From: a virus | Lineage: Duplodnaviria; Caudoviricetes | Length of the DNA stretch: 64,000 nt | Reading direction: 5' to 3' (one strand) | Virus record (IMG/VR): IMGVR_UViG_3300033233_001970 | Shown: piece after piece, positions 1 to 64,000 of the stretch | Position numbering within the stretch: the first letter of the stretch is position 1 | How the letters are laid out: every line of letters starts with the position of its first letter | The notes under the pieces: generated by a model | What the model saw: only the letters and a program-made list of their open reading frames with translations | What the model was told of the DNA's origin: nothing | The model's database searches: none | Position numbers and translations under genes: made by a program

Positions 1-1
1 G

Positions 2-256
2 CTTCGCCGTGTGCCTGGAACCCGTGGACGGGTGGAGTTTGCATTCGTGAGGTATTCCACGAAGGAAAAACTGGCGGCGCTCCGGCAGGGGCGCGAATTG
101 CACCACGCCGTCCGCCGCCTTGATCTTCCCCACGGTGAAGCCGCCCTGCGAGTAGCGCACGGCATCGACCCGGCCGCGCAGCTCCTCCACGGGAGTGGCG
201 AGCGCATCCTTCTTCCCGCTCGTCGGAACGAGTGCGAGCGCGTTGTCATTCGCCAT
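2..256 (-). CDS. partial CDS running off the window edge; N-terminus reminiscent of a RecD2-like helicase OB domain
   Basis: ATG at 256, open to the edge; manual translation MANDNALALVPTSGKKDALATPVEELRGRVDAVRYSQGGFTVGKIK resembles the RecD2 N-terminal 'L-G-V-R-I-x-Y...GFTV-x-x-L' pattern, then diverges. Confidence 0.3.
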   Translation of the reverse strand, partial: MANDNALALVPTSGKKDALATPVEELRGRVDAVRYSQGGFTVGKIKAADGVVQFAPLPERRQFFLRGIPHECKLHPSTGSRHTAK

Positions 257-337
257 GACCGCCCGTCCTCTCTTGGCGCGCCGGACCGTCTTCCCGTGGC
301 TCGTCGACGCGAAGCCGCACGCTCATTTTGGCTGCGT

Positions 338-667
338 TCATGGGTAGGTCGCTCCTACGGGCCACTCGCGGCCGGCGTCGTCGGTCAGGAAGACGACGCC
401 CGAGAGGCGCTCGCAGTCGGGCCCGAGGTTTCGCACCTCGGCCTTGATCTCGTGGCGCGCGGCGTTCACGTACAGGATCTGGTGTGTCGGCGCGGGTGAA
501 AATCCCGTGGTGTCCTTTTGGCGATCGTCCAGCACCATGCGGATCGATTGCTCGCCGATCAGGATAGCGGGAAGTCCCGCGTTGACGCTGAACGTCGCGC
601 GCTTGAATTTGCCCGAACGCGTCGGCCTAAAAACGAGCGTGACCACATCGCCGCGCTTGATGTTCAT
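338..667 (-). CDS. hypothetical protein
   Basis: 109-aa ORF coupled by an ATGA overlap to the upstream gene (664). Confidence 0.6.
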   Translation of the reverse strand: MNIKRGDVVTLVFRPTRSGKFKRATFSVNAGLPAILIGEQSIRMVLDDRQKDTTGFSPAPTHQILYVNAARHEIKAEVRNLGPDCERLSGVVFLTDDAGREWPVGATYP

Positions 668-2298
668 GTTTGCACCTCAGGCCGGTACTCCGCGCCGGTT
701 TTCCCGAACGTCGACGCGACGGCGTTCTGGCAGGTGAGCGCCTGCGGATCGCCGAGTGTGCCTTCGTTGTCGAGGAGCGGCCTCAGTTCCGGGTGCACGC
801 GCAGGTGGTAGAGTTTTCGATGCGTTGTGTCCGGCTCCGGCGTCGAGTTCGTCAGCTCGACGACGAGGATCGGCGCCGAATCCTTGCGCGGCACGCGGAG
901 CAGACGGCGAGGATGCCCGAGCGGATCGGTGTCCTCGTGCACGACTTCGGCGCCCCGGTCCGTGACGTAGCGTCCGACGCCATAGCGCTGGAGCATGATG
1001 CGGCGAACCTCTACGTTCATCTCAGAGTCGATGCGCTCGACGGTCAACCGTTCGGGATGCTCGATGATCTCGGCTGGTACACGTACGCCGTTGACGGCGA
1101 AGAGCGCCCATCCGTCGCGCCAGGCGAGGTGCGGGCCGTCGCCCGCGTGTGGGCGATTCCGATCGTCCTTGCGACAGACGGTCGGGAAGTCACTCACGAT
1201 CCAGAATCTCCGATGCTGGAACCGAGGTCCCCCGTGGATCGTCGCAGCCTCGTAATGCGCAAACAGCTCGTATTGCGGCAGATCAAGCTTCGCGACGTGT
1301 CGAAAAAACGAGAGGTAAGCGGTCCACGAGCTCCACATGTTGCCGCCGACCCCATACGATCCCCAATAGCTCGCGCACCGCACCAAATACCTCACTAGGG
1401 TCGGGGTCGCCGCGTAGGTCGCCGCGTCGATCGCCGCGTCGGTCGCCGCGTAGGTCGCCGCGTCGGTCGCCGCGTCGGTCGCCGCGTAGGTCGCCGCGTA
1501 GGTCGCCGCGTCGGTCGCCGCGTAGGTCGCCGCTCGGGTCGCCGCGTCGGTCGCCGCGTAGGTCGCCGCGGAGGTCGCCACTCGGGTCGCCGCGTCGGTC
1601 GCCGCGGAGGTTCCCGCGTAGGTCGCCGCTCGGGTCGCCGCGTCGGTCGCCGCGTCGGTCGCCGCGAAGGTCGCCGCGGAGGTCGCCGCTCGGGTCGCCG
1701 CGGAGGTCGCCGCTCGGGTCGCCGCGGAGGTCGCCGCTCGGGTCGCCGCGGAGGTCGCCACTCGGGTCGCCGCGTCGGTCGCCTCGTAGGTCGCCGCGTA
1801 GGTCGCCGCGTAGGTCGCCGCTCGGATCGCCGCGTAGGTCGCCGCTCGGGTCGCCGCGTCGGTCGCCGCGGAGGTCGCCGCGTCGGTCGCCGCGAAGGTC
1901 GCCGCTCCCAGTCGGGCAGTCGGCGGGGCCTCCACCCGTACCGCCGCCATCCCGTGCGACACGAGGAATGCGCACGCGGGGCCGATCGCGCGGAGCCAAT
2001 CGATCTCACGAGGAGCAAACCCGCACACGGCCAACGCTTCGCGAGGATGCTCCCGCAAATACCAGATTCCAGACGCCACGCTGGCAGCAATGGCACCCGT
2101 GAGCGGTGAGTCGACGAAGATCTCGCGCTCAGCCGGCTCTATCTTCGCCGCACGGTACAGACCGCGCATCGCCACCCGCATGGCCTCGCGATCCGCGCCG
2201 GCCATCGGCGAGGTACGCATCGCGTTGGCGATCCACTTGTCGGCCCAAGGCTTGAGTTGGGCCCGGTGCTCCTTCGTCAGGGTGTTAGTCCGAGACAT
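664..2298 (-). CDS. DUF6745-domain protein with central AATx tetrapeptide repeats
   Basis: C-terminal RPHAGDGPHLAWRDGWALFAVNGVRVP...NVEVRRIMLQRYG...LRVHP...AVASTFG matches the DUF6745 pattern; lies next to its usual RQGDV partner gene. Confidence 0.8.
   Translation of the reverse strand: MSRTNTLTKEHRAQLKPWADKWIANAMRTSPMAGADREAMRVAMRGLYRAAKIEPAEREIFVDSPLTGAIAASVASGIWYLREHPREALAVCGFAPREIDWLRAIGPACAFLVSHGMAAVRVEAPPTARLGAATFAATDAATSAATDAATRAATYAAIRAATYAATYAATYEATDAATRVATSAATRAATSAATRAATSAATRAATSAATFAATDAATDAATRAATYAGTSAATDAATRVATSAATYAATDAATRAATYAATDAATYAATYAATDAATDAATYAATDAAIDAATYAATPTLVRYLVRCASYWGSYGVGGNMWSSWTAYLSFFRHVAKLDLPQYELFAHYEAATIHGGPRFQHRRFWIVSDFPTVCRKDDRNRPHAGDGPHLAWRDGWALFAVNGVRVPAEIIEHPERLTVERIDSEMNVEVRRIMLQRYGVGRYVTDRGAEVVHEDTDPLGHPRRLLRVPRKDSAPILVVELTNSTPEPDTTHRKLYHLRVHPELRPLLDNEGTLGDPQALTCQNAVASTFGKTGAEYRPEVQT
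1405..1905 (-). repeat. 12-bp coding tandem repeat (~40 units, GGTCGCCGCnnn on + strand) encoding A-A-T-[Y/D/R/S/F]
   Basis: directly visible; only the fourth codon of each unit varies substantially. Confidence 0.95.
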
Positions 2299-2629
2299 TT
2301 CGGACCTCCTGCTCGCTGTACTCGCGCTGGATCGACACGCGGTACGTGCCGGGCGGCAGCGCGATCGGCGCGTGCTCCTCGTGCTCCAGCAGTGCGCCCT
2401 CGTCGGTCACTCGAAGCACCGTGTACGCGCTCACGCCCTCGGCGCGGAGGTGACAGACGTTCGGGGAGCGAATCTGATGCGAATGACCAGTTACCTCCCC
2501 GTACGCGAGCACAACAGCGCCATTGTCGCGCGGTATCTCTTTGCTCGCGTCGAGGGTGTCGGTAGTCGCTTCGACGAAGACGTCGCCCTGTCGAATCATG
2601 AACGGCAGTGCCTTGATCTTCTTCTTCAC
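2285..2629 (-). CDS. RQGDV-motif small beta-rich protein (DUF6745 partner)
   Basis: RQGDV...LAYGEVTGHSH...LEHEEH...LPPGTYRVSIQREY conserved motif set. Confidence 0.8.
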   Translation of the reverse strand: MKKKIKALPFMIRQGDVFVEATTDTLDASKEIPRDNGAVVLAYGEVTGHSHQIRSPNVCHLRAEGVSAYTVLRVTDEGALLEHEEHAPIALPPGTYRVSIQREYSEQEVRNVSD

Positions 2630-2779
2630 GGTGTCCTCCTGAATCGATTTTCAACTCCCACACGTACACGGATTTCGGATCCGGTACGTAGAGCAGATCG
2701 CCGGCACGTCGCTTCTCGACGAGGCGAGCGTGCTCCTTTTCGGACTCGGACGCCACGATCGAGAGTATGTCGGTGCGGT

Positions 2780-2998
2780 TCATTTTTCGGCCTCGCGATT
2801 TTCGACGGCGAGTGTCGGGTCGCAGATTTTGTAGATCGCGACTTCGGCGAGACCAATGCACGCGCGGGCCTTGTCTAGCTCTTTCAGTGCGCGCTCGACT
2901 TCGCCCGCTTCGAGCGCGTGAAGAACGCTCTCGATCCAGTTTTCGACCTCGCGAGCGGCGTCGCGCGCTTTCTTGGCGCTGGCTTCGTCGATGATCAT
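2780..2998 (-). CDS. hypothetical protein
   Basis: 72 aa, overlapping start/stop coupling on both sides. Confidence 0.55.
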   Translation of the reverse strand: MIIDEASAKKARDAAREVENWIESVLHALEAGEVERALKELDKARACIGLAEVAIYKICDPTLAVENREAEK

Positions 2999-3276
2999 TT
3001 TGATTTCTCCAGTTGGATCGGAAATTCGACGAGGTGTTCACTCGCTTGCGCTTCGAGTTTCGGAATCACTTCCTTGGTCGCGTCCTCGGCGAGCTTTCGC
3101 AACTGGACGGCCGCGTCATCTTTGCCCTGACGAAAGAGATCGACCGCTTTTTCTCGCAACCACGCGACGACTGCGAGGGCGCCGGGTCGGTGACCGTCGA
3201 GCCATTTCTGAGTCGATAGGTTGTCGTACGAGTAACGATTCCCGTCTTTGTCTTTCAGGATTGTGTCGCGGCTCAT
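2995..3276 (-). CDS. hypothetical protein
   Basis: 93 aa, coupled in operon. Confidence 0.6.
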   Translation of the reverse strand: MSRDTILKDKDGNRYSYDNLSTQKWLDGHRPGALAVVAWLREKAVDLFRQGKDDAAVQLRKLAEDATKEVIPKLEAQASEHLVEFPIQLEKSK

Positions 3277-3458
3277 AACGACTCCGACTCCGTTGCGGCG
3301 GCAATGAATGCCAACGCTGCATTTTCCGCTTCGCTGACAGAGCTATGCGATAACGGAAATTCCGCAATCACCTTGTCTTGATCGCCGTTATCATCCACGG
3401 TGAAAACGATCACGCGCGGAATTTCAGCACTGACGGCGGTGTGGAAATCCAGATTCAT
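3273..3458 (-). CDS. hypothetical protein (MNLDFHTAV...)
   Basis: internal ATG at 3458 overlapping the stop of the upstream gene. Confidence 0.5.
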   Translation of the reverse strand: MNLDFHTAVSAEIPRVIVFTVDDNGDQDKVIAEFPLSHSSVSEAENAALAFIAAATESESL

Positions 3459-4078
3459 TTCCCGAACTCCCTCGCGAGCACGCTGTACGCCGCGTTGACT
3501 TTCTTGAGCGCCTCGGTCGCCCCTTCGAGCGTCATGCCCGTCACGCCGATACGATCGGGATGGCACGCCACCGCTTTCGCGCGGTACGCTTTTGTGATCT
3601 CGGCCCACGTTGCGCTTTTGCCGATGCCGAGAATTTGTCGAGGCGTTTTGTTGCCGCCGTGGAGAATTTCCTGAGCTTCTTCGAAGCCCATGCGCGCATG
3701 GAAAGCGCCGGTCCAATCCTCGGCGCTGCCGTAGCCCTCGACTTCGGGATCGTAGCGCTTGCGCGCGGCGTCGATGTCCGCGAATGTCCGCTTCTTTTTC
3801 GTGGTTGCTTTCATCGTTACTCCGGGGACCAACTCGCCGAGCGTGGCATCGATCGCCTTGTGGCGTTGCTCGTCCGTGAGCGTAATGCATAGCTCGCGCG
3901 TGATCGCGCGAACGATACGCACGGCATTGTCGATCTCTTGCCAAGTGAAACCGCAACCGCCGCAGCCCGTCACGTCAGACTCGAAGCGTTCGGTGCCGCA
4001 GTTGGCGCACCGCTCCGGTTCGGGCGGTGGCCCTTCACTCCACGGCGGATCGCGATCGTAGGGGCCTTGTGTGTTCAT
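3455..4078 (-). CDS. Zn-ribbon plus DnaJ (J-domain) protein
   Basis: ATG 4078 (ATGA overlap); CANC...CGGC; C-terminal PRQILGI...EITKAYRAKAVACHPDR...KKVNAAYSVL with the HPD motif. Confidence 0.8.
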   Translation of the reverse strand: MNTQGPYDRDPPWSEGPPPEPERCANCGTERFESDVTGCGGCGFTWQEIDNAVRIVRAITRELCITLTDEQRHKAIDATLGELVPGVTMKATTKKKRTFADIDAARKRYDPEVEGYGSAEDWTGAFHARMGFEEAQEILHGGNKTPRQILGIGKSATWAEITKAYRAKAVACHPDRIGVTGMTLEGATEALKKVNAAYSVLAREFGK

Positions 4079-4410
4079 CTGCCCGTGCCGACCTTTTCGT
4101 ACGATTCGATCTTGGGCTCGACGTCGAGCGCTTCGCACGCGGCCAAATAGGCGTCGGCGAGGTCGCACCATTCTTCGTCGCCAGCGGGGGCAAGTTCGCC
4201 GTCTTCGAACTCGACGAGTCCGCCTGTAGCGTTGATCGTATCGACGAGAGCGAGTAGAGCTTTTTCCGCCTTCGTTTCCGTTTCGAACTCGGTAGCCGCG
4301 ACGCGCAAATCTTCGATGACGTGTTCGAACTCGGCAGCATTGAGGTCGCCATGAGTTTCGAGCGCGGCGGCGCCGCGAATGAGCAGATCGTGAAGACCCT
4401 TGCGTTTCAT
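4075..4410 (-). CDS. hypothetical protein
   Basis: 111 aa, acidic, coupled. Confidence 0.6.
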   Translation of the reverse strand: MKRKGLHDLLIRGAAALETHGDLNAAEFEHVIEDLRVAATEFETETKAEKALLALVDTINATGGLVEFEDGELAPAGDEEWCDLADAYLAACEALDVEPKIESYEKVGTGR

Positions 4411-4943
4411 TTTTTCGACTCCGATTCGTTCGAGACGGCGGGTAAACGTGCGCCTTGCTCACGTTGCGAGCATTGCAGCTTGTGATCGTTGACGATGCCG
4501 CATTCACGGCACACTGACGCCGCGTTCTTAACGCCGTCGTCTGTAAGATCACGAAACAATCGACGATCTTCGATCTCGAAAGATTCGTCGGTTGACTCTT
4601 CGTAGAGCGCGAGCGCGTCGCCGTACCGGCCGGCTTTGATGTGATTGACGATTTGGGTCCGAACGTCCTCGTTCTCTTCGAACGTCGAATGAATCTCTTC
4701 GTTGAGAGTGTCTAGTACCGTCATGCACGCGCCGCGATAGGCGTTCTCCGCCGTGTCGTAGACGCCGCAGTCGGTACCGAATCGGTGATGGTAGAGACAG
4801 ACGAAGACGTGTGACGGCGCGACCTGCGCTCTGAGAGATTTGATACAGTCGTCCGCGTAGTGACCTCGGACGTGGCCGATTTGATCCCCGCAGCGCGGAC
4901 AGCGCCCGTCAGAATCCGCCCACTGTTCGTGATCTTCGCTCAT
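4407..4943 (-). CDS. hypothetical protein with Cys/His motifs
   Basis: ATG 4943 overlapping upstream stop; CPRC...H...C and CREC...H...C. Confidence 0.6.
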   Translation of the reverse strand: MSEDHEQWADSDGRCPRCGDQIGHVRGHYADDCIKSLRAQVAPSHVFVCLYHHRFGTDCGVYDTAENAYRGACMTVLDTLNEEIHSTFEENEDVRTQIVNHIKAGRYGDALALYEESTDESFEIEDRRLFRDLTDDGVKNAASVCRECGIVNDHKLQCSQREQGARLPAVSNESESKK

Positions 4944-5242
4944 GGTTTCTGTACTTTTTCGAGCTTCGCCTCCAAGGCGTCGCAATCTTTGATTTCTTCC
5001 GCTTTCTCGTCGTCGTCTGATCCTGGCTCCATGACGAACCCGTCCCTTCGGTAGTGGTCGTCTGAAAGTTGCCAGTAACGATGCGAGTCGAGCGCGTCGG
5101 TGAGGAGAACGATTTCGGCCTCGGTGAGCTCGACGATGAATTTCTTCGGTGCTGATTTTTTCGCCTTCTTCTTCGGCGATTTTGACGCCAAACATGTCGG
5201 CTTCGGCAAAGGTGACGCAGCGGGTTTTCGTTTCAGGCTCAT
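4940..5242 (-). CDS. hypothetical protein
   Basis: ATG 5242 overlapping upstream stop. Confidence 0.55.
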   Translation of the reverse strand: MSLKRKPAASPLPKPTCLASKSPKKKAKKSAPKKFIVELTEAEIVLLTDALDSHRYWQLSDDHYRRDGFVMEPGSDDDEKAEEIKDCDALEAKLEKVQKP

Positions 5243-5481
5243 TTCGCCAGTACCTCGTACGGTTTGTTTCCGCCAGGCAGACCGAGCGCCGTCAAATGTT
5301 TGCACTTGCGGTGTTTGATCCACCCGAAGCACGAGCAGCCCCACCACCGACCACTCTTGCTTTGCGCGATGGTGTAAACGCGGTCGCTCGACTCGGAGCG
5401 AATCTCGAATCGGTTCGTGAACGTCGCGTTGTCGGGAAGCAGCGCATCGACTTGGCGGCGGATTTTCGCGAGAGTGGTCAT
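5239..5481 (-). CDS. SWIM zinc-finger protein
   Basis: WGCSCFGW...CKHL = CxCx(n)CxH SWIM motif. Confidence 0.75.
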   Translation of the reverse strand: MTTLAKIRRQVDALLPDNATFTNRFEIRSESSDRVYTIAQSKSGRWWGCSCFGWIKHRKCKHLTALGLPGGNKPYEVLAK

Positions 5482-5981
5482 TTTGATTCTCCGTTTTTGC
5501 GAAGCTGATCGATCTCCGAGCAGAGCCCCGCGATGGCGTCGGCGATTTGACGCGAATTCTTTGGACTAACCTGTACGTCGGTAGGCCAAGGGATATGCAT
5601 CGGCGCGCCGCAGCGAGAACATTTTTGATTTCGATCCGTTCCGCAGACTTCGCGCGTACGGTCAACGATGTCTGCGCTCTCTCGGAGGTTCGATTCGAAT
5701 TCTCGAGCCCGCGCGATCATGGCGAGCTTGTCGCTCTCCATTTGCTTCTCGAACTCTTCGGCTGTCGCTGTGTTGAGATAGCGTTTGATGTGGTGAACCG
5801 ACGAGGCTGATACAGCTTCGCTGTGTCCAACAGCATGAACCCGAGGATTGGTCTTTCGGCAGCCGCAGAGAACCTTGTCATCGTGTTTCGGCGAGTCGAT
5901 CACGCGCTCGGTGTACGGGCATTTGTGAAAGTCGCAGAGCGCGGAGGCGAGCGCGAGCCGAGCGGTTCGATCGAAGCTCAT
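5478..5981 (-). CDS. hypothetical protein
   Basis: 167 aa, coupled. Confidence 0.55.
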   Translation of the reverse strand: MSFDRTARLALASALCDFHKCPYTERVIDSPKHDDKVLCGCRKTNPRVHAVGHSEAVSASSVHHIKRYLNTATAEEFEKQMESDKLAMIARAREFESNLRESADIVDRTREVCGTDRNQKCSRCGAPMHIPWPTDVQVSPKNSRQIADAIAGLCSEIDQLRKNGESK

Positions 5982-6154
5982 TTTTTTTCTTTCTCTAGCT
6001 CGCGGCGCCAGTCGCCATCGCTCGATTTTAGTTTTCGAATTTCAGAAGCGAAATAGCTTGCGTCCAGACCGATGCCTTTTTCGCGTCGTAATTCCTCGAC
6101 GCGGAGCGCGGCGGCTTCGAACGCAGCGTCAGCGCTCGCTGCTTTCTTATCCAT
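5978..6154 (-). CDS. hypothetical protein (MDKKAAS...)
   Basis: internal ATG at 6154. Confidence 0.45.
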   Translation of the reverse strand: MDKKAASADAAFEAAALRVEELRREKGIGLDASYFASEIRKLKSSDGDWRRELEKEKK

Positions 6155-6407
6155 TTTTCGCCGCCTTTCGCCGTTCTGCTTTTTTCGCCGCCTTCGCGAG
6201 CCTCTTCTGTCGAAGCTCGAACGCGACGCATGCCTTGACCACGAGGTCGGCCACGGCGTCGAGCGTGAGGCTGTAGGTGCGCCTACGGCGCAGCGGACGC
6301 ACCTCGAACATGGGTAGGGCGTCTCGGCTGATCGTGACGGTGCCCGCCTGCACGCGGCTAGCGTCGTCAAGGCGTCCGGTGACGCGGAAACGCGCGACTC
6401 GGCTCAT
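6147..6407 (-). CDS. small basic hypothetical protein, first gene after a sigma70-type promoter
   Basis: strong RBS AAGGGGAACGAACC-ATG. Confidence 0.65.
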   Translation of the reverse strand: MSRVARFRVTGRLDDASRVQAGTVTISRDALPMFEVRPLRRRRTYSLTLDAVADLVVKACVAFELRQKRLAKAAKKAERRKAAKNG

Positions 6408-6439
6408 GGTTCGTTCCCCTTACTGAGCGTGACCCCCTA

Positions 6440-6468
6440 ATGGTACACACTACGAGGTCGGCTGTCAA
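6440..6468 (-). promoter_or_regulatory. sigma70-type promoter TTGACA-N17-TACCAT
   Basis: perfect -35, 17-bp spacer and TAnnnT -10 in an intergenic gap. Confidence 0.75.
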
Positions 6469-6472
6469 GTCC

Positions 6473-6769
6473 CTAGTAGTAGTTGTCCGGTTCGTCCGGT
6501 TCGTCGGGCTCTGAATCTTGTGCGGCGAGCCGCAGCTTATCCTCGGCATCTTTGGTCTCCGTGTCCGAAAGTTCGCCGTCCCACGGGCTTCCCGTGTTCG
6601 TGACGACCTCGACGATTTCGGGTTCGCCGCCTTCGTCGGGCGAACAGTTCTCGGGAAGTCGGTTCGTGATTGCGCGTCGGTACGCGCTGACGTTGCCGCG
6701 CACGAGCAACTCGATTTCGTCGGAGTCGCGCTCGATGTAAAACGGTACTTCGAACTGGAATTTGATCAT
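6473..6769 (-). CDS. acidic hypothetical protein
   Basis: ATG 6769 overlapping upstream stop. Confidence 0.55.
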   Translation of the reverse strand: MIKFQFEVPFYIERDSDEIELLVRGNVSAYRRAITNRLPENCSPDEGGEPEIVEVVTNTGSPWDGELSDTETKDAEDKLRLAAQDSEPDEPDEPDNYY

Positions 6770-7032
6770 GGCACGTACACCACCTCTGTTCCACGCTCCT
6801 CCGCGAGCTGATTCTCGACACGGAGAAAGGCTTGTGACTCCGCGATGAGCGCCATGCGTTTGCAGCCGGGTTCGTGCGCTCCTTCGCTTTCGAGCGCATG
6901 GCACTCGGGGCAACAGGCGACATACTCTGGGTGACAATGGCAGCCTTGTCGGGCCTGCCCTAGCCACTCACCGTCGATTGCAAGCTGCAACAGATCGGCG
7001 ACGATGTGGCTGATTCCTTTCACGGGCGTCAC
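6766..7032 (-). CDS. hypothetical protein (Cys/His rich)
   Basis: 88 aa, coupled. Confidence 0.55.
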   Translation of the reverse strand: MTPVKGISHIVADLLQLAIDGEWLGQARQGCHCHPEYVACCPECHALESEGAHEPGCKRMALIAESQAFLRVENQLAEERGTEVVYVP

Positions 7033-7850
7033 TCATAATCGCGCACCGCAATGAATCTCGGCGCGCGCGGCTTTCCTGTAGTCGAAAGCGCGTCGTATCG
7101 AATCGTGACGCGCGCACCGACCTTCGGAGGATTCTTGCACTCGTCTACGTCGAGCCCGCTCCCTACGTTGAACTCGACGCCGTTAGGGAACTTGCAGACT
7201 AGCGCGCCGATGACGCCCGCGCGCGATCCTTTGCCTTGCGTGTAGCCGGTCACGACGGCCTCGGCGTCGTGCGTAACTTTGACCTTGAGAAGCGTCATCG
7301 AACGCGCGCAGGCGTAGAGCGATCGGGCGCGTCGAAGCATGATCCCTTCGCCGTCCGCGTCGCGAACCTTTTCGAACGTTTCCTCGAAATGTGCTCGCGA
7401 ACGGCAAAGCGTCTGCTCGACCATGCGAACATGCACCGCGCCGACGTAGCTCACGAGCCGCGCGAGATTCGAGAGGCGTGCCTCGAAAGGAATCTTCCCG
7501 ATCGCGCCGTGCGAAAAATTCGTCACGTCTGGCGCGTCGAACGCCATGTAGCGAATGCTCGACCATTCACGCGAGCTTGCTCGGTCGGATTTCACGATTC
7601 CGACGATGCGCTGAAATTCTTTGTAGCCACGATCGGGGCCGCAAAGCTCACCGTCGAGAACTTCGCCGCGAGGAAAGCGATTGACGAACTCGGCGGGCGC
7701 CGCGATGACGTGCCAATGTTCGCGCGTGCGCAGATGGGAGCCGTCCCAAATGGCGCGTACACCGTCGAGTTTTTCGCTCATGTAGTGACCCGTTGGGTCG
7801 ATCGTCGTGTTGTACGTCTCGGCGAGGAGGACGCGATCTTTGGAGGACAT
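7029..7850 (-). CDS. lig: minimal ATP-dependent DNA ligase
   Basis: motif I SEKLDGVR, LDGEL, FDAP, EGIMLR, LLKVK, C-terminal OB domain (VGSG...PRAPRF). Confidence 0.92.
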   Translation of the reverse strand: MSSKDRVLLAETYNTTIDPTGHYMSEKLDGVRAIWDGSHLRTREHWHVIAAPAEFVNRFPRGEVLDGELCGPDRGYKEFQRIVGIVKSDRASSREWSSIRYMAFDAPDVTNFSHGAIGKIPFEARLSNLARLVSYVGAVHVRMVEQTLCRSRAHFEETFEKVRDADGEGIMLRRARSLYACARSMTLLKVKVTHDAEAVVTGYTQGKGSRAGVIGALVCKFPNGVEFNVGSGLDVDECKNPPKVGARVTIRYDALSTTGKPRAPRFIAVRDYE

Positions 7851-7852
7851 TT

Positions 7853-8347
7853 CTATTTCCTCCCCCTTGCCGTTTTCTTCGCTTTCGGCGTTTTCTTCGC
7901 GACGTCTTCGACGTCTCCGACATTGAAATCGTACGTCTCGCCCAAAAGACGCGAAAGTTTCTCGCAGACTTCTTTCGGGTCGCCGCCTAGCTCTTTAACG
8001 GGCCATCCGTGAAAGAGATCGCGAATCATCGCTCGCGCGTGCCTCAGTACCTCGGCGTCGTCGTGCATGAAGCGAGCACGAATCGGTGACTCCGCGAAAA
8101 TCTTGCTGTCGCCGATGTCGGCGGCAAAATCGCGCTCGCACTTGTCGCAGTAGAAAATTGCGCGACCGTGGATGTCGCGATCCGCTTCCTGACCGTCCCA
8201 ATTCACCCTTGTTTCGCCGGAATATTCGAGCGTCTTTTTGCCTTTGTCGTCGCACTTCTCTAGGAACGCGAGGCAACCGGGAATCGTTTCACTCGTCGCG
8301 ATCGGCAGTTCACCGCACGTCGGGCATTTTACGAGTGGAAAACTCAT
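7853..8347 (-). CDS. Zn-ribbon hypothetical protein
   Basis: ATG 8347; CPTC...CDKC. Confidence 0.55.
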   Translation of the reverse strand: MSFPLVKCPTCGELPIATSETIPGCLAFLEKCDDKGKKTLEYSGETRVNWDGQEADRDIHGRAIFYCDKCERDFAADIGDSKIFAESPIRARFMHDDAEVLRHARAMIRDLFHGWPVKELGGDPKEVCEKLSRLLGETYDFNVGDVEDVAKKTPKAKKTARGRK

Positions 8348-8559
8348 GGGCTCACCTTTGGAGCGAAACGTGTTTCCGTTTCCGTAACGGCTTCGGTCAA
8401 CGTGCGAACGGCGCAGAGCGAGCGACCGCACATCACGCACCGACCACCATCGATGCACATTTTTGTGTGACGCGCGCCGCACGCAGGACAATGCTTTCCG
8501 AGCCAACTGAAGAGCGCTTTTGCGACGCTGCGCGCCTCTCCCCAAGATGTGATTTTCAT
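8344..8559 (-). CDS. small Cys-rich hypothetical protein
   Basis: 71 aa, coupled. Confidence 0.45.
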   Translation of the reverse strand: MKITSWGEARSVAKALFSWLGKHCPACGARHTKMCIDGGRCVMCGRSLCAVRTLTEAVTETETRFAPKVSP

Positions 8560-8894
8560 GGTGCCCTCTGGTAATCGGTCACGATGAACGCGGCGAGGTC
8601 GCGCACGATGCCGCGCAGATCGCGAATGTTTTCTCGTAGCTCGCGATCGGTGTAACCGGCGAATTTCCGCAGATCGTTGGTTGAGCCGTGCAGCGTAGGC
8701 GCGAATACTTTTTCTCCGCGCAGCATACGGTACTGTTTTTCGAGATCGCGCTTGAGCCCCTCTAGGGCATCCTCGGCGATTTCTTGCTTCGGGTACCGTT
8801 GTCCTGCGAAGTAGAATGAGCCTACGGCGTAGACGGGATCGCCACTGGACGAATGCCAGTGTTGCATACGCTCGCCGAGATCGACGCGATTCAC
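8556..8894 (-). CDS. hypothetical protein
   Basis: GTG 8894 overlapping upstream stop; WHSSSGDPVYAVGS motif. Confidence 0.55.
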   Translation of the reverse strand: MNRVDLGERMQHWHSSSGDPVYAVGSFYFAGQRYPKQEIAEDALEGLKRDLEKQYRMLRGEKVFAPTLHGSTNDLRKFAGYTDRELRENIRDLRGIVRDLAAFIVTDYQRAP

Positions 8895-9316
8895 GACGCC
8901 ACCTTGACGGGCTCGTCGCCGATTTCGTAGTCGTCGAGCATTTTGGCGAAGCCAGACGCCGCCTCGCTTACGTGCTCTTGACGTCCGTAGTTTGTCCACT
9001 CTTCGACCGTGTAGCGCGACGGTTTCCTACGGAGCGAGGCAAACTCACAGAACGATTGTACGTGACCGGCGAGATTCGGAAACTCGCACGACCAGTGCAT
9101 CAGATCGAATCGGCCTTCGTACGTTTCGCCGTCAGCGAACGTGATTTTGAAATCGCATTTGTCGTAGCCGCCGTTTTTCGGCGCGGTATGCGACCAACGC
9201 ATCAGTGTTTCGTTGGCCCGTTGCCAAACGCGCTCACCCTCGATTGCGGGAGCAGGGCCGCATTCATCGGCGAAGCCCTCGGCGCGGTACAATTCAATTT
9301 TGATGGCTCGGATCAT
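8891..9316 (-). CDS. LPD25 (large polyvalent protein-associated domain 25)-like protein
   Basis: GGYDKCDFKITFADGETYEGRFDL signature. Confidence 0.7.
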   Translation of the reverse strand: MIRAIKIELYRAEGFADECGPAPAIEGERVWQRANETLMRWSHTAPKNGGYDKCDFKITFADGETYEGRFDLMHWSCEFPNLAGHVQSFCEFASLRRKPSRYTVEEWTNYGRQEHVSEAASGFAKMLDDYEIGDEPVKVAS

Positions 9317-9326
9317 TTTCGCCTCT

Positions 9327-9800
9327 TTAGTTACTGCACGACACGATCGGGTTGTCTCTGTTGATTCCTGCATCGACGCACCCGACGACTCCCGTACACG
9401 TGGACGTGTAGTGCGCCATGATGCACGCACAGTTGTACGAACCTGCGCACTGACATTGGATCGGTGTCGGAACATTTCCGTCCGCTCCGGCCGATGGGGT
9501 CACGTAACAGAAACGTGTGGGCGCGCTGACGACCATGCCGTTGCAGCTCCACGCGCGCGGAGGAATCGGCATGCACATCGAAGAATCGCTGACGTTCGCG
9601 GTGTCGGACGTCACGTCCGTTGTTTGCGCGTCGAGCGCGGTACCGACCTCGCCGCCGTGTGCGTCGGCGGATCCATCGGCCGAGGTCGAACCGTCGCCGC
9701 CGCTTGCCGCGCCATCGCCCGCGCCCGCGTCTGAATCGATGATCGGAGAAGCGTCGCCGCAGGCGGCGAGAGCGGAAAAGAAGAAGGCTCGTATTTTCAT
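9327..9800 (-). CDS. Cys-rich lipoprotein, myxobacterial style
   Basis: signal peptide with lipobox LAAC, D-A-G/S low-complexity linker, C-terminal multi-Cys domain. Confidence 0.7.
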   Translation of the reverse strand: MKIRAFFFSALAACGDASPIIDSDAGAGDGAASGGDGSTSADGSADAHGGEVGTALDAQTTDVTSDTANVSDSSMCMPIPPRAWSCNGMVVSAPTRFCYVTPSAGADGNVPTPIQCQCAGSYNCACIMAHYTSTCTGVVGCVDAGINRDNPIVSCSN

Positions 9801-9893
9801 TTGCGCGCCGCGCGTTCCGAACGACGATCAGGTTTGGGGTTCGTGATCGTCTTGCTCAATACGAAGATTCCTTCTTTCATGTGAATGATCCTT

Positions 9894-10097
9894 TCATCGG
9901 CCTTCCGGCGCAGGTTCCCGCAGGAGCCGCCGTAATTTCGAGGTGAGGTACGGCGCAATCTCCGATTGCGAGCCTCCCATCGGAATCAAAATCGTTCGCC
10001 CGTTCGGCAAACGGTAAATGTGATGGTCGCCGTCTTTGCGGTCGAGCACACCGCCCGCAGGGATGACGTGCTTGCGGACGAATTCTCGAGATTTCAT
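9894..10097 (-). CDS. hicA: HicA-family toxin (no adjacent hicB)
   Basis: 67 aa, MKSREF...RKDGDHHIYRLPNGRTILIP; G-x-H HicA motif and fold pattern. Confidence 0.7.
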   Translation of the reverse strand: MKSREFVRKHVIPAGGVLDRKDGDHHIYRLPNGRTILIPMGGSQSEIAPYLTSKLRRLLREPAPEGR

Positions 10098-10265
10098 TTC
10101 GAAACCTCAATCGGCTTCGCTCGCCACCAATGCCATCCAGGCCCGCCGCTCGGCATGAACGGAACGATTTGCTTCAGTTCCGTTTTGCAGTTCGGACAGT
10201 GGTACTTGCCCTCGTAGAGTCCGGTTCGGCCTTTGGGCGAAGATCCCTAAAATCATCGACGTCGC

Positions 10266-10502
10266 TCATGGGTCGGACTCCTCTATCAATCGATCGATTT
10301 CCGTGTCCGCGCGCCGAAGCTCGGCAATGAGCCGATCTCGCTCTCTTGCGGCTTCGTAGAGCCGCCGATTCTGAGCCTCCACGAGTCGCGTCATGTGTTG
10401 GCCGTGAAGCCAAAGCTGCAAGAGTTGGCGAACATCTTTGTAGGATGCGGTTCCGCGCGCCCGCTTGAGCATGGGTTTGAACGTGCGCAAGAACGGGAAC
10501 AT
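10266..10502 (-). CDS. coiled-coil hypothetical protein
   Basis: 78 aa, coupled. Confidence 0.5.
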   Translation of the reverse strand: MFPFLRTFKPMLKRARGTASYKDVRQLLQLWLHGQHMTRLVEAQNRRLYEAARERDRLIAELRRADTEIDRLIEESDP

Positions 10503-10503
10503 T

Positions 10504-11232
10504 TCAGCTTTTCAATTGTCCGCCGCTACCGCCGCCCATGCGGCTCCCGGTGTGAATGTTGGCGCCGTCCACTTTTCCGCGCGCGAACGCGCCGAAGTCG
10601 CTGGCCCCTCCGAAATGTCCACCGCTGCGCAACTTTTCGTGAAGCTCTTTCAAGCGCTCTTCGGCTTCGCTTTGCCTGCGATCGAAAATCGCGAGTGCGG
10701 CGCTCTGCGGAGCAGCGGCGCGCGCTTCCTCGCGTGCCGTTTTCTTCGCGTGGTACATGGCATCGAGCACGCCTCGTGATGCGCCGTGCTTGTAGGAATT
10801 GATCCACGCTTTTCCTTGACCGGAAAAGCGTTTCGCGAGCCGCTCGATTTCGAGCACGAGCCACGAATACATGTAGCGCGCCGTCGAGACGTCGGACGGC
10901 CGACCGATGACGTGAAGCGACGTGCCCCATCGCCCGCGCTTTCCTGGCGTTCGGTAACACGCGCAGTTGTAGTGCCGAATGAGTTGCACCGCGAGCGACA
11001 ATTGCCATTGCGGCACGCTACCGTCCCACCGCGCGAATGCGTCGCGATCTTCGTCCGGTCTTTCGCCGACCTCACCACTGTCGGCTTGTAGCTGCGCCTC
11101 TTGCAAGCCGTGCTCTTGAATGAGCCTGTCGGCAGCAGCGGCAGCAGCGGCAGCTTCATGTTCCGTCGCGGCGGCATTCGTGGCGAGTCGCCGTAGTTTT
11201 TGAACCTTTGCGATCAATTCGTCGAGTGCCAT
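10504..11232 (-). CDS. DUF2786-domain protein
   Basis: N-terminal KVQKLRRLA...TEHEAAAA...A-RLIQEHGL typical of DUF2786; C-terminal AFARGKVDG. Confidence 0.75.
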   Translation of the reverse strand: MALDELIAKVQKLRRLATNAAATEHEAAAAAAAADRLIQEHGLQEAQLQADSGEVGERPDEDRDAFARWDGSVPQWQLSLAVQLIRHYNCACYRTPGKRGRWGTSLHVIGRPSDVSTARYMYSWLVLEIERLAKRFSGQGKAWINSYKHGASRGVLDAMYHAKKTAREEARAAAPQSAALAIFDRRQSEAEERLKELHEKLRSGGHFGGASDFGAFARGKVDGANIHTGSRMGGGSGGQLKS

Positions 11233-11393
11233 TTTCGTTTCCTTTTCAGTCGGCGTCAGTCGGCGTTACCTTTTTCGCCATTGCCGTTCCCCTTTTTTCG
11301 TACGTCCTAGAAGCCCCGCGCGTAGGTTCGGGGGAACGGACCGCGAGCGCGGCCTACGCGCAGAGCTTCTAGGACGCGCGAAACGCACGTCGG

Positions 11394-11711
11394 TTACGTC
11401 CCGAGAAGTGCGGCGTCGATAGCGTGCATTTCGTTTGTTCCCATGATGTTGTAGACCTCGGGATTTGCGATGAGGCGCCTTCGTACTGCCTGCCACGCGA
11501 CACGCGCTTGTTCCTCCGACTTCACCTCGAACGCGACCTCGCGAACGCGATTCGCAACGTAGTCGGGCAAAGCCGCGAGCACGTTGCAACGAATGCAGTC
11601 GCCAGGAACCGGCGAGCCGTCGTGACGATGATCGCCCGTCGCGTCGTAAGCAATCGTCGCATCGACGATCGCTTGTACGAATATGTCGAGCGCGTATGTA
11701 TTGCGATTCAT
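11394..11711 (-). CDS. hypothetical protein
   Basis: ATG 11711 overlapping upstream stop. Confidence 0.5.
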   Translation of the reverse strand: MNRNTYALDIFVQAIVDATIAYDATGDHRHDGSPVPGDCIRCNVLAALPDYVANRVREVAFEVKSEEQARVAWQAVRRRLIANPEVYNIMGTNEMHAIDAALLGT

Positions 11712-11953
11712 TTTTCGCCCCACGGATCGATATCCGCCATGAGAATGTCGGCGACGCTCTCGCCCGTTTCCTCGCCCCATTGCGAACGCGGTGCGAGCAA
11801 TTCTCCCGCTCCGTTGTAATCGGCTCCGCACTCGCACGTATTCGTGAATCCCGAAAGCGTGACGTGCGCACCGCAGCGTACGCAAACACCGATCGTATGC
11901 TCGGTGATTCGTTGCGTGACGGGATCGCGCTTGCGCGGAGAAATGATTCTCAT
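11708..11953 (-). CDS. Zn-ribbon phage protein
   Basis: CVRCG...TNTCECGADYNGAGELLAPRSQWGEETGE. Confidence 0.6.
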   Translation of the reverse strand: MRIISPRKRDPVTQRITEHTIGVCVRCGAHVTLSGFTNTCECGADYNGAGELLAPRSQWGEETGESVADILMADIDPWGEK

Positions 11954-12489
11954 CACAGCCCCTCTTTCCGAGCGATGGCGTGAGCCTTCCAAAGAAGAGC
12001 CCGGATTTCTCGGTAAACTTTGCGCGTCGCGGGCGCTTTAGTTTCCGATTCTTCATCGAATACGACTTGGCCGATCCCCTCAAGGATCGCGGCGAGCGAT
12101 TCTCCCGCAGCCCGCGTGCGTTTGATTTCTTGCACGTAGTCTAGCGACGTGTCGCTCACGACGCGACCTCGCACGCAACGGGCGCGATCGGATGTGCGCG
12201 ACATTCGCCCATGCCGCGCGGACTTTCAAAGTCGGCGCAGCCGCAGCGCTCGCAATCCGGGCAACATTTGCCATTTTCAGAAGCGGGCGCGGTGACGTCG
12301 AGCCAGCACCCACGGCACGCGCAAAATTTGTGAACGGTTCGCATCGGACGTTCCCCTTTCCGATTCCTCGATTTCTCCAGAACATGGGTCGGCGCGCGAC
12401 GCGAGTCCGCGCGCCGACCGATGCCTTGAGGATTTTAGCAAATCGAAGCGCGCCACGCAGCTAAGCGAGGCGCGCTCCCGATTTTCGTT

Positions 12490-13053
12490 TCAGTTCGTCG
12501 GCGTCGTCGCCGTGCTCGGCGCGTCGATCGGCTGAATCTCCGAAACGCGAACCTTGAACCGATCGCCGCCGCCCGTTTTCACGAGCATCCACGGACGATC
12601 GACAATGACGATCGTGAGGTCGCCGAGGTCGCTCTCGGCGAGCATCACACGCTTCGCGATGACGGCGAGATCCTTCGCGCACACTCGCACGAGCGTTCCG
12701 ACTTCGTAATTGACGACGCTCGCCGACGCGGGCGCCGAATCACGAAGCACGTCCGCCACGCCTACGAGGAGCGCGAGGGCCGACTTGCATTGATCGACGG
12801 CCGACGCGAGAATCGCCGCCGTATCCTTGTCTTTCGATTCCTTCGCCCACGCTTCGGCGGTTTCGATCGACGCCTTGATCCCGTCGATCCCGTCGGTGAT
12901 GGCGTTCGCGGTGCGCTCCGCGAGGCTCTTTTTCGTGTAGGTACGTTTCGGCTTGGCGGGCGCGGTGGCGGGCGTCGTCGCCGTGTCCGCCGTGTCCGGC
13001 GCGGTGGCGCCGTTCGTTGCAGCGCCGTTCGTTGTCGTCTCTTGCGGTTGCAT
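12490..13053 (-). CDS. hypothetical protein, first gene after a sigma70-type promoter
   Basis: 187 aa; same RBS AAGGGGAACGAACC-ATG as the gene starting at 6407. Confidence 0.7.
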   Translation of the reverse strand: MQPQETTTNGAATNGATAPDTADTATTPATAPAKPKRTYTKKSLAERTANAITDGIDGIKASIETAEAWAKESKDKDTAAILASAVDQCKSALALLVGVADVLRDSAPASASVVNYEVGTLVRVCAKDLAVIAKRVMLAESDLGDLTIVIVDRPWMLVKTGGGDRFKVRVSEIQPIDAPSTATTPTN

Positions 13054-13098
13054 GGTTCGTTCCCCTTGTGATGATGATGGTTTCCTCGGTCACCGTGT

Positions 13099-13127
13099 AC
13101 CATAAGCAGTACACGCAAACGTGTCAA
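13099..13127 (-). promoter_or_regulatory. sigma70-type promoter TTGACA-N17-TATGGT
   Basis: perfect -35 with 17-bp spacing to TAnnnT. Confidence 0.75.
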
Positions 13128-13693
13128 TACCCACTAGCCGCGAGCCTCGAATCGATAAAAGAGTACACGTATCCCGTTTCGCACGAGGCGAGCGCGGCCA
13201 AGGCGAGAGAGCTACGCGGGGCCGCAGAGCGCGGGCCAGCGACGGAGCGCGCCGCGAGCAAACGGCGTAGCTCTCCCGTCTCGGACGCGCGAGCTACAGG
13301 GCGTAGCTCTCCCGGTCCGTCATGGTTTGCGGATCTTCGCTCGCAGGGCGCACGTTTCCTGTTCGAGCTCGACGAGCTACGCGCGCACCGACTCGCCGGA
13401 AATCCGTACAATGGGCGGATCCGTGGGTCGGATCGCGGCACAAGCTCGCGAGCGCGCAGGGCGCGCGCGGAGGTCGCGACGGATCGCAAGTTTAGATTTT
13501 TAGCAGACGTCGAGCGGGCGGCGCTCGCGCACGGGTCGCGGGTCGCATGATCGAATTTCCTTGATAGTTGACGATTTCACACGGCCGCACGTTTCGACGT
13601 GCGCCGCGCTCGCGCGGCGAGCCCGAAGACTCACCGCGCGAGCGCGGCACGCGCCAAGCGAGCCCGTAGGCCCGCCCGAGCGCGTGCGCGCTG

Positions 13694-15352
13694 CTACTTC
13701 GCTTCGGGCGCCTCGTAACGCGGCACGCGACCGCTCGCGAGCCACGATCCGATCGCGCTCTCCGCGTCGCGCCTTGTGAGCGCGTCCTCGCCCTGAATGT
13801 GCCGCGTCCACGCTTGCGCGAGGTCGGCGCGCACGACGCGGTTAGCGTCGCGACGCTCCGAGAAATACGCCGCCGTGAGCGCTTGCGCACGCTCCTCTTT
13901 GCGTCCGCGCAGCACGCCAACTAGCGGCTTGTCACGTTTCAGCATATCGAGCCAGAATCCAGGGATCGCGACGTCGATCGGCACGCCGATCGGGATCGCG
14001 ATTTCAGCTTGACGCGCCGTCCCCCATGCTTCGCAAAGCGCGTCAATCGCGAGCCTCGCGTGCTTTACGAGCACGTCCAGTCCGCGTGTCATATCGCCGC
14101 GATGAATCCGCGAAAGCTCCCTTGCGACGGCTTCATACGTGCTCGCGTTCAGGCAGCGGAGCAGCGTTACGCCGCCCCCGCCCCGTAGCCTGCTCGTCCC
14201 GTTGTCGCGCGAGCGAAACGAGGCGTACCCCGTGAACGGCTCGCCGACTGCCTGCTCTGCGACGGGCGTAGACGTCCACACGTGGGCGCGAAGCTCCCAT
14301 GCGGTAGTGACGGGATCGTAGGTGTACGTCCCGCGCGCGTCGCTCGGAAGCTCGGCGACGACCGACCCGAGCACGGTAGGCGCGTCGGCCTCACCGTAGC
14401 TCGGAGCTACCACGGCGTAGACGTCGCGAAGCGCGGAGCGCATGCGAAGCCGTAGCGTGGTCTCCGGTGAGCGCTCGCACTCGAACGCGAGCACCTCGGC
14501 GATCTGACGGAGATCGGCTTGACGTTCGGCGGTGTTCGCGGCGCGACGCGCCTGAACGATCGCCGTATCGACCGCTTCGCCCTTCTCGCGCGCGGCCTTG
14601 TCGTGCGCTTCCGCGCCCTTCTCGGTGCTCACGCTCTCCGCAATGCGGTCGCGAAGACCGAGCGCGTACCCGACGCCAGGGGCGCCGAGACGAGAGAAGA
14701 TCCCGCGAATCGCTTGCTCGCCGAGTTTGTGACCACGGATCGCGATCGATCCGTTGACCGTGAGATCGCGCACGAGATCGCGCGCCGTCATGGTGACGTC
14801 GGTTCGCCCTTCCGACTCGACCGCCGCGCGGAGCGCGTCGGCGGCGTGACGGACGAACATGAGGGCATTGTGCTCCGCCTTGCGGGCGTCTTGGTTCGCG
14901 TAGCCTTCCGACGCCATGCGGGTTCCCGTGGCGTAAAATTGCTCGCTCGCGTTCACGTCCACGCCAGCGGCGCGGAGCGCGTCTTGCTGCGCGTTGATCC
15001 GCTTCGCCGCGTCCGCGTCGTGAACGGTGTTCGTCCAGGTCGAGACGGGCGAGACGGGGCGGGCGCTGCTCTGTTCAGTGGTCGGCGCGGGCGCGACGTC
15101 CACGCTCGCCACCTTCGCCACGATCGGCGTAGGCGCGTCGGCGGGCGGGATGGCGTCCGAGGTCGGCGCGGGCGCGCCGTTCGGCGTGGGGGGCTTCCCC
15201 GCGTCCAGAATCACACGCTCGCGACCATCGGCGAAGCGCTCGCGGATCGTGAGCGGGCCACGCGCGGTCAAGCGCTCGGCCACATCCGGGTCAAGCATGA
15301 GGGATCCGTGTTCGATCGTCTCGTGCCCGTTGCTGAAAATGTACGTATTCAT
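13694..15352 (-). CDS. DUF932-like domain protein
   Basis: ATG 15352; C-terminal RSRDNGTSRLRGGGGVTLLRCLNAS...RIH resembles the DUF932 motif. Confidence 0.6.
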   Translation of the reverse strand: MNTYIFSNGHETIEHGSLMLDPDVAERLTARGPLTIRERFADGRERVILDAGKPPTPNGAPAPTSDAIPPADAPTPIVAKVASVDVAPAPTTEQSSARPVSPVSTWTNTVHDADAAKRINAQQDALRAAGVDVNASEQFYATGTRMASEGYANQDARKAEHNALMFVRHAADALRAAVESEGRTDVTMTARDLVRDLTVNGSIAIRGHKLGEQAIRGIFSRLGAPGVGYALGLRDRIAESVSTEKGAEAHDKAAREKGEAVDTAIVQARRAANTAERQADLRQIAEVLAFECERSPETTLRLRMRSALRDVYAVVAPSYGEADAPTVLGSVVAELPSDARGTYTYDPVTTAWELRAHVWTSTPVAEQAVGEPFTGYASFRSRDNGTSRLRGGGGVTLLRCLNASTYEAVARELSRIHRGDMTRGLDVLVKHARLAIDALCEAWGTARQAEIAIPIGVPIDVAIPGFWLDMLKRDKPLVGVLRGRKEERAQALTAAYFSERRDANRVVRADLAQAWTRHIQGEDALTRRDAESAIGSWLASGRVPRYEAPEAK

Positions 15353-16323
15353 GGGTTTTCGCTGGCCTTCCCCCACGCGCAAAGGTCGCGCGCGGGCGCA
15401 TCCAGGCGATCCGTGGATCGTCCAGTAGCGTCCGCGCGGGAAGCCGCGCGCGGGGCGTGCGCCGAGTCGTTTCGCAAGGTACACCCTTTCCGGCCCACGC
15501 ACACCGAGGGCCTACTATCAATGTAACCACGGAAATCGGCTTGTCTTGCGTTGCAATACGTGTGCCGATAGTGGGTCACGGCTAAGTGTGCAGAATGTTT
15601 CGCACCGTTTCGCGTGGATGCGAACCGTACTTCGCAGTTTTTCGAGCTTCGCGTAGTACGCTTCGCGGTTCGAGCTTCGATTTCGAGGCTCATTCGTCGA
15701 AAAATTGAGTGATTTCGTCGATTTTCTGAAGTCATTCGTCGAAATCGATGATTTCTATACGATTTCGAGGATACGATCGTCGATTTGTGCGCGTTTCCAG
15801 CGCGCTCCGCGTCTCGCATCGTTTCCTCGATAATTCCGAGATGATCCGCGATTCGACGCTGAGCCGTGAACTTTCGACGGATCTGGGCCGAAAATCGACA
15901 TTCGTACGCTTTTCGTGTTCCTGTATCGGGACACGTCGAGGCTATTCGCGACCTCGGCGAGCCTTTCGCGCCGAGTCGGATCCGCGACTTTGCCTCGAAT
16001 ACCGCAGGAAGCTGGGGGTACGCCGCGAGTACCTAGTACGTTACCAGGGGCGCTAACCGGGGCGATTTCGAGGTTTTGATCCGAGGTGATTTGAGTGATT
16101 TTGACCTCGATCGAAGCCAAATCGAAGCTCGAGATTGGGCCTGAACGATCGAAATTGCTTCGTTTTCGGCGAATCGCGAGCGTCGGCAGACGGATCCGGG
16201 CAAATCGCGGCCTTCGTCCCGTCGCCGGAGCTTCGAGGTTCGAAACGCGAAAATGATATTTTCGACGATATCTGCGGTGTAACCAGCAGTTACGTCGAAA
16301 ATCGTGTCCTGTATCGGTACACG

Positions 16324-16692
16324 CTACGTGCGCAAAACGAAGACCTGGAGCTCCGCCGCGCGCGCTTTTGCAAGAACGTCGCGCGTACCTGGGCTCGATC
16401 CGTCCCAAATCGCGATAAGCGCATGCGCGCGCGCCACCATCGAGGAATTGCGGTGCATTCCGGCTCCCTTACCGTATCGCCAGAGCGCAGGAAAGCGCTC
16501 GATGGGGATGTTTCGAGCTTCCGCCCACCTTTCGCCGAGGTAATCGGCGCCAAAATAGGTACGCGTCACCGGATCGTACGACTTCTGCGCACCAGAAATC
16601 ACGGTTGAGGGTGCAAAACCGGATTCTTCGACGGCGCGCGCGACGAGCGCAGGGTCTCGAATCGAGCTAGAACCGGCAATGATGACACGCAT
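16324..16692 (-). CDS. SLOG-superfamily (DUF2493/YspA-like) protein
   Basis: MRVIIAGS...VISGA...GADYLGERWA...AGMHRN...AIWDGSSPGT. Confidence 0.85.
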   Translation of the reverse strand: MRVIIAGSSSIRDPALVARAVEESGFAPSTVISGAQKSYDPVTRTYFGADYLGERWAEARNIPIERFPALWRYGKGAGMHRNSSMVARAHALIAIWDGSSPGTRDVLAKARAAELQVFVLRT

Positions 16693-16938
16693 TTATGTGC
16701 TTTTCTTCTTCAAATCACGTCGCCAAACGCTGCATGGCCCGCACGGGCAGCACTTGCGTACGAAGTCGAGCGCGCGGTCGGAAGTGTAGATTCCGAGCAA
16801 ATGATCAGCTTCGATTCGGGATAGTACGTTGCATTTTCGAATCTTTTCACGTCGATAACCGCGACGAGCGTTGACGAGCGTGGGATCGTCGGGGCCCCGA
16901 GGCGTTCCGTCGGCGCGGAGGCGATAGATGATTTTCAC
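16693..16938 (-). CDS. small basic hypothetical protein
   Basis: 81 aa directly after the promoter at 16947-16975. Confidence 0.5.
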   Translation of the reverse strand: MKIIYRLRADGTPRGPDDPTLVNARRGYRREKIRKCNVLSRIEADHLLGIYTSDRALDFVRKCCPCGPCSVWRRDLKKKST

Positions 16939-16946
16939 AAGTGATC

Positions 16947-16975
16947 AATCTAACTCGTTATTTTCAAACAGTCAA
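16947..16975 (-). promoter_or_regulatory. sigma70-type promoter TTGACT-N17-TAGATT
   Basis: -35/-10 spacing of 17 bp; -10 lies 8 nt before the GTG start. Confidence 0.55.
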
Positions 16976-17164
16976 AACACAAAAACGCATCCACATCTGC
17001 GAGAGTGTTTCATATTTCGTCGTTTTTTCACGCTGCGCACTCATTTCGACGTTCCGTCGATTTCCTGAAATGCCCCAGGATCGACGATCGCCCGAAGAAG
17101 GCTCCGAGGGGTGAATGGGCGGCGAAAGCGCGGCAGAATCCATTTTAGGAGCTGCGCGGCCCGT

Positions 17165-18130
17165 CTACACCTTCCGGCTTACGAGATCCGCGATCTCACC
17201 AGCGAAATCCTGGCGCGCGTCGTCGTAAATTGACAGTGTGCGCCCATCAGCATGGCGGCTGAACTTCTGCACTTTCCTTGTGTTACCGTTCGTCTCGTCG
17301 AGTGCTGTCGTGATCGCGGTATGGCGCAAACCGTGAGGCCGAACCTTTCCGACATCCGCTTTTTTGCCGAGATTTTTAATGATCGCATACACAGCGGAGC
17401 CGGTAAGCGCGTGGCCGTAGCTGTTGCGGTCGAGAGCGATGAACAACGGCCCAGGTTCATTTCCGCGAACGACGAGCCATGCACGTAACGCGTCCTTGGT
17501 TTTCTCAGGAAGCGTAACCCTTTCACGAGCATGTCGCCCTTTCCCGAACACCCATACGATACCTTCTTCGAGGTCTAAATGCTCGAGGTGAAGTGACACG
17601 ACCTCACCGCGACGAAATGCAACATCATGAAGTAGCCGAACGAGCGCCGCATCGCGAACGCCTTTCGAGTCGGTACGTTCCTTCAATGCGTTGATCATTT
17701 TCTTGATTTTATCTTCGCCTGGGCCTCGCGTATCGCGGTACGGCTGCACATCGAGCCCTTCGATTTCGATGTTCCAGTTCACCATGCCGAGCATTCTTGC
17801 GAGTTTCACGATGGATCGAATCGCGGCAAGGCGACGGTTTATTGTTGTAGCTTGCAATGGTTTTTCAGTGGCTTGCGATGTTTTTTCGAGCATGTGCGCG
17901 CGATACCGGAGAACAAGCTCGTTCGCGGCGCCCGCTTCGCGCCGAAGAAGCTCGTCGACGGCGTCGCCGACGGCTGCAAGCTCGAGGAATGCTCGGAAGT
18001 CTTCAAGATCGCGACTGTACGCGCGCAATGTGTTCGGGCTGCGGCCGTTCAGAAACGCAGCAATCAAGCGCTGCGCCACGGAGCCCTCATTGACGAGCTC
18101 TGTGTGAGTGGAAAGCACGAGATCGCTCAT
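17165..18130 (-). CDS. tyrosine recombinase/integrase (XerC/D-like)
   Basis: SAM-like N-terminus (SPNTLRAYSRDL, ATTINRRLAAIRS); catalytic R (AFRRGE), K (GKG), HxxR (HGLRH), H (SRH), Y (SIYDD). Confidence 0.92.
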   Translation of the reverse strand: MSDLVLSTHTELVNEGSVAQRLIAAFLNGRSPNTLRAYSRDLEDFRAFLELAAVGDAVDELLRREAGAANELVLRYRAHMLEKTSQATEKPLQATTINRRLAAIRSIVKLARMLGMVNWNIEIEGLDVQPYRDTRGPGEDKIKKMINALKERTDSKGVRDAALVRLLHDVAFRRGEVVSLHLEHLDLEEGIVWVFGKGRHARERVTLPEKTKDALRAWLVVRGNEPGPLFIALDRNSYGHALTGSAVYAIIKNLGKKADVGKVRPHGLRHTAITTALDETNGNTRKVQKFSRHADGRTLSIYDDARQDFAGEIADLVSRKV

Positions 18131-18204
18131 CGGAAAAGTGTTTGCGATAATGCATATTTTCGCAAGCTAGAACCGATGGCACGGAAAAAGATTTCGAGAA
18201 AAGG

Positions 18205-18233
18205 TTGACACGGTACGGTACACGGTTTACGGT
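18205..18233 (+). promoter_or_regulatory. promoter TTGACA-N17-TACGGT overlapped by four ACGGT direct repeats (candidate operator)
   Basis: ACGGT at 18210, 18215, 18222, 18229; -10 ends 7 nt before ATG 18241. Confidence 0.7.
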
Positions 18234-18240
18234 TTTCAGC

Positions 18241-18462
18241 ATGGCTAGAGGAACCGTGGCACCCGAGGACGTGAGGAAGTACGTCGCGGGTGTCGCCGCA
18301 AAAACGATGAACGGCACCGAGGACGCGAGCGCGAAGCTCGAGCTCTCACGAGAGACGATCGCGCGCATCATCGCTGGGCTACCAGTTCAAAAGGGGACGA
18401 TTGCCCAGGTTGAGAAGAAAATGGCTGAGGATGGTCGAGGAGCGAGAAGGGTCGGAACGTGA
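18241..18462 (+). CDS. small HTH-type regulator (probably leaderless)
   Basis: TEDASAKLELSRETIARIIAGLPV helix-turn-helix pattern; divergent from the recombinase. Confidence 0.6.
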   Translation: MARGTVAPEDVRKYVAGVAAKTMNGTEDASAKLELSRETIARIIAGLPVQKGTIAQVEKKMAEDGRGARRVGT

Positions 18463-18533
18463 TGGCCTCGCGCGAACTGATCGTTCATCGATTTTCGCAG
18501 AGAGTTACCTAAGTTTCAAAAGGGGAAACCGTT

Positions 18534-26824: not shown

Positions 26825-28729
26825 GTGATGGAAGCAGAAGATGTGGAAGTGGAAGAGAACGTCGAAATCAGCGCTGGCCGTACCCGCGTCTACAAGTACG
26901 GTCTCCTTGCGCCTACCGTGAATACCAAGATCGTCGAAGCGCAGATGCGGCTCGCGCACAACTATCGCAATACGCTTGTCGAGATCGAGCGTGGGCGTCG
27001 CAATGCGCAGCGTTCTGTGCTTGCGAAATTCGATCTCTCCGGAAAGGAACAGGCGGTTCTGGCCACAAGAGCGGAGCTCGAAGCTGCCTTGCTCGCGGTG
27101 CGCGTTGCGCGTGCAGCCTCAAGATCACGTTCCGAGACCGAAGATATGCGTGATCGGGTCAAGGCGGCGAGAAAATCACACAAAGAATCGACGAAGGCTC
27201 TCGCGATCGAGCGCAAAGCGCTCCGCGCGGACACCCAAGTTCAGCTCGAGATCGACGTCATCAACGATCGTGCGGCTGAATTGCGCCGCAGCGCGCGTGC
27301 GTTTTCGGGCCTCGGAGAAATGGGGCCTCACTTCGGTGCGTGGGGCACCTATTTGCTGATCGAAGCCGCCGACATGGCAGCGCGAAAAGCTCCATTCTTC
27401 AAGGATTCGGAGCCCAACGACCCGAGATTCGTTCGATTCGAGGGCGAAGGTCAGGTGAGCGTACAGCTTCAAGGCGGCATGAGCGTCGAGGATCTTTTCA
27501 GCGGCTTCCATGCACGCGCACGTGTCGACGCCGTAAACGAAAATGCGTGGTTCGCGAAGAAGCGCGGAGACCGCAGGCGCGCCTCGCGCACGATGCTGTC
27601 GCTTCGGGTCGCCTCCGAAGGTCGCGATCCCGTGTGGGCGACGTGGCCGATGATCATGCACAGACCGATTCCAGAAGGCGCGAGTATTCAACGCATCACC
27701 GTGAGCCGTCGAAAGTACGGCCCGCGTGAAGAATGGTCGGTCGATTTCACACTGAAACTCTCCGACAAGACTCCGGCACGCACAAAATGCGGGCAATCGG
27801 GCGTGGTGACGATCGATCTCGGGTGGCGAACGATCGGCAACGAGATCCGTGTCGCTGCGTGGCGCGACGATCAAGGAAAACATGGTGAGCTACGCCTCGA
27901 CGCGCGTGCTGTTTCGGGATTGAAGAAGCCGGACGAGCTCCGATCGCTTCGTGACGAAAAGTTCAACTTTGCGCGGGCTGCTCTCATCGAAATATTGGGA
28001 AAGGTAACCATTCCCGATTGGCTTCGAGAGGAGATTTCACACATCGCGCAATGGCGCTCGCAGGCGCGACTCGCAGCGCTCGCTCGAAAGTGGAGCGATC
28101 GTCACTTCGAAGGTGACGACGAGGCGTACGCGATGATCGAAACATGGCGCTACCGCGACCACCATCTGTGGGAATACGAATCTGGACAGCGCATCGGTTC
28201 GTTGCGGCATCGGCGCGAGATCTATCGACGCTTCGCCGCCGAGCTCGGGCGGAAGTACAAGACACTTCTTCTCGAGGATTTCGACCTGCGCGGGGTCGCG
28301 ACACGGGCACCGACCGAAGAAGGAGCAGAAAATCTCGTTGCTCGTCGGAACCGGCAACTCGCCGCCGTCAGTGAGCTTCGCGGCTGCCTCTGCAATGTTT
28401 TCGGCGAAGACGCGTTGAAGGTTTCTCCTGAAAATTCGACGCACATTTGCAACGCATGCGGAGCGGTCGAGGAGTTCGACGCAGCTTTGAAGATCGATCA
28501 CACGTGTTCGGCGTGCGGAGCGACGTGGGATCAGGACGACAACGCGACGATCGTGCTTTTCGAGAGGTGGCGCGCCGCGAAAAAGGCGGAAGCCGCTCGC
28601 GCGGCTGAAAATCCGAAGGATGCTAATGTGGTACGCGAATCAAGATGGGTTCGGGCAAAGAGAATGAAGGAGGCAAAAATCGAAAGACAGAACGCTGCTC
28701 GCAACAAGGATCCGAAAGACGAGGAATGA
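26825..28729 (+). CDS. cas12m: type V-M CRISPR effector (Cas12m / former V-U1)
   Basis: 634 aa; VYKYGL...QMRLAHNYRNTLV, RFEGEGQVSVQLQ, MHRPIP, RuvC-I TIDLGWR, QWRSQARLA, RuvC-II LLLEDF, Zn ribbon CNAC/CSAC, RuvC-III WDQDDNA; array begins 19 bp after the stop. Confidence 0.88.
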   Translation: MMEAEDVEVEENVEISAGRTRVYKYGLLAPTVNTKIVEAQMRLAHNYRNTLVEIERGRRNAQRSVLAKFDLSGKEQAVLATRAELEAALLAVRVARAASRSRSETEDMRDRVKAARKSHKESTKALAIERKALRADTQVQLEIDVINDRAAELRRSARAFSGLGEMGPHFGAWGTYLLIEAADMAARKAPFFKDSEPNDPRFVRFEGEGQVSVQLQGGMSVEDLFSGFHARARVDAVNENAWFAKKRGDRRRASRTMLSLRVASEGRDPVWATWPMIMHRPIPEGASIQRITVSRRKYGPREEWSVDFTLKLSDKTPARTKCGQSGVVTIDLGWRTIGNEIRVAAWRDDQGKHGELRLDARAVSGLKKPDELRSLRDEKFNFARAALIEILGKVTIPDWLREEISHIAQWRSQARLAALARKWSDRHFEGDDEAYAMIETWRYRDHHLWEYESGQRIGSLRHRREIYRRFAAELGRKYKTLLLEDFDLRGVATRAPTEEGAENLVARRNRQLAAVSELRGCLCNVFGEDALKVSPENSTHICNACGAVEEFDAALKIDHTCSACGATWDQDDNATIVLFERWRAAKKAEAARAAENPKDANVVRESRWVRAKRMKEAKIERQNAARNKDPKDEE

Positions 28730-28748
28730 TTGGGGTTGTGGGAGACAA

Positions 28749-29827
28749 GTTGCAAAGGTTGCTCGACACCTGGGAGATCGAGACGTGCTACCGGTGAAGA
28801 CGATTTGGCGTCCGAAATCGTTGCAAAGGTTGCTCGACACCTGGGAGATCGAGACAGTTGGAGCGCGAGATCCGCGCCGTCGCATTGCGGAGTTGCAAAG
28901 GTTGCTCGACACCTGGGAGATCGAGACTACGTGAACACCGTGTGCTCGGAGCCACTCGGCGAGTTGCAAAGGTTGCTCGACACCTGGGAGATCGAGACAG
29001 CACCCAATTGATCGTCTGCGGCGTCGACGACGCGTTGCAAAGGTTGCTCGACACCTGGGAGATCGAGACAAATCCTCGGCGGCCCGCCTCGTCCTCCGCT
29101 ACCTCGTTGCAAAGGTTGCTCGACACCTGGGAGATCGAGACACGGCGAATGAGAAGACCGCCGCACGCGAGAGCGCGGTTGCAAAGGTTGCTCGACACCT
29201 GGGAGATCGAGACTCGGCGAAGCAACGTCAACGCGCCGCGATGCGCCGCGTTGCAAAGGTTGCTCGACACCTGGGAGATCGAGACGTGCTGACGGACGAC
29301 TTTCATTCGGCCGGACGAATCGTTGCAAAGGTTGCTCGACACCTGGGAGATCGAGACTCTCGCCGTTCGGATCGAGACGGTTGCTCGACACCTGGGAGAT
29401 CGAGACTGGTGCCAGAAGGGTTTACGGCGTCGCAAAGGTTGCTCGACACCTGGGAGATCGAGACATCCCGTTAGCGTGTGAAGCCTAAGGCGTCGCGCTG
29501 TTGCAAAGGTTGCTCGACACCTGGGAGATCGAGACGATGCCGATCAGTCGCGCGAGGACGCGACGTCGGCTGGTTGCAAAGGTTGCTCGACACCTGGGAG
29601 ATCGAGACTCTAGGTTGAGCTCAGCGATCTTCTCTTCGACTTCGGTTGCAAAGGTTGCTCGACACCTGGGAGATCGAGACAAGTACCCAACGAAGTACCA
29701 CCTCGCGCACGCCGGGCTGTTGCAAAGGTTGCTCGACACCTGGGAGATCGAGACAGGTAGGGGCGCAAAGGCCGCTGCCCGACGTCAAGGAGTTGCAAAG
29801 GTTGCTCGACACCTGGGAGATCGAGAC
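28749..29827 (+). CRISPR. CRISPR array, repeat GTTGCAAAGGTTGCTCGACACCTGGGAGATCGAGAC (36 bp), 16 repeats
   Basis: 14 perfect copies, one single-mismatch copy (29429) and one 5'-truncated copy (29379); most spacers 35-38 bp; AGGT/ACCT stem plus CTCGA/TCGAG pseudoknot as in Cas12m-type repeats. Confidence 0.98.
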
Positions 29828-29884
29828 CCGGCGCGCGGGTCGCACTACGGCGCCGCGTCGCATGTTGCAAAGGCCGCGTCGCAT

Positions 29885-30396
29885 GTTGCAAAGGTTGCTC
29901 GACACCTTCTAGTTCGAGACGCGCTCGCCGGTTGCTCGACACCAGAAGATCGAGACAGCTTGAATCCCTGCGGTTCTTGCAAAGGTTGCTCGGCACCATT
30001 GAAGATCGAGACTTCACGATTCCCGAAAAGGCAGCTCGACGCCTTGAGCTCGAGACTTCTTTGCGGCCATTTCTCAAAGGTAGCTCGATACCTAGAAATT
30101 CGAGACGAGTCCCGTCTCCAGCAAAGGCTGCTCGACGCCTTCGAAGTCGAGATAGGAGAGCTTCGGAGTTGTAGAATCGTGACAGCAAAGGTAGCTCGAC
30201 GCCTTCGAAGTCGAGGACTACTACGACAACGGACCAGCGGCGGCTCGATGCCGTGAAATTCGAGACTAAGCCACTTGTAAAGGTAGCTCGACACCTTGAA
30301 GCTCGAGACTACATGGGCAGAATCGTAACGGCAGCTCGATGCCTAAAGATCGAGAATCGCCCTCGCAACGGCAGCTCGACGCCTAAAGATCGAGAC
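29885..30396 (+). CRISPR. tail of 11 diverged repeats with short intervening spacers
   Basis: repeats ending at 29920, 29956, 30012, 30056, 30106, 30153, 30218, 30266, 30309, 30356 and 30396; all keep GG-x-x-GCTCG...CC...TCGAG. Confidence 0.85.
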
Positions 30397-30411
30397 GGAC
30401 ATTAAAGCACC

Positions 30412-31020
30412 ATGAAATTCTCCGACATCAAACTTCTCTCCGTGGGCGACACGATCGGCATGGTCGGCGCCGTCTATCTCGACGAGAAAGAAGAGCAGCT
30501 CATCGTCTTCTTTTTTCCTGGCGAGTACGACGGCGCGCCGAGGCTCGGTCTCACCATCAAGCCCGAAGCCGTCGATATGACGGTCGAGGATTGGACGGCA
30601 TTTCTTCGTCAAACCGACTTGCTCGAGACGGAGATTCTCGCCAAGGAATCGAAAGAGAGTGCGACGTTCTACAAAGCGATCGTGCGCAAGAGTCAACGAA
30701 GTATCGATCAGATCGTGTCGTGGCGCGTCTACAAAAGAGATCAATACCGTTGTAGATATTGCGGCAACGACAACATCCCGCTCACGGTCGACCATCTGGT
30801 TCTTTGGGAAAAGGGCGGCCCAAGCACGGAGGCGAACCTTCTGAGTTGCTGCAAAAAATGCAACAAGGTTCGCGGCAACATGCCGTACGCGGAATGGCTC
30901 ACGCACGCGCACTATGCTCGTGTTTCGGCCAAGCTCGACGACACAACGAAGCGCGCGAACGAAGCGCTCGTCGCTACGCTCGACAAGATCCCGCTCAATG
31001 TGCACATCAAGTCGAGGTAA
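30412..31020 (+). CDS. HNH endonuclease with unrecognised ~100-aa N-terminal domain
   Basis: VYKRDQYRCRYCG...LTVDHLV...GGPSTEANLLSCCKKCNKVRG. Confidence 0.88.
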   Translation: MKFSDIKLLSVGDTIGMVGAVYLDEKEEQLIVFFFPGEYDGAPRLGLTIKPEAVDMTVEDWTAFLRQTDLLETEILAKESKESATFYKAIVRKSQRSIDQIVSWRVYKRDQYRCRYCGNDNIPLTVDHLVLWEKGGPSTEANLLSCCKKCNKVRGNMPYAEWLTHAHYARVSAKLDDTTKRANEALVATLDKIPLNVHIKSR

Positions 31021-31024
31021 CGCC

Positions 31025-31588
31025 ATGAAGCGTCATCGCCATCACGATCACGTCGGCGTCATCGACGTCCGCGCAATATGCCACGACTGCGGCGTCAAAG
31101 AGGGTGAGCTGCACCAACGCGGCTGCGACATGGAGAGATGCGCCTTCTGTGGTCGACAAGAGATTTCATGCGGATGTCCACTCAAACACTTCTACCCGTT
31201 CTACATTCGGCTTGGAGATCCTGGAAATACAGAACCTCCGCACTGGGAACCCGCTGACCGAGCTCATGCTCGAAAGTGCAAAAAGAAAGTGTGCACGAGA
31301 TGCGAACGTCTCGTCAGGGAAGGCAAGACGAATCACCTTCCGATGTCGGTTTACATGCACGGTCTCCCGCAGAAGCAAGAAAGAGAATGGGAAGCCATTC
31401 TTAAGGAGAAGGGCCGCGTACCGTGGATTCAATATCCTAATCTTTGTCGACGTTGCGGCGTGACGTGGCCAAAGATGTTTCGCGTGTCTGACGAGGAATG
31501 GGAAAAGTACATCGAGCCCGCGATGCGCGGACACATGATCTGCGGCTCTTGCTGGGATTGGATCAAGAAAGTGACCGACGCAACGTGA
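31025..31588 (+). CDS. multi-Cys zinc-binding protein
   Basis: CHDCGV...HQRGCDMERCAFCG...SCGC; CRRC...CGSC. Confidence 0.65.
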   Translation: MKRHRHHDHVGVIDVRAICHDCGVKEGELHQRGCDMERCAFCGRQEISCGCPLKHFYPFYIRLGDPGNTEPPHWEPADRAHARKCKKKVCTRCERLVREGKTNHLPMSVYMHGLPQKQEREWEAILKEKGRVPWIQYPNLCRRCGVTWPKMFRVSDEEWEKYIEPAMRGHMICGSCWDWIKKVTDAT

Positions 31589-31601
31589 GAGGAGAACACC
31601 G

Positions 31602-32048
31602 ATGGGAACGTGGGGAGTAGGTCCATTCGATCACGACGGCGGCGCAACCATGGTTCTTCGAATGATGAAGCCCATCGAGCGCGCCGTGTCGATCAAGAGC
31701 AATAGAGCCGCCGGTCGCTACTACCAAGACGCACGCTCGTCGATTCAAGTGCTCTTGTTGTCGCACGGAACGGACATCTTGGGCGGACCTGCACTCCTTC
31801 ACGCGCTGAAAGCGATGCAGCGCATGGTCGCCGACAAAGAGTGGCTCAACGAATGGGAAGACCCGTTCGAGATTCAGAAACAGGTCGTTTTGGAATTGAA
31901 CAAGGTCAAGCGAACGATCGCGAAGTGCGAACAGTGCCAAACCGAGATGCGTACGCAGACGCTTGGAATTTTCAGGAGCTCGCGTCCCGCGAAACGTCGG
32001 CGTGCACGAAACAAGCGAACGAAGCGAACGAGAAAGACTCGAGCATGA
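31602..32048 (+). CDS. DUF4259-like protein
   Basis: N-terminal MGTWGVGPFDHD. Confidence 0.55.
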   Translation: MGTWGVGPFDHDGGATMVLRMMKPIERAVSIKSNRAAGRYYQDARSSIQVLLLSHGTDILGGPALLHALKAMQRMVADKEWLNEWEDPFEIQKQVVLELNKVKRTIAKCEQCQTEMRTQTLGIFRSSRPAKRRRARNKRTKRTRKTRA

Positions 32049-32311
32049 GCAACCTCGACGACATTCTTGAGCTTGCGAAGCAGGAGCTCGTTCGAGACTC
32101 AGGCACTCTTGACAGCGCGCGCTCGCTACGGCACATGCATATCTACCTCGTTCGCGGTCTCTGGCGCTGGTTCACGTCCACGCCTGAAGCCGACGACGAG
32201 TGGATGGCCCACACGCACATGAAAATGGCCGTTCTCATGCTGGAAACGGCTCGAGGACTTGCGGGGAAACCATGCTCGAATCAAAGCCCATCATCGGTAC
32301 CGAAATCCTGA
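32045..32311 (+). CDS. hypothetical protein
   Basis: ATG 32045 overlapping upstream stop. Confidence 0.5.
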   Translation: MSNLDDILELAKQELVRDSGTLDSARSLRHMHIYLVRGLWRWFTSTPEADDEWMAHTHMKMAVLMLETARGLAGKPCSNQSPSSVPKS

Positions 32312-32544
32312 CGTTCACCGAGGACGTCGGCGAAGGCGAAAAAATGTGGGTCGCGTGCTGGCGACGACGTGACGTCGTTGCGCAGGGCAAGACCGAGAAA
32401 GAAGCCTTCGAGCGGTTGCTTCACAGCATTGCGATGCAGTGCATTTTCGACGCGGAAGACGAGCGATCTCTCTGCGGCGAGCCGCCGCGCGCGGAACTCG
32501 TCGCCGCGTGGGAGAAAAGCCACGCAATGTGTCATCCCGGATAA
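32272..32544 (+). CDS. HicB-like N-terminal-domain protein (copy 1)
   Basis: WVACWRRRDVVAQGKTEKEAFERL resembles the HicB 'xQG-T-EEA' motif; paralog of 37851. Confidence 0.55.
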   Translation: MLESKPIIGTEILTFTEDVGEGEKMWVACWRRRDVVAQGKTEKEAFERLLHSIAMQCIFDAEDERSLCGEPPRAELVAAWEKSHAMCHPG

Positions 32545-32687
32545 GTCATGAAAAATCGCGTCACGCAAATCACCATTTCGATCAAGCCAGAGTACAGAGA
32601 CGTGCGTTGCGGGTGCATGGCCTGTCCGATCTGTACGGGACGAGAGCCTGTTGTTGTCGTGCTCGCGAAACGGAAGAAGAGGCGCGT

Positions 32688-32981
32688 ATGAGCTACCACG
32701 GTATGCTCGAGGACGCGGAAGGATACTTCTGCAACCGCTGCGGTCGCGGCACGTGCGACGAAACCACGTGCAGAGAAATCACGAGCATTGTTGATGTCGA
32801 GTGGGATGTGGCGCTCGCTACGCTCGAAAACAGCTTGGAGATTACTGAGGTTCAGGATTACGACAAGAAGCCGCTCTTCTCGTACAACTCTCGAACAAGA
32901 GAGCGCGCAATCAAGAAACTCAAGGAGTACCTGTCCGATTTTTGGTACGCCGAACGTCTGCGTCACGGGAGAGAACCATGA
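32688..32981 (+). CDS. hypothetical protein
   Basis: ATG 32688, coupled. Confidence 0.5.
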   Translation: MSYHGMLEDAEGYFCNRCGRGTCDETTCREITSIVDVEWDVALATLENSLEITEVQDYDKKPLFSYNSRTRERAIKKLKEYLSDFWYAERLRHGREP

Positions 32982-33304
32982 GTGAGCACTCGAAAGAAGA
33001 GCGTGAAGTAATTCTCCAGAAAATGGAGCAGGCGTCGTGCGTGTTCTACGGCATGGCGGCTTCGTGCGGCTTTCACCAGTTCATCGAGGTCACCGGCTTC
33101 ATGAACGAGATGATCAAGGTCTGTCGACGCATGCACGAGGAAGGCATCGATTTCTCGACGACTTCGCTCGCGCTTCACCATTACGAGGCCGCCTACATCG
33201 CGGAGAAGTTCGACTGCATCTTCGGCGATTCGCTCTCCGATCCGGAAACGCGCAAGGCTTTTCTGTCCGCGCTTGCGGCGAAAGGCGGTTGGGAAGAGAG
33301 ATGA
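32978..33304 (+). CDS. hypothetical phage protein
   Basis: HQFIEVTGFMNE...YIAEKFDCIFG. Confidence 0.65.
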   Translation: MSEHSKEEREVILQKMEQASCVFYGMAASCGFHQFIEVTGFMNEMIKVCRRMHEEGIDFSTTSLALHHYEAAYIAEKFDCIFGDSLSDPETRKAFLSALAAKGGWEER

Positions 33305-33474
33305 GACGAGAAGATTTCGAAGACAAAGCGGAAGCGCTCGGCGCAACTGCGGCGCTCTCCGGCAAGACACGCGGTTCCAATCCGTTTCAGGAAGGATCGA
33401 ATTTTCACTTTATGTGGGATATCGGTTGGCTGGAGCGCGAGCACAGTACGGCGCCGAATAGGTACAAATCATGA
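33301..33474 (+). CDS. Rmf (ribosome modulation factor)/CrpP-like small protein
   Basis: GATAALSG...NPF...WDIGW pattern (G-x-x-A-x-x-x-G...P-F/Y...W-x-x-GW). Confidence 0.5.
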   Translation: MRREDFEDKAEALGATAALSGKTRGSNPFQEGSNFHFMWDIGWLEREHSTAPNRYKS

Positions 33475-34569
33475 GCGAAGAACTTACCTACGAACGCAAG
33501 GAAGCTCTCGAGGCCGCCAGCTATTGGGCGACCACGGTGGGCGCTTTTCTTCAGAAGCTCGCACCGAACGTCATCTGCGTTTGGGAATTCTACAAAGCGC
33601 CGCCTGCGCTCCGAGAGTTGTCGCAGCATGGCGGCGACGAGGATTGGCTGGCGTGGGTGCCAAACGGAAACGACGACATGCAGCCTATGTGGACGGAAGC
33701 CAACGCGTTCGGTTGCGCTGGTGTTGACGACGCCACGCTCGGCGACGGAAGCCGCGTTTACATCGGGGCGCACGCGTGAGCACGAGAACCGTCGTCAATG
33801 GCGTAGGCTTCGGCGTTCACGGCCCAGAAGAAAACTATTTGCTTCTCATTTCGGATAACGGCGACGAAGAGTCCGTTCGGATGAGTGATCTTCTTCCAGA
33901 AGATGGTTGTGTGTCGTGGGCGCATATCGAAGCTCTGACAGACGGATTCAGCGAAAAGCATTGTAAAGATGTACTCGCCAGAGAAGATGCGCGAGAGCCG
34001 AGGCCACGTGCTTATCGTTTACGCATTGTCGCAGAGGTCGAAGCTTTGGACGACGAAGAAACTCTCCACCGAATCGAACTCGTCAAAGCGAAGAGAAAAT
34101 TGTGAGCAAGTCGACGAAAAAGACGTCACCCGTAGGCAGACGAAAAGAGCATCCCCCGTGCCGAGCTCAACACGGACGATCGTTCCCCGCCGACAAGATG
34201 CTTCCGCCTGAAGCCTTGCGAGCGACGACGTTCGCAGAGCCCGATCGGACGTACGGAAGCTACGTCGGTGTTCGGAAGGTCATCAAGAAACAAGAAGGCT
34301 CGAGCTCACAACAAGGACGAAGCTAGGAAATCATGAACGATCACATCTGGAAAATCCTGCAAGCCATCAAATCGCAAAAAGAGCACGAGCACTGTTTCCA
34401 CATTTTTCGCGGCCCCATCTGGATGGTCATTCCGGACGGGCACGTCATCGAGAAGTGTTGCATGTGCGACGCAACGAGAACGGTGCACGCCGAGCATCGC
34501 GCGGACGATCACGTTCGCGGCGTGCCGTGGGGACGCTCGCGTCGCAAATGCGAGCTCCGAGTTCGATGA
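33471..34569 (+). other. run of small coupled hypothetical genes (33471-33779, 33776-34105, 34102-34326, 34333-34569)
   Basis: consecutive ORFs with overlapping start/stop codons. Confidence 0.55.
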
Positions 34570-35723
34570 AAGACAAAGAAGACTTCTACCGAGACGAGAA
34601 CGAACAATCTCGTCACGAAAAGTTTTCTCCATCAGGCCGCTACAGGCTTCTTGTACGCAACTACGGAACGAAACCTGGTTGTTGGAGCTACAGCCGAGGG
34701 ACGGTCTACCGCGTCTCTGACGGTGCGGAAGTCGGTGACGTGAAACGAAACTACTGTTGGTACACTTTGGCGTGGATCGAAGACCATCCGAACGGACATT
34801 CGTACTTGATTTGTGGCGAAGATTATCAAGGACAGACCGTCATCGAGCTCGACACGGGCAGGCGGCGCGATCATTTGCCGAAAGAGGCGAAAGAAGGTAT
34901 CGCGTTCTGCTGGGTATCGGCAAGATTCGATAAAGACAGCAGGATTCTTGTCGTGAACGGCTGCATCTGGGCGGCTCCGTACGAATACCGCTTCTACGAC
35001 TTCGCTGATCCCATCGAAATGGGCTGGCCCGAGCTGAAGACCGACAAATTCTACGCGGACGCCGACAGGAAACGACCATCCATCGAAGCCAACGGTATCA
35101 TCCGCTGCTTCGAAACGAACGGTAACGAGCTCGAGGATGACGACGCTTGCCCATCGTGCGATGGTCCCGATTGGGACCTCGGCGAGCATCTCATCGACGG
35201 GGAAGTTCGTTTGGGGTGGGTCTGCGAGGTTTGTAAGCATCAGAAAGCTGCGGTTCTTGTTGAGCACGCCGTCACGACGCTCAAGCGTGAAGGCAATAAG
35301 CTTCTCGTCATCGACGAATGGGTCTCTGATGAGGAGAAAGAGCGTCGAATTCGACGCGAAGAGGGACGAAAGAGGCACGAAGCGGAGATCGCGGCATTCA
35401 AGCGCGAGGATTTGCTCTACCTGAAGTACATCGAGCTTCTGAAGGATCGAAAGTTGGCGCCCGAAAAACACGAAAGCTACGGTATCACGCACGAAAACTG
35501 GTGTCCCGACTTCAAGAAAGAGGAGCGTCGTTGGTGCAGACGCATCGTGCAAACGAAGAACATACGCAAAGGCACCACAGTCGATCTCGAGTGGGGAACG
35601 GTTTCGGGACCGATCAAGATCATCGTTTACCAAAACGGGGATCATTCCGAAGACAAGTTCTTCGATCACTCGATCGAAGGCATGATCGCGGCGTTCGAGT
35701 ACGCGAAAAAGGCCATTCGATGA
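34566..35723 (+). CDS. hypothetical protein (385 aa, beta-rich)
   Basis: ATG 34566 overlapping upstream stop; SPSGRYRL...YLICGEDYQGQTVIEL...GCIWAAPYEYRFYDF. Confidence 0.7.
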   Translation: MKDKEDFYRDENEQSRHEKFSPSGRYRLLVRNYGTKPGCWSYSRGTVYRVSDGAEVGDVKRNYCWYTLAWIEDHPNGHSYLICGEDYQGQTVIELDTGRRRDHLPKEAKEGIAFCWVSARFDKDSRILVVNGCIWAAPYEYRFYDFADPIEMGWPELKTDKFYADADRKRPSIEANGIIRCFETNGNELEDDDACPSCDGPDWDLGEHLIDGEVRLGWVCEVCKHQKAAVLVEHAVTTLKREGNKLLVIDEWVSDEEKERRIRREEGRKRHEAEIAAFKREDLLYLKYIELLKDRKLAPEKHESYGITHENWCPDFKKEERRWCRRIVQTKNIRKGTTVDLEWGTVSGPIKIIVYQNGDHSEDKFFDHSIEGMIAAFEYAKKAIR

Positions 35724-36259
35724 GCCGCGAAATCGTCTTCGTCGACTTCTCAACGAAGGTTTTTTATCCCGTCCCGTGGGAGAAAATCGTAATTCCATGT
35801 TCGATCGTCGAAATTACAGATATCTACACCGCTCCAAATGTTGACGGAGCCATCTGGCACTACCGTTACCCAGATGGCGAGTCACGTGTCATGGTGCCGA
35901 CAGAAGAAAAGGATGAAAATGGTTGGCCGAAAAGCAAAGAGGTCGATGTTTCGGCGCTCCAGACAATGCAGAGAGTCAATCAACTCCTCTATCTCGATGA
36001 ACCTGTTGGGCATGACGTACAGATCAATAATGACGCCTTTTTGACGCTTGCCGAAGCCCTCGCGTACGTGAAGCCGTCGCGTAAGAAAAGCCTTCAGGCG
36101 CGCCTGCGTCGGTTTCGTGGCTCTTCCATGCGATTCATCGCGATGACATGGGATCGATGGGGCGAAGGCGAGGTCGCGACATTCGAGCCGTATCCGCCTA
36201 AACGTGTATACGTACATAAGCCGCATCGAAGGTTTTCGAAATCGGACGGTAAACGATGA
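35720..36259 (+). CDS. hypothetical protein
   Basis: ATG 35720 overlapping upstream stop. Confidence 0.55.
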   Translation: MSREIVFVDFSTKVFYPVPWEKIVIPCSIVEITDIYTAPNVDGAIWHYRYPDGESRVMVPTEEKDENGWPKSKEVDVSALQTMQRVNQLLYLDEPVGHDVQINNDAFLTLAEALAYVKPSRKKSLQARLRRFRGSSMRFIAMTWDRWGEGEVATFEPYPPKRVYVHKPHRRFSKSDGKR

Positions 36260-37039
36260 ACATCACGATTCGCGTGTCTCCGAAGCCTGGCATCGACACG
36301 TATCACGGACCGAACCGGCACTCTCCGGCGTGCGTTTGCCCGAACTGCATGGACGAGCCGGCGGACATGAAGGTCGAGTTGTCGGATCTCGACGTCGCAG
36401 AATGTCTAGACTGGAGTCCGGATCCAGACAAGGAATACGATTTCTCCGAGATGCTCGATTGGGGATCGGAGCTCAATGCGCGGTTATCGTCGAGGAATCG
36501 TGAAGTACCATGTCCGGATCAAACCGTTCGTGAGCGCGGGCGAAATGTTCGTTCACGGCGACGGAAAGACGTTTGAGATCTTGCCGCTCTCGATCTTTCC
36601 GAGCAGCGACACAACGGTCCTGCGCATCGGTCGAACGATTTACATCTTCGACAAGGACGGCGGGTACGACGGTGTCCTGAGTTTCAGATGCAGGGCTTGC
36701 AAGCGGGAAGTCACGAAGCGATGGCGATCAGTCAGGCTTTAAGCGAAACCGACAAGAACATCGGACGAGCTCCGACGAAGCCTTATTTCGACGTCGGCAC
36801 GGTCGGCTACAGGCACGAGACGGCTGTTTGGCCAACGAAACCTGAGCTGCACGGTCCGGTCGAAGCAGCCATTGCGGGCCCGCCGAAGATGTTTGCGCGG
36901 CTTTGCGACTGCGGCTGGATGCTTCCGTCGACCGTGGATGTCGATGTCGAAGTTCCCAATCTGAAGCTCAAGATCGTGTGCCCACGATGCTCGAAGAAGT
37001 GGGAAAACGAGATCACCAAGCAGTCGTGATGGGGAAGTC

Positions 37040-37687
37040 ATGAAGCGCAAAGACGGATCGACGACCGAACGTTTTTCGGGTGACAGAGACGCCACCGGAC
37101 TCTTTCGCGAGCGCGCCGGTGAACACGTATCGTTCGGGAAAGTAGGCGAAGCTTCTCCCGGAGAGCGTGACGCTCGCGTGTCTGACAAAACGACGACTCG
37201 ATCTAAAGCTGAAGTTCAAGAACTTTTGAAAATACTACGGAGCCGAGGCGATCCCTTCGGTGTCGGAGACGATCCAGAGCTCCAGGAGGCTGCCATGAAG
37301 ATGAGGTGTCCTGGCTGCGATCGAACGTACGAAGAACGTCCCAACAACATCTGCCCTTCGCTCGCGCACTGGCGTGCGTACGCGGAGCTTGTCGAGCGAG
37401 GGACATGCGCGCTCAAGGCCGCCGAGTCCGAGACGAAACGGTTGAGGGAAGCTCTGGTGTTCCTTTCGGACTGCGGCGCAATTGGTATTAGTGAGGCGGG
37501 ATGCATTTTCTGTCTAGCAGCATCAGGCGCCACCCGATCACCTGGTGTTGGAATGCACTGGAAGGGGTGCCCAATTCATTTCGCGCTCGATACGTGCTCA
37601 TTTATCGGTGGCTCCAGTCGCATGTGCGAACGTGGTACGAAAAGCTGTGAAGTGCGGCATGTATCGCGTTCGTCGGAGGTAAAGTGA
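37040..37687 (+). CDS. hypothetical Cys-rich protein
   Basis: 215 aa with RBS GGGGAAG. Confidence 0.5.
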   Translation: MKRKDGSTTERFSGDRDATGLFRERAGEHVSFGKVGEASPGERDARVSDKTTTRSKAEVQELLKILRSRGDPFGVGDDPELQEAAMKMRCPGCDRTYEERPNNICPSLAHWRAYAELVERGTCALKAAESETKRLREALVFLSDCGAIGISEAGCIFCLAASGATRSPGVGMHWKGCPIHFALDTCSFIGGSSRMCERGTKSCEVRHVSRSSEVK

Positions 37688-37850
37688 ACGTATTTCTTCC
37701 TGACGGTATCTCGTGCGACCACGCGCAAATGACCGAATGCTGCGAGGGGTGCGGGCACTTTTCATGTCCGTGCGGCATCTCGTGGGATGAAGGGTTCGAA
37801 GGCCCAGGTCCGATCGATAATGAGTCGTCCACGCTCGCAGATGATGACCG

Positions 37851-38120
37851 ATGACCGAAGAACGCAAAGCCATCGTCGGTACTGAGGTCTACACGTTCCG
37901 CGAAGGCAAGCTCTGGATTGCTGCGTGGCGACGATTTGACGTTGTTGCGCAAGGCGCAACCGAGCGCGAGGCCGTTACACGACTTTGGCGCACGATCGCT
38001 GGGCAAGCGATCGGCGATGCGGAAAACGGCAACCTCACGAGTTTCGGTTCGTGCAAGCCACCGCCTGCGGACGTGCTGCGGCGTTGGCAACAATCGCATC
38101 AAAGAACACATTTTTCATGA
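37851..38120 (+). CDS. HicB-like N-terminal-domain protein (copy 2)
   Basis: WIAAWRRFDVVAQGATEREAVTRL; aligns over its full length with 32272-32544. Confidence 0.55.
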   Translation: MTEERKAIVGTEVYTFREGKLWIAAWRRFDVVAQGATEREAVTRLWRTIAGQAIGDAENGNLTSFGSCKPPPADVLRRWQQSHQRTHFS

Positions 38121-38289
38121 ATCCGTATCGCGTTCCGGAACGGATCAACGAAGTACGGTTTCTCGATTCTCTTTGCACGGGTTGTCGAAATAACTTGGTT
38201 GGACCAAATGCCGACCCTGCACCATGCATTGGATGCGTCAACCATCCGACGTACGTACCGCATGGTAAGCCGCGAAATTCGGAGAAAAC

Positions 38290-38550
38290 GTGATCAAGCA
38301 CGCACTACTCGCATTTCTTTCCGGCACGGCGATTGAAGCATTGTACGCGCTCGGCGTTATTTTCATCAGCGAGCGTCGCGCCGTTGTTTCTGGACTCTTG
38401 TCGATTGCGTGGGGAGCTGCATTTCTCGTTGGCGTAAACGAGTCTTTCAATGGATTGTTGCCTGCGGCGCTGTGGTGTCTCGGGCTCGGCGTCGGCACAG
38501 TAATCGGAGTGCGTCTGAAACGGCGAGCTCCGGGAAAAACGAGTGAGTGA
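38290..38550 (+). CDS. small integral membrane protein (3 TM)
   Basis: three hydrophobic segments. Confidence 0.6.
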   Translation: MIKHALLAFLSGTAIEALYALGVIFISERRAVVSGLLSIAWGAAFLVGVNESFNGLLPAALWCLGLGVGTVIGVRLKRRAPGKTSE

Positions 38551-40128
38551 TGTGTCATTCCTCCGAGGAAACCTACGACGTCTATGACGAAACGAAGCGC
38601 CAGGCGCGCAAGCGGCACGCGTGCAGCGCGTGCAAAGAAATCATCGAACCGAAGGACTTCTACTGGCACGTCGCTCTCATTTTCGATAGCGAGGCACGGA
38701 CGATCAAGCGTTGCCTTCGGTGCCAAACGATCCATGTTCATCTTCGCAGCCTTTCCGACGAGCTCTGGCCGGACGAGCGGTTGAACTGCGGCAACGAGTA
38801 CGAGGAAATGTGGGGCCGTCTCCCGCCCGAGACGATTGCCGGCCTTGCGTTCAAGACGCGCCAGGAGATGCAACGCGTGGGAAACGAGAAATGAGCGCAG
38901 CATTGGTCAGTCGACCGGCTAGCAAACGAGTTGAGGTGGGCCGATCCACTCAGATCGCGCTCGATCGCATAACAGACGCGCTCGTGTGTTTGACGTTTCA
39001 CCAAAGACGTCGCGTGCTCTACAGCGCAGCGGTTCTGTATGGAATTATTCGGCTTGATCAGCCGAATCGTCGGCCAGCAAAAACGCGGAGCCGCTCATGA
39101 CCGAACGCTCCGACATCGTGATTCTCGCGTACAAGCGTGTCGAGTCGCTCCGCGCCGAGGCGAAACGGCTTGGCTTCTGTCGCGCGTCGCGTGATATGCG
39201 CGTGCAAGCCGAGGCGATTCGAGAATTCGCGCTCGATCTCGTAGGTGGCAAGCATCTCGAAGAGTTCGACGACAGGTGGCAGAAGGACGAGGCGTGATGA
39301 TCCAGTTCTTCGATTTCAGTTTGTCCGACTTCATTTTCCTGATCATCAAGCTCGCGATTGCCGCCGTCGTTCTGCGATGGTTTCTCGGCCTCATTCACGA
39401 AACCTTTTTCCCGAACCTCTTTCGAAGAAACAAAGCGAAGACTGCCAAAAATCTCGAAGATGCGAAACCAAAGCGGCGCGTCGTTATCAAGCACACCGGC
39501 CCAAAGCTCCGCGTTGAGAAGGTCTTCCACATCGGCGCCCCTGACGGGCGTATCGAAATTGTTGTCGCAAGCGAAGAAGAAGAGGCTAAGCGCGTCGGCG
39601 CAGCTTCGCTCGGCGTGAGCGAAGAAGACGTCGTGTCCTCCGAGGTCTACGACAAGGTGGTGCGCAAATGAGATCGATGTTCCTTCTGCTCAAAATGCTT
39701 CACGAGCGCTTTCCGTGCATGGAAGGCGAAGGCTGGCCAGGTCATAACGTGCGACTGCAAGACGGTGTGCTGGTCGTCTACGTGTTCCTTGGAGTGGACG
39801 TCGACAACAAGGGGATGTGGCAATCGATTGATCTCCAAGATGACTACGATCGTAACGCGGTCGAAGTTTTTCGTGAGATCGTTCCGCTGATCGAAGAGGC
39901 TGTACGCGAGGATGAGAAATCATGATCGAAGATCCGAAGAATTGCCCGAAGTGCAACGGCGAAATCACGTTCGGCTTCGGGCTCGCCGGAGGAGGCACGA
40001 AGAACGACGACGGGGAAACGGTTCCCGGAGCGTACTGGATGTGCCTCGACTGCGACTGGATGGGGCCGGAGCCGCAGGAAACAATCTGCTTTCCGCACGG
40101 CCTGGTGCGGCAGGCTACCGAGTCATGA
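38547..40128 (+). other. run of small coupled hypothetical genes (38547-38894, 38891-39100, 39097-39297, 39297-39671, 39668-39925, 39922-40128)
   Basis: consecutive overlapping ORFs; several Zn-ribbon motifs. Confidence 0.55.
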
Positions 40129-40427
40129 GTCAGCAGCCTCTTTTCCCAGAGGAGAAGCGCTTCGTCGTGCACTGCAAACAGCCGCACGACGTCTACATCG
40201 GTCGCCCATCGGACTTCGGTAATCCGTTCACGCATCTGGAGTACGGTCTTGCAAAATTCAAAGTCGCTTCACGCGAAGAAGCTATCGAGAAATTCGAAGT
40301 GTGGCTCTTGGCCCAGCCCGAGCTTGTCGCCCGCGTCAAACAAGAGCTCAAAGGCAAAGTCCTTGGTTGTTGGTGTGCTCCGAAAAAATGCCATGGCGAT
40401 ATTCTCGCAAGGATTGCCAATGAGTAA
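40125..40427 (+). CDS. DUF4326-domain protein
   Basis: VYIGRPSDFGNPF...LKGKVLGCWCAPKKCHGDILARIAN. Confidence 0.9.
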   Translation: MSQQPLFPEEKRFVVHCKQPHDVYIGRPSDFGNPFTHLEYGLAKFKVASREEAIEKFEVWLLAQPELVARVKQELKGKVLGCWCAPKKCHGDILARIANE

Positions 40428-40553
40428 GCAGAAACGACGAAGGATCGGCGCGTTCGTCGATGCCATGCTGCCTCTATGGGCGCTTCAGGTGGCCTGCTTC
40501 CGCGTCACGCAAACCTGGTTTCATAGTCCCGATCACAATTTGGAGTATTTGCG

Positions 40554-40748
40554 ATGATCGAATACGGAGCGCTGGAAGTGATCGAACGGTTCGGCGGCAT
40601 CGACGGCGAGCACCACAAGCAATGGGTGATCGATCAGGTCGCGCGTGCATTGCTTGGCGGTCGCTACGAAGATTGGGTGCGGGAAATGAACGGCCCAGAC
40701 GAGAATGGCGAAACCTACGAGCCTTGGAATATTGGGATTGCGCCATGA
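40554..40748 (+). CDS. conserved phage hypothetical protein
   Basis: GGIDGEHHKQWVIDQVARAL...WNIGIAP. Confidence 0.65.
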   Translation: MIEYGALEVIERFGGIDGEHHKQWVIDQVARALLGGRYEDWVREMNGPDENGETYEPWNIGIAP

Positions 40749-41305
40749 GAATGACGTTCTGTGCGTCGTGCGGTCGGCGGCGTGATGAGCATCCATGGAT
40801 GCTTACGTTCGAAGAAATGGAGAAGCGGCCCGAGTTAAAGGGTCGCGTGATAGCCTCCACCATGGATGGCTGTCGATATTTTCGGCCGGTGCCAGAACCC
40901 ATTGTTCGCGTCGGCGTCGCTGTCATCGTGCGCCGAGGCGCGCTCGTGCTCATGGGCAAGCGCAAGGGTAGCCACGGAGCAGGAACGTGGAGCTTTCCTG
41001 GCGGCCACCTCGAGTTTGGCGAGACCGTGTTTCAGTGCGCCTCACGCGAGCTCGAGGAAGAGACGGGGCTTTCTCTCGCCTCGCCGCGTAAGCTCACCTT
41101 CACGAATGACATCTTCTCCGTCGAGGATAAACATTACGTGACGCTTTATGTAGAGGGCGACAACTACGACGAGGAGCCAACGGTCAAGGAACCGGACAAG
41201 TGCGAGAAGTGGTGCTGGTTCGCCGCGCCGCCGTCACCACTGTTTCTGCCCGTACAAAACCTTATCAATTCAGGTTTCAATATTTTCAAGATGGCGCGCA
41301 TATGA
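40745..41305 (+). CDS. Nudix hydrolase (NUDT15/MutT-like)
   Basis: Nudix box [25 protein letters not shown]; [10 protein letters not shown]; [11 protein letters not shown]. Confidence 0.92.
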
Positions 41306-41868
41306 GCACAGAAATTTACATCAGCGTCGACATCGAATCGGATGGCCCGATTCCTGGCCCAAACTCCATGCTCAGCCTCGGCGCAGCGGCGTTCACGCCA
41401 GAGAAAGGTCTCGTGAGCACGTTCTCCGAAAATCTGCTCGAGCTTCCAGGCGCGAAACCCGATCCGATCACGAAGAGTGAGTTTTGGGACAAGAATCCGG
41501 AAGCGTGGGCCGCGTGCCGCAAGGACGCGCGCGATCCGAAGATAGTGATGGGACGCTTTGTCGAGTGGTCCAAGAAGCTCGGCAAAAAGCCTGTATTCGT
41601 GGGTTACCCGGCAGGATTCGATTTTCTTTTTGTCTATTGGTACATTCGATACTTCGGCTTCGAGAGCCCATTCAGCTTCTCAGCGCTCGACATCAAGACG
41701 TACGCCTCGGCAATACTCAAGATGCTCTACCGCGACTCCACGAAAAAGAACATGCCGAAGCGCTGGTTTCCGAAAGACAGGCCCCATACGCACGTCGCGC
41801 TCGAGGACGCCATCGGACAGGGCGAGCTCTTCATGAACATGCTACGCGAAAACACGGGAGCGTCGTAA
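41302..41868 (+). CDS. DEDDh 3'-5' exonuclease
   Basis: VDIESDG (ExoI), GFDF (ExoII), HVALEDA (ExoIII). Confidence 0.88.
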
Positions 41869-43172
41869 TGCGCGCATGGATCAAGCACTGGCCTTTTTTC
41901 GTATGCGTAATGCTTGTCGCTGCATTTCTTTTTACGATGTTCGCGCTTCCTCCCGCGCAAGAAAACAAGAGCAAAAACATCTCGGCCATGGAGCAGAAGA
42001 ACGAGTGCCTCGACGCGGGTCTTGCGTTTCGATGCACCGTCAGCGTGGGATGGGTGGGCGCAAATCGCGCCTCCTGGACGACGTGCGGGTGCGAGGCGAA
42101 GTGACCGAGGATTATCCCGAACACGGTACCCTCTGCGCGCGATGCGGTGGCTTGCTAGAGGACGGCACACCGTTACCCATTTCGACGCCTACACCTGATG
42201 GACTAAAGATCATCGCGTGGCTCTGCCCTCTTTGCTCGCTCCATTCCTTCGACGAATCAACGCCTGTTTGCGGAGTTTGCGGGAAAAGCGACGGCGATCA
42301 TTCTCTTTGCCCTCGACGATTCATTGAACGCTTACAGTCGAAAAGAAGGTGAAGCGATGTTCCGCGTTTCTAGGGACAGTTTTCGTGACGATGACCCGAG
42401 TTTCTCGATGTTCGACTTGGCCATCGCCGAAGCGCGTGACCGCTCGAACAACGGACAAGTTTTCTACGTCACGGAATTCGCGCCGTCGGCGCGCGTCTGC
42501 GGACGAGCTCGACGTGGCATGTGGTACCGCATCTGCCCAAAGTGCAACAGCGTTTCGCTTCCCGATGCTGCGGCTTGTATGAAGTGCAACGGCGATGGGT
42601 ACATTCCATGAGTTTCGAGAAATGCGACTGCGGCCTCATCGCGTGTGTGTGTGACGAAGCTCGGACGCACCGGGAAGGATGCAGGTACAGGCGCGTGCTG
42701 CTCGCGCCGATCGCCTTCCCGTGCGATCACGGTTTCGACGTTTGCCCTCGATGCGATCCGTGCACGTGCCACGAAATGGAGTTAGCCAAATGATCACCAA
42801 ACAGCAAGCGCGCGAGTATTTTCGTGAAAACCTCAAGATGCATCGCGCTTCCGGCGTGCCCGACGACGGCATCGCGGAGATGTTTGCGTACTGGATGATG
42901 GGGCACATCGAGCTCGTCGCCAAAGAGGTGCAAGAGGAGACCGAGAAACGCGTCCGCGATGCTTGCAAGCCGTGGCGCGACGACGGGCTAACCGATGGCT
43001 GAAAGGACGAGAAAATCGGAGGAGTTTTGAGGGTACACGGTCTTCGTTTCGAAGATGACGAGCTACCTCACGACGGCTTCAACCTGCTGACGCTACGAAG
43101 CAAGCTCGTTCCGTCAAACGGTCCAGCCGTTACGATCAGCGATCGGGATCGCTCGCGAACAGCAAATGAAAT

Positions 43173-43841
43173 TTACCGAGCCGCCGGCTGCCCATCGAGA
43201 AGCGAAACGCGCACCGCGCCAGCTCCGCCCATCGTAGCGCCTTGAAATTGGCACGGGACGTCGGGTTTGTACTGCGTTCCGGTTTTGCAGCCGTCGCTTC
43301 CCGGTTTCATTCCGCACGACGGTTTTTGACGAGCTACACAAATGTCGCATCCCAAAGGAAACACGCCGAAAACCTTCTCGTTGTTCGTAGCTCCCCACAC
43401 CGGTCCGAGTGGAGTTCGTTTTCCGCCCTCGGTCGACTCGATGAGTACCTCGCTGCTGAAGCCGTCGACCAAGCTGATATCGAGGATGTTGTACCACTTT
43501 GGATTGTTGACATTGAGCTCCGCCTTCGTCACACCGCACGTGACCGCTGCATTGAACGACACGGTGACGTTCATGTACTGACCGTTGGTCGGCACCGTTC
43601 GCGCACCATGGTTCGCGAGAGGAAATGTGCAGTTGAGCCCCGATCCCGTACAGAAATCCAACGATGAGGGCAAAACGACCGAATCGGCACCAAACGCGAG
43701 ATACACTACCGCGTCCTTCGAAGTTTCGTTGGTGATCTCGACGGTGGTTTTGCCACATGAAGCGGCCGGCGCCTGGGTCGGGCAACAGGCAGCGATCACC
43801 AAACAGGCAACGACGCTAGAGAACGAGTGATGTCGAATCAT
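43173..43841 (-). CDS. thaumatin-family lipoprotein
   Basis: signal peptide ending IAAC; TKAEL and DISLVDGFS thaumatin motifs; multiple Cys. Confidence 0.7.
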   Translation of the reverse strand: MIRHHSFSSVVACLVIAACCPTQAPAASCGKTTVEITNETSKDAVVYLAFGADSVVLPSSLDFCTGSGLNCTFPLANHGARTVPTNGQYMNVTVSFNAAVTCGVTKAELNVNNPKWYNILDISLVDGFSSEVLIESTEGGKRTPLGPVWGATNNEKVFGVFPLGCDICVARQKPSCGMKPGSDGCKTGTQYKPDVPCQFQGATMGGAGAVRVSLLDGQPAAR

Positions 43842-43871
43842 GAGCAAAATCTATCACAGTAACGGAGAACC

Positions 43872-44126
43872 ATGAGCTCTAACGAACATCTCGAAATTGC
43901 TTTGATTGCGCTTCGGCACATTGCCGGCCTCGACCACGCCGACGGTTGCCACGCAGAGTGTTCAGCCGACTCGTGCGGCTGCTACGTGACGACGCTCGAA
44001 GAGATGCGTGTTATCGCCTCTGAGGCTGTACACGAGCTCGAGGGCGAGATCATTCGTCCGAGACCGCACGATCGCGAAGATCGGCTTACGGCGCGCAACA
44101 ACGTGACGGATTACCGAGGTCGCTAG
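43872..44126 (+). CDS. hypothetical protein
   Basis: 84 aa with RBS GGAG. Confidence 0.5.
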   Translation: MSSNEHLEIALIALRHIAGLDHADGCHAECSADSCGCYVTTLEEMRVIASEAVHELEGEIIRPRPHDREDRLTARNNVTDYRGR

Positions 44127-45280
44127 ACGTTTGAGCGGTATGCGATCATGGTGGCGCCCGTAGGGCCGAGCGTTCCGCCGCCCGCCGAGGCGTCCGCTAC
44201 GAATTCAAACGTGTAGGGCACGTTCAGCGGTGTTATTTGTGCGGCAGGAACGCGGGCCACAATCGAAAACTCCTTCGCTTCGAGCGCCGCAAATCCAAGC
44301 GTTCGCGTAACAAACGGGAAGGGTTGTCCGGCGACTTGAAGTCCTACGTTGACGGAGCCTGGTGCCGCGTCTTTGGCAATGATGCAGGTGGCGTGGAGAT
44401 CAATAAATTGGCCGGTTCCTGGTGTCATCGCGATCGTTGCGCAGATCGGTGTAAAGACAGCTCCAGGAAACGCGCTTCCGGCGCCGTTGTCCGCGTACGC
44501 GCTCTCGAGCAGGGCGCGATATTTGATGATGGGTACAACCGTACCACCGGGAAGCGCTGCGGCTTGCGCCGTTGCGAAGAGCGCGGCCGATGATCCGATC
44601 TGTACAGAGAGCGCCGAGAGTGCAGCGGTCTTCCCGAGCGTATTCATATCGATCATCGAAAGATCGAGCATGAAAAACGCGAGCACTGTGAAAGCGGTAA
44701 CACCGTCCGCGAAGAACACGGGCGCTGTGCCCGTGCCCACGTGAAATCCATCGTGAGTAATGACGAGTGCAAACCCGCCGTCGTCGGCTTGCAGAAACGG
44801 CGCTGTGCCCGAGGTCGTGATGCTGCCTTGACCCAAGTAGAGAAGCGAGTTCGCTCCGGTCGGGATGGTGATAGTGGGCGTCGCGCCCGCTTGAGTCATG
44901 TTGAGGCGACTGATAACGCCAATGCCAGAAAGGTGCGCGCCGTCGTCGAAGATGAGCGTGGTAACGTTGAAATTGAACGGGGCGGTACCCGGCGTTCCAA
45001 CGAGCGTAACGTCGTCACGATTGCCGAAGTTCCACGTTCCCGCAGGGATATGGACGGGATTGACGATGCCTCCGTCGATTTCGATGACGCGAGGCCCTTG
45101 GACCGCTGTACACGCCGCCGCGAGAGTCGGCCAGTCCGTGTAGACGTTCTTGTTGGCTACGCCGCCAGGTCGAAATACGAAGGTCGTCTGCTCAGCCGCA
45201 GAGGAGGCAATCGCGCTATTCGCTCGAGCGATGGCGAGGTCGATTTCAGGACGACGGATGCTTTCATCTCGATGGCGCAT
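44123..45280 (-). CDS. Gly/Thr/Ala-rich beta-structured protein, possibly virion-associated
   Basis: 385 aa; FVFRPGG...NVYTDW N-terminal motif; fibre-like composition. Confidence 0.55.
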   Translation of the reverse strand: MRHRDESIRRPEIDLAIARANSAIASSAAEQTTFVFRPGGVANKNVYTDWPTLAAACTAVQGPRVIEIDGGIVNPVHIPAGTWNFGNRDDVTLVGTPGTAPFNFNVTTLIFDDGAHLSGIGVISRLNMTQAGATPTITIPTGANSLLYLGQGSITTSGTAPFLQADDGGFALVITHDGFHVGTGTAPVFFADGVTAFTVLAFFMLDLSMIDMNTLGKTAALSALSVQIGSSAALFATAQAAALPGGTVVPIIKYRALLESAYADNGAGSAFPGAVFTPICATIAMTPGTGQFIDLHATCIIAKDAAPGSVNVGLQVAGQPFPFVTRTLGFAALEAKEFSIVARVPAAQITPLNVPYTFEFVADASAGGGTLGPTGATMIAYRSNV

Positions 45281-45337
45281 GCATCAGATCTATCACTTGC
45301 CGTTCGAGAACGAAACTATGTTTCTGCCGGCAATCAG

Positions 45338-45658
45338 TTAAGCAGCTCCTCGACACTGATCTGCGCGCAAACCGGCGACACTTCGATGGGGTTCAAAGGG
45401 AAGTCGCCGTTGGAGCCGACGAGATTGATCTGTACGGGTTAGCGGTGCCGCCGGTGTCCCGCCCTGCATCTGCTTGATCGTCGCGCCCGAGTCGAGCATC
45501 ACGATCTTGTTGATCGTGTCGCCGCTCAGCTCGACGACGCGGTTGGCGCCTAGAGGTCCAACGACGTTGCCGGCTAGAAGGCCACCACCGGACGGAGAGG
45601 GAAGCGGATACGTAGAGGCCGCAAATCCTGCACCCTGACTTCCTCTACGAGCGCTCAT
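45338..45658 (-). CDS. short Gly-rich protein (tail-fibre-like LAGNVVGP motif; may be frameshifted)
   Basis: GGGLLAGNVVGPLGANRVVEL; composition changes near the C-terminus. Confidence 0.4.
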   Translation of the reverse strand: MSARRGSQGAGFAASTYPLPSPSGGGLLAGNVVGPLGANRVVELSGDTINKIVMLDSGATIKQMQGGTPAAPLTRTDQSRRLQRRLPFEPHRSVAGLRADQCRGAA

Positions 45659-45694
45659 TCCATTACTTCTATCACTTGTCGTCCGAAAATTATT

Positions 45695-45997
45695 CTATTT
45701 TTCATCGCGAAGCGTCTGGTACGCCGCCCACGACAAGACGCCTACCTCGACGGCGCCCGTCGCGGCAACCGTGTAGTAAATGAGCTCTTTTCCGCGAAGT
45801 CCGGCAATAAACAGCCCTCCCGCGACAAGGGCTCCACGGCAAATCATCGAGCCCACGACGCGCGCGACGTCAACGTAGAGCTCGTGTTTGCCCTGCATGA
45901 GATCAATGGCGGTGCTTCCCGAAGGAAGACCTGGTTTGCAAACGAGATCGCTGTTTGCCAAAGAAGGATTTCGCGCGCGTGCGCGACGGCGCCTCAT
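45695..45997 (-). CDS. small membrane protein with N-terminal RNP motif
   Basis: MRRRRARARNPS...; two hydrophobic helices. Confidence 0.55.
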   Translation of the reverse strand: MRRRRARARNPSLANSDLVCKPGLPSGSTAIDLMQGKHELYVDVARVVGSMICRGALVAGGLFIAGLRGKELIYYTVAATGAVEVGVLSWAAYQTLRDEK

Positions 45998-46464
45998 GAT
46001 TTGCACCCAACTCCGTTAACGATCTCGATTTTCCACCACGGCGGGTACCGTTCGCTGTCGATGCGACGCATCATGGCGTCGATCGTTCTTCGCGGAACGC
46101 CGTGAAGACCGCGCGACGCTGCCGTTTCCGGGTCGCACCGCACGCGGATCACTTTCGACATGTACCCAAACGCCGCCGCGAGCGCCATGTAGGGAGCGAT
46201 CTCGACGGTCGACGTGTTCGTGTTGTCGACGACCACCACATGAATGCCGGACTCGATGGCGTCCAGAAAATTACGAAGGCATTCGGCGTGCGCTTCGCCT
46301 AGTTTGGATACGTCGAATTTGTATCCTTGAGGCGTTTCGAAGAAATGATCGGCGGACACGACACGCGTGCGATGCCCTTGCCCCTTGGCCGCCGCCGCGA
46401 TTTGTTTCGCGAGCGTGCTTTTGCCGGAGCCGGAGACGCCTTGCATGACGATGACTTCTTTCAC
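45994..46464 (-). CDS. AAA_33 / polynucleotide-kinase-like P-loop protein
   Basis: GVSGSGKST, SADHFF, VVVDNTN, HGVP. Confidence 0.88.
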   Translation of the reverse strand: MKEVIVMQGVSGSGKSTLAKQIAAAAKGQGHRTRVVSADHFFETPQGYKFDVSKLGEAHAECLRNFLDAIESGIHVVVVDNTNTSTVEIAPYMALAAAFGYMSKVIRVRCDPETAASRGLHGVPRRTIDAMMRRIDSERYPPWWKIEIVNGVGCKS

Positions 46465-46489
46465 GGACGAGACCTTTCGGCGGAGTATG

Positions 46490-47116
46490 TCATGGAAGTC
46501 GAACTGCTTTTTCTTCGGCTTTCGTCAGCACGACAGCCGGAAGTGTCTTAACGCCCATCCGAATCGCTTTGCCGATACGGTGCCATCCGTCGATTGGTAG
46601 AGCGCCGTACTTCGTCACGATGACGATGAGTGGAACGCGAAGTTTGATTACCTGATCTTCGACCGGAAACTCGAGATCGCGGTCAACTCGTTTCCAATCG
46701 ATGCCGACGAGAGGAGCAAGCGGTCGCAGATCGATAACCTTGAAGGTGACGAGCTTGCGCTCCGGCTTGCTCGCCAGGATCATCTTGGCTTTGCCGATGT
46801 TCCAAGCGTCCTGGCCAAACCGAAAATACTCATGCGAATGCTCGGTCGCGTTCCAGTCGGCAGGATCCCAGCGCTGAGCAGGGTTTTGAGTCACGGTATT
46901 TCTCGTCGCAAGGAGTCCGATGAGCACGCCTGTGCCACCGCCGACAAGAATGGACGAAAGAGCGTGTCCCAGGATGCCCTTGCTCTTGTCTGGACCGCCG
47001 TACTCGTCTGAAAACGACGCGAAGCCGCCCGCAACGACGCCTCCGGCCATCGCTAGGACGGCGCCCACGCCTGCCCAGACGCGTCCCGTAGGGTTTTCCA
47101 TGGCTTCGGATGTCAT
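46490..47116 (-). CDS. membrane-anchored ParB/Srx-like domain protein
   Basis: ENP plus two TM helices, then PLIV...IDGWHRIGKA...GVKTLPAVV. Confidence 0.65.
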   Translation of the reverse strand: MTSEAMENPTGRVWAGVGAVLAMAGGVVAGGFASFSDEYGGPDKSKGILGHALSSILVGGGTGVLIGLLATRNTVTQNPAQRWDPADWNATEHSHEYFRFGQDAWNIGKAKMILASKPERKLVTFKVIDLRPLAPLVGIDWKRVDRDLEFPVEDQVIKLRVPLIVIVTKYGALPIDGWHRIGKAIRMGVKTLPAVVLTKAEEKAVRLP

Positions 47117-48324
47117 TTCTCGAGCTCCGCGCGCGTCGCGGCCACGAGCTCCTGTGTCATCTCCACAAATCGACGATAATGATCGGGCGTACGAAGCATC
47201 CAATCCGGCATGCTCGTGTAGTCCGGTGCTTTCGGGTGCGCGCTGTAGATGATGACCGCGCCATCGGGACCGTGAATCGGGACGTGCCACTCGCCTTTGA
47301 ATTCGAAGTTCGGCGGGAGCATGACCACGAAGCCTTCGGGTGGAATGGAGATGCCTTTGTGTGGTCGATGGAGCTGAAAAACGGACAAATCGAGAAGGAA
47401 CGGGATGCTCTTCGTCTTACCGACGATGACAAGATGACCTGGGAATCCTGTGCCGCCGTCGCACGATTCGTCGATAATGAGAATGCGGGCTTTTTCGGGG
47501 TCGGGCTGAGCGACCGCGCCGCTCGCCCACGCGTAATACGCCGCGTTCATCGCCGCCGTGCGTGTGGGCATGGGCCGTCCCGCGATTCCAAACGGCTTCA
47601 ACGCTTCGATGCCGATTTTCGTGGCGGCGATACAGCAGTCGGGCTTGAAACACTGGCCGAGGACGCGCCACGAGACCTTCGCCATGGCCTCGAGCACCTG
47701 AAACGGATCGGTTTTGGGATTCTTTTTCGCGTAAGAGCCATACGGCCCTTCGCCACGACCTTTGATCCCGTGCGCGGTATAAAGGACGCGCTTGCGATCA
47801 ATGACTTGTCGAATTTCTTCTTTGATGGCCTCGTCCGCTTCGAAGTTGATAGCACCGCCAAGAACATTTAGACCCAACCAGCTTACTCCGTTCCAGGATT
47901 GATCCGGAAAATCACTATAGCTATTGTCTGACAAATCAATGCGCTCGTAGATTCCTACCGAAATGATCGAAACTTGTTTCGGATTATTGAGGTTGAACCA
48001 AACCTCGCCAACCAGATCGTCGTTGCTGTGTCCGTCATCTCTTGCATAAAGGAAGTTTTTTCGCATCCATCGCATTGCATTGTTTTCGATGATGAGCTCG
48101 TCCTGAACAAGCTGATCCCACCCTTCTGGCGTGAGCTCTCCCGCTGCGTTTAGCCATCCGTCTTTTTGGCCGCGAAGTCGATCGGCCGCGTCACCATATT
48201 TTAGGCCGAATCTTTCGTCGGCATTGGCTTCGATCACGTCTTCGTGATCGAAGTGCAGATCAAACGAAACAGAGCGCTCGTTTGGATCCGTGGGATTGCG
48301 ACGGTAGCGCGGAACGGTGTTCAC
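47113..48324 (-). CDS. two-domain protein; C-terminal papain/transglutaminase-like C-H-D domain
   Basis: RRNP at N-terminus, KKNP at junction; DCCIAAT...GHLVIV...LLDLS. Confidence 0.55.
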   Translation of the reverse strand: MNTVPRYRRNPTDPNERSVSFDLHFDHEDVIEANADERFGLKYGDAADRLRGQKDGWLNAAGELTPEGWDQLVQDELIIENNAMRWMRKNFLYARDDGHSNDDLVGEVWFNLNNPKQVSIISVGIYERIDLSDNSYSDFPDQSWNGVSWLGLNVLGGAINFEADEAIKEEIRQVIDRKRVLYTAHGIKGRGEGPYGSYAKKNPKTDPFQVLEAMAKVSWRVLGQCFKPDCCIAATKIGIEALKPFGIAGRPMPTRTAAMNAAYYAWASGAVAQPDPEKARILIIDESCDGGTGFPGHLVIVGKTKSIPFLLDLSVFQLHRPHKGISIPPEGFVVMLPPNFEFKGEWHVPIHGPDGAVIIYSAHPKAPDYTSMPDWMLRTPDHYRRFVEMTQELVAATRAELEK

Positions 48325-48851
48325 GACTTCACCGGACGGCCGCCATGGTACGTCACGCGCTTTCTCAGTGGCGTCGCAGGCGGAGGCGTTGTCACCTCGA
48401 AGATTTTGACCTCATCGCTACGCACTTTGCGTCCGCTCGTGCCGACGAACTCGTAGCCATCATCACTATCATCATTGTTTTCATCGTCGCCAAGATCTGC
48501 GTTGACGGGATCCGGATCATCGATGTTGTCGGCGAAGTAGCCCTCCCATCCCATTTCTTCCGCAAAATCTGCCGCGTAGTCGAGCGCCTCGTCTTCGGCG
48601 TCGGCGTTGACGAGAATGCCGTAGTTCGTGTGATCGTCGAAGCTGACGAGGTACGAACGGCGCCACGCTTTATGTTCTACGTTCGCGTACTGCCACTCTT
48701 TGCTACGCTGACCAATCAAGCGAAACGGTCGCTCGTATTCGACATTCTCGACGATGACTTTCTTGCCGCCGACGTAGTGACTCTCATTCTCATCGCCAAT
48801 GACCTTGGGCGGAGCTGCTTTCGGATTTCGGTAGCGCGGAATAGCGTTCAC
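48321..48851 (-). CDS. acidic hypothetical protein with N-terminal RYRNP
   Basis: MNAIPRYRNP parallels MNTVPRYRRNP of the next gene. Confidence 0.6.
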   Translation of the reverse strand: MNAIPRYRNPKAAPPKVIGDENESHYVGGKKVIVENVEYERPFRLIGQRSKEWQYANVEHKAWRRSYLVSFDDHTNYGILVNADAEDEALDYAADFAEEMGWEGYFADNIDDPDPVNADLGDDENNDDSDDGYEFVGTSGRKVRSDEVKIFEVTTPPPATPLRKRVTYHGGRPVKS

Positions 48852-49438
48852 CGGTACCTCCGCCCACGGCCTCGCCGTCTTGCGCGCGATAGCGCGCTAC
48901 GTTCGTATTCCTCTTCGGTCCAGCCTGCTTCATGGAAGAGACGAAGCGTGGCGTCACGTTGATCGGCACAAAACTTCCGCGCGGTCGCTTCGTCTCCGGT
49001 GAAAAAGAATGGATGCCCGCAGAAGACATTGATCTCGAGGCTCGCGGCGAGCGCTTGAAGCTCGCGATCGAGCTCGCGAAGACGCCTCCACACCTCGTCG
49101 AAGGTTTGTCGCGTTGGGTTGGGACGCACTAGCCGACCCATTTGGTACTTGGCGCGCTTTCTTGGCGTCCATCCCTTGGGGAAAAGTACAAACCGATGGC
49201 GTCCGCCCGCGAGCCGCGTCCAGCAAGCGTCGCAAGGACGTTTCGAGAAATCGCGGATGCCCTCTTCGGTTTCGCTGTCCCAGTTCGGTGAGATGTGCCC
49301 GAGCGTTCCGAGGCGCTCGGCGCCTTCCTCTATCTCGCGAACACGCTCCGGATCGTCGATACCCGAAAGATCGCCGTTGACGGCGTACATGGTGCAGTCT
49401 TGGCAAAGCCACAGCTCGTGGGTGTCATGCACGCTCAT
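48848..49438 (-). CDS. two-domain hypothetical protein (Zn motif, RPNP junction)
   Basis: CQDC...FSKRPCDAC...LAGGRH; RLVRPNP. Confidence 0.6.
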   Translation of the reverse strand: MSVHDTHELWLCQDCTMYAVNGDLSGIDDPERVREIEEGAERLGTLGHISPNWDSETEEGIRDFSKRPCDACWTRLAGGRHRFVLFPKGWTPRKRAKYQMGRLVRPNPTRQTFDEVWRRLRELDRELQALAASLEINVFCGHPFFFTGDEATARKFCADQRDATLRLFHEAGWTEEEYERSALSRARRRGRGRRYR

Positions 49439-50058
49439 GACGCGCGAGCCCTCAGCAAACCAAGTTCATGCATCGACTTGTATCCGTCACGCGCGACGAC
49501 GACATGATCGACGAGCGGCGCGCCGACTTCCTCGCCCGCACGCCGGACGCGACGTGTGAAATCGATGTCTTCTGGACTTGGTGTCGGATCGCCGCTCGGG
49601 TGGTTGTGCACGAGAATGAACGCGCTCGCGGCTTCTCGTAGCGCGATTCGCAAGGGATCGCGTACCGACACGTGAAGACCGTGAAGTCCACCCGAAGCAA
49701 TGCGGCACGCCGACCGAAGCACATTGCGGCCGTCGAGCGCCAAAAGCCACAGTTCTTCGAAATCAAGAGGGACGAGCCGAGGCTTGGCCCACGCGTACAC
49801 CGCTTCGGCTTCAGGAAACGAGTATCCCTCTGCACGCGATGCGCGCTCGAGCGCTTTGCGACCTAATTCGAGCGCAGAAACGATGCGCACGGCGGCGGCC
49901 TCGCCCACCGAAGCCGCGATTTCGCCCGTTCCTGCGCGCAAAAGACCGTCGAATCCGCCCATGTCGTGAAGCAGTTGGAGCGCGCGACGCTCTCCGATTC
50001 CGCCGACGATGGCGACGAGCTCGATCTCGCCGATATTGGAGATCGGGTTTTTGCGCAT
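49435..50058 (-). CDS. radC: RadC-family JAB-domain protein
   Basis: HhH-like N-terminus; EELWLLALD...VHNHPSGDPTPSPED...LVDHVVV. Confidence 0.92.
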   Translation of the reverse strand: MRKNPISNIGEIELVAIVGGIGERRALQLLHDMGGFDGLLRAGTGEIAASVGEAAAVRIVSALELGRKALERASRAEGYSFPEAEAVYAWAKPRLVPLDFEELWLLALDGRNVLRSACRIASGGLHGLHVSVRDPLRIALREAASAFILVHNHPSGDPTPSPEDIDFTRRVRRAGEEVGAPLVDHVVVARDGYKSMHELGLLRARAS

Positions 50059-50070
50059 GGGCAGTCGTTT

Positions 50071-50394
50071 TCAGAGGGTAATGAGATCCGAAACGGGCAT
50101 GCATTCGTCGAGCATGTTGAGTGCGTATCCTTCTGGACACGCCCCGCCCACCGGCGCTGTTTTTGTGCCTGCTTCGCCGCCGCCAGGCGTGACATTAGGA
50201 CCAGGAGCAGGTGTTCCGCCTCCTCTGCCGCCTCCTGTAGAAACAGGGGTTGGTTGCGGCGTAGAAGCAGGAACGACTGTCGCTTTCGACCTCGAAAACC
50301 ACCACACGAGCCCGCCAACGACGGCTGCGCCGCCCGCGACCCAAAGAGCGGTCGCGAGCGGAGGTGAGATCGGATTTTCTTGGAATTGAGCCAT
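50071..50394 (-). CDS. ENPISPP-family membrane-anchored protein (paralog 3)
   Basis: ENPISPPLATALWVAGGAAVVGGLVWWFSR. Confidence 0.7.
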   Translation of the reverse strand: MAQFQENPISPPLATALWVAGGAAVVGGLVWWFSRSKATVVPASTPQPTPVSTGGGRGGGTPAPGPNVTPGGGEAGTKTAPVGGACPEGYALNMLDECMPVSDLITL

Positions 50395-50398
50395 GCGC

Positions 50399-50905
50399 CT
50401 ACGACTGGCCGATCATCTGCCAGAACGGAACGGTGGTTGCCGTGAGCGTTGCGCTGGCCGTTTCGAAACCGGCGCCGCCGAGCTTGGTGTCGTCGGCCGT
50501 CGCTTCGACCTTCGCTGCGCTCGGGCCCGTGTTCGGATCGTCCTTCGGCCAATCTGCCGGAAGCGGAGTGCCGTCCACGAGATTGATCGGCGGCGAACCG
50601 GCGTACATCTTGGTCTTCGTGACCGAAAACGGCGCCGCAATCGCTTGCTCCGTTCCTTGATCGAGTTTCGAAAGATCAGGAATGCTGAAGCGGTATACTT
50701 GACCCGAGAGCAGCGGTTGTCCCTTCGGAACGCGCGCCCATGTTCCCGTCGCTGCGGGCGTTGTTGCAGGCGCAGGCTTGACGGTTGCCCCCGCAGCCTT
50801 CGGTCTCGAGAACCACCAAACGAGGCCACCTACAGCGGCAGCGGCGCCCGTGATCCAAAGAGCAGTTTTGACGGGAGGTGAAATGGGATTTTCGTCGTCG
50901 AACAT
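50399..50905 (-). CDS. ENPISPP-family membrane-anchored protein (paralog 2)
   Basis: MFDDENPISPPVKTALWITGAAAAVGGLVWWFSRP. Confidence 0.75.
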   Translation of the reverse strand: MFDDENPISPPVKTALWITGAAAAVGGLVWWFSRPKAAGATVKPAPATTPAATGTWARVPKGQPLLSGQVYRFSIPDLSKLDQGTEQAIAAPFSVTKTKMYAGSPPINLVDGTPLPADWPKDDPNTGPSAAKVEATADDTKLGGAGFETASATLTATTVPFWQMIGQS

Positions 50906-50914
50906 GATGTCCTC

Positions 50915-51364
50915 TTAGAGCTTGGGTGCGGCAGGACGAAGCACGAGCACAGCTACGGCCGTTCCGGCAGGAAGCGCTGAAGCGACTGTATAAGGCGCCG
51001 TACCGATGTACTTGCCCTGAAAAGCGACCCCGCGTGCGCTCGTGTAGGGCGGAGGCAGCGGAGCGCCCTGGGCGTACTGCCCTTGATCGAAACCGAGACT
51101 GGCCATGGATAGCTTGAATTTGGCAACATCCCCGTCGGTCCAGCCTGCGGGCGCGTCGAATGCCAAGGCGAAGTAATCGCCAGGCATGACGGTACCTGAA
51201 GCGGCCTGCGTCCACGCCATCGTGCCACCGGAACCGCCGCCGACCAGAGTGGCTTTTGCGGGCTTCGAGAAAAACCAGACGAGGCCGCCGAGAGCAGCGG
51301 CAGCACCGGTGATCCAAAGAGCGGTTTTGACGGGGGGTGAGATGGGGTTTTCGTCGTCGAACAT
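50915..51364 (-). CDS. ENPISPP-family membrane-anchored protein (paralog 1)
   Basis: MFDDENPISPPVKTALWITGAAAALGGLVWFFSKP. Confidence 0.75.
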   Translation of the reverse strand: MFDDENPISPPVKTALWITGAAAALGGLVWFFSKPAKATLVGGGSGGTMAWTQAASGTVMPGDYFALAFDAPAGWTDGDVAKFKLSMASLGFDQGQYAQGAPLPPPYTSARGVAFQGKYIGTAPYTVASALPAGTAVAVLVLRPAAPKL

Positions 51365-51456
51365 GGATGGGCCTCGTTACGAGAAAGCCTACATGAACTC
51401 TTGGCAACGATCTATGTTAGTTTTTGGCAACGAAATTCGGTTACCATCTGCAAACG

Positions 51457-52314
51457 ATGGCACGGGACAACCTCATTTTCGGAACCAACGTCGCCTGGCG
51501 CGCGATCGGGCAGACGTACGTTGGTCGCGGGCGACTTTCTGGCGCGGAATACGTTGTACGACCGCACGTCGAAGACGGGTACATGCGGTGGATCCTGGGC
51601 GTGCGGCAAGGCACGTCGTATCGGAAACCGGAAGCTACAGGCACGTTGCAGCTTGGATCATTTCCCAACAGCGGAAAGGCTATGCTAGCGGCCGATCGCG
51701 TCGAGATGCATCCGCCAGAGGCGACGCTCGAGAATCCCGTAGGCGCGAAGAACGTCGCGCTTCTCGCTGCTGCGGGCGCTGCGGTCGGCGGACTTCTCTA
51801 TTTCCTGACTCGGCCCAAAGCAACATCGCTTCTCCATCCCGATTCGCGCGTGGCGCTTATCGGAGATTCGCTGTCGGTGGGGCTCGGGCCTGAGCTCGCG
51901 AAGATGGCTGCTGCCGAGAATATCCCTTTCAAATGGGAGGGCCACGGGGGCACCAATACCCGTCAGTGGGCAACGCACGCTGCGGCGTGCGGTCAGTGCG
52001 GCGACTGGATGACGGACTTCCGGCCGACGATATCCATTGTTGTACTTGGGACTAACGATGGCTCGGCTCCTGACGTGACCAACTACCAAACCATCCGCGA
52101 CGGCATCCGATCACTAGGCTCACAAGTGGTGTGGGTCGAACCGAATACAATGACCAAAAGCTCATTGGCTGCGGCACGCAAAATCATCGAATCGCTTGGC
52201 GTGCCTGTGGTTCCTGAAGTGCAAGTCCCCATCAACCAGGACGGCGTCCACCCTACTTCTCTCGGGTATTACGTCTGGGCACAGAAGATCTGGAAGTATC
52301 TCAAGGGTTCATGA
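51457..52314 (+). CDS. SGNH/GDSL hydrolase with internal ENP plus TM anchor
   Basis: IGDSLS (block I), GG (II), LGTND (III), DGVHP (V). Confidence 0.85.
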   Translation: MARDNLIFGTNVAWRAIGQTYVGRGRLSGAEYVVRPHVEDGYMRWILGVRQGTSYRKPEATGTLQLGSFPNSGKAMLAADRVEMHPPEATLENPVGAKNVALLAAAGAAVGGLLYFLTRPKATSLLHPDSRVALIGDSLSVGLGPELAKMAAAENIPFKWEGHGGTNTRQWATHAAACGQCGDWMTDFRPTISIVVLGTNDGSAPDVTNYQTIRDGIRSLGSQVVWVEPNTMTKSSLAAARKIIESLGVPVVPEVQVPINQDGVHPTSLGYYVWAQKIWKYLKGS

Positions 52315-52347
52315 TTCGGTGGTAGATTCGAGCGAGGATCAAGATCA

Positions 52348-52857
52348 ATGAATACTCCGCACGGACTCGGCCAGGCGCCCCAACCTTCTGCTCCTACGCC
52401 CACATGGGTCTGGGTCTCGGTAGGCGCCGTTGTCCTTGCCGAAATTGGTGCAGCGATTTGGTTTTTCAACCAACCGAAATCAAATCCAGCTACTCCGCGC
52501 TCGAGCTATTGGGACATCTACGAGCTCAAGATCACGCCCGTCAACAAAAACACGAGCATCACGGATGCGATGGGAATCCCAATCCGTGTTCGGCACGGCG
52601 ACTGGATCATCCGTTCGCTTCTCGCGGTGCCCAACGAATACGATCCGCAAAAACCGCGCACGATCACCTCCAAGCTCGAGCGCATCGAGCACAGCAAAAA
52701 CACAGCGATGTACGAAGCGGGCAAGCTCGCCACCGCGTACGCGAACTTCAACATCCGCAACCCGAATCCGGCACGGGTGACCGACGAGAAAGGCAAATGC
52801 ATCTTCTCTGTTGTGGGCGACCCGAGCACCAACAGAGCGGTCGAAACCACGTGCTGA
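52348..52857 (+). CDS. TM-anchored protein with one copy of the repeated NP...D-E-x-G-x-C domain
   Basis: TM helix, KSNPATP...YELKI...NPNPARVTDEKGKCIFSV. Confidence 0.65.
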   Translation: MNTPHGLGQAPQPSAPTPTWVWVSVGAVVLAEIGAAIWFFNQPKSNPATPRSSYWDIYELKITPVNKNTSITDAMGIPIRVRHGDWIIRSLLAVPNEYDPQKPRTITSKLERIEHSKNTAMYEAGKLATAYANFNIRNPNPARVTDEKGKCIFSVVGDPSTNRAVETTC

Positions 52858-52858
52858 G

Positions 52859-53158
52859 ATGACGATCAAGCTTTCCGTCGACGGGAAAGAAATCCCCATG
52901 AGCGCCGCCGCGAGCGCGGCGTACGGCACGCTCCCCAACTCGGAGAAGGCGATTGGTCAGCTTTTCGAGCTTCTCCGCGAATTCGATTTCGAAGAGGAAG
53001 ACCGCAAGGAGCTCAACGAGCAGATTCAATTGGTGATCGCGATCTTCGGTGGCGAAATGGCCGAATACATCGCGCGTCACCAGTGTGCTACATGCGCCGC
53101 CGAATCGGAACGCAAGCACAGGGAGTTTGTCGTGAAGGCGAGCGAGAAGTCGTCGTGA
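52859..53158 (+). CDS. hypothetical protein
   Basis: ATG 52859, one base after the upstream stop. Confidence 0.55.
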   Translation: MTIKLSVDGKEIPMSAAASAAYGTLPNSEKAIGQLFELLREFDFEEEDRKELNEQIQLVIAIFGGEMAEYIARHQCATCAAESERKHREFVVKASEKSS

Positions 53159-53979
53159 ACGGCAAGCTTGTCGGATCCATCGGCGACATCGGCGTTCCGG
53201 AGGAAGCCGGCGGGCGCGTGTACGAAACTTCGCCAGGCCATTTCGAGCTCGAATGGATCGAACCGCCGCCCGATGATCGTCGTATGGAGCCTGGAACGTA
53301 CGATGCGCCGGACGGGCAATGGACGATCTATGGAGTGTTGCTCGATCCCGAGATCCCAGATTGGGGCGATTTGCGAGACGCAGCACGAAGCGTCGGCATG
53401 CCCTGGATGGAACTTGCGGACGCGTTCATGAGTACCGATCCTATCAAACGAGCATACGCTTACGAAACGTGGGCGAGTTACTACGGCTGGCACGAGCTCG
53501 ATTCGTATCCGACGCATCTCTACAGGAGCGAAGTCGAGAAACGGTTCAAGACCGAGCTCTACCCGTCGGCGAGCTGGATCAAGGTCAAATCGATGCCGTA
53601 CACGATGGGATCGGTACCCGTGATTGTGGCGGGGAAGACGCTCCTGTTCTCGTCTTTGCTCGTGACGCCTTCGGACGGCAGTACGCCTTTCAATCTCTTG
53701 GCACCTGCTGCCACGGCGGTAGACACGCATCTGTTCGAGATCGAAAACGAGAACGACAGTTATTACGTTCTCATCGTCGCTGATTTCGTATTTCTAGGAA
53801 AGTACGACAGCTACGATCCCGACGATCCGAGACCCGCAAAAGCCGATCGAGAGATCATGTTCGATGAGGAGCGGGACATACGGGGTGTATTCCCTGAAAT
53901 TGGTAATTCTGCGGATCTGTCACAAATCAACATCACTCATGAAGAAATGATCCGCCGCCTCTCGAAATGGCTGGACTGA
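53155..53979 (+). CDS. hypothetical protein; N-terminal domain paralogous to 55993
   Basis: GTGA-coupled start; ELEWI...EIPDWGDL...SVG...DP...GWHELD. Confidence 0.65.
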   Translation: MNGKLVGSIGDIGVPEEAGGRVYETSPGHFELEWIEPPPDDRRMEPGTYDAPDGQWTIYGVLLDPEIPDWGDLRDAARSVGMPWMELADAFMSTDPIKRAYAYETWASYYGWHELDSYPTHLYRSEVEKRFKTELYPSASWIKVKSMPYTMGSVPVIVAGKTLLFSSLLVTPSDGSTPFNLLAPAATAVDTHLFEIENENDSYYVLIVADFVFLGKYDSYDPDDPRPAKADREIMFDEERDIRGVFPEIGNSADLSQINITHEEMIRRLSKWLD

Positions 53980-53980
53980 A

Positions 53981-54259
53981 ATGATCACCGAAGAGCACAT
54001 CGAAAAACTGATCCACCGCGTGCTGGATATCTTCCCAGACGCAACGGGTGTAAGCGTCGCAAGGTTCATACTTCGTTTCGGACATAGCGATTCATGGGGC
54101 TGGGATTGCACCATCGACATTCCGCGACGTAGCAAAGGCAAACAAAAGCGACGGTTGCACGGAAATGAAGCCTTCCGAGGCAGCGGCGAAACACCAGAAG
54201 AAGCTGTCGAAAAAGCCATTCAGTTCGTGCAATGGGACAAAGCCGGCCTCCTCGATTGA
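53981..54259 (+). CDS. hypothetical protein
   Basis: 92 aa; GETPEEAV motif. Confidence 0.55.
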   Translation: MITEEHIEKLIHRVLDIFPDATGVSVARFILRFGHSDSWGWDCTIDIPRRSKGKQKRRLHGNEAFRGSGETPEEAVEKAIQFVQWDKAGLLD

Positions 54260-54268
54260 GACGAGAAC

Positions 54269-55327
54269 ATGCAAGCCACTGCCCTCCGCTCCTATCAAAG
54301 CGCCTTCAGCTCCCCGCCAGGAGTCTACGTCGTGCATTCCGGCGACGAAGCGTACTTCCCTGCGATGGGACTCATTACGGATGGTCACGCGTTTTCGAGG
54401 TACGTCGGAGCGATTCCAGGGTTCTTGATCGCCGAGCTCACGGCACCATCGGTCGAAATTCTGACCGCCAACCGCGACGGGTTCCGAGATCGTTCGGTGT
54501 CGTACGCGGTGGATCGGCTCGCCGAGCGCATCGCCAAAGACAACATGAGCGCGCTCAAGGCAAAGAAGGGCCTCATTCGGAAGAAATACGAGGGTTCCGG
54601 CAAGTTCAAAGCCCGAAGCCTCGCGGCCAGCCTTCTTGAGCGCATCGGGCCAAGCGCAACGGCGCTTTCCACGGCCGATACCGAAGAAATCGTTGCGACG
54701 ATCGGGGACTACGCGCGTCGAGAAGAGGAGTCGCGTCGTGAGCTACGACTCCCCGCCGCGCCCGCCGCCATCGCGATGCTCGATCAGAAATTCGCGGGTC
54801 CGAACCACATCGAAGCTGCCATCAAGCAGCTCGTTTGGGAGCCTGACTTCTACCTGATGAACGACATCGAAGGATTCACCGTTCCGAAGAAGTTCTTCCC
54901 CGAGACGATGACGCCGACCATCCTGAAGCTCGCCAAGACGTGGACCGAGCTTTGCCGGTACGTGCTCATGCAGCTTGGTTCGGAAGCGCGGTTCGGAGTC
55001 GGGTTCGTGTTCTCGAACCATATGGCGGCAGCGGCGATGGAAGAGGAAGACAAAGACGGGCGGCCCGAGCCGTGGATCATGTTGAATCCTCACAAGGACA
55101 TGTACAATCTCGACGAGATTTGGCGCCCTTCGCAAAATCCCGATCTCAAATGGCTTTACGCCGCCGCGATTCACGAAGCGACACACATCGCCGATCGCAT
55201 TTCGTACCACGACGAGAGCTTCGCAGCGGCTCTTACTAGAAACATGGCCAAATGCGCGGATGGGTACCGCAAGATTCGGCAGATCGTGGACGGACTGCGG
55301 ATGCGTGGTGGGCCGGAGCTCGACTGA
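54269..55327 (+). CDS. protein with C-terminal zincin-like HExxH motif
   Basis: AAIHEATHIA...YHDESF. Confidence 0.6.
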   Translation: MQATALRSYQSAFSSPPGVYVVHSGDEAYFPAMGLITDGHAFSRYVGAIPGFLIAELTAPSVEILTANRDGFRDRSVSYAVDRLAERIAKDNMSALKAKKGLIRKKYEGSGKFKARSLAASLLERIGPSATALSTADTEEIVATIGDYARREEESRRELRLPAAPAAIAMLDQKFAGPNHIEAAIKQLVWEPDFYLMNDIEGFTVPKKFFPETMTPTILKLAKTWTELCRYVLMQLGSEARFGVGFVFSNHMAAAAMEEEDKDGRPEPWIMLNPHKDMYNLDEIWRPSQNPDLKWLYAAAIHEATHIADRISYHDESFAAALTRNMAKCADGYRKIRQIVDGLRMRGGPELD

Positions 55328-55328
55328 A

Positions 55329-56015
55329 ATGCGTCGGAAGATCCAGACGACGAACAATGCCGGCGCAGACGCCGTCACCTACGCCAAGGCTCGCGATGGA
55401 CTTTATTGGTATTTTCGTCGCTACGGCATCGACGAGAGCCGGTTCGGATGGCAGATTGAGCCGCTCGGAGGAAAGCTGGAGATCAAGTACGGAAGCAAAG
55501 TGAAAATCTATCGCGTGCCGGCGGCTCCGCTTCTCGAGCACGTGCCTGATGATCCCGCTTGGGGTTACCGTGGCATGTCCTGGGAAGAGTGGAAATTCAT
55601 CCGCATCGAGAAACGTATCGAGAGCCTGTACGCGCACAACTTGGGCGAAGAGCAAACAGGTTTCACATTCTTCGGCAAGGCAAGCCAAGCAGAATCCTAC
55701 GCTTCGGGTTTCGCGCCGCTGCCGTACTTGCCGGCCTTTCGCCGACCAGGTGTTGTTGTCGCTGTACCGCGAGAGCTTTTGCTTACGCACAAGGACAGGC
55801 CCAAGGCCATTCCGGGCTCGGAGTTGGCCGCGTTCGGGGCGTTGCCAGCAAGTGTCATTGGCGGCGTGTGGTACCTCATTCCGAATCGCATTCGGTTTGG
55901 GGCGCTAGACATTGTACTCGATCTTCTCTCCAACGTTACGCGATGGACGGACGGCAGCCGACACAACCCAAGCGTGAGCTACATCGTGTATCATGAGGCG
56001 TCCCATGCGACGTAA
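55329..56015 (+). CDS. hypothetical protein (YRGMS motif; possibly ADP-ribosyltransferase-like fold)
   Basis: GYRGMSWEEW...TFF...AESYA...VVVAV...SEL loosely follows the ART R-S-E layout. Confidence 0.4.
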   Translation: MRRKIQTTNNAGADAVTYAKARDGLYWYFRRYGIDESRFGWQIEPLGGKLEIKYGSKVKIYRVPAAPLLEHVPDDPAWGYRGMSWEEWKFIRIEKRIESLYAHNLGEEQTGFTFFGKASQAESYASGFAPLPYLPAFRRPGVVVAVPRELLLTHKDRPKAIPGSELAAFGALPASVIGGVWYLIPNRIRFGALDIVLDLLSNVTRWTDGSRHNPSVSYIVYHEASHAT

Positions 56016-56805
56016 CCCAGAAATCAAAAAACTTCTAGGCACCCTCGACAGCCCGCCAGGCAACGGCGGATTCGTCTACGAGGTTCAGGGAGACTCCACA
56101 ACCTGGCACGAGCTTGAATGGATTGTCCGTAAAGGAAAAAAGTGGCGGGTCTACACGGTGCCTTTGGATCAAGAAATTCCTCACTGGGGCAATCTTGCCG
56201 AGGCCGCAGGATCCGTCGGGATCAGTTTCGTCGAGCTCGGCAGAAGATTCGAGAGCGATGATCCGATGGAGCGAGCGAACGCATGGGAGATTTACGGCGA
56301 TTCCGAAGGCTGGGATGAAGTCGATGACACGTGGGAGGAGCTCGACGCGGACGAAGTCAACGACCGGTACTCGCTCGCCGTACCTGTCAAAGATCCAGTT
56401 CCGACAAAAATCCCGCCGCTCGACAATTTCACCGATGCGTACATCACGGCCGCGCTCTGGTCGACGAACGACGAATCAACACCGGCGGGCGGTGTACCGC
56501 TCGATCAGAACTACGGCATTCACGACATCCACCGCGACACGCTCAAGAAGATGATCGAGGACTGCGAGCGATTTCAGGCGATGAACATGCACGATCTCGA
56601 TCTCGCGTATCAACACAGCGGCGGACACGGCGGGTACGCTCCAGGCAACGCGGGCCATGATTTTTGGTTGACGCGCGGTGGCCATGGCACAGGATTCTGG
56701 GACCGTGGACTTGGCGACGTCGGCGACCGGCTCACGAAAGTGTCGGAAAAGTTCGGTGAATTCAATCTCTACGTCGGCGACGACGGGAAGATTCACGGTT
56801 CGTGA
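55993..56805 (+). CDS. two-domain phage protein (RRNP start; C-terminal GHDFWLTR...HGTGFWDR domain)
   Basis: N-domain paralogous to 53155; C-domain AYITAALWS...AGHDFWLTRGGHGTGFWDR is a recurrent phage family. Confidence 0.7.
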   Translation: MRRPMRRNPEIKKLLGTLDSPPGNGGFVYEVQGDSTTWHELEWIVRKGKKWRVYTVPLDQEIPHWGNLAEAAGSVGISFVELGRRFESDDPMERANAWEIYGDSEGWDEVDDTWEELDADEVNDRYSLAVPVKDPVPTKIPPLDNFTDAYITAALWSTNDESTPAGGVPLDQNYGIHDIHRDTLKKMIEDCERFQAMNMHDLDLAYQHSGGHGGYAPGNAGHDFWLTRGGHGTGFWDRGLGDVGDRLTKVSEKFGEFNLYVGDDGKIHGS

Positions 56806-57173
56806 GCCTCTGGCTTTCACCGCAAAAACCTTCGCTCGTGAAGCTCGAGCGCTTCGCTTGGTATCCGCACTTTCTCGACAACCTCGAAGACACGCTCATG
56901 GGTCATCGAGGAAAACCTGGCTTGCCGGAATACGTCACCGTTCGGTGGAAGAAGTACGACAAATTTCTTTTCACCATTGAGACCGATGACGAAGAAGACG
57001 ATCAGGAAGAATGGGCGTTTATCGATCACGTTGCAGAGCTCATCGGGGGCGGCGCCGATGTTCCGCCACTTGTTGCGCGACGCAATCGTCCTGAAGACGG
57101 CATTCATCGCGCATGGGCGGCGCGTAAGCTCGGACTCGAGGTCGCGCCGGTGATCGATCTCACAGAGATGTGA
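56802..57173 (+). CDS. ParB/Srx-like small protein
   Basis: VPPLV...EDGIHRAWAARKLGLEVAPV. Confidence 0.6.
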   Translation: MSLWLSPQKPSLVKLERFAWYPHFLDNLEDTLMGHRGKPGLPEYVTVRWKKYDKFLFTIETDDEEDDQEEWAFIDHVAELIGGGADVPPLVARRNRPEDGIHRAWAARKLGLEVAPVIDLTEM

Positions 57174-58037
57174 TCATTCTTCAGCGTCGACCATTTTAGC
57201 GTAGGCGTCACCGATTCGTCCCGCATGAGCGCTTGCTGAAGCCGCAGCTATTTGAATACTGCACGCCTCTCCCACTTTCGCGCCGCACAATCGACACGGC
57301 ACTTCGGTTACCAAGATACTTTTTTCGCCGCGTGTGAGCTTGAGAACGGTCGTCATTGCTTCATCTTCCGCGATGTTCGAAAAAAGCATTCGGCCACCGG
57401 CTGCCGATCCCTACTTCGACGGACTCGATTTTCCGCTCGGGCTCCCACCATCCACCTTGCTGGATGCCGATGCATGGGAAGATCGTGCAGTACCCGCCGA
57501 TTGCTTTGGCGGTGTACATGTGCCCTCGACCGCAGCGACCGGCAAAAGCAGCGGATGTTCGGTAGATGTTCATTTTGAAAGCGCCGCCTCTCCGGGTAGC
57601 TAATTCCGGGTGGACCGATACCGCCGCGTGGGATTGATTTGTTGCGAACATTGCAGTTCGGTGCGCGGTACCAGCGACGCCTTCCGGGCGGCAGCATCTC
57701 CCGCACCTCCAACCCAGACTTCGAGCGAACGGATCAGGGAGCCGAGGCGGCCCTTAGCCCCATGCCGGAGACATTACGACGGTTTGATACAAGCGGCCAT
57801 CTTCTCGACGCATCGCGAGCAGACGTACGCGTTGTTCTGGATCGGGGAAGGCGGATTCGTAACACCAATGACGCCCTGTGGACAGTCTTCGCCGCAGAGC
57901 GAACAATAGCGAAAGCCGTCGGGATCGGGCCAAAGTGAAACTCGATCGAGGTGGGCGCCCAAGATGCGCGACTCATCGTCGTGACCTAGCACGTTTTCGT
58001 CGCCGTTGCACTACAACTCTGGTATACAAATCGAGCC

Positions 58038-59471
58038 ATGAAAATCCACAACGTCCGCCTCGGCCTCGCCACGAACTCGAGCTCGACCCACTCGATCATC
58101 TTCACGAAGAACCGCGTGAAGGACAAAGACGTCGAGGGGCGCGAATTCGGCTGGGATCTTTGGACTGCTGCCTCGAAAGAAGCGAAGCGGCAGTACGTCG
58201 CGATCCATCTCCTTCACGCCATTCGTGGCCAGGTCTCCAAGGACGTCGCCGATGCGGTGCTCGAGCAGTGGATCCCAGGCGTCGAGCGTCCGGTGAAGGA
58301 AGACGACGAATTCGCATGGGACGAACAGGTTCGCGGCTACGTCGATCATCAGTCGGAATACGTGCTCCCGCGTGCGTGGGACGGCGCGGGTGTCGACAAG
58401 GCGTTCTTCGAGGACTTCCGCGACTTCTTCCTTCGTGACGACGTCGTCATCCTCGGCGGCAACGACAACGACGACGAGACTCACGAGCTCGGTAAGGGTT
58501 TCGTGCTCCCCATCACACGGGACGGCGGCGCAGGCGATATGGTCGCGCGCAAAGACGAACAGGGCGGCTATTGGACGCTCTTCGATCGCAACGACGGTAC
58601 TAAGATTCGGTTCTCGTTCGACACGCCAACTTCGAGAAAAGAAGTCACAAAGGCGTCCGCGCCAGAGCTTGTCGACATCAAGATCACCGACTTCTGTCCC
58701 TACAACTGCGCGTTTTGCTACCAGGGCTCGACCGGCGGCGGCAAACACGCCGATGTCGGCATGTTCTACCGCATTGCAGAAACGCTCGGACAGCTCCGCG
58801 TCTTCGAAGTTGCCATCGGCGGCGGCGAACCGACGCTTCACCCGAAGTTTCTCCAGATTCTCGACGCATTCAAGAGCCGTGGCATCGTCGCGAATTTCAC
58901 GACGAAGAATCTCGCGTGGCTCCGCGATGCGATGGCGTGGCCGAAGATCATGGAAAAGATCGGCGCATTCGCGTTTTCGGTCGATGACGAAAAAGACGTC
59001 GAGCAGCTCGCCGCGCTTCTCGAGGTGAACGGCATCGACACAAGCCAAGCGTCCGTGCAGTACGTCATGGGCTCCACCGACGTCTACAAGATGGAGCGGA
59101 TTATCGAGAAAGCGGCCGACGCCCGTCTTCGCATCACGCTCCTCGGCTACAAGACGACAGGACGTGGTTCGAGCTTCAAGCCGCAGCCGTACAAGGACTG
59201 GGTCAAGCGCGTCAAGAAGCTCTACGAACAGAAGCACTATTTCACGCTCGGCATCGACACCGCACTCGCCAAGGAAAGTGGTGGCGAGCTCGCCGACGAA
59301 CGCATCCCGACCAAGCTCTACGCGACGGACGAAGGCAAGTTCTCGATGTACATCGATGCGGTCGACGGAAAAATCGCGGCGTCGTCCTACGTCGAGGACA
59401 TCGCGATGAAACGCGCGGATCTCCAGAATCTCACCAAAGAGAAGCTCGTCGCGGCGTTCGCGGAGTGGTGA
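58038..59471 (+). CDS. radical SAM protein fused to an N-terminal TNSSS-motif domain
   Basis: MKIHNVRLGLATNSSSTHS; CPYNCAFC (CxxxCxxC); GGGEPTLHP; NFTT. Confidence 0.88.
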   Translation: MKIHNVRLGLATNSSSTHSIIFTKNRVKDKDVEGREFGWDLWTAASKEAKRQYVAIHLLHAIRGQVSKDVADAVLEQWIPGVERPVKEDDEFAWDEQVRGYVDHQSEYVLPRAWDGAGVDKAFFEDFRDFFLRDDVVILGGNDNDDETHELGKGFVLPITRDGGAGDMVARKDEQGGYWTLFDRNDGTKIRFSFDTPTSRKEVTKASAPELVDIKITDFCPYNCAFCYQGSTGGGKHADVGMFYRIAETLGQLRVFEVAIGGGEPTLHPKFLQILDAFKSRGIVANFTTKNLAWLRDAMAWPKIMEKIGAFAFSVDDEKDVEQLAALLEVNGIDTSQASVQYVMGSTDVYKMERIIEKAADARLRITLLGYKTTGRGSSFKPQPYKDWVKRVKKLYEQKHYFTLGIDTALAKESGGELADERIPTKLYATDEGKFSMYIDAVDGKIAASSYVEDIAMKRADLQNLTKEKLVAAFAEW

Positions 59472-59514
59472 CCGCGTCTTGACTTTCCGCGCCCGTCATG
59501 TCCGTAATGCAAGA

Positions 59515-60087
59515 ATGGCGAAACCGCCGTGGCCGTACGATCCGAGATTACGCGAGCTACTTGTCGCCTTTCTCAAGGTGGCAAAAAAAGTACGTAAATC
59601 CTATGCCATTGGCGGCGCCTTAGCGATGAGCGCCCACGGGTACGTACGTCAGACGTCGGATTTGGACGCGTTTCTTTTGGATGAGGATCGGCTCGATTGG
59701 TTACGCGCGCTCCGTAAGGCAGGTCTCACGATTGACAGCGTTTTTCGAGGTATTCACTACATCGCTTTTTTCCCGAAACACGCGGATCCGCGCATCCGTA
59801 TTGATTTGCTTTTCCCGGCTACGGAGCCCGAGTTAAGCGCAGTCGAATTCCCGGTGAGTGCAAAAATAGCTGGATTCAACGCAGAAGTATTCCCGTTGGA
59901 ATTACTTGTTGTGGCCAAGTTTTTGTCCGACAGGCCGGAAGATCAACGAGACTTCGACGTCATGTTCAATCTGGGTATTTTCGAACCGACCGCAGCTCGA
60001 AGAATTATCAAATCCATCGAGCCAAAGAAAGTCGTCGCTACTTTCGATCAAAGAATCAAAGACCTGAGCAGACCTCGCTTGCCGTGA
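59515..60087 (+). CDS. nucleotidyltransferase (AbiEii/DUF6036-like), lower-GC insert
   Basis: YAIGGALAMSAHG-VRQTSDLD...IDLL...AKFLSDRPEDQRD. Confidence 0.75.
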   Translation: MAKPPWPYDPRLRELLVAFLKVAKKVRKSYAIGGALAMSAHGYVRQTSDLDAFLLDEDRLDWLRALRKAGLTIDSVFRGIHYIAFFPKHADPRIRIDLLFPATEPELSAVEFPVSAKIAGFNAEVFPLELLVVAKFLSDRPEDQRDFDVMFNLGIFEPTAARRIIKSIEPKKVVATFDQRIKDLSRPRLP

Positions 60088-60094
60088 GGGTGCG

Positions 60095-60430
60095 ATGATG
60101 ACTGGCAAAGAAGCGGTTCGGATCATCAACGACTCCCTGAGCCGGTCAGGACGAACGAAATTTCGAAGAGCTACACGATCTCGTGGGTACAAATGCTGTC
60201 GCGACCATCGACGCACTTCAGGCGCTCACGACAGCGATCGAATACGCCATGCTTCTGCGCATGTAATGGACTGCATGTGCCAGACGTGCGGACGCGAATT
60301 TCATCTCTTGGTTCGTGCGTCGGAGTACGCCTCCGAAGCCGAATCGAACGAAGCGCCTCGGCTCTGCCCGCGCTGTTGGAAAGCGCAGCCCAAACCACCT
60401 AACCGCCCTCCGTTCCACGAAAATGACTGA
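60095..60430 (+). CDS. hypothetical protein with C-terminal Zn ribbon
   Basis: CQTCGREF...PRLCPRC. Confidence 0.4.
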   Translation: MMTGKEAVRIINDSLSRSGRTKFRRATRSRGYKCCRDHRRTSGAHDSDRIRHASAHVMDCMCQTCGREFHLLVRASEYASEAESNEAPRLCPRCWKAQPKPPNRPPFHEND

Positions 60431-60896
60431 ACGCGATCCTGACCCGTACGTGATGTACATCGTCGTGCGTAGGAGCTTGAAGCTCTCCGCTGGCAAAGTC
60501 GGCGCGCAGTGTGGTCACGCCGTCCAGTACCTCATGCAAGAATTTTTGCCCGAGAGATGGCCCACCAGAGACGAGGCGAAGCTCCTGTCACGAAAGGTTG
60601 CCGGAACGCTTACCGACGAAGAACGCACCCGCTTCGAGGCGTTGGAAAAAGAGAAAGACGACCGATACGAACGTTGCGTTACGGCCGGCGAATGGCTTAA
60701 GGGCGATCACGCGAAAATCATCCTCGGCGCGAGCGACGACGAGTTCATGAAAGTGCAGCTCGAGAACGAGCACTTCTTCATGGTCGTCGACCTCGGGTAC
60801 ACCCAGGTTGCGCCTGACACTGAGACGTCGCTCGGCTTATGGCCGATGAGAAAAAGCGCAGCGTCGGAAACCGTCAAGACATTGAGACCGTTGTAA
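60423..60896 (+). CDS. pth2: peptidyl-tRNA hydrolase, PTH2 family
   Basis: MYIVVRRSLKLSAGKVGAQCGHA...W...KIIL...VVDLGYTQVAPDTETSLGLWP. Confidence 0.88.
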   Translation: MTERDPDPYVMYIVVRRSLKLSAGKVGAQCGHAVQYLMQEFLPERWPTRDEAKLLSRKVAGTLTDEERTRFEALEKEKDDRYERCVTAGEWLKGDHAKIILGASDDEFMKVQLENEHFFMVVDLGYTQVAPDTETSLGLWPMRKSAASETVKTLRPL

Positions 60897-60925
60897 AGGC
60901 AGCTCGACGCCGTAAAGCTCGAGAC
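60890..60925 (+). repeat. solitary CRISPR-repeat-like unit GTTGTAAAGGCAGCTCGACGCCGTAAAGCTCGAGAC
   Basis: 36 bp; 27/36 identical to the array consensus and 31/36 to the diverged repeat at 30274-30309; both stems retained. Confidence 0.85.
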
Positions 60926-60950
60926 ACTCGATCCTCGACCGGGAGACATC

Positions 60951-61157
60951 ATGAACGAACACATTCTGCAATTCTTCGTATGGGAACACCTTCCCGAACA
61001 TCTCGCTGAGGTGAGCAAGCCGTTCGGCGAGCTCGCGAACCAGATCGTCGCGACGCTGCCGCGCAATCAGGAGCGCACCGTGGCGCTTCGCAAGCTGCTT
61101 GAGGCGAAGGACGCGGCGGTTCGCGCAAAGCTCGCGAAGGAAGACGTCACGAAGTAA
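60951..61157 (+). CDS. small helical phage protein (possible Acb2/Tad1-like hairpin)
   Basis: ILQFF...HLP-HL--VSKPF...LPRNQERTVALRKLLEAKDAAVRA; RBS GGGAG; the family link is tentative. Confidence 0.6.
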   Translation: MNEHILQFFVWEHLPEHLAEVSKPFGELANQIVATLPRNQERTVALRKLLEAKDAAVRAKLAKEDVTK

Positions 61158-61210
61158 CGGTTTTCGTTCCGCAACGTCAACGGCTTTCGTTGATGGTAGT
61201 ATCGGTGACG

Positions 61211-62311
61211 ATGCGTCGCCGTTCGAACCCTTACACGTCGCCGTGGACAGTGATCGAATACCGAATCACCCGTCGCCTGATCGACGGGATCGTGTATCTG
61301 GTTCTTCTCGAGCTCGTACAAGAGCCTGGCGAAAAACCGACGACTGCGGTGTACACGTGGCACGCTTCTAGAGCCGACCTCATAAAAACAGCAAAATTTA
61401 CCATACAAAACGCAGCGAGGCGCGAGAGAAACAGTCCGATTCCGGTTCGCTTGTTCGATGAGCGCGGCCAATGCCTCTACGCCGCGCGTAACAAGATGAT
61501 GCCGCCGAGCCACGACCCGAAATGGGGCTTGATCGGACAACGTCCTACGCCGTCGTGGGAAGAAATTCCGTGCGACGCGCGGCCAAACCCGCATGCCAGC
61601 AGGAAGCAGAACCCGATCTACTTCGACGATCTGCCGCTCGCGGAACGTCAGCGACACGCACAACTGTGGCGTGCGTCAATCGCGAAGCTTCGCGATCTGC
61701 CGTATCCGTTTCAGGCGACGTTCGACGGCGAGCGTATCACCGTGCTCGGTCGCGTACGGGATTTCGAACCCTACACAAGTCATCCATGCCAACAAGCTGA
61801 AGCTACCGACGAATCGATGATGGTTCGTGGATCGGATGGCAAGAAGTTCATCGTCTTCGGCCACAGCTTGTTCGTCGGCGACCAACGCCTCGTGTACCAG
61901 TCCGGCTACCGCCGCCGTCCTGTAGTTGATCCTTTGGGACTAGGATGGAAAGAAAACCCCGTCGGCGTCTTCATCTACGATCTCGACGCGCTCGACAAGC
62001 TCGCGGCGATGGAAGGCCAGGATTGGCTCAAAGACGATCGTCGTATGTGGGAACGGTACCGTAGCGGCAATACAGCGCACGCGTTCGTAACGGCGTGGAA
62101 GTTCACACGCCATCTCTCGCCGGAAGATTCGATCTATTGGAAAGACTATTTCGCGGGCGAGACAGGTGTGGAGCTCGGCGTCATCTACGGTAACGGCGGC
62201 TACGCGAGGTACGCCGTATCCAGCGAAGGTGAGATTCGGCTCGATCCAGGATCGACACGACCAGAGAAGGTAGCTCGAGCTCTCGGGCTAGGGTTTCGGG
62301 TGCCGCGATGA
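61211..62311 (+). CDS. modular protein with NP-delimited domains
   Basis: RRRSNPYT..., RPNP/KQNP, KENP junctions; first domain is a copy of the repeated domain. Confidence 0.7.
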   Translation: MRRRSNPYTSPWTVIEYRITRRLIDGIVYLVLLELVQEPGEKPTTAVYTWHASRADLIKTAKFTIQNAARRERNSPIPVRLFDERGQCLYAARNKMMPPSHDPKWGLIGQRPTPSWEEIPCDARPNPHASRKQNPIYFDDLPLAERQRHAQLWRASIAKLRDLPYPFQATFDGERITVLGRVRDFEPYTSHPCQQAEATDESMMVRGSDGKKFIVFGHSLFVGDQRLVYQSGYRRRPVVDPLGLGWKENPVGVFIYDLDALDKLAAMEGQDWLKDDRRMWERYRSGNTAHAFVTAWKFTRHLSPEDSIYWKDYFAGETGVELGVIYGNGGYARYAVSSEGEIRLDPGSTRPEKVARALGLGFRVPR

Positions 62312-63519
62312 AACGCAGTCAAGAATGTGCACGTATCCTCGCGAAGAACGCGGGCGCCGTCGAGTGCCGTCGCAACCGCATGAGCGGCACCATCATTACG
62401 CTCTACGACGGAATCGCGGCCGGCATCGAGTCGGATCCGGAGCTACGCTGGTGTACCGTCTGCGAAGATCACTCGACACTCACCTGCCACTCGTCGCTTT
62501 CGCTCGCGCGCCGTCACATGGCAGTGCCGGAATGGTGCGAGGAGTGTCAGGCGATCATGGAGTCGAGGAAATCGAATCCGTACACACCCTCATCAACCGA
62601 TGAACAATACTTTGATTACAAAGTCATCCACTACCCTGTGTATTCGAGCGCCGGTCTGCGCAAACAAGGCTGGCGAGTAGAGGCGGCTCAGTTTACACCC
62701 GGTCAGCAGCCACATTTCTACTGGCCTGACGATCAAGGATTCGAGTTCGAGAAGCATTTAGATGCGATCGATCATGCCAAGTGGCGTGCCCAAGGTGCCG
62801 CTATTGCCGGTGATCATGCGCGCGTACTCGACGAAGCTGGGCGTTGTGTGGTTGCGTACAAACATCAACCACCTGACAACGCTATCGAAGTGTCTTGCGG
62901 CGCCGTTCGATCGAACCCCTGCACGCCAGGCTGGCCCGTCTACGAATTTCGTGTTCGTCAACGCGGTTCCGATCGCTGGTGCATTCAACTCATGACGCAG
63001 CTTCCTGGGCAAGCTCCACGGTTCGAAGAGTTCGGGTGTGGTTCCCTCGGTTTCATGTCGACGAGGGACTGGGCCATTGCCGGCGCAGAACAAGAAGCGT
63101 GGGAGCATTCGCGAAGAGAAGCTTCCAACCCGAACGCGGTGCTCGTTCGCGATGAGCGTGGACGGTGCGTACACGCGTTCGTGGGTGGTGAGCGCGTGGA
63201 GTGTCCTTCGTACCGAGCCAATCCGTACACGCCAAGCTGGCCGCGTTACGAGCTCAAGGTCGAAGCAGCCGAGAGCTACATCGACCGTCACCAGAGTCGC
63301 CGCATCGTATACAAATGGAAAATCACGATGCTCACGTGGACGCCCGAGGGAAAACCGAAATTTCAAGAAATAGGTTTTTCTGGCGATCTCGGTAAAGCCG
63401 AGAGAATCGCCTTTGACTACGCGAACAAACTTCACAGCAAAGAACCGCGCAACCCGAACGACATTCGCGTTTTCAACAATGCAGGCAAGTGCATTTTCTC
63501 GATTCAAGGAGCTTGCTGA
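62308..63519 (+). CDS. modular protein: Zn-binding N-domain plus three tandem copies of an unrecognised ~100-aa domain
   Basis: WCTVCEDH...WCEECQ; repeats begin KSNPYTP, RSNPCTP, RANPYTP and end DEAGRCV, DERGRCV, NNAGKCI. Confidence 0.75.
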   Translation: MKRSQECARILAKNAGAVECRRNRMSGTIITLYDGIAAGIESDPELRWCTVCEDHSTLTCHSSLSLARRHMAVPEWCEECQAIMESRKSNPYTPSSTDEQYFDYKVIHYPVYSSAGLRKQGWRVEAAQFTPGQQPHFYWPDDQGFEFEKHLDAIDHAKWRAQGAAIAGDHARVLDEAGRCVVAYKHQPPDNAIEVSCGAVRSNPCTPGWPVYEFRVRQRGSDRWCIQLMTQLPGQAPRFEEFGCGSLGFMSTRDWAIAGAEQEAWEHSRREASNPNAVLVRDERGRCVHAFVGGERVECPSYRANPYTPSWPRYELKVEAAESYIDRHQSRRIVYKWKITMLTWTPEGKPKFQEIGFSGDLGKAERIAFDYANKLHSKEPRNPNDIRVFNNAGKCIFSIQGAC

Positions 63520-63989
63520 TGCCGCACGCGCTCACAGGTCGCAAATTCATCGTGACGTACCGCGTGCGATGCCTCGATGTGCACGGACACGGTCCCGATG
63601 AGTGCGGCTCCGAATACGGATGCCCTTGCGTCGGTATCGATCCGGCAACAGGAGAAGAAATCCACGATCCCGAGCAGTTCAACGACGGCGAATGCGATGC
63701 GGAGTACACGGTCAATAATTCGTACGACTGCGGCAGCATCGAGGTCGAAGCCGACGAAGAGGAGTACACGGGTGCGCGCGGAATGCAGATTTTCGCACAG
63801 CAAAATCCAGAATACGATGACATCGTTCGAGCGCTCGTGGATGGCGGATTTCTCAAACCCAACGTGAAACCCAATGACGTCACCATCGACGGCGAGAGCG
63901 ACGGATTGCTCATGATCGACGACGCGACCGACGGTGAACCGCTTTTTCAGCTCAATTGGGAGAGTTCCGTACTCGATACGGGAGATTGA
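63519..63989 (+). CDS. acidic hypothetical protein
   Basis: TGATG-coupled start; 156 aa. Confidence 0.6.
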   Translation: MPHALTGRKFIVTYRVRCLDVHGHGPDECGSEYGCPCVGIDPATGEEIHDPEQFNDGECDAEYTVNNSYDCGSIEVEADEEEYTGARGMQIFAQQNPEYDDIVRALVDGGFLKPNVKPNDVTIDGESDGLLMIDDATDGEPLFQLNWESSVLDTGD

Positions 63990-64000
63990 GCCGTGGCGTC

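Follow-up and report, generated by a model that had tools for sequence, protein, structure and literature searches.

A phage-borne type V-M CRISPR locus whose D-E-D Cas12m probably binds and silences DNA without cutting it

This locus raises the question of whether a compact Cas12m-like effector with an intact-looking RuvC triad, carried by a mobile element, cuts its target DNA, and of how its array, with no adaptation genes beside it, comes by its spacers. It lies on a 246-kb source contig, of which a 64-kb stretch (the window) was analysed; its features are collected in Table 1. Our best explanation, to which we give a probability of roughly 0.8, is a phage-borne type V-M locus of the D-E-D kind that would act by crRNA-guided binding and silencing, without cutting. 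The carrier is a mobile element, as an earlier note on this DNA had it, and contig size, gene content and relatives in IMG/VR identify it as probably phage-like. Most of the genes are ORFans, accompanied by an integrase, a phage-type ATP-dependent ligase, and HNH, NUDIX and radical SAM genes; a neighbouring 381-aa gene has weak transposase-like matches only. No phage structural genes were identified in the window, and 25 kb around the locus found no match among isolate phages by megablast. The locus is also as minimal as the note had it: no Pfam match to cas1, cas2 or cas4 appeared among the 38 genes called in the 10 kb to either side, or in the 30 larger ORFs scanned in the window, that is, every ORF of at least 250 aa.

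Table 1. Positions of the cas12m gene, the array and associated repeat features in the window
Feature	Position	Strand	Description
cas12m	26828..28729	+	633 aa from ATG 26828; in-frame GTG 26825 gives 634 aa; TGA stop ends at 28729
Junction	28730..28748	+	TTGGGGTTGTGGGAGACAA; 19 nt, stop codon to first repeat
CRISPR array	28749..29827	+	16 x 36-nt repeat GTTGCAAAGGTTGCTCGACACCTGGGAGATCGAGAC; 13 spacers of 35-38 nt; first repeat begins at 28749
Broken unit in array	29358..29428	+	13-nt spacer remnant, chimeric repeat, 22-nt spacer
Decayed repeat tail	29828..30396	+	Variant repeats, irregular and mostly short spacers; trailer end of the array
Solitary repeat scaffold	60896..60925	+	Intergenic, 31 kb from the array

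Sequence and predicted fold agree on a full-length Cas12m of the D-E-D branch of type V-M. A phmmer search of the PDB placed 23vw_A first ("DNA-binding protein Cas12m"; residues 23-576, E 1.9e-92), followed by the Mm and Go Cas12m proteins at ~1e-25, whereas TnpB and Cas12f reached just 0.13-0.44 and were confined to the zinc ribbon. With a family profile, all five Cas12m structures were recovered at 7.5e-141 to 6.5e-53, and TnpB-like proteins at 1.4e-9 or weaker. Even with the closest solved structure, 23vw_A, the phage protein has well below half of the residues in common; a literature search found no paper behind PDB 23vw/23vu. The AlphaFold model (pLDDT 86.6) superposes over its full length, ~610 columns, on MmCas12m2 (8HHL, TM 0.78/0.83) and GoCas12m (8PM4, TM 0.78/0.81), against TM values of at most 0.41 for Cas12f/TnpB. 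It displays the features of the bilobed Cas12m fold, namely a coiled-coil REC insertion, with long helices at 34-159, a RuvC domain with a helical insertion, and a TNB zinc ribbon formed by Cys542/545/561/564, of which the last three are invariant among relatives and Cys542 is kept in at least 90%. A TnpB or IS200-IS605 nuclease (~400 aa, with an omega RNA and no array) was considered and rejected in view of the 633-aa length, the REC insertions and the regular CRISPR array 3' of the gene; the protein reaches 15-17 bits with the NCBIfam TnpB models, whose cut-offs are 100-425. The earlier note's reading of a Cas12m-like protein in a compact type V-M locus is supported by sequence, fold and repeat scaffold, and no anti-repeat was found. 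The length of 634 aa given in that note is a valid translation of the ORF at 26825-28729, but ATG 26828 is the more likely start: GAGGAG stands 7 nt upstream of it, and a database look-up of the exact protein retrieved the 633-aa ATG form and no match for the GTG form.

The triad that motivated the nuclease idea is indeed present, as D331 (VVTIDLGWR), E484 (TLLLEDFDL) and D571 (ATWDQDDNAT) in 634-aa numbering, together with an intact DxNA motif (N573-A574). The non-canonical triads (H-D-D, N-D-D and others) that are a trait of some Cas12m clades only do not occur in this protein. Their absence is compatible with membership, since two of the clades of Wu et al. 2022 (clades 3/4), by the account of them in PMC10442227, and four of the eight orthologues tested by Bigelyte et al. 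2024 (PMC11013384) are D-E-D. The picture of Cas12m as an H-D-D silencer, from which the earlier note had reasoned, is correspondingly incomplete. Among the 224 nearest relatives, 181 have D-E-D and 222 keep D571, and D-E-D is the majority state and, by reconstruction, probably the ancestral one in the branch; it is therefore not special to the phage ortholog. On a 286-tip tree the triad has changed at least 34 times, at its first two positions, and N-A-D and D-E-H forms occur among the nearest 11 tips, so that the family evidently persists without a canonical site.

Whether the intact site cuts or nicks target DNA has to be weighed against what is known of other D-E-D proteins. In favour stand the complete triad, N573-A574 and all four cysteines of the zinc ribbon, the retention of D-E-D in ~80% of relatives, and the suggestion of Omura et al. 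(PMC10442227) that two-metal hydrolysis is possible in the D-E-D clades. Yet all four D-E-D orthologues tested showed PAM-dependent binding and left dsDNA uncut, and purified MsCas12m did not cleave its target and had no collateral activity (PMC11013384); the tested orthologues are not close relatives of the phage Cas12m. MmCas12m2 did not regain cutting when its H-D-D was changed to D-E-D (PMC10442227), and 23vw_A, the nearest solved relative and D-E-D by its printed alignment, was deposited as a DNA-binding protein. Selection for cutting would also sit poorly with at least 34 replacements at the first two triad positions. We thus regard an active nuclease as very improbable, and the earlier suggestion of a "cutting or evolutionarily intermediate" effector as unlikely, because D-E-D is common and ancestral-looking in the branch and the D-E-D orthologues tested did not cut. 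The likeliest mechanism, by analogy with them, is RNA-guided binding and silencing. Retention of triad, DxNA motif and zinc ribbon in ~80% of the branch nevertheless suggests that the site still has some role, and it might be a catalytic one that has yet to be described.

The array follows the gene directly and in the same direction, each spacer having its repeat handle on the 5' side. The 19-bp gap reported in the earlier note is confirmed at 28730-28748; it carries a GAGAC motif 2 nt ahead of the first repeat, and this tight layout, with 19-21 nt from stop to repeat and a GAGAC-like motif, recurs in related phage Cas12m loci. We read the junction as a compressed leader-like segment. Both interleaved stems of the Cas12m crRNA pseudoknot are present in the repeat, at -29..-26/-17..-14 and -23..-19/-7..-3, which is where they are reported for PmCas12m. 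In a set of 33 distinct repeats from relatives, stem 1 is paired in 77% (42-55% when shifted) and stem 2 in 94% (29-38% when shifted), with several pair types at each position, as covariation would have it. The scaffold pattern has 22 matches in the window where 0 are expected. No anti-repeat was found there, reverse-complement matches to the repeat being chance 10-15-mers only. A repeat-like match in one Myxococcota-phylum genome proved to be coding sequence and not an array. Fourteen of the 16 repeats are identical, one has a single mismatch and one is 5'-truncated. Within the broken unit the first 8 nt of the chimeric repeat are swapped for the 3' end of another repeat, which points to an internal deletion. 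The last perfect repeat does end at 29827, where the earlier note closed the locus, but this leaves out the decayed tail to ~30396, which stops 16 nt short of the HNH endonuclease gene (30412-31020).

What the spacers are aimed at bears on the purpose of the system. They have a GC content of 63.6% and the phage one of 57.0%, a difference for which resampling gives P = 0.002. No protospacers were found in the window, in isolate phages, or in five genomes with Cas12m relatives; plasmids yielded a single 35-nt match at chance level (E 0.3). A search of the kind proposed in the earlier note gave no target either: exact 22-24-mers of spacers 1, 2, 3, 8 and 13 were not found in IMG/VR, and 401 genomes from the phylum of the nearest MAG match contained nothing above chance. 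The best match in that set, 29/31 for spacer 12, was judged to be chance; it falls in an unannotated ORF near Hsp70-like and Band 7 genes, with AGC as its 5' flank. Neither JGI metagenomes nor IMG/VR hold other copies of this junction and repeat array. The proposed use "against competing elements or the host" is in keeping with the GC-rich spacers, although the searches turned up no protospacer to go with it.

In another reading, the system would serve phage gene control as much as defence, with Cas12m binding or processing scaffolds in phage transcripts and the array being largely a relic. The solitary scaffold, which is intact, lies between genes and is probably part of the same Cas12m system, would fit this, as would the stems retained by the variant repeats beside the short spacers of the tail, the internal deletion scars and the lack of protospacers in the searches. 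However, fourteen identical repeats and 13 spacers of regular length look like a maintained array, the spacers are richer in GC than the phage with none matching the window, and a single isolated repeat does little to establish a regulon. We therefore hold gene control to be unlikely, and keep to silencing of foreign or host DNA.

The phage is also represented by a second assembly, whose array is in a different state. It lacks the 11 cas12m-proximal units and keeps the four distal spacers and the tail. The upstream flank is identical across 11,957 nt, and from spacer 12 onward there is one mismatch in 9,945 nt, inside spacer 14. For the proposal that adaptation machinery is borrowed from the host, this is the one suggestive observation: the difference in array length is limited to the cas12m-proximal end. 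In one DNA sequencing run, the Logan contigs break at both array ends (28784 and 29885) and are thus uninformative on spacer heterogeneity. It may be that the array is still growing, through an adaptation complex supplied in trans that acts at the cas12m-proximal repeat, with the last cas12m codons and the 19-21-nt GAGAC-like junction as leader; we find this doubtful. We put at about even odds that the short array arose in assembly or by simple deletion, and that the array is static cargo with no ongoing uptake. CRISPR arrays are frequently collapsed in metagenome assembly, the short form is exactly what recombination of repeat 1 with the repeat preceding spacer 12 yields, the window's own array bears a deletion scar, and Cas1 was found neither near the locus nor in three complete relatives. 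Still, loss of precisely the cas12m-proximal units, with all four distal spacers and the tail kept, is the pattern that polarised uptake predicts; a random repeat-to-repeat deletion would have its start at repeat 1 in ~1 of 8 cases; and the flanks are nearly identical, their sole mismatch falling within a spacer. If the array is indeed growing, there would be a family of effector-only CRISPR systems that stay adaptive.

Returning to binding and silencing as the preferred reading, we envision the following course. As a simple consensus scan found no sigma-70-like promoter or terminator between cas12m and the array, the two would be transcribed as a single unit from a promoter upstream of or within cas12m. 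Cas12m would then process the precursor by cutting inside its repeats, yielding crRNAs of ~50 nt, and the resulting complex would locate matching, PAM-flanked DNA and remain on it, so that the target, rather than being cut, could not be transcribed or replicated. Targets would probably be DNA of higher G+C than the phage, from competing elements or from the host. Any spacers still being acquired would enter at the cas12m-proximal end by way of the trans-supplied complex.

Phage-borne D-E-D Cas12m systems form a large and for the most part unnamed population, of which this locus is one well-preserved example. An alignment-based scan of IMG/VR (a single-protein scan gave none) retrieved 72 loci with Cas12m relatives, an array following closely in 46 of them; relatives are also encoded by three CheckV-complete virus genomes of 153-206 kb, in which Cas1 was not found; and there are more than 2,000 clusters at 50% identity with E < 1e-30. 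Phage-borne Cas12m without adaptation genes has already been described (bioRxiv 10.64898/2026.09.14.751636) and an intact-looking triad is normal for the branch, so the locus is real but ordinary. New here are the recurrent tight junction, the array-end polymorphism between two assemblies and the GC-rich spacers. The locus supports the view that RNA-guided proteins of the binding type serve large phages against rivals or hosts. Two questions may deserve targeted study: whether arrays without cas1/cas2 still acquire spacers, given the array-end polymorphism, and why four fifths of the members of a non-cutting family retain a RuvC site that looks canonical. By analogy with its relatives, the protein may also be a candidate tool, as another compact, naturally non-cutting DNA binder.

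Among known systems, the D-E-D Cas12m orthologues (Wu clades 3/4, the MsCas12m set of PMC11013384 and 23vw_A) are, as far as their available descriptions go, alike in size (~580-630 aa) and full-length homology; they share the motifs xIDLGWR, LxE[DE]F and WDQDxNA, the CxxC...CxxC zinc ribbon, and an adjoining array of 36-nt repeats with a pseudoknot scaffold and no tracrRNA candidate. Theirs, however, reside on a bacterial chromosome or plasmid, whereas the present locus lies on a ~246-kb phage-like contig with no adaptation genes found, its array begins 19 nt past the stop codon, and its protein has a basic C-terminal tail of ~55 residues that is absent from 23vw_A (577 aa). MmCas12m2 (8HHL/8HIO) and GoCas12m (8PM4) resemble it in whole-length predicted fold (TM 0.78-0.83, coiled-coil REC insertion included), crRNA layout and presumed binding and silencing, but are distant in sequence (E ~1e-25, structural identity 22%) and have His/Asp/Asp where the phage protein has Asp/Glu/Asp. 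MvCas12m of myxophage MV-1 (the preprint cited above) is likewise phage-encoded, at ~610 aa and with D-E-D as D305/E463/D555, beside an adjacent array and with no cas1/cas2/cas4, tracrRNA or protospacers found; compared by description, it has 8 spacers to the 13 regular ones here, and the present locus adds the long decayed tail, the solitary repeat and a larger genome. Cas12j/CasPhi of huge phages (Pausch et al. 2020, as cited in the MV-1 preprint) is, by that account, also a single small RuvC effector with an array, no Cas1/Cas2 and a presumed use against competing elements; unlike the phage Cas12m as we read it, CasPhi is an active nuclease from another Cas12 branch, scoring a TM of ~0.25 in the fold search against 0.78 for Cas12m.

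The analysis confirms the locus: it is a true and well-preserved type V-M system, carried by a phage and belonging to the D-E-D branch, so called after the residues at the three RuvC triad positions. The motifs TIDLGWR, LLLEDF and WDQDDNA reported in the earlier note all occur in the translation, within VVTIDLGWR, TLLLEDFDL and ATWDQDDNAT, and thus place the putative RuvC residues at D331, E484 and D571. The recorded form of the protein, from a 246,055-bp contig, has 633 aa and starts at ATG 26828, one codon downstream of 26825, with GAGGAG 7 nt upstream. Pfam recognises only a Cas12f1-like TNB zinc ribbon in the ORF, and scores for the NCBIfam TnpB models fall well under their cut-offs. A phmmer search of the PDB returned 23vw_A, a "CRISPR-associated DNA-binding protein Cas12m" (1.9e-92, residues 23-576), then GoCas12m (8.5e-26), MmCas12m2 (1.3e-25) and UnCas12m4a (1.1e-22), with TnpB and Cas12f next best at 0.13-0.44; a family profile built from 32 relatives gave five Cas12m structures at 7.5e-141 to 6.5e-53, the next best being TnpB-like (1.4e-9). 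The AlphaFold2 model (pLDDT 86.6, pTM 0.78) matched MmCas12m2 (TM 0.78/0.83) and GoCas12m (0.78/0.81) over ~610 columns, and Cas12f, TnpB and other Cas12 all reached <=0.41 TM by query length. Since sequence, profile and fold searches favour Cas12m over TnpB and Cas12f, the protein clusters within type V-M, as first proposed.

Coordinates of the cas12m locus and of other features in the window
Feature	Coordinates	Strand	Details
DUF6745 gene	664-2298	-	ORF, 69% G+C
Tyrosine integrase	17165-18130	-	
Gene with weak transposase-like matches	23042-24187	+	in region 21828-24399
cas12m ORF	26825-28729	+	634 aa, open throughout (translation)
CRISPR array	28749-29827	+	16 copies of 36-nt repeat
Broken array unit	29358-29428	+	one, beside 13 regular spacers
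Decayed repeat variants	to ~30396	+	irregular spacing, further 570 nt behind last perfect repeat
Solitary repeat scaffold	60896-60925	+	31 kb from array

The earlier note took the intact triad as unusual, a view that the family does not bear out. Four Cas12m clades, two of them of D-E-D/N-E-D type, are attributed to Wu et al. 2022 by Omura et al. (PMC10442227), and in our own alignment D-E-D is present in 181 of the 224 nearest relatives, the others carrying N-E-D, N-A-D, H-D-D, N-D-D, P-A-D and further triads, with the third Asp retained in 222/224; among IMG/VR proteins, 48 of 65 are D-E-D. A 286-tip tree has D-E-D as the state inferred for its root and needs no fewer than 34 triad changes (49-61 with shuffled labels), N-A-D and D-E-H forms occurring among the nearest 11 tips. 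The closest solved relative, 23vw_A, is also D-E-D (IDLGWR, VLEEF and WDQDYNA in the printed alignment) and was named a DNA-binding protein by its depositors. None of the orthologues tested by Bigelyte et al. (four D-E-D, two H-D-D, two N-D-D) cleaved dsDNA, and 6/8 bound in a PAM-dependent manner; the D-E-D protein MsCas12m, once purified, cut neither DNA nor RNA, whether as target or as collateral substrate, and processes pre-crRNA independently of RuvC (PMC11013384). In MmCas12m2, conversion of H-D-D to D-E-D failed to bring cleavage back (Omura et al., PMC10442227). Taken together, the counts, the repeated changes, the triad of 23vw_A and the non-cutting orthologues make D-E-D the normal state of this branch, repeatedly dispensable and not predictive of cutting wherever tested. 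The idea of a cutting or "intermediate" effector is therefore unlikely, built as it was on partial knowledge of the family; we estimate a chance of roughly one in eight that the window ortholog cuts its DNA targets. The most probable mode of action is binding and silencing, and a question of interest is the role of a RuvC site kept in four fifths of a non-cutting branch.

The array holds 14 identical repeats, one with a single mismatch and one without its first 8 nt, and its 13 regular spacers measure 35-38 nt. The extent first assigned to the locus, 26825-29827, stands as far as the last perfect repeat, which ends at 29827, but decayed repeats continue beyond it and stop 16 nt short of an HNH endonuclease gene. 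A degenerate repeat pattern matched 22 times in the window versus 0 in 100 shuffles. The tail at 29885-30396 (+) contains some ten diverged repeats, their spacers short and irregular, and the stems of tail variants (e.g. AAGGCAGCTCGACGCCTT) are closer to the repeats of five phage Cas12m loci (L043, L055, L069, L070, L079) than the window consensus is. The sole scaffold match outside the array, with both strands of the window searched, is the solitary AAGGCAGCTCGACGCCGTAAAGCTCGAGAC, both stems intact. In a genome from the phylum of the nearest MAG, 29 nt (1504-1532 of locus L112) are 93% identical to the repeat; this stretch lies inside a CDS for a Cys-rich repeat (GDGCSDTCEIE) and was rejected as an array, the likeness being probably a coincidence.

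A second, independent assembly of the same phage (L001; ENA ERZ27248239, 119,573-bp contig) encodes an identical Cas12m, and its 11,957 nt upstream of and including repeat 1 match the window base for base. There, repeat 1 leads directly to spacer 12, so that the 11 cas12m-proximal units are absent, the only structural difference; the four distal spacers and the entire decayed tail are kept, and from spacer 12 onward one base differs in 9,945 nt. This base, G at window 29716 and T at 12138 of the second assembly, lies inside spacer 14 and is the sole difference outside the missing units in 21.9 kb. Polarised spacer uptake at the cas12m end, to which we give roughly even odds, would be expected to leave just such cas12m-proximal differences with the distal spacers and tail retained. 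Recombination between two repeats, or assembly collapse, would yield the same layout and is about evenly balanced in our estimate; for recombination, the window's own array has a deletion scar. Logan contigs of the one public run with the locus break at both array ends and do not discriminate uptake from deletion or collapse.

The 19-nt gap of the earlier note is borne out, the stop codon ending at 28729 and the first repeat starting at 28749. It is not peculiar to this locus, since 15 of 46 IMG/VR arrays downstream of the gene start <=25 nt past the stop, clustering at 19-21 nt, and two closer relatives (L117, L118) have the same spacing. Several tight-junction loci share the last codons GCT CGC ... 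GCG GAA TGA, then TTGGGG-like bases and a GAGAC-like motif 2-3 nt upstream of the first repeat. This DNA-level conservation spans distant loci (28697-28748 here; L002, L007, L035, L037, L056, L062, L071, L117, L118), with the cas12m end and 19-21-nt junction reading GCTCGC...GCGGAA TGA TTGGGG...GAGAC NN before the repeat. We read this stretch as a compressed leader, a candidate for a minimal leader or a signal for processing, which might serve transcription, processing or spacer integration. A consensus scan found no sigma-70-like promoter or terminator between gene and array, which hints that the two may be co-transcribed.

The proposed search for spacer targets yielded nothing beyond chance: the spacers matched neither the window, isolate phages or plasmids, nor IMG/VR in five exact scans. 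Against 401 genomes of the nearest MAG's phylum the best hit was one 29/31 match, without a plausible PAM and judged chance. Mean G+C of the 13 regular spacers is 63.6% versus 57.0% for the phage, and of sets of 36-mers resampled from the phage only 0.2% come as high as the spacers, which points to source DNA with a higher G+C content than the phage's own; this composition fits host or rival-element targets and speaks against self-derived spacers.

The window is ORFan-rich, encodes a phage-type ATP-dependent DNA ligase (phrog_114, 1.1e-49) and HNH, NUDIX, radical SAM and DnaJ-domain proteins, has no recognised cellular housekeeping genes and no DNA-level match to isolate phages. The transposase-like matches of the gene upstream of cas12m are weak (phrog_4285, 7.8e-10; PDB 9mty_A, 1.9e-4). 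At ~16-17 kb, G+C shifts from 60-69% with negative AT skew to 55-59% with positive skew, coincident with the coding-strand switch at the integrase gene; this may be a module boundary. In the DUF6745 gene, a short motif recurs at multiples of 12 nt (1420-1885), seen as a ladder of chance-level blast matches at 1420, 1432, 1456, 1468 and on.

The family comprises 3,626 clusters at 50% identity (E <=0.001; 2,016 at E <=1e-30), and an alignment-based scan of IMG/VR found 72 distinct viral loci, many on 100-206-kb contigs. Cas1 had no match in three IMG/VR relatives' genomes rated complete (one with terminal repeats), whereas control genomes matched; three close relatives (P0005, P0008 and, from a contig of 178 kb, P0014) have DnaB-like, DnaG, NUDIX and ORFan neighbours and, like the window locus, no Cas1/2/4 hit within 10 kb. 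Virus Rctr197k (GenBank KX853510.1, 197 kb), from an anaerobic methane-oxidising enrichment culture, carries a homologue (112522-114177, -; 37% identity over 88% of the query) annotated only "similar to transposase". The nearest named bacterial matches, at 41-47% identity, are on MAG contigs, Polyangiaceae ones among them, which could in turn be phage contigs that ended up in bins.

In the repeat, positions -29 to -26 from the 3' end pair with -17 to -14, and -23 to -19 with -7 to -3, interleaved. Across 33 distinct repeats from related phage loci, stem 2 is 94% paired (29-38% with the 3' arm shifted; two to four pair types per position) and stem 1 77% (42-55%; three to four), a covariation that sets the handle on the 5' side of every spacer and has the array read in the same direction as cas12m. 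The window contains no reverse-complement repeat copy, which would be consistent with the tracrRNA-free Cas12m mode. This kind of locus is already known: a phage-borne Cas12m of 610 aa, D-E-D, with eight spacers and no adaptation genes, was described from a myxophage and called the first in a phage (bioRxiv 10.64898/2026.09.14.751636). Of modest interest in the present locus are its conserved tight gene-array junction and the polymorphism at the array end that separates two near-identical assemblies. Its repeat places stem and pseudoknot at the same positions as those of PmCas12m and MmCas12m2 (PMC10442227).

What the first reader, a model, noticed from the sequence alone, without database searches (positions are those of the whole stretch)
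29885..30396. Tail of 11 diverged CRISPR repeats that conserve the pseudoknot by compensatory mutation
Seen: after the regular array come 11 repeat variants with short spacers (about 5-28 nt). Stem 1 co-varies: AGGT/ACCT becomes AAGGC/GCCTT (30028, 30124), AGGTA/TACCT (30078), CGGCG/TGCCG (30238) and GGCA/TGCC (30330). CTCGA/TCGAG (stem 2) is nearly invariant, while the unpaired TGGGAGA linker drifts freely. Ordinary trailer decay usually affects one or two repeats and does not preserve pairing. Inference: these units are under selection as Cas12m-binding or processing RNAs. They could be short-guide regulatory crRNAs, an effector sponge, or a control element on the 5' UTR of the HNH gene, which starts 15 nt after the last repeat.
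Basis: partly seen in the sequence, partly recalled or inferred. Interest (0 to 1): 0.82.

Follow-up and report, generated by a model that had tools for sequence, protein, structure and literature searches.

The report
Worn, compacted tail of Cas12m array
The 512-bp stretch is the old, far end of a Cas12m CRISPR array: its 11 repeat copies have drifted and their spacers have shrunk, yet the RNA fold that Cas12m grips is kept, and the same pattern recurs in many other Cas12m arrays.

Summary
Observation confirmed. After 16 regular units (28749-29827) come 11 diverged repeats (29885-30396) with 5-28-nt spacers, and the HNH start codon lies 15 nt after the last one. A second assembler reproduces the tail with no differences.

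The pseudoknot helix CTCGA/TCGAG shows 1 change in 110 cells, and G13, A35 and the inner GG/CC are fixed. The loop, the first five repeat bases and the spacers vary freely (event test p about 1e-6). True covariation is narrower than claimed. It affects one pair (T-A x5, C-G x5, T-G x1) plus one cell, and C-G is probably the ancestral state.

The tail is not unique. In 38 other Cas12m loci, diverged units lie distal in 16 of 22 arrays. Distinct double stem changes keep pairing 46 times against 6. The gap between scaffolds rarely falls below 18 nt.

Best reading: these are old crRNA units under purifying selection for Cas12m loading, whittled towards minimal size. Four of the ten gaps here are below that floor, so some units are probably dead or guide-less.

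No targets, no RNA data and no conserved link to HNH were found, so the sponge, regulator and 5' UTR ideas remain untested. This scan noted similar Cas12m repeat oddities on other DNA.

The parts
26825..28729 (+). cas12m gene (634 aa), the cognate effector
   Evidence: phmmer to PDB 23vw_A 'CRISPR-associated DNA-binding protein Cas12m' E 1.9e-92, and to Cas12m2 8hhl E 1e-25. Pfam Cas12f1-like_TNB. 294 homologues found, the nearest at 51% identity.
28749..29827 (+). Regular head of the array: 16 units of a 36-nt repeat with 35-38-nt spacers. It includes one point variant (29429) and one 5'-truncated unit (29381-29406) that follows a 21-nt spacer.
   Evidence: The first repeat begins 19 nt after the cas12m stop codon.
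29828..29884 (+). Over-long 57-nt spacer at the head/tail border. It holds a 22-nt tandem duplication (end of spacer plus the first 10 nt of the repeat).
   Evidence: read directly from the sequence
29885..29920 (+). T1: scaffold intact (S1 AGGT/ACCT, S2 CTCGA/TCGAG), linker TCTAGT. Only 8 nt before the next stem.
29922..29956 (+). T2: repeat truncated at its 5' end (recognisable from 29930). S1 has 3 of 4 pairs and the linker is 1 nt shorter. 26 nt to the next stem.
29976..30012 (+). T3: S2 has one G-U pair, the outer S1 pair is broken (A-A), and the linker is 1 nt longer. 16 nt to the next stem.
30022..30056 (+). T4: S1 AAGGC/GCCTT (pair 11-20 is C-G). 21 nt to the next stem.
30071..30106 (+). 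T5: S1 AGGTA/TACCT (a possible extra A12-T19 pair). 18 nt to the next stem.
30118..30153 (+). T6: S1 AAGGC/GCCTT. The 3' end is AT instead of AC. 35 nt to the next stem. Paralogue of T7.
30182..30218 (+). T7: pair 11-20 is T-G (the wobble intermediate). One extra G before the terminal AC. About 19 nt to the next stem.
30231..30266 (+). T8: S1 CGGCG/TGCCG, with C-G at pair 8-23 and at pair 11-20. 14 nt to the next stem.
30274..30309 (+). T9: scaffold intact, the best tail match to the model (52.6 bits). 19 nt to the next stem.
30322..30356 (+). T10: S1 shifted to GGCA/TGCC. The 3' end is AA. 12 nt to the next stem.
30362..30396 (+). T11: a 40-nt tandem duplicate of T10 (94% identical). S1 has 3 of 4 pairs. 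Followed by 15 nt and then the HNH ATG.
   Evidence: (family D4)
30412..31020 (+). Downstream HNH endonuclease gene. It is a neighbour; no functional link was shown.
   Evidence: Pfam PF01844 E 1.6e-8. No terminator-like or promoter-like site between cas12m, array, tail and HNH. Not a conserved neighbour in relatives.
60890..60925 (+). Solitary repeat unit of the tail type. It overlaps the stop codon of a PTH2 gene and ends 25 nt before the ATG at 60951 (after GGGAGA).
   Evidence: model R1 41.7 bits, E 7e-10 over the whole window; sequence; PTH2

Best explanation
This is the promoter-distal, oldest part of the type V-M (Cas12m) CRISPR array.

Cas12m arrays usually have no adaptation genes next to them, so old units are not turned over. 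They evolve in place like small genes. In each tail unit, selection keeps the roughly 30 nt that fold into the Cas12m-binding scaffold: the A-rich strand, stem 1, the 5-bp pseudoknot helix and the G13-A35 pair. The loop, the first five repeat bases and the far end of the spacer are dispensable. They drift and are lost by small deletions, and local tandem duplications add copies.

Units therefore shrink from 72 nt to about 47 nt, which is a scaffold plus roughly 14-18 nt of guide. That is close to the 17-18-bp RNA-DNA duplex that Cas12m holds.

The tail is most likely transcribed with cas12m and the array, cut by Cas12m upstream of each scaffold, and loaded as short-guide crRNAs that can still bind DNA, since Cas12m silences by binding rather than cutting. 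In this window six units leave 18-35 nt and four leave only 8-16 nt. The latter four are probably dead or only occupy Cas12m.

Shown here: the anatomy, selection on the scaffold, and recurrence in the family.
Inferred: transcription, processing, loading and guide function.
For: 1. The effector is a Cas12m and lies 19 nt upstream of the array on the same strand.
2. Site-specific constraint in the tail. The S2 arms show 1 change in 110 cells. G9, G10, C21, C22 and G13 show 0 changes. The 5' flank shows 31 of 77, and the linker differs in nearly every unit. The event-based test gives p 1.1e-6.
3. The constrained positions are those that form the stem, pseudoknot and G-A pair in Cas12m2. The free first bases are those disordered in that structure (PMC10442227). 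The repeat-derived part is about 30 nt (PMC11013384).
4. The tail tiles the whole 512 bp, and only one scaffold in it is partial (T2, 5'-truncated), although at least 10 spacers were shortened.
5. Family survey of 38 non-redundant loci with 283 variant units found by similarity, not by pairing. Double stem changes keep pairing in 98 cells against 6. Counted as distinct states this is 46 against 6, p 3e-14. Single changes in S2 keep pairing 81 times against 29.
6. Variant units lie distal in 16 of 22 arrays.
7. The gap from one scaffold's end to the next stem has a floor at 18 nt: 8 cases at 10-17 nt against 40 at 18-25 nt (p 3e-6; without this window 5 against 35). The compact guides in L056, L027 and L050 are all different sequences, so they are not copies of one unit.
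8. Published duplex lengths are 17 bp (PMC10442227) and contacts up to 18 bp (PMC11013384).
9. L025 and L027 differ by whole units at the cas12m-proximal end, so the head is the young end.
10. The array of the biochemically studied MsCas12m (pMESIL02) has eight repeats, all different.
Against: - There are no RNA data for this element, so transcription, processing and loading are not shown.
- No target was found for any spacer, head or tail.
- Four of the ten gaps in this window (8, 12, 14, 16 nt) are below the family floor. Part of the gap is the conserved GCAA/CAA of the next repeat, so the unique guide part is only about 8-31 nt (median about 15), shorter than the 17-bp duplex.
- Three units have altered 3' ends next to the guide (T6 AT, T7 extra G, T10 AA).
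- Tail spacers are less G+C-rich than head spacers (53% against 64%, p 0.04), as expected if they drift without constraint.
- Nearly spacer-less units with compensated stems exist in L007/L011. Scaffolds can therefore be kept without guides, which points to a guide-independent role in at least some arrays.
- The 18-nt floor could reflect a loading or processing footprint rather than a guide-length requirement.
Confidence: 0.58

Rival explanations
1. Scaffold-only function. The tail units, and the solitary unit at 60890, matter as Cas12m-binding RNA sites rather than as guides. They could titrate the effector (a sponge or autoregulator). Alternatively they could act in cis on the operon transcript, as processing sites that create and cap the 5' end of the downstream mRNA or hide its start region (HNH ATG 15 nt after T11; RBS and ATG 15-25 nt after the solitary unit).
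For: - Scaffolds are conserved where guides are too short (T1, T8, T10).
- Nearly spacer-less units with compensated stems occur in L007/L011.
- Part of the tail arose by tandem duplication, which adds scaffolds but no new guides (T10/T11, T6/T7).
- A solitary unit sits just ahead of a gene, and similar solitary units lie behind the arrays of L027 and L057.
- No terminator or promoter match separates the array from HNH.
Against: - The family-wide 18-nt floor and the unique sequences of compact guides fit guides better than pure decoys.
- HNH is not a conserved neighbour.
- Gene starts within 30 nt of array ends occur in about 8 of 30 loci, not clearly above what compact genomes give.
- The nested fold of the tail is no more stable than shuffles (z -0.10).
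- There are no expression data.
Confidence: 0.17
2. Dead fossil. The tail is a relic that no longer does anything. Its intact stems reflect selection in the past, when the units were full-length crRNAs, and too little time has passed since for decay.
For: - Four gaps are below the family floor, three units have altered 3' ends, and one unit is truncated.
- Spacer G+C is lower than in the head.
- The C-G state of pair 11-20 looks ancestral and inherited rather than newly compensated.
- No targets were found.
Against: - Linkers differ from any common form at about a third of their sites, while 110 stem-2 sites carry one pairing-preserving change. In-place neutral decay long enough to scramble linkers should have hit the stems.
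- Ten or more spacer deletions spared the scaffolds.
- The same pattern recurs in many independent loci.
Confidence: 0.15
3. Mosaic or decoy. The variant units were imported by recombination from arrays of other Cas12m systems. They may serve as RNA decoys (Racr-like) against competing elements' Cas12m.
For: - T6, T8, T10 and T11 are slightly closer to canonical repeats of other loci (L070, L017, L049) than to their own (26 against 22-24 of about 31 positions).
- The first 18 nt of T6 equal the L070 repeat.
- L007 and L011 differ far more within the array than in the flanks.
Against: - The differences are small and are equally explained by retention of an ancestral repeat.
- The element encodes its own cognate Cas12m next to the units.
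- No donor array was found.
Confidence: 0.07
4. Assembly artefact of a repetitive region.
For: Arrays often break or collapse in metagenome assemblies. The regular head is not covered by Logan contigs.
Against: - A 24.5-kb Logan contig covers 29885-31100 with 0 differences at matching depth.
- Each tail unit is unique in sequence.
- The same architecture occurs in many other assemblies and in a finished plasmid.
Confidence: 0.01

Closest known systems
Type V-M CRISPR-Cas12m arrays and crRNA scaffold (MmCas12m2, GoCas12m, MsCas12m; PMC10442227, PMC11013384)
   Same: - A cognate Cas12m gene lies directly upstream.
- The 36-nt repeat ends in ...GAC.
- It has stem 1, a 5-6-bp pseudoknot helix and a G-A pair.
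- The first ~7 repeat bases are dispensable.
- The usable duplex is 17-18 bp.
- There is no tracrRNA and typically no adaptation genes.
   Different: The published work used minimal arrays of identical repeats. Here 11 consecutive units differ from the consensus and from each other, with 5-28-nt spacers. Diverged, compacted distal tails are not described in the papers I could search.
Degenerate terminal (trailer-end) repeats of CRISPR arrays
   Same: The units lie at the end far from the leader and cas gene, differ in sequence from the consensus, and hold old spacers.
   Different: Usually one or two repeats decay without regard to structure. Here 11 units show a strong contrast between fixed scaffold positions and free positions (p about 1e-6), and their spacers are shortened.
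crRNA-like regulatory RNAs and mini-arrays (scaRNA, tracr-L, CreA/CreR, crlRNAs; bioRxiv 10.1101/2023.03.03.530964)
   Same: Degenerate repeats are combined with short or partial guides, and the effector would bind without cutting.
   Different: Those are stand-alone units of one or two repeats with a recognisable partial target in a nearby promoter. Here 11 units continue a regular array, and no target better than chance exists in the 64-kb window.
RNA anti-CRISPRs / solitary repeat units of viruses (Racr; PMC10651486)
   Same: Repeat-derived RNAs with no or useless guides that could occupy a Cas effector. A solitary unit also exists at 60890.
   Different: Racrs mimic the host's repeats in elements that lack the cognate cas gene. 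This element carries its own Cas12m and a regular array.

Membership tests
Type V-M (Cas12m) CRISPR array, distal part | A cognate cas12m gene lies adjacent on the same strand | tested here: met
   PDB 23vw_A Cas12m E 1.9e-92. The gene ends 19 nt before the first repeat.
Type V-M (Cas12m) CRISPR array, distal part | The units are homologous to the array's repeat and contiguous with it | tested here: met
   All 11 units score 40.8-52.6 bits, E <= 1.3e-9, with the repeat model.
Type V-M (Cas12m) CRISPR array, distal part | The repeat can form the Cas12m crRNA scaffold (stem, pseudoknot helix, G-A pair, terminal AC) | tested here: met
   98.5% of stem cells are paired, and S2 is 5 of 5 in every unit. 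G13 is fixed in 11 of 11 units. The A of the terminal AC is kept in all units, displaced by one base in T7. The terminal AC is altered in T6, T7 and T10.
Type V-M (Cas12m) CRISPR array, distal part | Spacers of regular length (about 35-38 nt here) | tested here: not met
   Tail spacers are 5-28 nt in 36-nt repeat frames.
Type V-M (Cas12m) CRISPR array, distal part | Transcribed, processed and loaded into Cas12m | not testable with these tools
   No RNA run is listed for this DNA.
Regulatory crRNA-like RNA / mini-array | Partial guide match with a PAM in a promoter of a cas gene or neighbouring gene | tested here: inconclusive
   Best matches of tail guides in the window are no better than those of shuffled guides. 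The rest of the 246-kb contig and the host genome were not available.
Regulatory crRNA-like RNA / mini-array | Stand-alone unit outside the main array | tested here: not met
   The tail continues the array without a break.
RNA anti-CRISPR (Racr) / viral solitary repeat unit | Repeat mimic in an element that lacks the cognate effector | tested here: not met
   cas12m lies 1.2 kb upstream of the tail.
Neutral trailer decay | Paired and unpaired positions change at the same rate | tested here: not met
   1 of 15 minimal events falls in 15 core columns against 14 in 7 free columns, p 1.1e-6.

The most novel reading that the evidence does not exclude
Cas12m scaffolds double as cis-acting RNA elements of the mobile element. 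Guide-less or short-guide units at the array's end, and solitary units placed 15-25 nt ahead of start codons (T11 before HNH; 60890 before the 60951 ORF; similar units behind arrays in L027 and L057), would let Cas12m cut polycistronic transcripts and sit on the new 5' ends. It would thereby control the stability or translation of downstream genes. That would be a post-transcriptional regulon run by a CRISPR effector.
Probability: 0.12. Interest if true: 0.8.

Novelty: new variant of a known kind. Interest (0 to 1): 0.58.

Why it matters
Cas12m systems sit on plasmids and phages, silence by binding, and mostly lack spacer-acquisition genes.

If their arrays are long-lived, with each old unit kept under selection and trimmed to scaffold plus a minimal guide, three things follow:
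- The arrays record which parts of a crRNA the effector really needs. Sequence data alone give a natural deletion and mutation scan: the first five repeat bases, the loop and everything beyond about 14-18 nt of guide are dispensable.
- Standard CRISPR finders, which expect identical repeats and regular spacers, will miss much of these arrays.
- The guide-less scaffolds and solitary units raise the testable possibility that Cas12m also acts on the element's own RNAs.

Minimal natural units of about 47 nt are also a ready template for compact multiplex guide arrays. The finished plasmid pMESIL02 of Allomeiothermus silvanus DSM 9946, whose eight repeats all differ, gives a culturable system in which to test this.

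Tried and rejected
- **RNA evidence.** No RNA holder is listed for this DNA. Only two DNA runs hold it.
- **Whole genome.** None is held for the window, so the other 180 kb of the contig and the host could not be searched.
- **Close relatives.** IMG/VR has no Cas12m relative by the pattern scan. The nearest protein is 51% identical, so orthologous tail units could not be compared for this element.
- **Targets.** Head and tail guides matched the window no better than shuffled guides. blastn of the array against phage and plasmid records gave nothing useful; the one hit had E 0.5. Two 24-nt spacer heads had no exact match in IMG/VR.
- **Repeat-core pattern in IMG/VR.** It gave 11 single hits. 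Only one scored with the model (L121), and that one lies inside a coding sequence of a phage without Cas12m, so it is a chance match.
- **Generic pseudoknot scan.** About 4 hits per kb of background, so it is unusable alone. It was replaced by similarity-based unit finding.
- **MAFFT and model alignments.** Both misplace the last stem-1 base in four units, so pair 8-23 was counted by hand in a fixed register.
- **Link to HNH.** HNH homologues are not found behind other Cas12m arrays. Distances from array ends to the next ORF are not clearly special.
- **Larger nested RNA structure of the tail.** z-score -0.10.
- **Rfam and tRNA scans.** Nothing was found.
- **L025 against L027.** The shared tail is about 99.5% identical, which gives too few substitutions for a rate test.
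- **Wu et al. 2022 (Mol Cell).** The paper is not held.

Full report
**What is there**

The ORF at 26825-28729 (+) is a Cas12m. Its best solved relative is 23vw_A, 'CRISPR-associated DNA-binding protein Cas12m', at E 1.9e-92; Cas12m2 scores E 1e-25. Pfam finds only the TNB zinc-ribbon domain.

Nineteen bases after the stop codon a regular array begins (28749-29827). It has 16 units of the 36-nt repeat GTTGCAAAGGTTGCTCGACACCTGGGAGATCGAGAC with 35-38-nt spacers. One unit is a point variant and one is 5'-truncated, behind a 21-nt spacer. A 57-nt spacer holding a 22-nt tandem duplication follows (29828-29884). Then come the 11 diverged units T1-T11 (29885-30396). The ATG of an HNH endonuclease gene lies 15 nt after T11.

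A covariance model of the repeat finds all 27 units. It finds only two other places in the 64-kb window. One is a solitary unit at 60890-60925 (41.7 bits). The other is a weak partial match at 19624-19652 inside an ORF, which may be chance.

**Is it real?**

Logan's independent assembly of run X1 has a 24.5-kb contig that covers 29885-31100 with no differences, at depth 61. The contig carrying cas12m has depth 70. X1 may be the source sample, so this tests the assembler, not the sample. A second sediment study (X2) holds 100%-identical pieces of cas12m and of the regular array at low depth.

**The fold and what varies**

Positions are numbered 1-36 along the repeat.
- Stem 1 pairs 8-11 with 20-23 (AGGT/ACCT).
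- Stem 2, the pseudoknot helix, pairs 14-18 with 30-34 (CTCGA/TCGAG).

This matches the published Cas12m crRNA scaffold. That scaffold has a stem coaxial with a 5-6-bp pseudoknot helix, a G-A pair closing it, a disordered first 7 nt, about 30 nt of repeat-derived structure, and a 17-bp duplex with contacts up to 18 bp (PMC10442227; PMC11013384).

Across the 11 tail units:

| Region | Changed cells |
|---|---|
| Stem-2 arms | 1 of 110 (an A->G that leaves G-U) |
| G9, G10, C21, C22, G13 | 0 |
| Outer stem-1 positions (8, 11, 20, 23) | 18 of 44 |
| Position 12 | 7 of 11 |
| Position 19 | 3 of 11 |
| Five-prime flank (1-7) | 31 of 77, mostly in bases 1-5 |
| Linker | different in almost every unit |

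Counting only the minimal number of events per column, 1 of 15 events falls in the 15 core columns and 14 fall in 7 free columns (p 1.1e-6).

The formal pair count gives 98.5% paired cells, against 24-40% when the partners are slid. The covariation score exceeds all 500 shuffles. Only two pairs carry changes on both sides.

**How much compensation?**

Less than the title suggests. Among the 11 tail units, pair 11-20 is T-A in five, C-G in five and T-G in one, with no mismatch. Pair 8-23 has one C-G (T8) and four mismatches.

The C-G state is what the canonical repeats of related loci carry (L070, L017, L093). The first 18 nt of T6 equal the L070 repeat. T6/T7 and T10/T11 are recent duplicates. 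T7 differs from T6 by the C->T that gives the wobble pair.

So the covariation is best read as an older repeat version preserved in old units. It traces a C-G -> U-G -> U-A path to today's repeat, rather than many fresh compensations.

The strong signal is purifying selection. Linkers differ from any common form at roughly a third of their sites. Unconstrained stems exposed for the same time should carry dozens of changes, not one. Ten or more spacer-shortening deletions also left only one partial scaffold (T2).

**The tail is not peculiar to this window**

I collected Cas12m loci from metagenomes and genomes. Repeat units were found by similarity to each locus's own canonical repeat, a method that does not reward pairing.
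- In 38 non-redundant loci there are 273 canonical and 283 variant units.
- Where both sides of a stem pair changed, pairing is kept in 98 cells and lost in 6. Counted as distinct states per locus this is 46 against 6, in 13 loci for each stem (p 3e-14).
- Single changes in stem 2 keep pairing (wobble) 81 times against 29.
- Variant units lie at the cas12m-distal end in 16 of 22 arrays that have at least three units of each kind.
- L056 (38% identical protein) is a near twin of this window. It has four regular units, then about 17 diverged units with periods of 46-53 nt and compensated changes in both stems.
- The finished plasmid pMESIL02 of Allomeiothermus silvanus carries the biochemically studied MsCas12m. 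Its eight repeats all differ.
- L025 and L027 differ by whole units at the cas12m-proximal end. This fits the usual polarity, with a young head and an old tail.

**Compaction**

I measured the gap from each scaffold's 3' end to the next stem-1 start. The main peak is at 42-45 nt (36-nt spacer plus 7 flank bases). A shoulder runs down to a sharp floor at 18 nt. There are 40 gaps of 18-25 nt but only 8 of 10-17 nt (p 3e-6; 35 against 5 without this window; 12 loci contribute). The compact guides in L056, L027 and L050 are all different sequences.

The floor is close to the 17-18-bp duplex of Cas12m. However, 3-4 nt of the gap are the conserved GCAA/CAA of the next repeat, so the unique part at the floor is about 14-15 nt. 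A loading or processing footprint would give the same floor.

In this window the gaps are 8, 26, 16, 21, 18, 35, 19-20, 14, 19 and 12 nt. Four of the ten are below the floor, more than in any other locus. T6, T7 and T10 also have altered 3' ends. Part of this tail is therefore probably past use.

**Mechanism proposed**

No terminator-like or promoter-like site separates cas12m, the array, the tail and HNH. The simplest picture is one transcript that Cas12m cuts upstream of each scaffold, as published for other Cas12m proteins. Each scaffold is then loaded with whatever follows it.
- Units with 18 nt or more can act as minimal crRNAs for a binding-only effector.
- Units with less can only occupy the protein.

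All of this is inference. No RNA run exists for the element, and no target was found for any spacer.

**Rivals**

- **Scaffold-only role** (sponge or cis element for downstream genes). This is kept alive by the guide-less units, by the nearly spacer-less compensated units of L007/L011, by the duplications, and by the solitary unit ahead of the 60951 ORF. However, HNH is not a conserved neighbour, and gene starts close behind arrays are not clearly enriched.
- **Pure fossil.** This fits the sub-floor gaps and the lower G+C of tail spacers. It does not fit the stem-versus-loop contrast.
- **Import from other arrays.** This cannot be excluded, but nothing requires it.
- **Assembly artefact.** This is excluded as far as contigs can show.

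**Context**

The window comes from a 246-kb sediment contig. It carries an integrase, a DNA ligase, and DnaJ-domain, NUDIX, PTH2 and radical-SAM genes. No phage structural gene was recognised among the ORFs I tested. Whether the element is a phage or a plasmid-like element is open.

**Literature and earlier notes**

The searchable literature describes Cas12m scaffolds, mini-arrays, solitary repeat units and degenerate terminal repeats. It does not describe multi-unit diverged, compacted tails of Cas12m arrays. Earlier notes of this scan report related oddities of Cas12m repeats on other DNA. I used them as leads only.

Noticed in passing
window 60890-60925 (+): A solitary Cas12m repeat unit of the tail type lies 30 kb from the array. 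It overlaps the stop codon of a PTH2 gene. It is followed 25 nt later by ATG 60951, preceded by GGGAGA. The model scores it at 41.7 bits.
   Followed up: partly
window 19624-19652 (+): A partial repeat-like match (TCGCAA-GCTCGAC-AAAGAAGATCGAGAC, no stem 1; 25 bits, E 5e-5) lies inside the 490-aa ORF 18534-20006. It may be a relic or a chance match.
   Followed up: no
window 29358-29406 and 29921-29956: Two repeats are truncated at exactly the same base (both start GGTTGCTCG) and are preceded by similar CTCGCCG-containing short spacers. One is in the regular head and one is T2. They may be related by duplication or by the same deletion mechanism.
   Followed up: no
window 29850-29893: A 22-nt tandem duplication spans the end of a spacer and the first 10 nt of the repeat. 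It creates the 57-nt 'spacer' at the head/tail border.
   Followed up: no
L007 and L011 (about 95% identical contigs), just downstream of cas12m: The arrays hold only 4-5 units. Repeats are separated by only 4 nt. Stem 2 runs through GCGCG, GCGGG, GCGAG and GCGAA with matching partners. One orthologous terminal unit differs between the two contigs by a compensated C-G to A-T change in stem 1.
   Followed up: partly
L027 8233-8269 and 8808-8843; L057 3692-3878: Solitary or paired repeat units lie 0.5-2 kb downstream of Cas12m arrays, between ORFs. One of them is followed by GGGAGATCTATG.
   Followed up: no
L136 (Allomeiothermus silvanus pMESIL02) 5735-6275: The natural array of the published MsCas12m has eight repeats that all differ from one another. 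Its spacers are 29-41 nt, and the terminal repeat has changes on both arms of stem 2.
   Followed up: partly
alignment A1 (30 Cas12m relatives); window protein residues D331, E484, D569: An acidic D-E-D set is invariant in this clade. Published D-E-D Cas12m proteins nevertheless bind without cutting (PMC11013384).
   Followed up: no
window 23042-24187 (+) and flanks: A 381-aa ORF has a weak PHROG 'transposase' hit, 2.6 kb upstream of cas12m on the same strand. Earlier notes of this scan call it a TIGR-Tas locus. I did not check this.
   Followed up: no
L027 7097 and 7412; L057 1572 and 1674: Segmental duplications occur inside Cas12m arrays. The same spacer appears twice with 2-3 differences.
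   Followed up: no

What the first reader, a model, noticed from the sequence alone, without database searches (positions are those of the whole stretch)
45695..63519. Recurrent [R/K/E]-x(0,1)-N-P motif marks N-termini and domain junctions of at least 14 unrelated proteins
Seen: ARARNP (45695), AMENP and TQNP (46490), RYRRNP and AKKNP (47113), RYRNP (48321), VRPNP (48848), MRKNP (RadC), QENP/DENP x3 (50071-51364), TLENP (SGNH), PKSNP (52348), MRRNP (55993), RRSNP/RPNP/KQNP/KENP (61211), KSNP/RSNP/RANP (62308). The motif sits at the extreme N-terminus or between domains and is not seen in this position in the 1-43 kb genes. ENP is usually followed by a TM helix, whereas basic-NP precedes soluble domains. 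Inference: an element-encoded protein-sorting or proteolytic maturation signal (for example capsid packaging or prohead-protease cleavage of polyprotein-like injected effectors) that has even been grafted onto RadC.
Basis: partly seen in the sequence, partly recalled or inferred. Interest (0 to 1): 0.78.

Follow-up and report, generated by a model that had tools for sequence, protein, structure and literature searches.

The report
Asn-Pro seams between phage protein modules
In a 20-kb block of accessory genes of a huge uncultivated phage, the dipeptide Asn-Pro occurs three times more often than expected and sits at the starts and seams of swappable protein modules; it looks like a recognition or cutting mark, but no cutting or sorting has been shown.

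Summary
In the genes of 45.3-64 kb, NP occurs 30 times against 10.8 expected and is the strongest dipeptide outlier (z 5.9, next 3.1). Nine of 28 proteins carry NP in their first 16 residues against 0.7 expected; none of 48 genes called in 1-45 kb does. The signal is at protein level: in-frame AAYCC 30 against 8 and 8 out of frame, and all synonymous codons are used.

About half of the sites come from two paralogous families (a Gly/Ala-rich membrane anchor and a ~100-aa module starting NPxTP). After collapsing families the N-terminal excess still holds (6 of 25 against 0.6, P 4e-5).

NP marks module boundaries:
- One protein has an MRRPMRRNP leader that its close homologues lack.
- Two unrelated neighbouring genes share only MNxxPRYR(R)NP.
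- A homologue in another metagenome at 41% identity keeps PRNP.
- A DNA homology block shared by two relatives ends exactly at the NP codons.
- A stand-alone homologue starts MP where the fused form has NP.

No protease, cleavage or packaging evidence was found. NP also lies in a folded loop and at C-termini. Earlier scan notes (unchecked) report similar NP seams in four other phage genomes. I found no description in the literature I could search.

The parts
45965..45970 (-). N-terminal NP of g45695 (45695-46006): MQIMRRRRARAR-NP. Residue 13, or residue 10 counted from the ATG at M4.
47090..47095 (-). NP of g46490, followed by a Gly/Ala-rich hydrophobic helix. It is residue 8 (MTSEAME-NP) if translation starts at ATG 47116, which overlaps the stop of g47113 (ATGA).
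48292..48297 (-). N-terminal NP of g47113 (47113-48324): MNTVPRYRR-NP. Conserved as MPNKPR-NP in the 41%-identical homologue P0002 from another metagenome.
47716..47721 (-). Internal KK-NP of g47113 (residue 202). It lies between the N-domain, whose homology to P0002 ends at residue 161, and a C-terminal domain with conserved-looking Cys and His.
   Evidence: The domain fold is not established.
48822..48827 (-). N-terminal NP of g48321 (48321-48851): MNAIPRYR-NP. It shares only these 11 residues (25 of 30 aligned bases) with the neighbouring g47113.
49115..49120 (-). Internal RP-NP of g48848 (residue 107), downstream of the region matched by phrog_3034 (residues 3-85).
50044..50049 (-). N-terminal NP of the RadC-like protein (49435-50058): MRK-NP-ISNIG.
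   Evidence: PF04002, E 1e-31
50371..50376 (-). N-terminal E-NP-ISPP followed by a Gly/Ala-rich helix in g50071. Member of the anchor family.
50885..50890 (-). N-terminal DE-NP-ISPP followed by a Gly/Ala-rich helix in g50399. Anchor family.
51344..51349 (-). N-terminal DE-NP-ISPP followed by a Gly/Ala-rich helix in g50915. Anchor family.
51733..51738 (+). LE-NP in front of the anchor-family helix and the SGNH/GDSL-like domain of g51424. Residue 104 of the longest ORF, or residue 10 counted from ATG 51706.
52483..52488 (+). KS-NP-ATP of g52348: the seam between the anchor helix and one copy of the ~100-aa module.
56014..56019 (+). N-terminal NP of g55993: MRRPMRR-NP-EIKKLLGTLD. The leader is absent from the full-length homologues P0004-P0009, which start M[RK]xIGTIG.
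61226..61231 (+). RS-NP-YTSPW: start of the module copy at the N-terminus of g61190.
61586..61615 (+). RP-NP-HASRKQ-NP: two NPs in the linker after the module of g61190 (residues 133 and 141).
61955..61960 (+). KE-NP-VGVFIYDLD: start of the third domain of g61190. The stand-alone homologue P0273 (63% identical) starts MPVYIGDPD at this point.
62575..62580 (+). KS-NP-YTP: start of module copy 1 of g62308.
62914..62919 (+). RS-NP-CTP: start of module copy 2 of g62308.
63220..63225 (+). RA-NP-YTP: start of module copy 3 of g62308. N, P and T are invariant in 14 module copies.
63451..63456 (+). PR-NP-N loop inside the module. The same loop occurs at 63127-63132 and 52759-52770. It lies between the helix and the last two strands of a confident model, so this NP is structural and not a seam.

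Best explanation
Asn-Pro is the boundary mark of exchangeable protein modules in this phage's accessory proteins. It is selected at protein level and lies in short exposed leaders, inter-module linkers and a few tails. My preferred reading is that it is a short recognition motif for a trans-acting processing factor. That factor would cut at or next to Asn-Pro, so that multi-module proteins are split into their modules and short leaders are trimmed, much as giant-phage maturation proteases cut many head proteins at one simple motif.

Shown here: the enrichment, its position at boundaries, its conservation and grafting, and a recombination break at the NP codons.

Inferred only: that anything binds or cuts the motif.
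For: 1. The excess is specific and at protein level.
2. NP is conserved where little else is. N, P and T of NPxTP are invariant in 14 module copies of 26-50% identity, yet the first ~8-10 residues are the only low-confidence part of a pLDDT-92 model (block mean 58). PRNP is kept in a 41%-identical homologue from another metagenome.
3. The tag can be independent of the fold. The g55993 leader is absent from its homologues. g47113 and g48321 share only the 11-residue leader.
4. Multi-module relatives from other metagenomes carry NP at successive seams between different domain types. P0216: A-NP-module, GCA-NP-domain, VVK-NP-domain, LVK-NP-helix, PI-NP. P0258 is similar.
5. The 230-nt, 88%-identical DNA block shared by L005 and L006 ends exactly at AAGAACCC (K-N-P). 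After it the two genes continue with unrelated modules.
6. The stand-alone homologue P0273 starts MP where g61190 has NP. A cut between N and P would therefore give the same N-terminus.
7. Precedents exist. One-motif processing of many giant-phage head proteins is known (PMC10052503). Asn|Pro scission is known in FlhB/YscU, in reovirus mu1 at Asn-42 (PMC3207474; grouped with the Asn-Pro cleavers in PMC10328401) and in RsgI (PMC10328401). The domain set resembles that of polyvalent proteins (PMC5512222).
Against: - No protease family was found in the window. Only an HExxH motif in g54269 and a Cys/His pattern in g47113 were seen, by eye.
- Leaders of 3-12 residues are shorter than most known propeptides (20-254 residues in SPN3US, PMC10052503).
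- NP also occurs in a folded loop of the module, and at or near C-termini (...KKNPNP*...RPNPSK*; in relatives ...TCNP*...LSNP*), where cutting would be pointless.
- In anchor proteins with an acidic N-tail the NP may lie on the other side of the membrane from the NP of soluble proteins.
- Two loci that hold homologues of g55993 show no NP excess: L001 13 against 13.0 and L002 19 against 19.3. L001 comes from the same sample as the window's phage, so only L002 is clearly another genome.
- There are no proteomic data.
Confidence: 0.38

Rival explanations
1. NP is a passive structural seam. It is a chain-breaking, turn- or helix-starting dipeptide that insulates neighbouring modules. It spread because these genes evolve by module shuffling, fusion and fission. 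Nothing binds or cuts it.
For: - Many NPs precede helices with acidic N2/N3 residues: NP-EIKK, NP-EYDD, NP-DLKW, and NP-LDEAD in relatives.
- NP precedes hydrophobic helices in several genomes.
- A recombination break lies exactly at NP.
- C-terminal NP ends fit gene fission at a seam.
- About half of the sites are inherited within two families.
Against: - It does not explain why Asn-Pro alone is chosen. DP, SP, TP and EP are near or below expectation.
- It does not explain why the 1-45 kb genes of the same genome lack the excess.
- It does not explain why a leader plus NP was added to g55993, or why two unrelated genes share it.
- Many NPs are followed by Pro-rich extended stretches (NP-ISPP, NP-YTP, NP-KAAPP, NP-TDP) rather than helices.
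Confidence: 0.33
2. NP is an address or docking motif without cleavage. A short linear motif in exposed termini and linkers binds one hub, for example a capsid-interior, portal or membrane factor, and so brings the tagged proteins to one place.
For: - Of the readings considered, this one fits all three positions: N-terminal leaders, linkers and C-terminal tails.
- The context is basic (R or K at position -1 or -2).
- The motif is invariant but modelled with low confidence.
- Capsid-targeting leaders are known in T4 (stated in PMC10052503).
Against: - No partner has been identified.
- Two specified residues carry little binding information.
- Membrane-anchored and soluble carriers would have to meet the same partner.
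- A three-residue leader (MRK-NP) is hardly an address.
Confidence: 0.12
3. NP undergoes self-cleavage by asparagine cyclisation. The Asn side chain attacks its own peptide bond to Pro, as in the asparagine peptide lyases, without any protease.
For: Asn|Pro is the scissile bond in FlhB/YscU (N|PTH) (PMC3207474), in RsgI, and in reovirus mu1, which is cut at Asn-42 (PMC3207474) and is grouped with the Asn-Pro cleavers in PMC10328401. It would explain the lack of a recognisable protease. P0273 starts MP where the fused form has NP.
Against: - Known cases need a strained turn inside one specific fold. Here the flanks are unrelated (helix, module, RadC, three-residue leaders).
- NPTH never occurs.
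- The seam NP of the module lies in a low-confidence tail, not in a turn.
Confidence: 0.07
4. The pattern is chance plus paralogy, or a DNA-level signal (a site AAYCC) that only happens to read as NP.
For: Two paralogous families supply about half of the sites.
Against: - The family-collapsed N-terminal excess has P 4e-5, using longest-ORF starts.
- NP is the single strongest dipeptide outlier.
- AAYCC is 30 in frame against 8 and 8 out of frame.
- Synonymous codons are used freely.
- There is no flanking base conservation.
Confidence: 0.02

Closest known systems
One-motif proteolytic maturation of giant-phage head and ejection proteins (SPN3US gp245, PMC10052503, which reports cleaved homologues in phiKZ and 201phi2-1; T4 gp21 from my own knowledge)
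   Same: One very short motif recurs in many unrelated proteins of one phage. It lies near N-termini and at several internal sites of larger proteins. In T4 the leaders can also act as capsid-targeting sequences.
   Different: The known motifs end in Glu at P1, not in Asn-Pro. Most known propeptides are 20-254 residues, against 3-12 here. The known substrates are head proteins next to a recognisable prohead protease. Here the carriers are accessory or membrane proteins, and no such protease or any proteomic evidence is at hand.
Polyvalent proteins of phages and conjugative elements (Iyer et al. 2017, PMC5512222)
   Same: These are arrays of swappable conflict-type domains (RadC, ParB-like, kinases, peptidases), proposed to be processed and delivered with the DNA. 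Part of that repertoire is present here, as single genes or as 2-4-module proteins.
   Different: I did not find a conserved junction dipeptide mentioned in the passages of that paper that I searched. The metallopeptidase (MPTase) domain it proposes for processing was not detected here. Most modules here are separate genes.
Asparagine peptide lyases and other Asn|Pro self-cleaving proteins (FlhB/YscU N|PTH and reovirus mu1, PMC3207474; RsgI, PMC10328401)
   Same: The same scissile dipeptide, Asn-Pro. In RsgI the site also lies next to a transmembrane helix.
   Different: Each known case is one site in one dedicated fold. Here the dipeptide recurs in front of many unrelated folds and in unstructured leaders.
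Junction motifs of polymorphic toxins (VENN of CdiA, DPxGL of Rhs); from my own knowledge, not checked here
   Same: A short conserved peptide demarcates exchangeable cassettes, and recombination breakpoints fall at it.
   Different: Those motifs separate one constant region from one variable toxin tip. Here every module of several types carries the mark, including at the N-terminus of single-module genes.
2A 'StopGo' peptides of eukaryotic viruses (D-x-E-x-NPGP); from my own knowledge
   Same: E-NP at the junctions of a viral multi-protein product.
   Different: NP is never followed by Gly here, let alone by Gly-Pro. 2A is not known to work on bacterial ribosomes.

Membership tests
Prohead-protease maturation system of large phages | A prohead protease gene (T4 gp21, HK97 gp4 or ClpP type) in the genome | tested here: inconclusive
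   No peptidase family was found among 28 proteins of 45-64 kb or among 10 large proteins of 1-45 kb. The rest of the 246-kb genome is not held.
Prohead-protease maturation system of large phages | The same motif in the major capsid, portal or scaffold proteins, and cleaved termini seen by mass spectrometry | not testable with these tools
   No structural head gene lies in the window or in L010. There are no proteomic data.
Asparagine peptide lyase family N6 (FlhB/YscU) | An N|PTH motif inside the conserved four-strand/four-helix domain | tested here: not met
   None of the 30 NP sites reads NPTH. The flanking folds are unrelated to each other.
2A/StopGo peptide | A C-terminal NPGP | tested here: not met
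   No NP is followed by G.
Polyvalent proteins (PMC5512222) | Two to fifteen conflict-type domains in one polypeptide of a phage or conjugative element | tested here: inconclusive
   RadC is present (PF04002, E 1e-31). g47113, g61190 and g62308 have 2-4 modules, but the modules belong to no described family and most domains are separate genes.
Polyvalent proteins (PMC5512222) | A processing metallopeptidase (MPTase) domain | tested here: inconclusive
   g54269 has HEATH (HExxH) but no Pfam or PHROG match even at E 5.
Twin-arginine (Tat) signal peptide | An RR motif followed by a hydrophobic h-region | tested here: not met
   After RR-NP in g47113 and g55993 the best 18-residue hydropathy is -0.17 and 0.25, against 1.5-2.1 for the anchor helices.
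Sortase B-type NPxTx sorting signal | The motif near the C-terminus, followed by a hydrophobic stretch and a basic tail that end the protein | tested here: not met
   NP plus helix plus RPK lies at the N-terminus and is followed by domains of 100 residues or more.

The most novel reading that the evidence does not exclude
Asn-Pro is the punctuation of a processing system for modular proteins that has not been described and is shared by several unrelated groups of uncultivated phages. Modules would be exchanged at NP seams and afterwards released by scission of the Asn-Pro bond, either by a dedicated enzyme not yet recognised or by Asn cyclisation. If so, gene fusion, fission and shuffling would all yield the same mature products.
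Probability: 0.22. Interest if true: 0.85.

Novelty: new variant of a known kind. Interest (0 to 1): 0.62.

Why it matters
If the mark is read by a factor, it would define a simple two-residue grammar by which large phages build, exchange and mature accessory and effector proteins. It would also give a sequence rule for splitting hundreds of uncharacterised phage proteins into functional modules. It is directly testable by expression and N-terminal mass spectrometry.

Even as a passive seam it is useful. It predicts domain boundaries in proteins without known relatives, and it shows module shuffling with breakpoints at a fixed dipeptide.

Tried and rejected
Searches and fetches that gave nothing:
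- Megablast of 45-63.9 kb against phage records: no match.
- Viral-contig scans with g47113 and with the module alignment: nothing. The wide module alignment was too diverged to scan with.
- Whole genome not held. Exact-protein look-ups for P0001 and P0129 were not on record. P0002 and P0258 returned gene tables but no DNA.
- Two attempts to walk further along the contig returned no DNA.
- The record behind L002 could not be searched.

Structure work:
- AlphaFold of g47113 from a single sequence failed (pLDDT 36), so its domain boundary and the suggested Cys-His peptidase fold remain untested.
- Sequence search of its C-domain against the PDB gave nothing below E 0.1.
- Foldseek of the module model found no fold at E <= 0.001.

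Ideas rejected:
- DNA-level motif.
- Rare-codon pausing. AAT is only marginally raised (P 0.054) and Pro codons are normal.
- Tat signal, 2A peptide, NPTH and a sortase signal.
- N-terminal NP as a general habit of phage proteins. In two broad families it is no stronger than other dipeptides (12 against 2.8, ranked eighth; 4 against 2.8).
- BLAST HSP starts cluster at NP (25 of 38 against 7.4), but this is dominated by the one module family, so I do not count it as independent.

Literature: searches for an Asn-Pro cleavage or junction motif in phages found nothing relevant.

Full report
**Setting.** The window is part of a 246,055-bp contig that earlier scan notes call a large phage-like sediment contig. 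It has no near match among deposited phage records. The whole genome is not held. An independently assembled ENA contig of the same phage (L010, 119.6 kb) is identical over the 11,693 overlapping bases. It gave external gene calls for 52.3-63.5 kb and 10 kb beyond the window end.

- In 28 genes of 45.3-64 kb, NP occurs 30 times against 10.8 expected from each protein's own composition.
- Nine proteins have NP in the first 16 residues of the longest ORF, against 0.71 expected (P 7e-8). A tenth (g46490) joins if the ATG that overlaps the upstream stop codon is used.
- Among all dipeptides NP is the top outlier (z 5.9; next 3.1). With the next 10 kb it is 52 against 19.0 (z 7.6).
- The 48 genes I could call in 1-45 kb have 11 against 12.8 expected and no N-terminal NP. 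Those gene calls are incomplete.
- The signal is not a DNA word. AAYCC is in frame 30 times against 8 and 8 out of frame. AAT and AAC are used 15:15, all four Pro codons are used in ordinary proportion, and there is no flanking base conservation.
- Other x-Pro dipeptides (DP, SP, TP, EP) are near or below expectation.

**How much is paralogy?** All-against-all BLASTP shows three things.
- An anchor family with (E)-NP, about ten residues, then a Gly/Ala-rich helix ending W/F-F-x-[RK]-P-K. It occurs in g50071, g50399, g50915, g51424 and g52348.
- A ~100-aa module that starts [KR]-[SA]-NP-[YC]-TP. There is one copy in g52348, one in g61190 and three in g62308.
- A paralogous pair, g53083 and g55993.
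So the '14 unrelated proteins' are about 9-10 independent families. After collapsing, 6 of 25 families still have an N-terminal NP against 0.61 expected (P 4e-5). The rule that E-NP precedes a membrane helix holds in 5 of 6 cases, but four of those five belong to the one anchor family and the fifth (g46490) resembles it only by eye.

**What the motif marks.** Several independent lines place NP at the starts of modules and show that it is kept for its own sake.
1. In 14 module copies (26-50% identical; five from this window, one from just beyond it, eight from other metagenomes) N, P and T of NPxTP are invariant. In an AlphaFold model of pLDDT 92, however, the first ~8-10 residues are the only low-confidence part (block mean 58). 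A second NP in the module (R-NP-N) lies in a confident loop and is simply structural.
2. g55993 begins MRRPMRR-NP-EIKKLLGTLD. Its 46-49%-identical full-length homologues begin M[RK]xIGTIG, so the leader with NP is an addition.
3. The adjacent and otherwise unrelated g47113 and g48321 share only MNx[VI]PRYR(R)NP.
4. The 41%-identical homologue of g47113 from another metagenome starts MPNKPR-NP, aligned with PRYRR-NP.
5. Multi-module relatives found by an exhaustive HMMER search have NP at successive seams between different kinds of domain. P0216 reads MHAVA-NP-module...GCA-NP-PRRRAIYYQG domain...VVK-NP-domain...LVK-NP-helix...PI-NP. P0258 and P0129 are similar. P0129 is a gene of this same phage just past the window.
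6. The RRAIYYQG domain is N-terminal in P0125 but internal in P0216. The shared DNA block (230 nt, 88% identical) ends exactly at AAG-AAC-CC, that is K-N-P, and after it the two genes continue with unrelated modules.
7. P0273, a stand-alone homologue (63% identical) of the third domain of g61190, starts MPVYIGDPD where g61190 reads KE-NP-VGVFIYDLD.
8. g48848 has RP-NP at residue 107, after the part matched by phrog_3034 (residues 3-85). KK-NP at residue 202 of g47113 lies after the end of homology to P0002 at residue 161.

**Spread.**
- Loci from other metagenomes that carry the module (L005, L006, L009) have a moderate overall excess: 33 against 19.0, P 0.002. They again show NP in front of Gly/Ala-rich helices.
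- Two loci that hold homologues of g55993 show no excess: L001 13 against 13.0, L002 19 against 19.3. L001 comes from the same sample as the window's phage and may even be another part of it.
- In two broad protein families, N-terminal NP is not stronger than other dipeptides.
- So the feature is strong in this gene block and weaker or patchy in relatives.
- Earlier notes of this scan, which I did not check, describe similar '(P/V)-R-x-N-P' seams in four other phage genomes. The local contexts PRYRR-NP, PR-NP, ARP-NP and EPR-NP resemble that consensus.

**Facts that do not fit a simple leader-cleavage story.**
- Proteins of this phage end ...KKSSKK-NP-NP* and ...PPARP-NP-SK* (2 of 37 against 0.3 expected, P 0.04). 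Relatives end ...GVTC-NP* and ...APLS-NP*.
- Leaders can be three residues long (MRK-NP in the RadC-like protein).
- The anchor proteins have acidic N-tails and basic residues after the helix. By the positive-inside rule this suggests the tail with NP faces outward, unlike the NP of soluble proteins. That is an inference.
- No peptidase family was detected. By eye I saw only an HExxH motif in g54269 and a Cys/His pattern in the C-domain of g47113. The fold of that C-domain could not be modelled.

**Interpretation.** The data establish a protein-level, boundary-associated dipeptide that travels with swappable modules and is sometimes added to proteins. They do not establish what reads it.
- I rank first (0.38) a recognition motif for processing at or next to Asn-Pro. 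The pattern of one tiny motif at N-terminal leaders and at every seam of multi-module proteins is what viral polyproteins and giant-phage head proteins show (PMC10052503). The MP/NP correspondence and the free exchange of modules at NP fit mature products that begin at Pro. The Asn-Pro bond is a proven scissile bond (PMC3207474, PMC10328401). The gene content also resembles the polyvalent-protein repertoire, for which processing and delivery with the DNA were proposed (PMC5512222).
- A passive structural seam is nearly as likely (0.33).
- Next come a docking address without cleavage (0.12) and self-cleavage by Asn cyclisation (0.07).
- Chance, paralogy alone or a DNA-level signal are excluded by the tests above (0.02).

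**Novelty.** I found no paper describing an Asn-Pro junction or leader motif in phage proteins. The idea of a maturation or junction motif is known. The dipeptide, its position in front of every module type and its occurrence in accessory and membrane proteins are new as far as I could search.

Noticed in passing
window 54269-55327 (+) and 55260-56015 (+): g54269 contains HEATH (HExxH) near its C-terminus but matches no Pfam or PHROG family. The next ORF, g55260, ends ...VYHEASHAT* with a second HExxH at its extreme C-terminus, overlapping the start of g55993 in another frame. It could be a truncated or frameshifted metallopeptidase-like gene.
   Followed up: partly
window 44123-45280 (-); L010 16726-19074 (-) and 19269-20945 (-): Three long, Gly-rich, fibre-like proteins share the N-terminal peptide M(V)RHRDESIRRPEIDLAIARAN and then diverge. 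They flank the NP-rich gene block on both sides.
   Followed up: no
window 60315-60896 (+): A Pth2-type peptidyl-tRNA hydrolase (PF01981, E 3e-16). Earlier notes report another Pth2 gene with unusual tRNAs elsewhere in this genome, and L009 also has a Pth2-like gene.
   Followed up: no
window 62335-62571 (+), residues 10-88 of g62308: The N-terminal Cys-rich domain (...W.TVCE.H......S...A...M..P.WC..C) belongs to a very large family of small proteins of unknown function. It accounts for most of the 713 HMMER hits at E <= 0.001. NP is not clearly enriched in that family (34 against 22).
   Followed up: partly
window 46490-46700 (-) and 56802-57173 (+): Both proteins contain a DG(W/I)HR-type motif (PIDGWHRIGKA and PEDGIHRAWAA) that looks like the ParB/sulfiredoxin-type nuclease motif. 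Pfam found nothing.
   Followed up: no
L005 7874-8410 and L006 8351-9637: A recently exchanged domain cassette: 230 nt at 88% identity, placed at the N-terminus of one gene and in the middle of another, with the 3' breakpoint inside the Asn-Pro codons.
   Followed up: yes
L009 1150-5313 (-): A contig that carries a homologue of the third domain of g61190 also encodes Cas9 (994 aa), Cas1 and Cas2 next to phage-like small genes.
   Followed up: no
window 58038-59471 (+): A radical SAM protein of 477 aa (PF04055, E 7.5e-13; CPYNCAFC) with a ~200-residue N-terminal extension of unknown kind, in the middle of the NP-rich block.
   Followed up: no
L005 6177-6818 (-) and L006 6561-7199 (-): The relatives encode a protein whose N-terminus (LGCGE[FY]GCAF...VLKV) looks like the glycine loop and lysine of a Hanks-type protein kinase. 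Many NP seams are followed by [ST]-P.
   Followed up: no

Follow-up and report, generated by a model that had tools for sequence, protein, structure and literature searches.

The locus described here raises the question of why a phage should carry a single Cas12m-type CRISPR repeat between two genes, 30.5 kb from the nearest other repeat unit and 32 kb from the cas12m gene. A sequence-only reading of this DNA had proposed that Cas12m was co-opted through the repeat as an mRNA-processing factor or translational regulator of distant genes, or that the unit was a stand-alone guide or a decoy. The window, by which we mean the whole stretch of 64,000 nucleotides that was analysed, belongs to a public sediment-metagenome contig of 119.6 kb. 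Its DNA is phage-like with 58% G+C, the contig carries PHROG phage families and an integrase, and Rfam and tRNA scans of the window returned no match.

The 36-bp repeat copy was recovered as an exact match at 60890–60925 on the plus strand, the strand of the neighbouring genes, and this is the sole match of the 36-mer in the window at up to three mismatches (0 expected by chance). Within the unit, nt 1–8 form the dispensable 5' flank, nt 9–11 pair with nt 20–22 as a stem and nt 14–18 pair with nt 30–34 as a pseudoknot. All of these pairs form (9-22, 10-21 and 11-20 in the stem, 14-34 to 18-30 in the pseudoknot), and G13 and A35 are present, which makes the unit a full 36-nt crRNA scaffold of type V-M. 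A covariance model (R1) was built from an alignment of 12 array units (A1) from which the solitary unit was left out. In A1, the 3-bp stem (columns 9–11 with 20–22) and the 5-bp pseudoknot (columns 14–18 with 31–35) pair in 100% of the cells. With R1 the solitary unit scored 47.3 bits (E 4.3e-10) over its full length 1–36, which falls among the scores of the units in the array (39.6–51.8 bits), and all 15 invariant columns of A1 are kept (15/15). Relative to the canonical repeat, nine positions are changed (5, 11, 12, 20, 23–26 and 29), all of which fall in variable columns (P = 0.003 under random placement). Stem pair 11-20 covaries in the array (U-A in 6 units, C-G in 5 and U-G in 1) and is C-G in the solitary unit versus U-A in the canonical repeat, in keeping with the compensatory stem that had been claimed; the complementary CTCGA/TCGAG arms were likewise intact.

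As had been noticed, the unit is closer to the diverged repeats at the tail of the array (31/36 to the unit at 30274) than to the canonical repeat (27/36), and its stem plus 5' pseudoknot arm, GGCAGCTCGACGCC, is identical to that of the tail units at 30030 and 30370. Units of other genomes are closer still, with 34/36 identical positions in an Acidobacteriaceae MAG (L284), the closest unit found anywhere, and 32/36 in another locus (L297). The unit is thus a genuine member of the type V-M repeat family with every constrained position intact, and its assignment to Cas12m is borne out by the fold, the R1 score and the cognate cas12m gene in the same genome. The minimum-free-energy fold of 60860–60990 was no more stable than those of shuffled sequences (z = +1.4); such a result is expected of a pseudoknot held by a protein and is uninformative.

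The scaffold of the published Cas12m2 crRNA is 36 nt long, with nt -36 to -30 disordered; it has a stem and a pseudoknot that a G:A pair closes, and the heteroduplex measures 17 bp (PMC10442227). The type V-M crRNAs of MmCas12m2, GoCas12m and MsCas12m have in common with the solitary unit the length of 36 nt, a free 5' end of about 7 nt, the stem plus pseudoknot and a 3' end in ...GAC. That they are single, self-processing crRNAs that need no tracrRNA may, by analogy, be counted as a further likeness. They are, however, array-borne guides of bacterial defence, whereas the solitary unit stands alone in a predicted phage mRNA and has the leader of a gene in the place of a guide.

The presumed partner of the unit is encoded at 26825–28729 (+) as a 634-aa protein, with 23vw_A, a "CRISPR-associated DNA-binding protein Cas12m", as its best solved relative (E 1.9e-92), a PADLOC match to Cas12u1 (E 4.6e-104) and a further match to Cas12m2 (E 1e-25). 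Among 294 relatives, the closest non-self sequence was 51% identical. Cas12m proteins with D-E-D, H-D-D or N-D-D RuvC motifs bind DNA and do not cut it (PMC11013384, PMC10442227), at T- or C-rich PAMs (PMC11013384, PMC10442227). The array (28749–30396) begins 20 nt past the cas12m stop codon and contains 28 units, namely 17 canonical 36-nt units, 2 of them truncated at the 5' end, and then 11 diverged units. Its regular part (28749–29827, +) has 36-nt repeats and mostly 35–38-nt spacers, and the 11 units of its tail (29885–30396, +), which are separated by short spacers, form the sub-family most like the solitary unit within this phage. An HNH endonuclease gene follows (30412–31020, +; PF01844, E 1.6e-8). 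Between the end of the last array repeat (30396) and the HNH start codon (30412) there are 15 nt, so the parallel that had been drawn between this gene and the solitary unit stands. R1 found no repeat unit upstream of cas12m in the window.

At the solitary unit, the repeat and the genes on both sides are fitted closely together. The upstream gene (60423–60896, +) encodes a pth2-like peptidyl-tRNA hydrolase (PF01981, E 3.3e-16) in which the domain match extends to 2 residues before the end of the protein, and the public assembly calls a 157-aa gene at this position. The first 7 nt of the unit lie within pth2, and they take in its last codon and its TAA stop (60894–60896), which is nt 5–7 of the unit; a check of the reading frame upheld the proposed overlap. 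It is the T at unit position 5 that provides this stop, since the C of the canonical repeat would give CAA and a frame running into the next gene. The ATG at 60951 follows the end of the unit after 25 nt, as stated in the sequence-only reading. By direct reading of the sequence, the stretch in which a guide would be expected (60926–60950, +) is the 5' leader of the small gene, and nt 16–20 of this pseudo-guide are its Shine-Dalgarno sequence, GGGAG (60941–60945). Neighbouring intergenic gaps measure -8 to 43 nt; the one between pth2 and the small gene measures 54 nt, of which 29 nt belong to the unit. A simple scan found no sigma-70-like promoter site in 59900–61500, and the three terminator-like hairpins in the region were at shuffle level (2.5 expected), with none flanking the unit. 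Because the unit lies on the sense strand of a tight operon and has no promoter or convincing terminator of its own, it is probably transcribed within the operon mRNA. The run listing for this stretch of DNA contains one DNA run, probably that of the source sample, and no RNA run.

We tentatively read the unit as a Cas12m handle in the phage's own mRNA that acts in cis, through a cut at the pth2 stop and occlusion of the ribosome-binding site, a serious possibility rather than a probable one. According to this reading, the unit would be transcribed as part of the mRNA of pth2 and the small gene, and the phage Cas12m would recognise its pseudoknot and stem as it does in the array. Cas12m cuts its own pre-crRNA upstream of or within the repeat (PMC10442227, PMC11013384). 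By homology with Cas12m2 and MsCas12m, the phage protein would be expected to cut within the unit's first ~8 nt, where the pth2 stop lies. It may then remain on the new 5' end and hold the next 17–20 nt as a pseudo-guide, the Shine-Dalgarno sequence included. The expected net effect would be a Cas12m-dependent uncoupling of the two cistrons and less translation of the downstream one, and mRNA stability may change as well. By analogy, the fit between the published processing geometry and the position of the unit counts for this cis-acting role. We found no paper on solitary type V-M units or on Cas12m acting on mRNAs.

Several results count against a role in cis. R1 was run with filters off over the 64-kb window and a further ~18 kb of the contig, following the earlier suggestion to look for more solitary copies, and over these ~82 kb no unit outside the array was found besides the solitary one. 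The segment 19624–19652, a weak partial match of 21 bits, does not have the GG/CC stem and falls within a 490-aa ORF, and was set aside as a chance match or a dead fragment. A single unit in the ~82 kb read means that there is no regulon here, and the "distant genes" of the earlier proposal have to be dropped in the plural. What is left of the idea of an mRNA-processing or translational regulator is partly supported by the intact Cas12m scaffold on the sense strand of a tight operon and by the recurrence of lone units in other phages, some of them before start codons.

The gene downstream also speaks against a necessary link. It encodes a 68-aa protein (60951–61157, +) of the phrog_1761 family (E 7.2e-29), to which no function is assigned. 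Relatives are encoded on at least 575 IMG/VR stretches among the 600 matches listed, and the product is at most 81% identical to the relatives among these listed matches; the family is very widespread in phages and conserved. AF2 predicts a helical hairpin (pLDDT 93.8). The protein had no match in Pfam even at E 10, none in the PDB by single sequence or by profile, and none in Foldseek at E <= 0.001. The Atlas lists Acb2_Tad1_hairpin on 18% of a neighbouring cluster, an annotation that is not backed by Pfam, the PDB or Foldseek. At 80 loci with homologous small genes in other phages, no repeat unit was found nearby (0/80), which indicates that the gene does not need the unit and counts against the cis-acting role. 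Exact look-ups returned only the same contig and fragments from the same sample. No close relative that would show the unit kept in place was found in the collections, which again counts against such a role.

We also examined the same repeat family in other genomes. A single-protein query of IMG/VR for Cas12m returned nothing, and an alignment-based query returned Cas12m relatives at 76 loci on viral contigs. These putative viral Cas12m loci are at odds with the claim of a 2026 preprint to have the first phage Cas12m. Isolated units lie within 10 kb of cas12m relatives at six loci (L247, L245, L280, L236, L239 and L258). Among them, the unit at 142–177 of L247 has a compensatory change from A-U to G-C, that of L245 lies at 3811, and that of L280, at 3843, is an exact repeat. 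A further phage locus (L268) has a 165-aa ORF flanked by two exact repeats, at 10550 and 11137, the latter of which begins 3 nt past the stop codon of the ORF. A loose core-pattern scan of IMG/VR gave chance-level single matches only. A specific pattern scan located the repeat family on 34 stretches of metagenome DNA and in one bacterial MAG, with 31 solitary non-redundant units and with two to four dispersed units on each of several metagenome contigs. A complete 435-kb phage (G001) has exactly two units, 235 kb apart and each 11 nt before a start codon.

Since crude ORF-based context statistics were too noisy in GC-rich DNA, the Shine-Dalgarno-plus-start test alone was kept. A Shine-Dalgarno sequence and start codon lie within 60 nt downstream of 7 of the 31 solitary units, versus 9.6% of random positions (p = 0.025), a modest enrichment of solitary units near start codons. 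The genes downstream of the start-adjacent units are diverse (a cement protein, the DnaN clamp and IF-3). Together with the geometries at the HNH gene, in L268 and in the 435-kb phage, the seven start-adjacent units may be taken, by analogy, as parallels for action in cis. The spot just upstream of a gene is, however, what would be expected of any insertion that survives in a dense phage genome.

This leads to the reading in which the unit is an inert relic, a stray piece of the decaying array tail or of a foreign array, left behind harmlessly by recombination or by a gene insertion of ~30 kb. We regard this reading, which is not among the alternatives of the sequence-only reading, as a serious rival that is little less likely than the role in cis. 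A relic would explain the single copy in ~82 kb and the likeness to the diverged tail units within the phage, and decay is visible in the tail itself, which shows deletions and truncated units. On another metagenome contig (L295), a regular Cas12m array of seven repeats has a genuine spacer that opens with the same 9 nt, ACTCGATCC, as those directly behind the unit. Post-repeat sequences were compared across loci in 3,783 pairs; all the others share at most 4 nt, and 0.014 pairs sharing at least 9 nt were expected. The identity points to possible descent from a repeat-plus-spacer unit, or else to a convergent partial copy of a repeat arm, and in the former case it would suit a repeat-plus-spacer fragment. 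A single partial relative was found, a complete IMG/VR phage of 110 kb whose nucleotide identity over two flanking genes is 74–81%. It lacks a 6.3-kb module that includes pth2 and the small gene, the unit between them and the radical-SAM gene, and neither Cas12m nor a repeat unit was found in it; the unit lies in a variable accessory module, as a stray fragment might. Some phage Cas12m arrays also have gene-sized "spacers", which suggests that arrays and genes do become interleaved. Against an inert piece stand the intact 15 constrained positions, covarying pair and 5' flank, and the exact fit in the sense direction into the gap from stop to start. The intact positions could nevertheless mean that a working unit was copied recently, and not that selection acts here. 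Lone units moreover turn up on numerous unrelated contigs, in some cases with compensatory changes (L247) or a promoter: the L284 unit lies directly behind a consensus promoter, TTGACA-N17-TATTAT. This recurrence is an argument that units of this kind are usually retained for a purpose.

A further reading is a decoy, in which the excised unit has no useful guide and soaks up the Cas12m of a host or a competitor, or brakes the phage's own. Viral solitary repeat units (Faure et al. 2019, as cited in PMC10651486) have been validated as RNA anti-CRISPRs for types I-C, I-E, I-F and V-A (Camara-Wilpert et al. 2023, PMC10651486), and this is an established kind of element, which mimics the repeat of the host and which the present unit recalls in being one repeat of intact fold, outside arrays, on a viral genome. 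It is consistent with a decoy that the unit is nearer to foreign units (L284 and L297) than to its own canonical repeat. Lone units also occur in genomes in which cas12m was not detected, namely the 435-kb phage and the Acidobacteriaceae MAG, in the latter of which no second unit was detected either. The family is therefore found, like other such units (Racrs), in a virus without the matching cas gene, and the units of the 435-kb phage fit action on foreign Cas12m at least as well as action in cis. The phage studied here, however, encodes the very effector to be titrated, with a cognate cas12m and a 28-unit array, whereas Racrs are not associated with cas genes. Described units usually lie right behind a promoter, as does the L284 unit, but none was found for the present one. 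Racrs lie next to anti-CRISPR genes; the neighbours of this unit are pth2 and the conserved phrog_1761 gene, neither of which is recognised as an anti-CRISPR or known to act against defence. Also unlike Racrs, it lies inside an operon, overlaps a stop codon and abuts a ribosome-binding site. We consider a decoy unlikely.

The unit and the next 17–20 nt might finally form a trans-acting guide of the crlRNA/CreR kind that directs Cas12m to a promoter with a partial match, whether in the phage itself, in its host or in a rival. The guiding of effectors to promoters by stand-alone repeats is widespread (Shmakov et al. 2023, PMC10120712), and silencing by Cas12m through binding alone (PMC11013384) would suit such regulation. 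With crlRNAs (SRU), CreR/CreA and scaRNA the unit shares a repeat-derived handle, a non-canonical 'spacer' and possibly a binding-only effector. The 9 nt common to the L295 spacer are those of the seed region, and the unit's own locus would be spared by the GAC of the repeat end in place of a T- or C-rich PAM. The 36 nt downstream of the unit, all array spacers and the short spacers of the tail were compared with the 82 kb of the element. The pseudo-guide matched at best over 14 nt, with 1 mismatch (E 1.6, chance level), and the array and tail spacers likewise gave chance-level matches only. The array region and the L295 spacer were the two queries run against phage and plasmid collections; the array region had no match there, and the L295 spacer gave nothing above chance level in the phage collection or in the other loci, so that no protospacer was found for it. 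The search for targets that had been called for, with ACTCGATCCTCGACCGGGAG against the 82 kb and the other loci examined (~3.4 Mb in total), produced chance-level matches and no target, partial or full, and the idea of a stand-alone guide is not supported. crlRNA-type spacers partly match a nearby promoter and do so next to a PAM, whereas no promoter in the 82 kb is matched by the pseudo-guide, and crlRNA-type elements sit in or beside the cas locus, whereas the unit is 30 kb off. For the pseudo-guide of the closest known unit, in the L284 MAG, 7 Mb likewise contained no second site at up to 3 mismatches. With no match better than chance, with a guide sequence that the following gene's ribosome-binding site imposes and with the cas locus far away, a guide acting in trans is quite improbable.

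Returning to the Cas12m handle acting in cis, the locus differs from known viral decoy repeats in that the phage owns the effector, the unit is in sense and in an operon with a stop codon in its 5' flank, and the ribosome-binding site of the small gene occupies the very place in which a guide would be held. As a single instance, one unit with no close relatives, its weight is modest. If Cas12m does not act here, the unit would instead mark the shuffling of arrays and genes in large phages. The more general proposition, that phage Cas12m reads scaffolds in the phage's own mRNAs, cuts polycistronic transcripts and sits on ribosome-binding sites, is one that we think doubtful though worth stating. 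Were it true, the gene-bracketing repeats of L268 and the start-adjacent units elsewhere would be further such sites, and phage genes would be under sequence-specific post-transcriptional control by a CRISPR effector in a second role. If Cas12m acts at this unit, a DNA-binding CRISPR protein would also be a natural mRNA-processing or translation factor, which would be new for a class 2 effector, and the repeat would offer a ready-made RNA handle for the control of synthetic operons.

The solitary Cas12m-type repeat at window 60890-60925 (+) lies at the junction of pth2 and the gene for a 68-aa protein, two genes that occupy one common reading frame (window 60875-60990). The sole stop between them is a TAA, supplied by the T at position 5 of the solitary unit. 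The 9 nt immediately 3' of the unit (window 60926-60934) are identical to the first 9 nt of a genuine spacer in another Cas12m array, the regular seven-repeat array of metagenome contig L295 (L295:11878-11886), and are also able to pair with the 3' arm of the pseudoknot (TCGAG-ACA-CTCGA).

Solitary units of the same repeat family were also found in other genomes. The complete huge phage G001 (IMG/VR 3300027740_000003, 435 kb) carries two, at 149477-149512 and 385152-385187, both of which end 11 nt ahead of a start codon. Cas12m was not found in G001, where there was just a 393-aa TnpB-like ORF with a weak match to the part from RuvC-II to the zinc ribbon. A further unit, 34/36 identical to that of the window, lies at 5759-5794 (-) of L284, an Acidobacteriaceae MAG contig (CAVSYM010000023.1), with a consensus sigma-70 promoter directly upstream; neither Cas12m nor an array was detectable in this bacterial MAG. 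In the phage Cas12m array at L268:5891-11173 (IMG/VR 3300020193_001248), exact repeats are spaced by ORF-containing stretches. The same arrangement was seen at L254, L255 and L276, and, since the inter-repeat stretches across these arrays (100-4100 nt) contain ORFs, genes are located between CRISPR repeats. Within the window, a repeat-like stretch at 19624-19652, inside a 490-aa ORF, scored weakly (21 bits) and lacks the GG/CC stem; it is probably a chance match or a dead fragment.

The array of the window ends in a tail of 11 diverged repeat units (29885-30396, +) separated by spacers of only ~1-28 nt. Across these units the pseudoknot and stem are maintained, through covariation of pair 11-20, whereas the sequences of the loop and 5' flank have drifted, a pattern that looks like the product of selection on Cas12m binding rather than of simple decay. 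The regular array is itself irregular at window 29322-29464 and 29828-29894. The unit at 29371 is truncated at its 5' end and preceded by a 13-nt spacer, the unit at 29429 has one substitution in the 5' flank (GTCG for GTTG), and the regular array holds a 21-nt tandem duplication (GCCGCGTCGCATGTTGCAAAG, twice) that includes a repeat start.

The 68-aa family (window 60951-61157) is unusually conserved among phages of distant hosts, the gene sharing 69-79% nucleotide identity with Mesorhizobium, Microcystis, Mycobacterium and Myxococcus phages. The protein is confidently predicted to fold as a helical hairpin. Acb2_Tad1_hairpin was present in 18% of the members of a language-model neighbour cluster, a lead for which Pfam, PDB and Foldseek gave no confirmation.

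Comparison of window 55330-61610 with L323 (IMG/VR 3300033233_000015) revealed shared flanking genes at 74-81% nucleotide identity and, in L323, ~700 nt in place of a 6.3-kb module containing a radical-SAM gene, pth2, the solitary unit and the small 68-aa gene; L323 is a mosaic relative. A tyrosine integrase gene (window 17165-18118, -), ~9 kb upstream of cas12m, suggests that the element is temperate or integrative. Cas12m relatives are encoded at 76 IMG/VR viral loci (L208-L283), most with an array immediately 3' of the Cas12m gene. Judged from these loci, Cas12m is common on phages, which contradicts a 2026 preprint that called its own phage Cas12m example the first.
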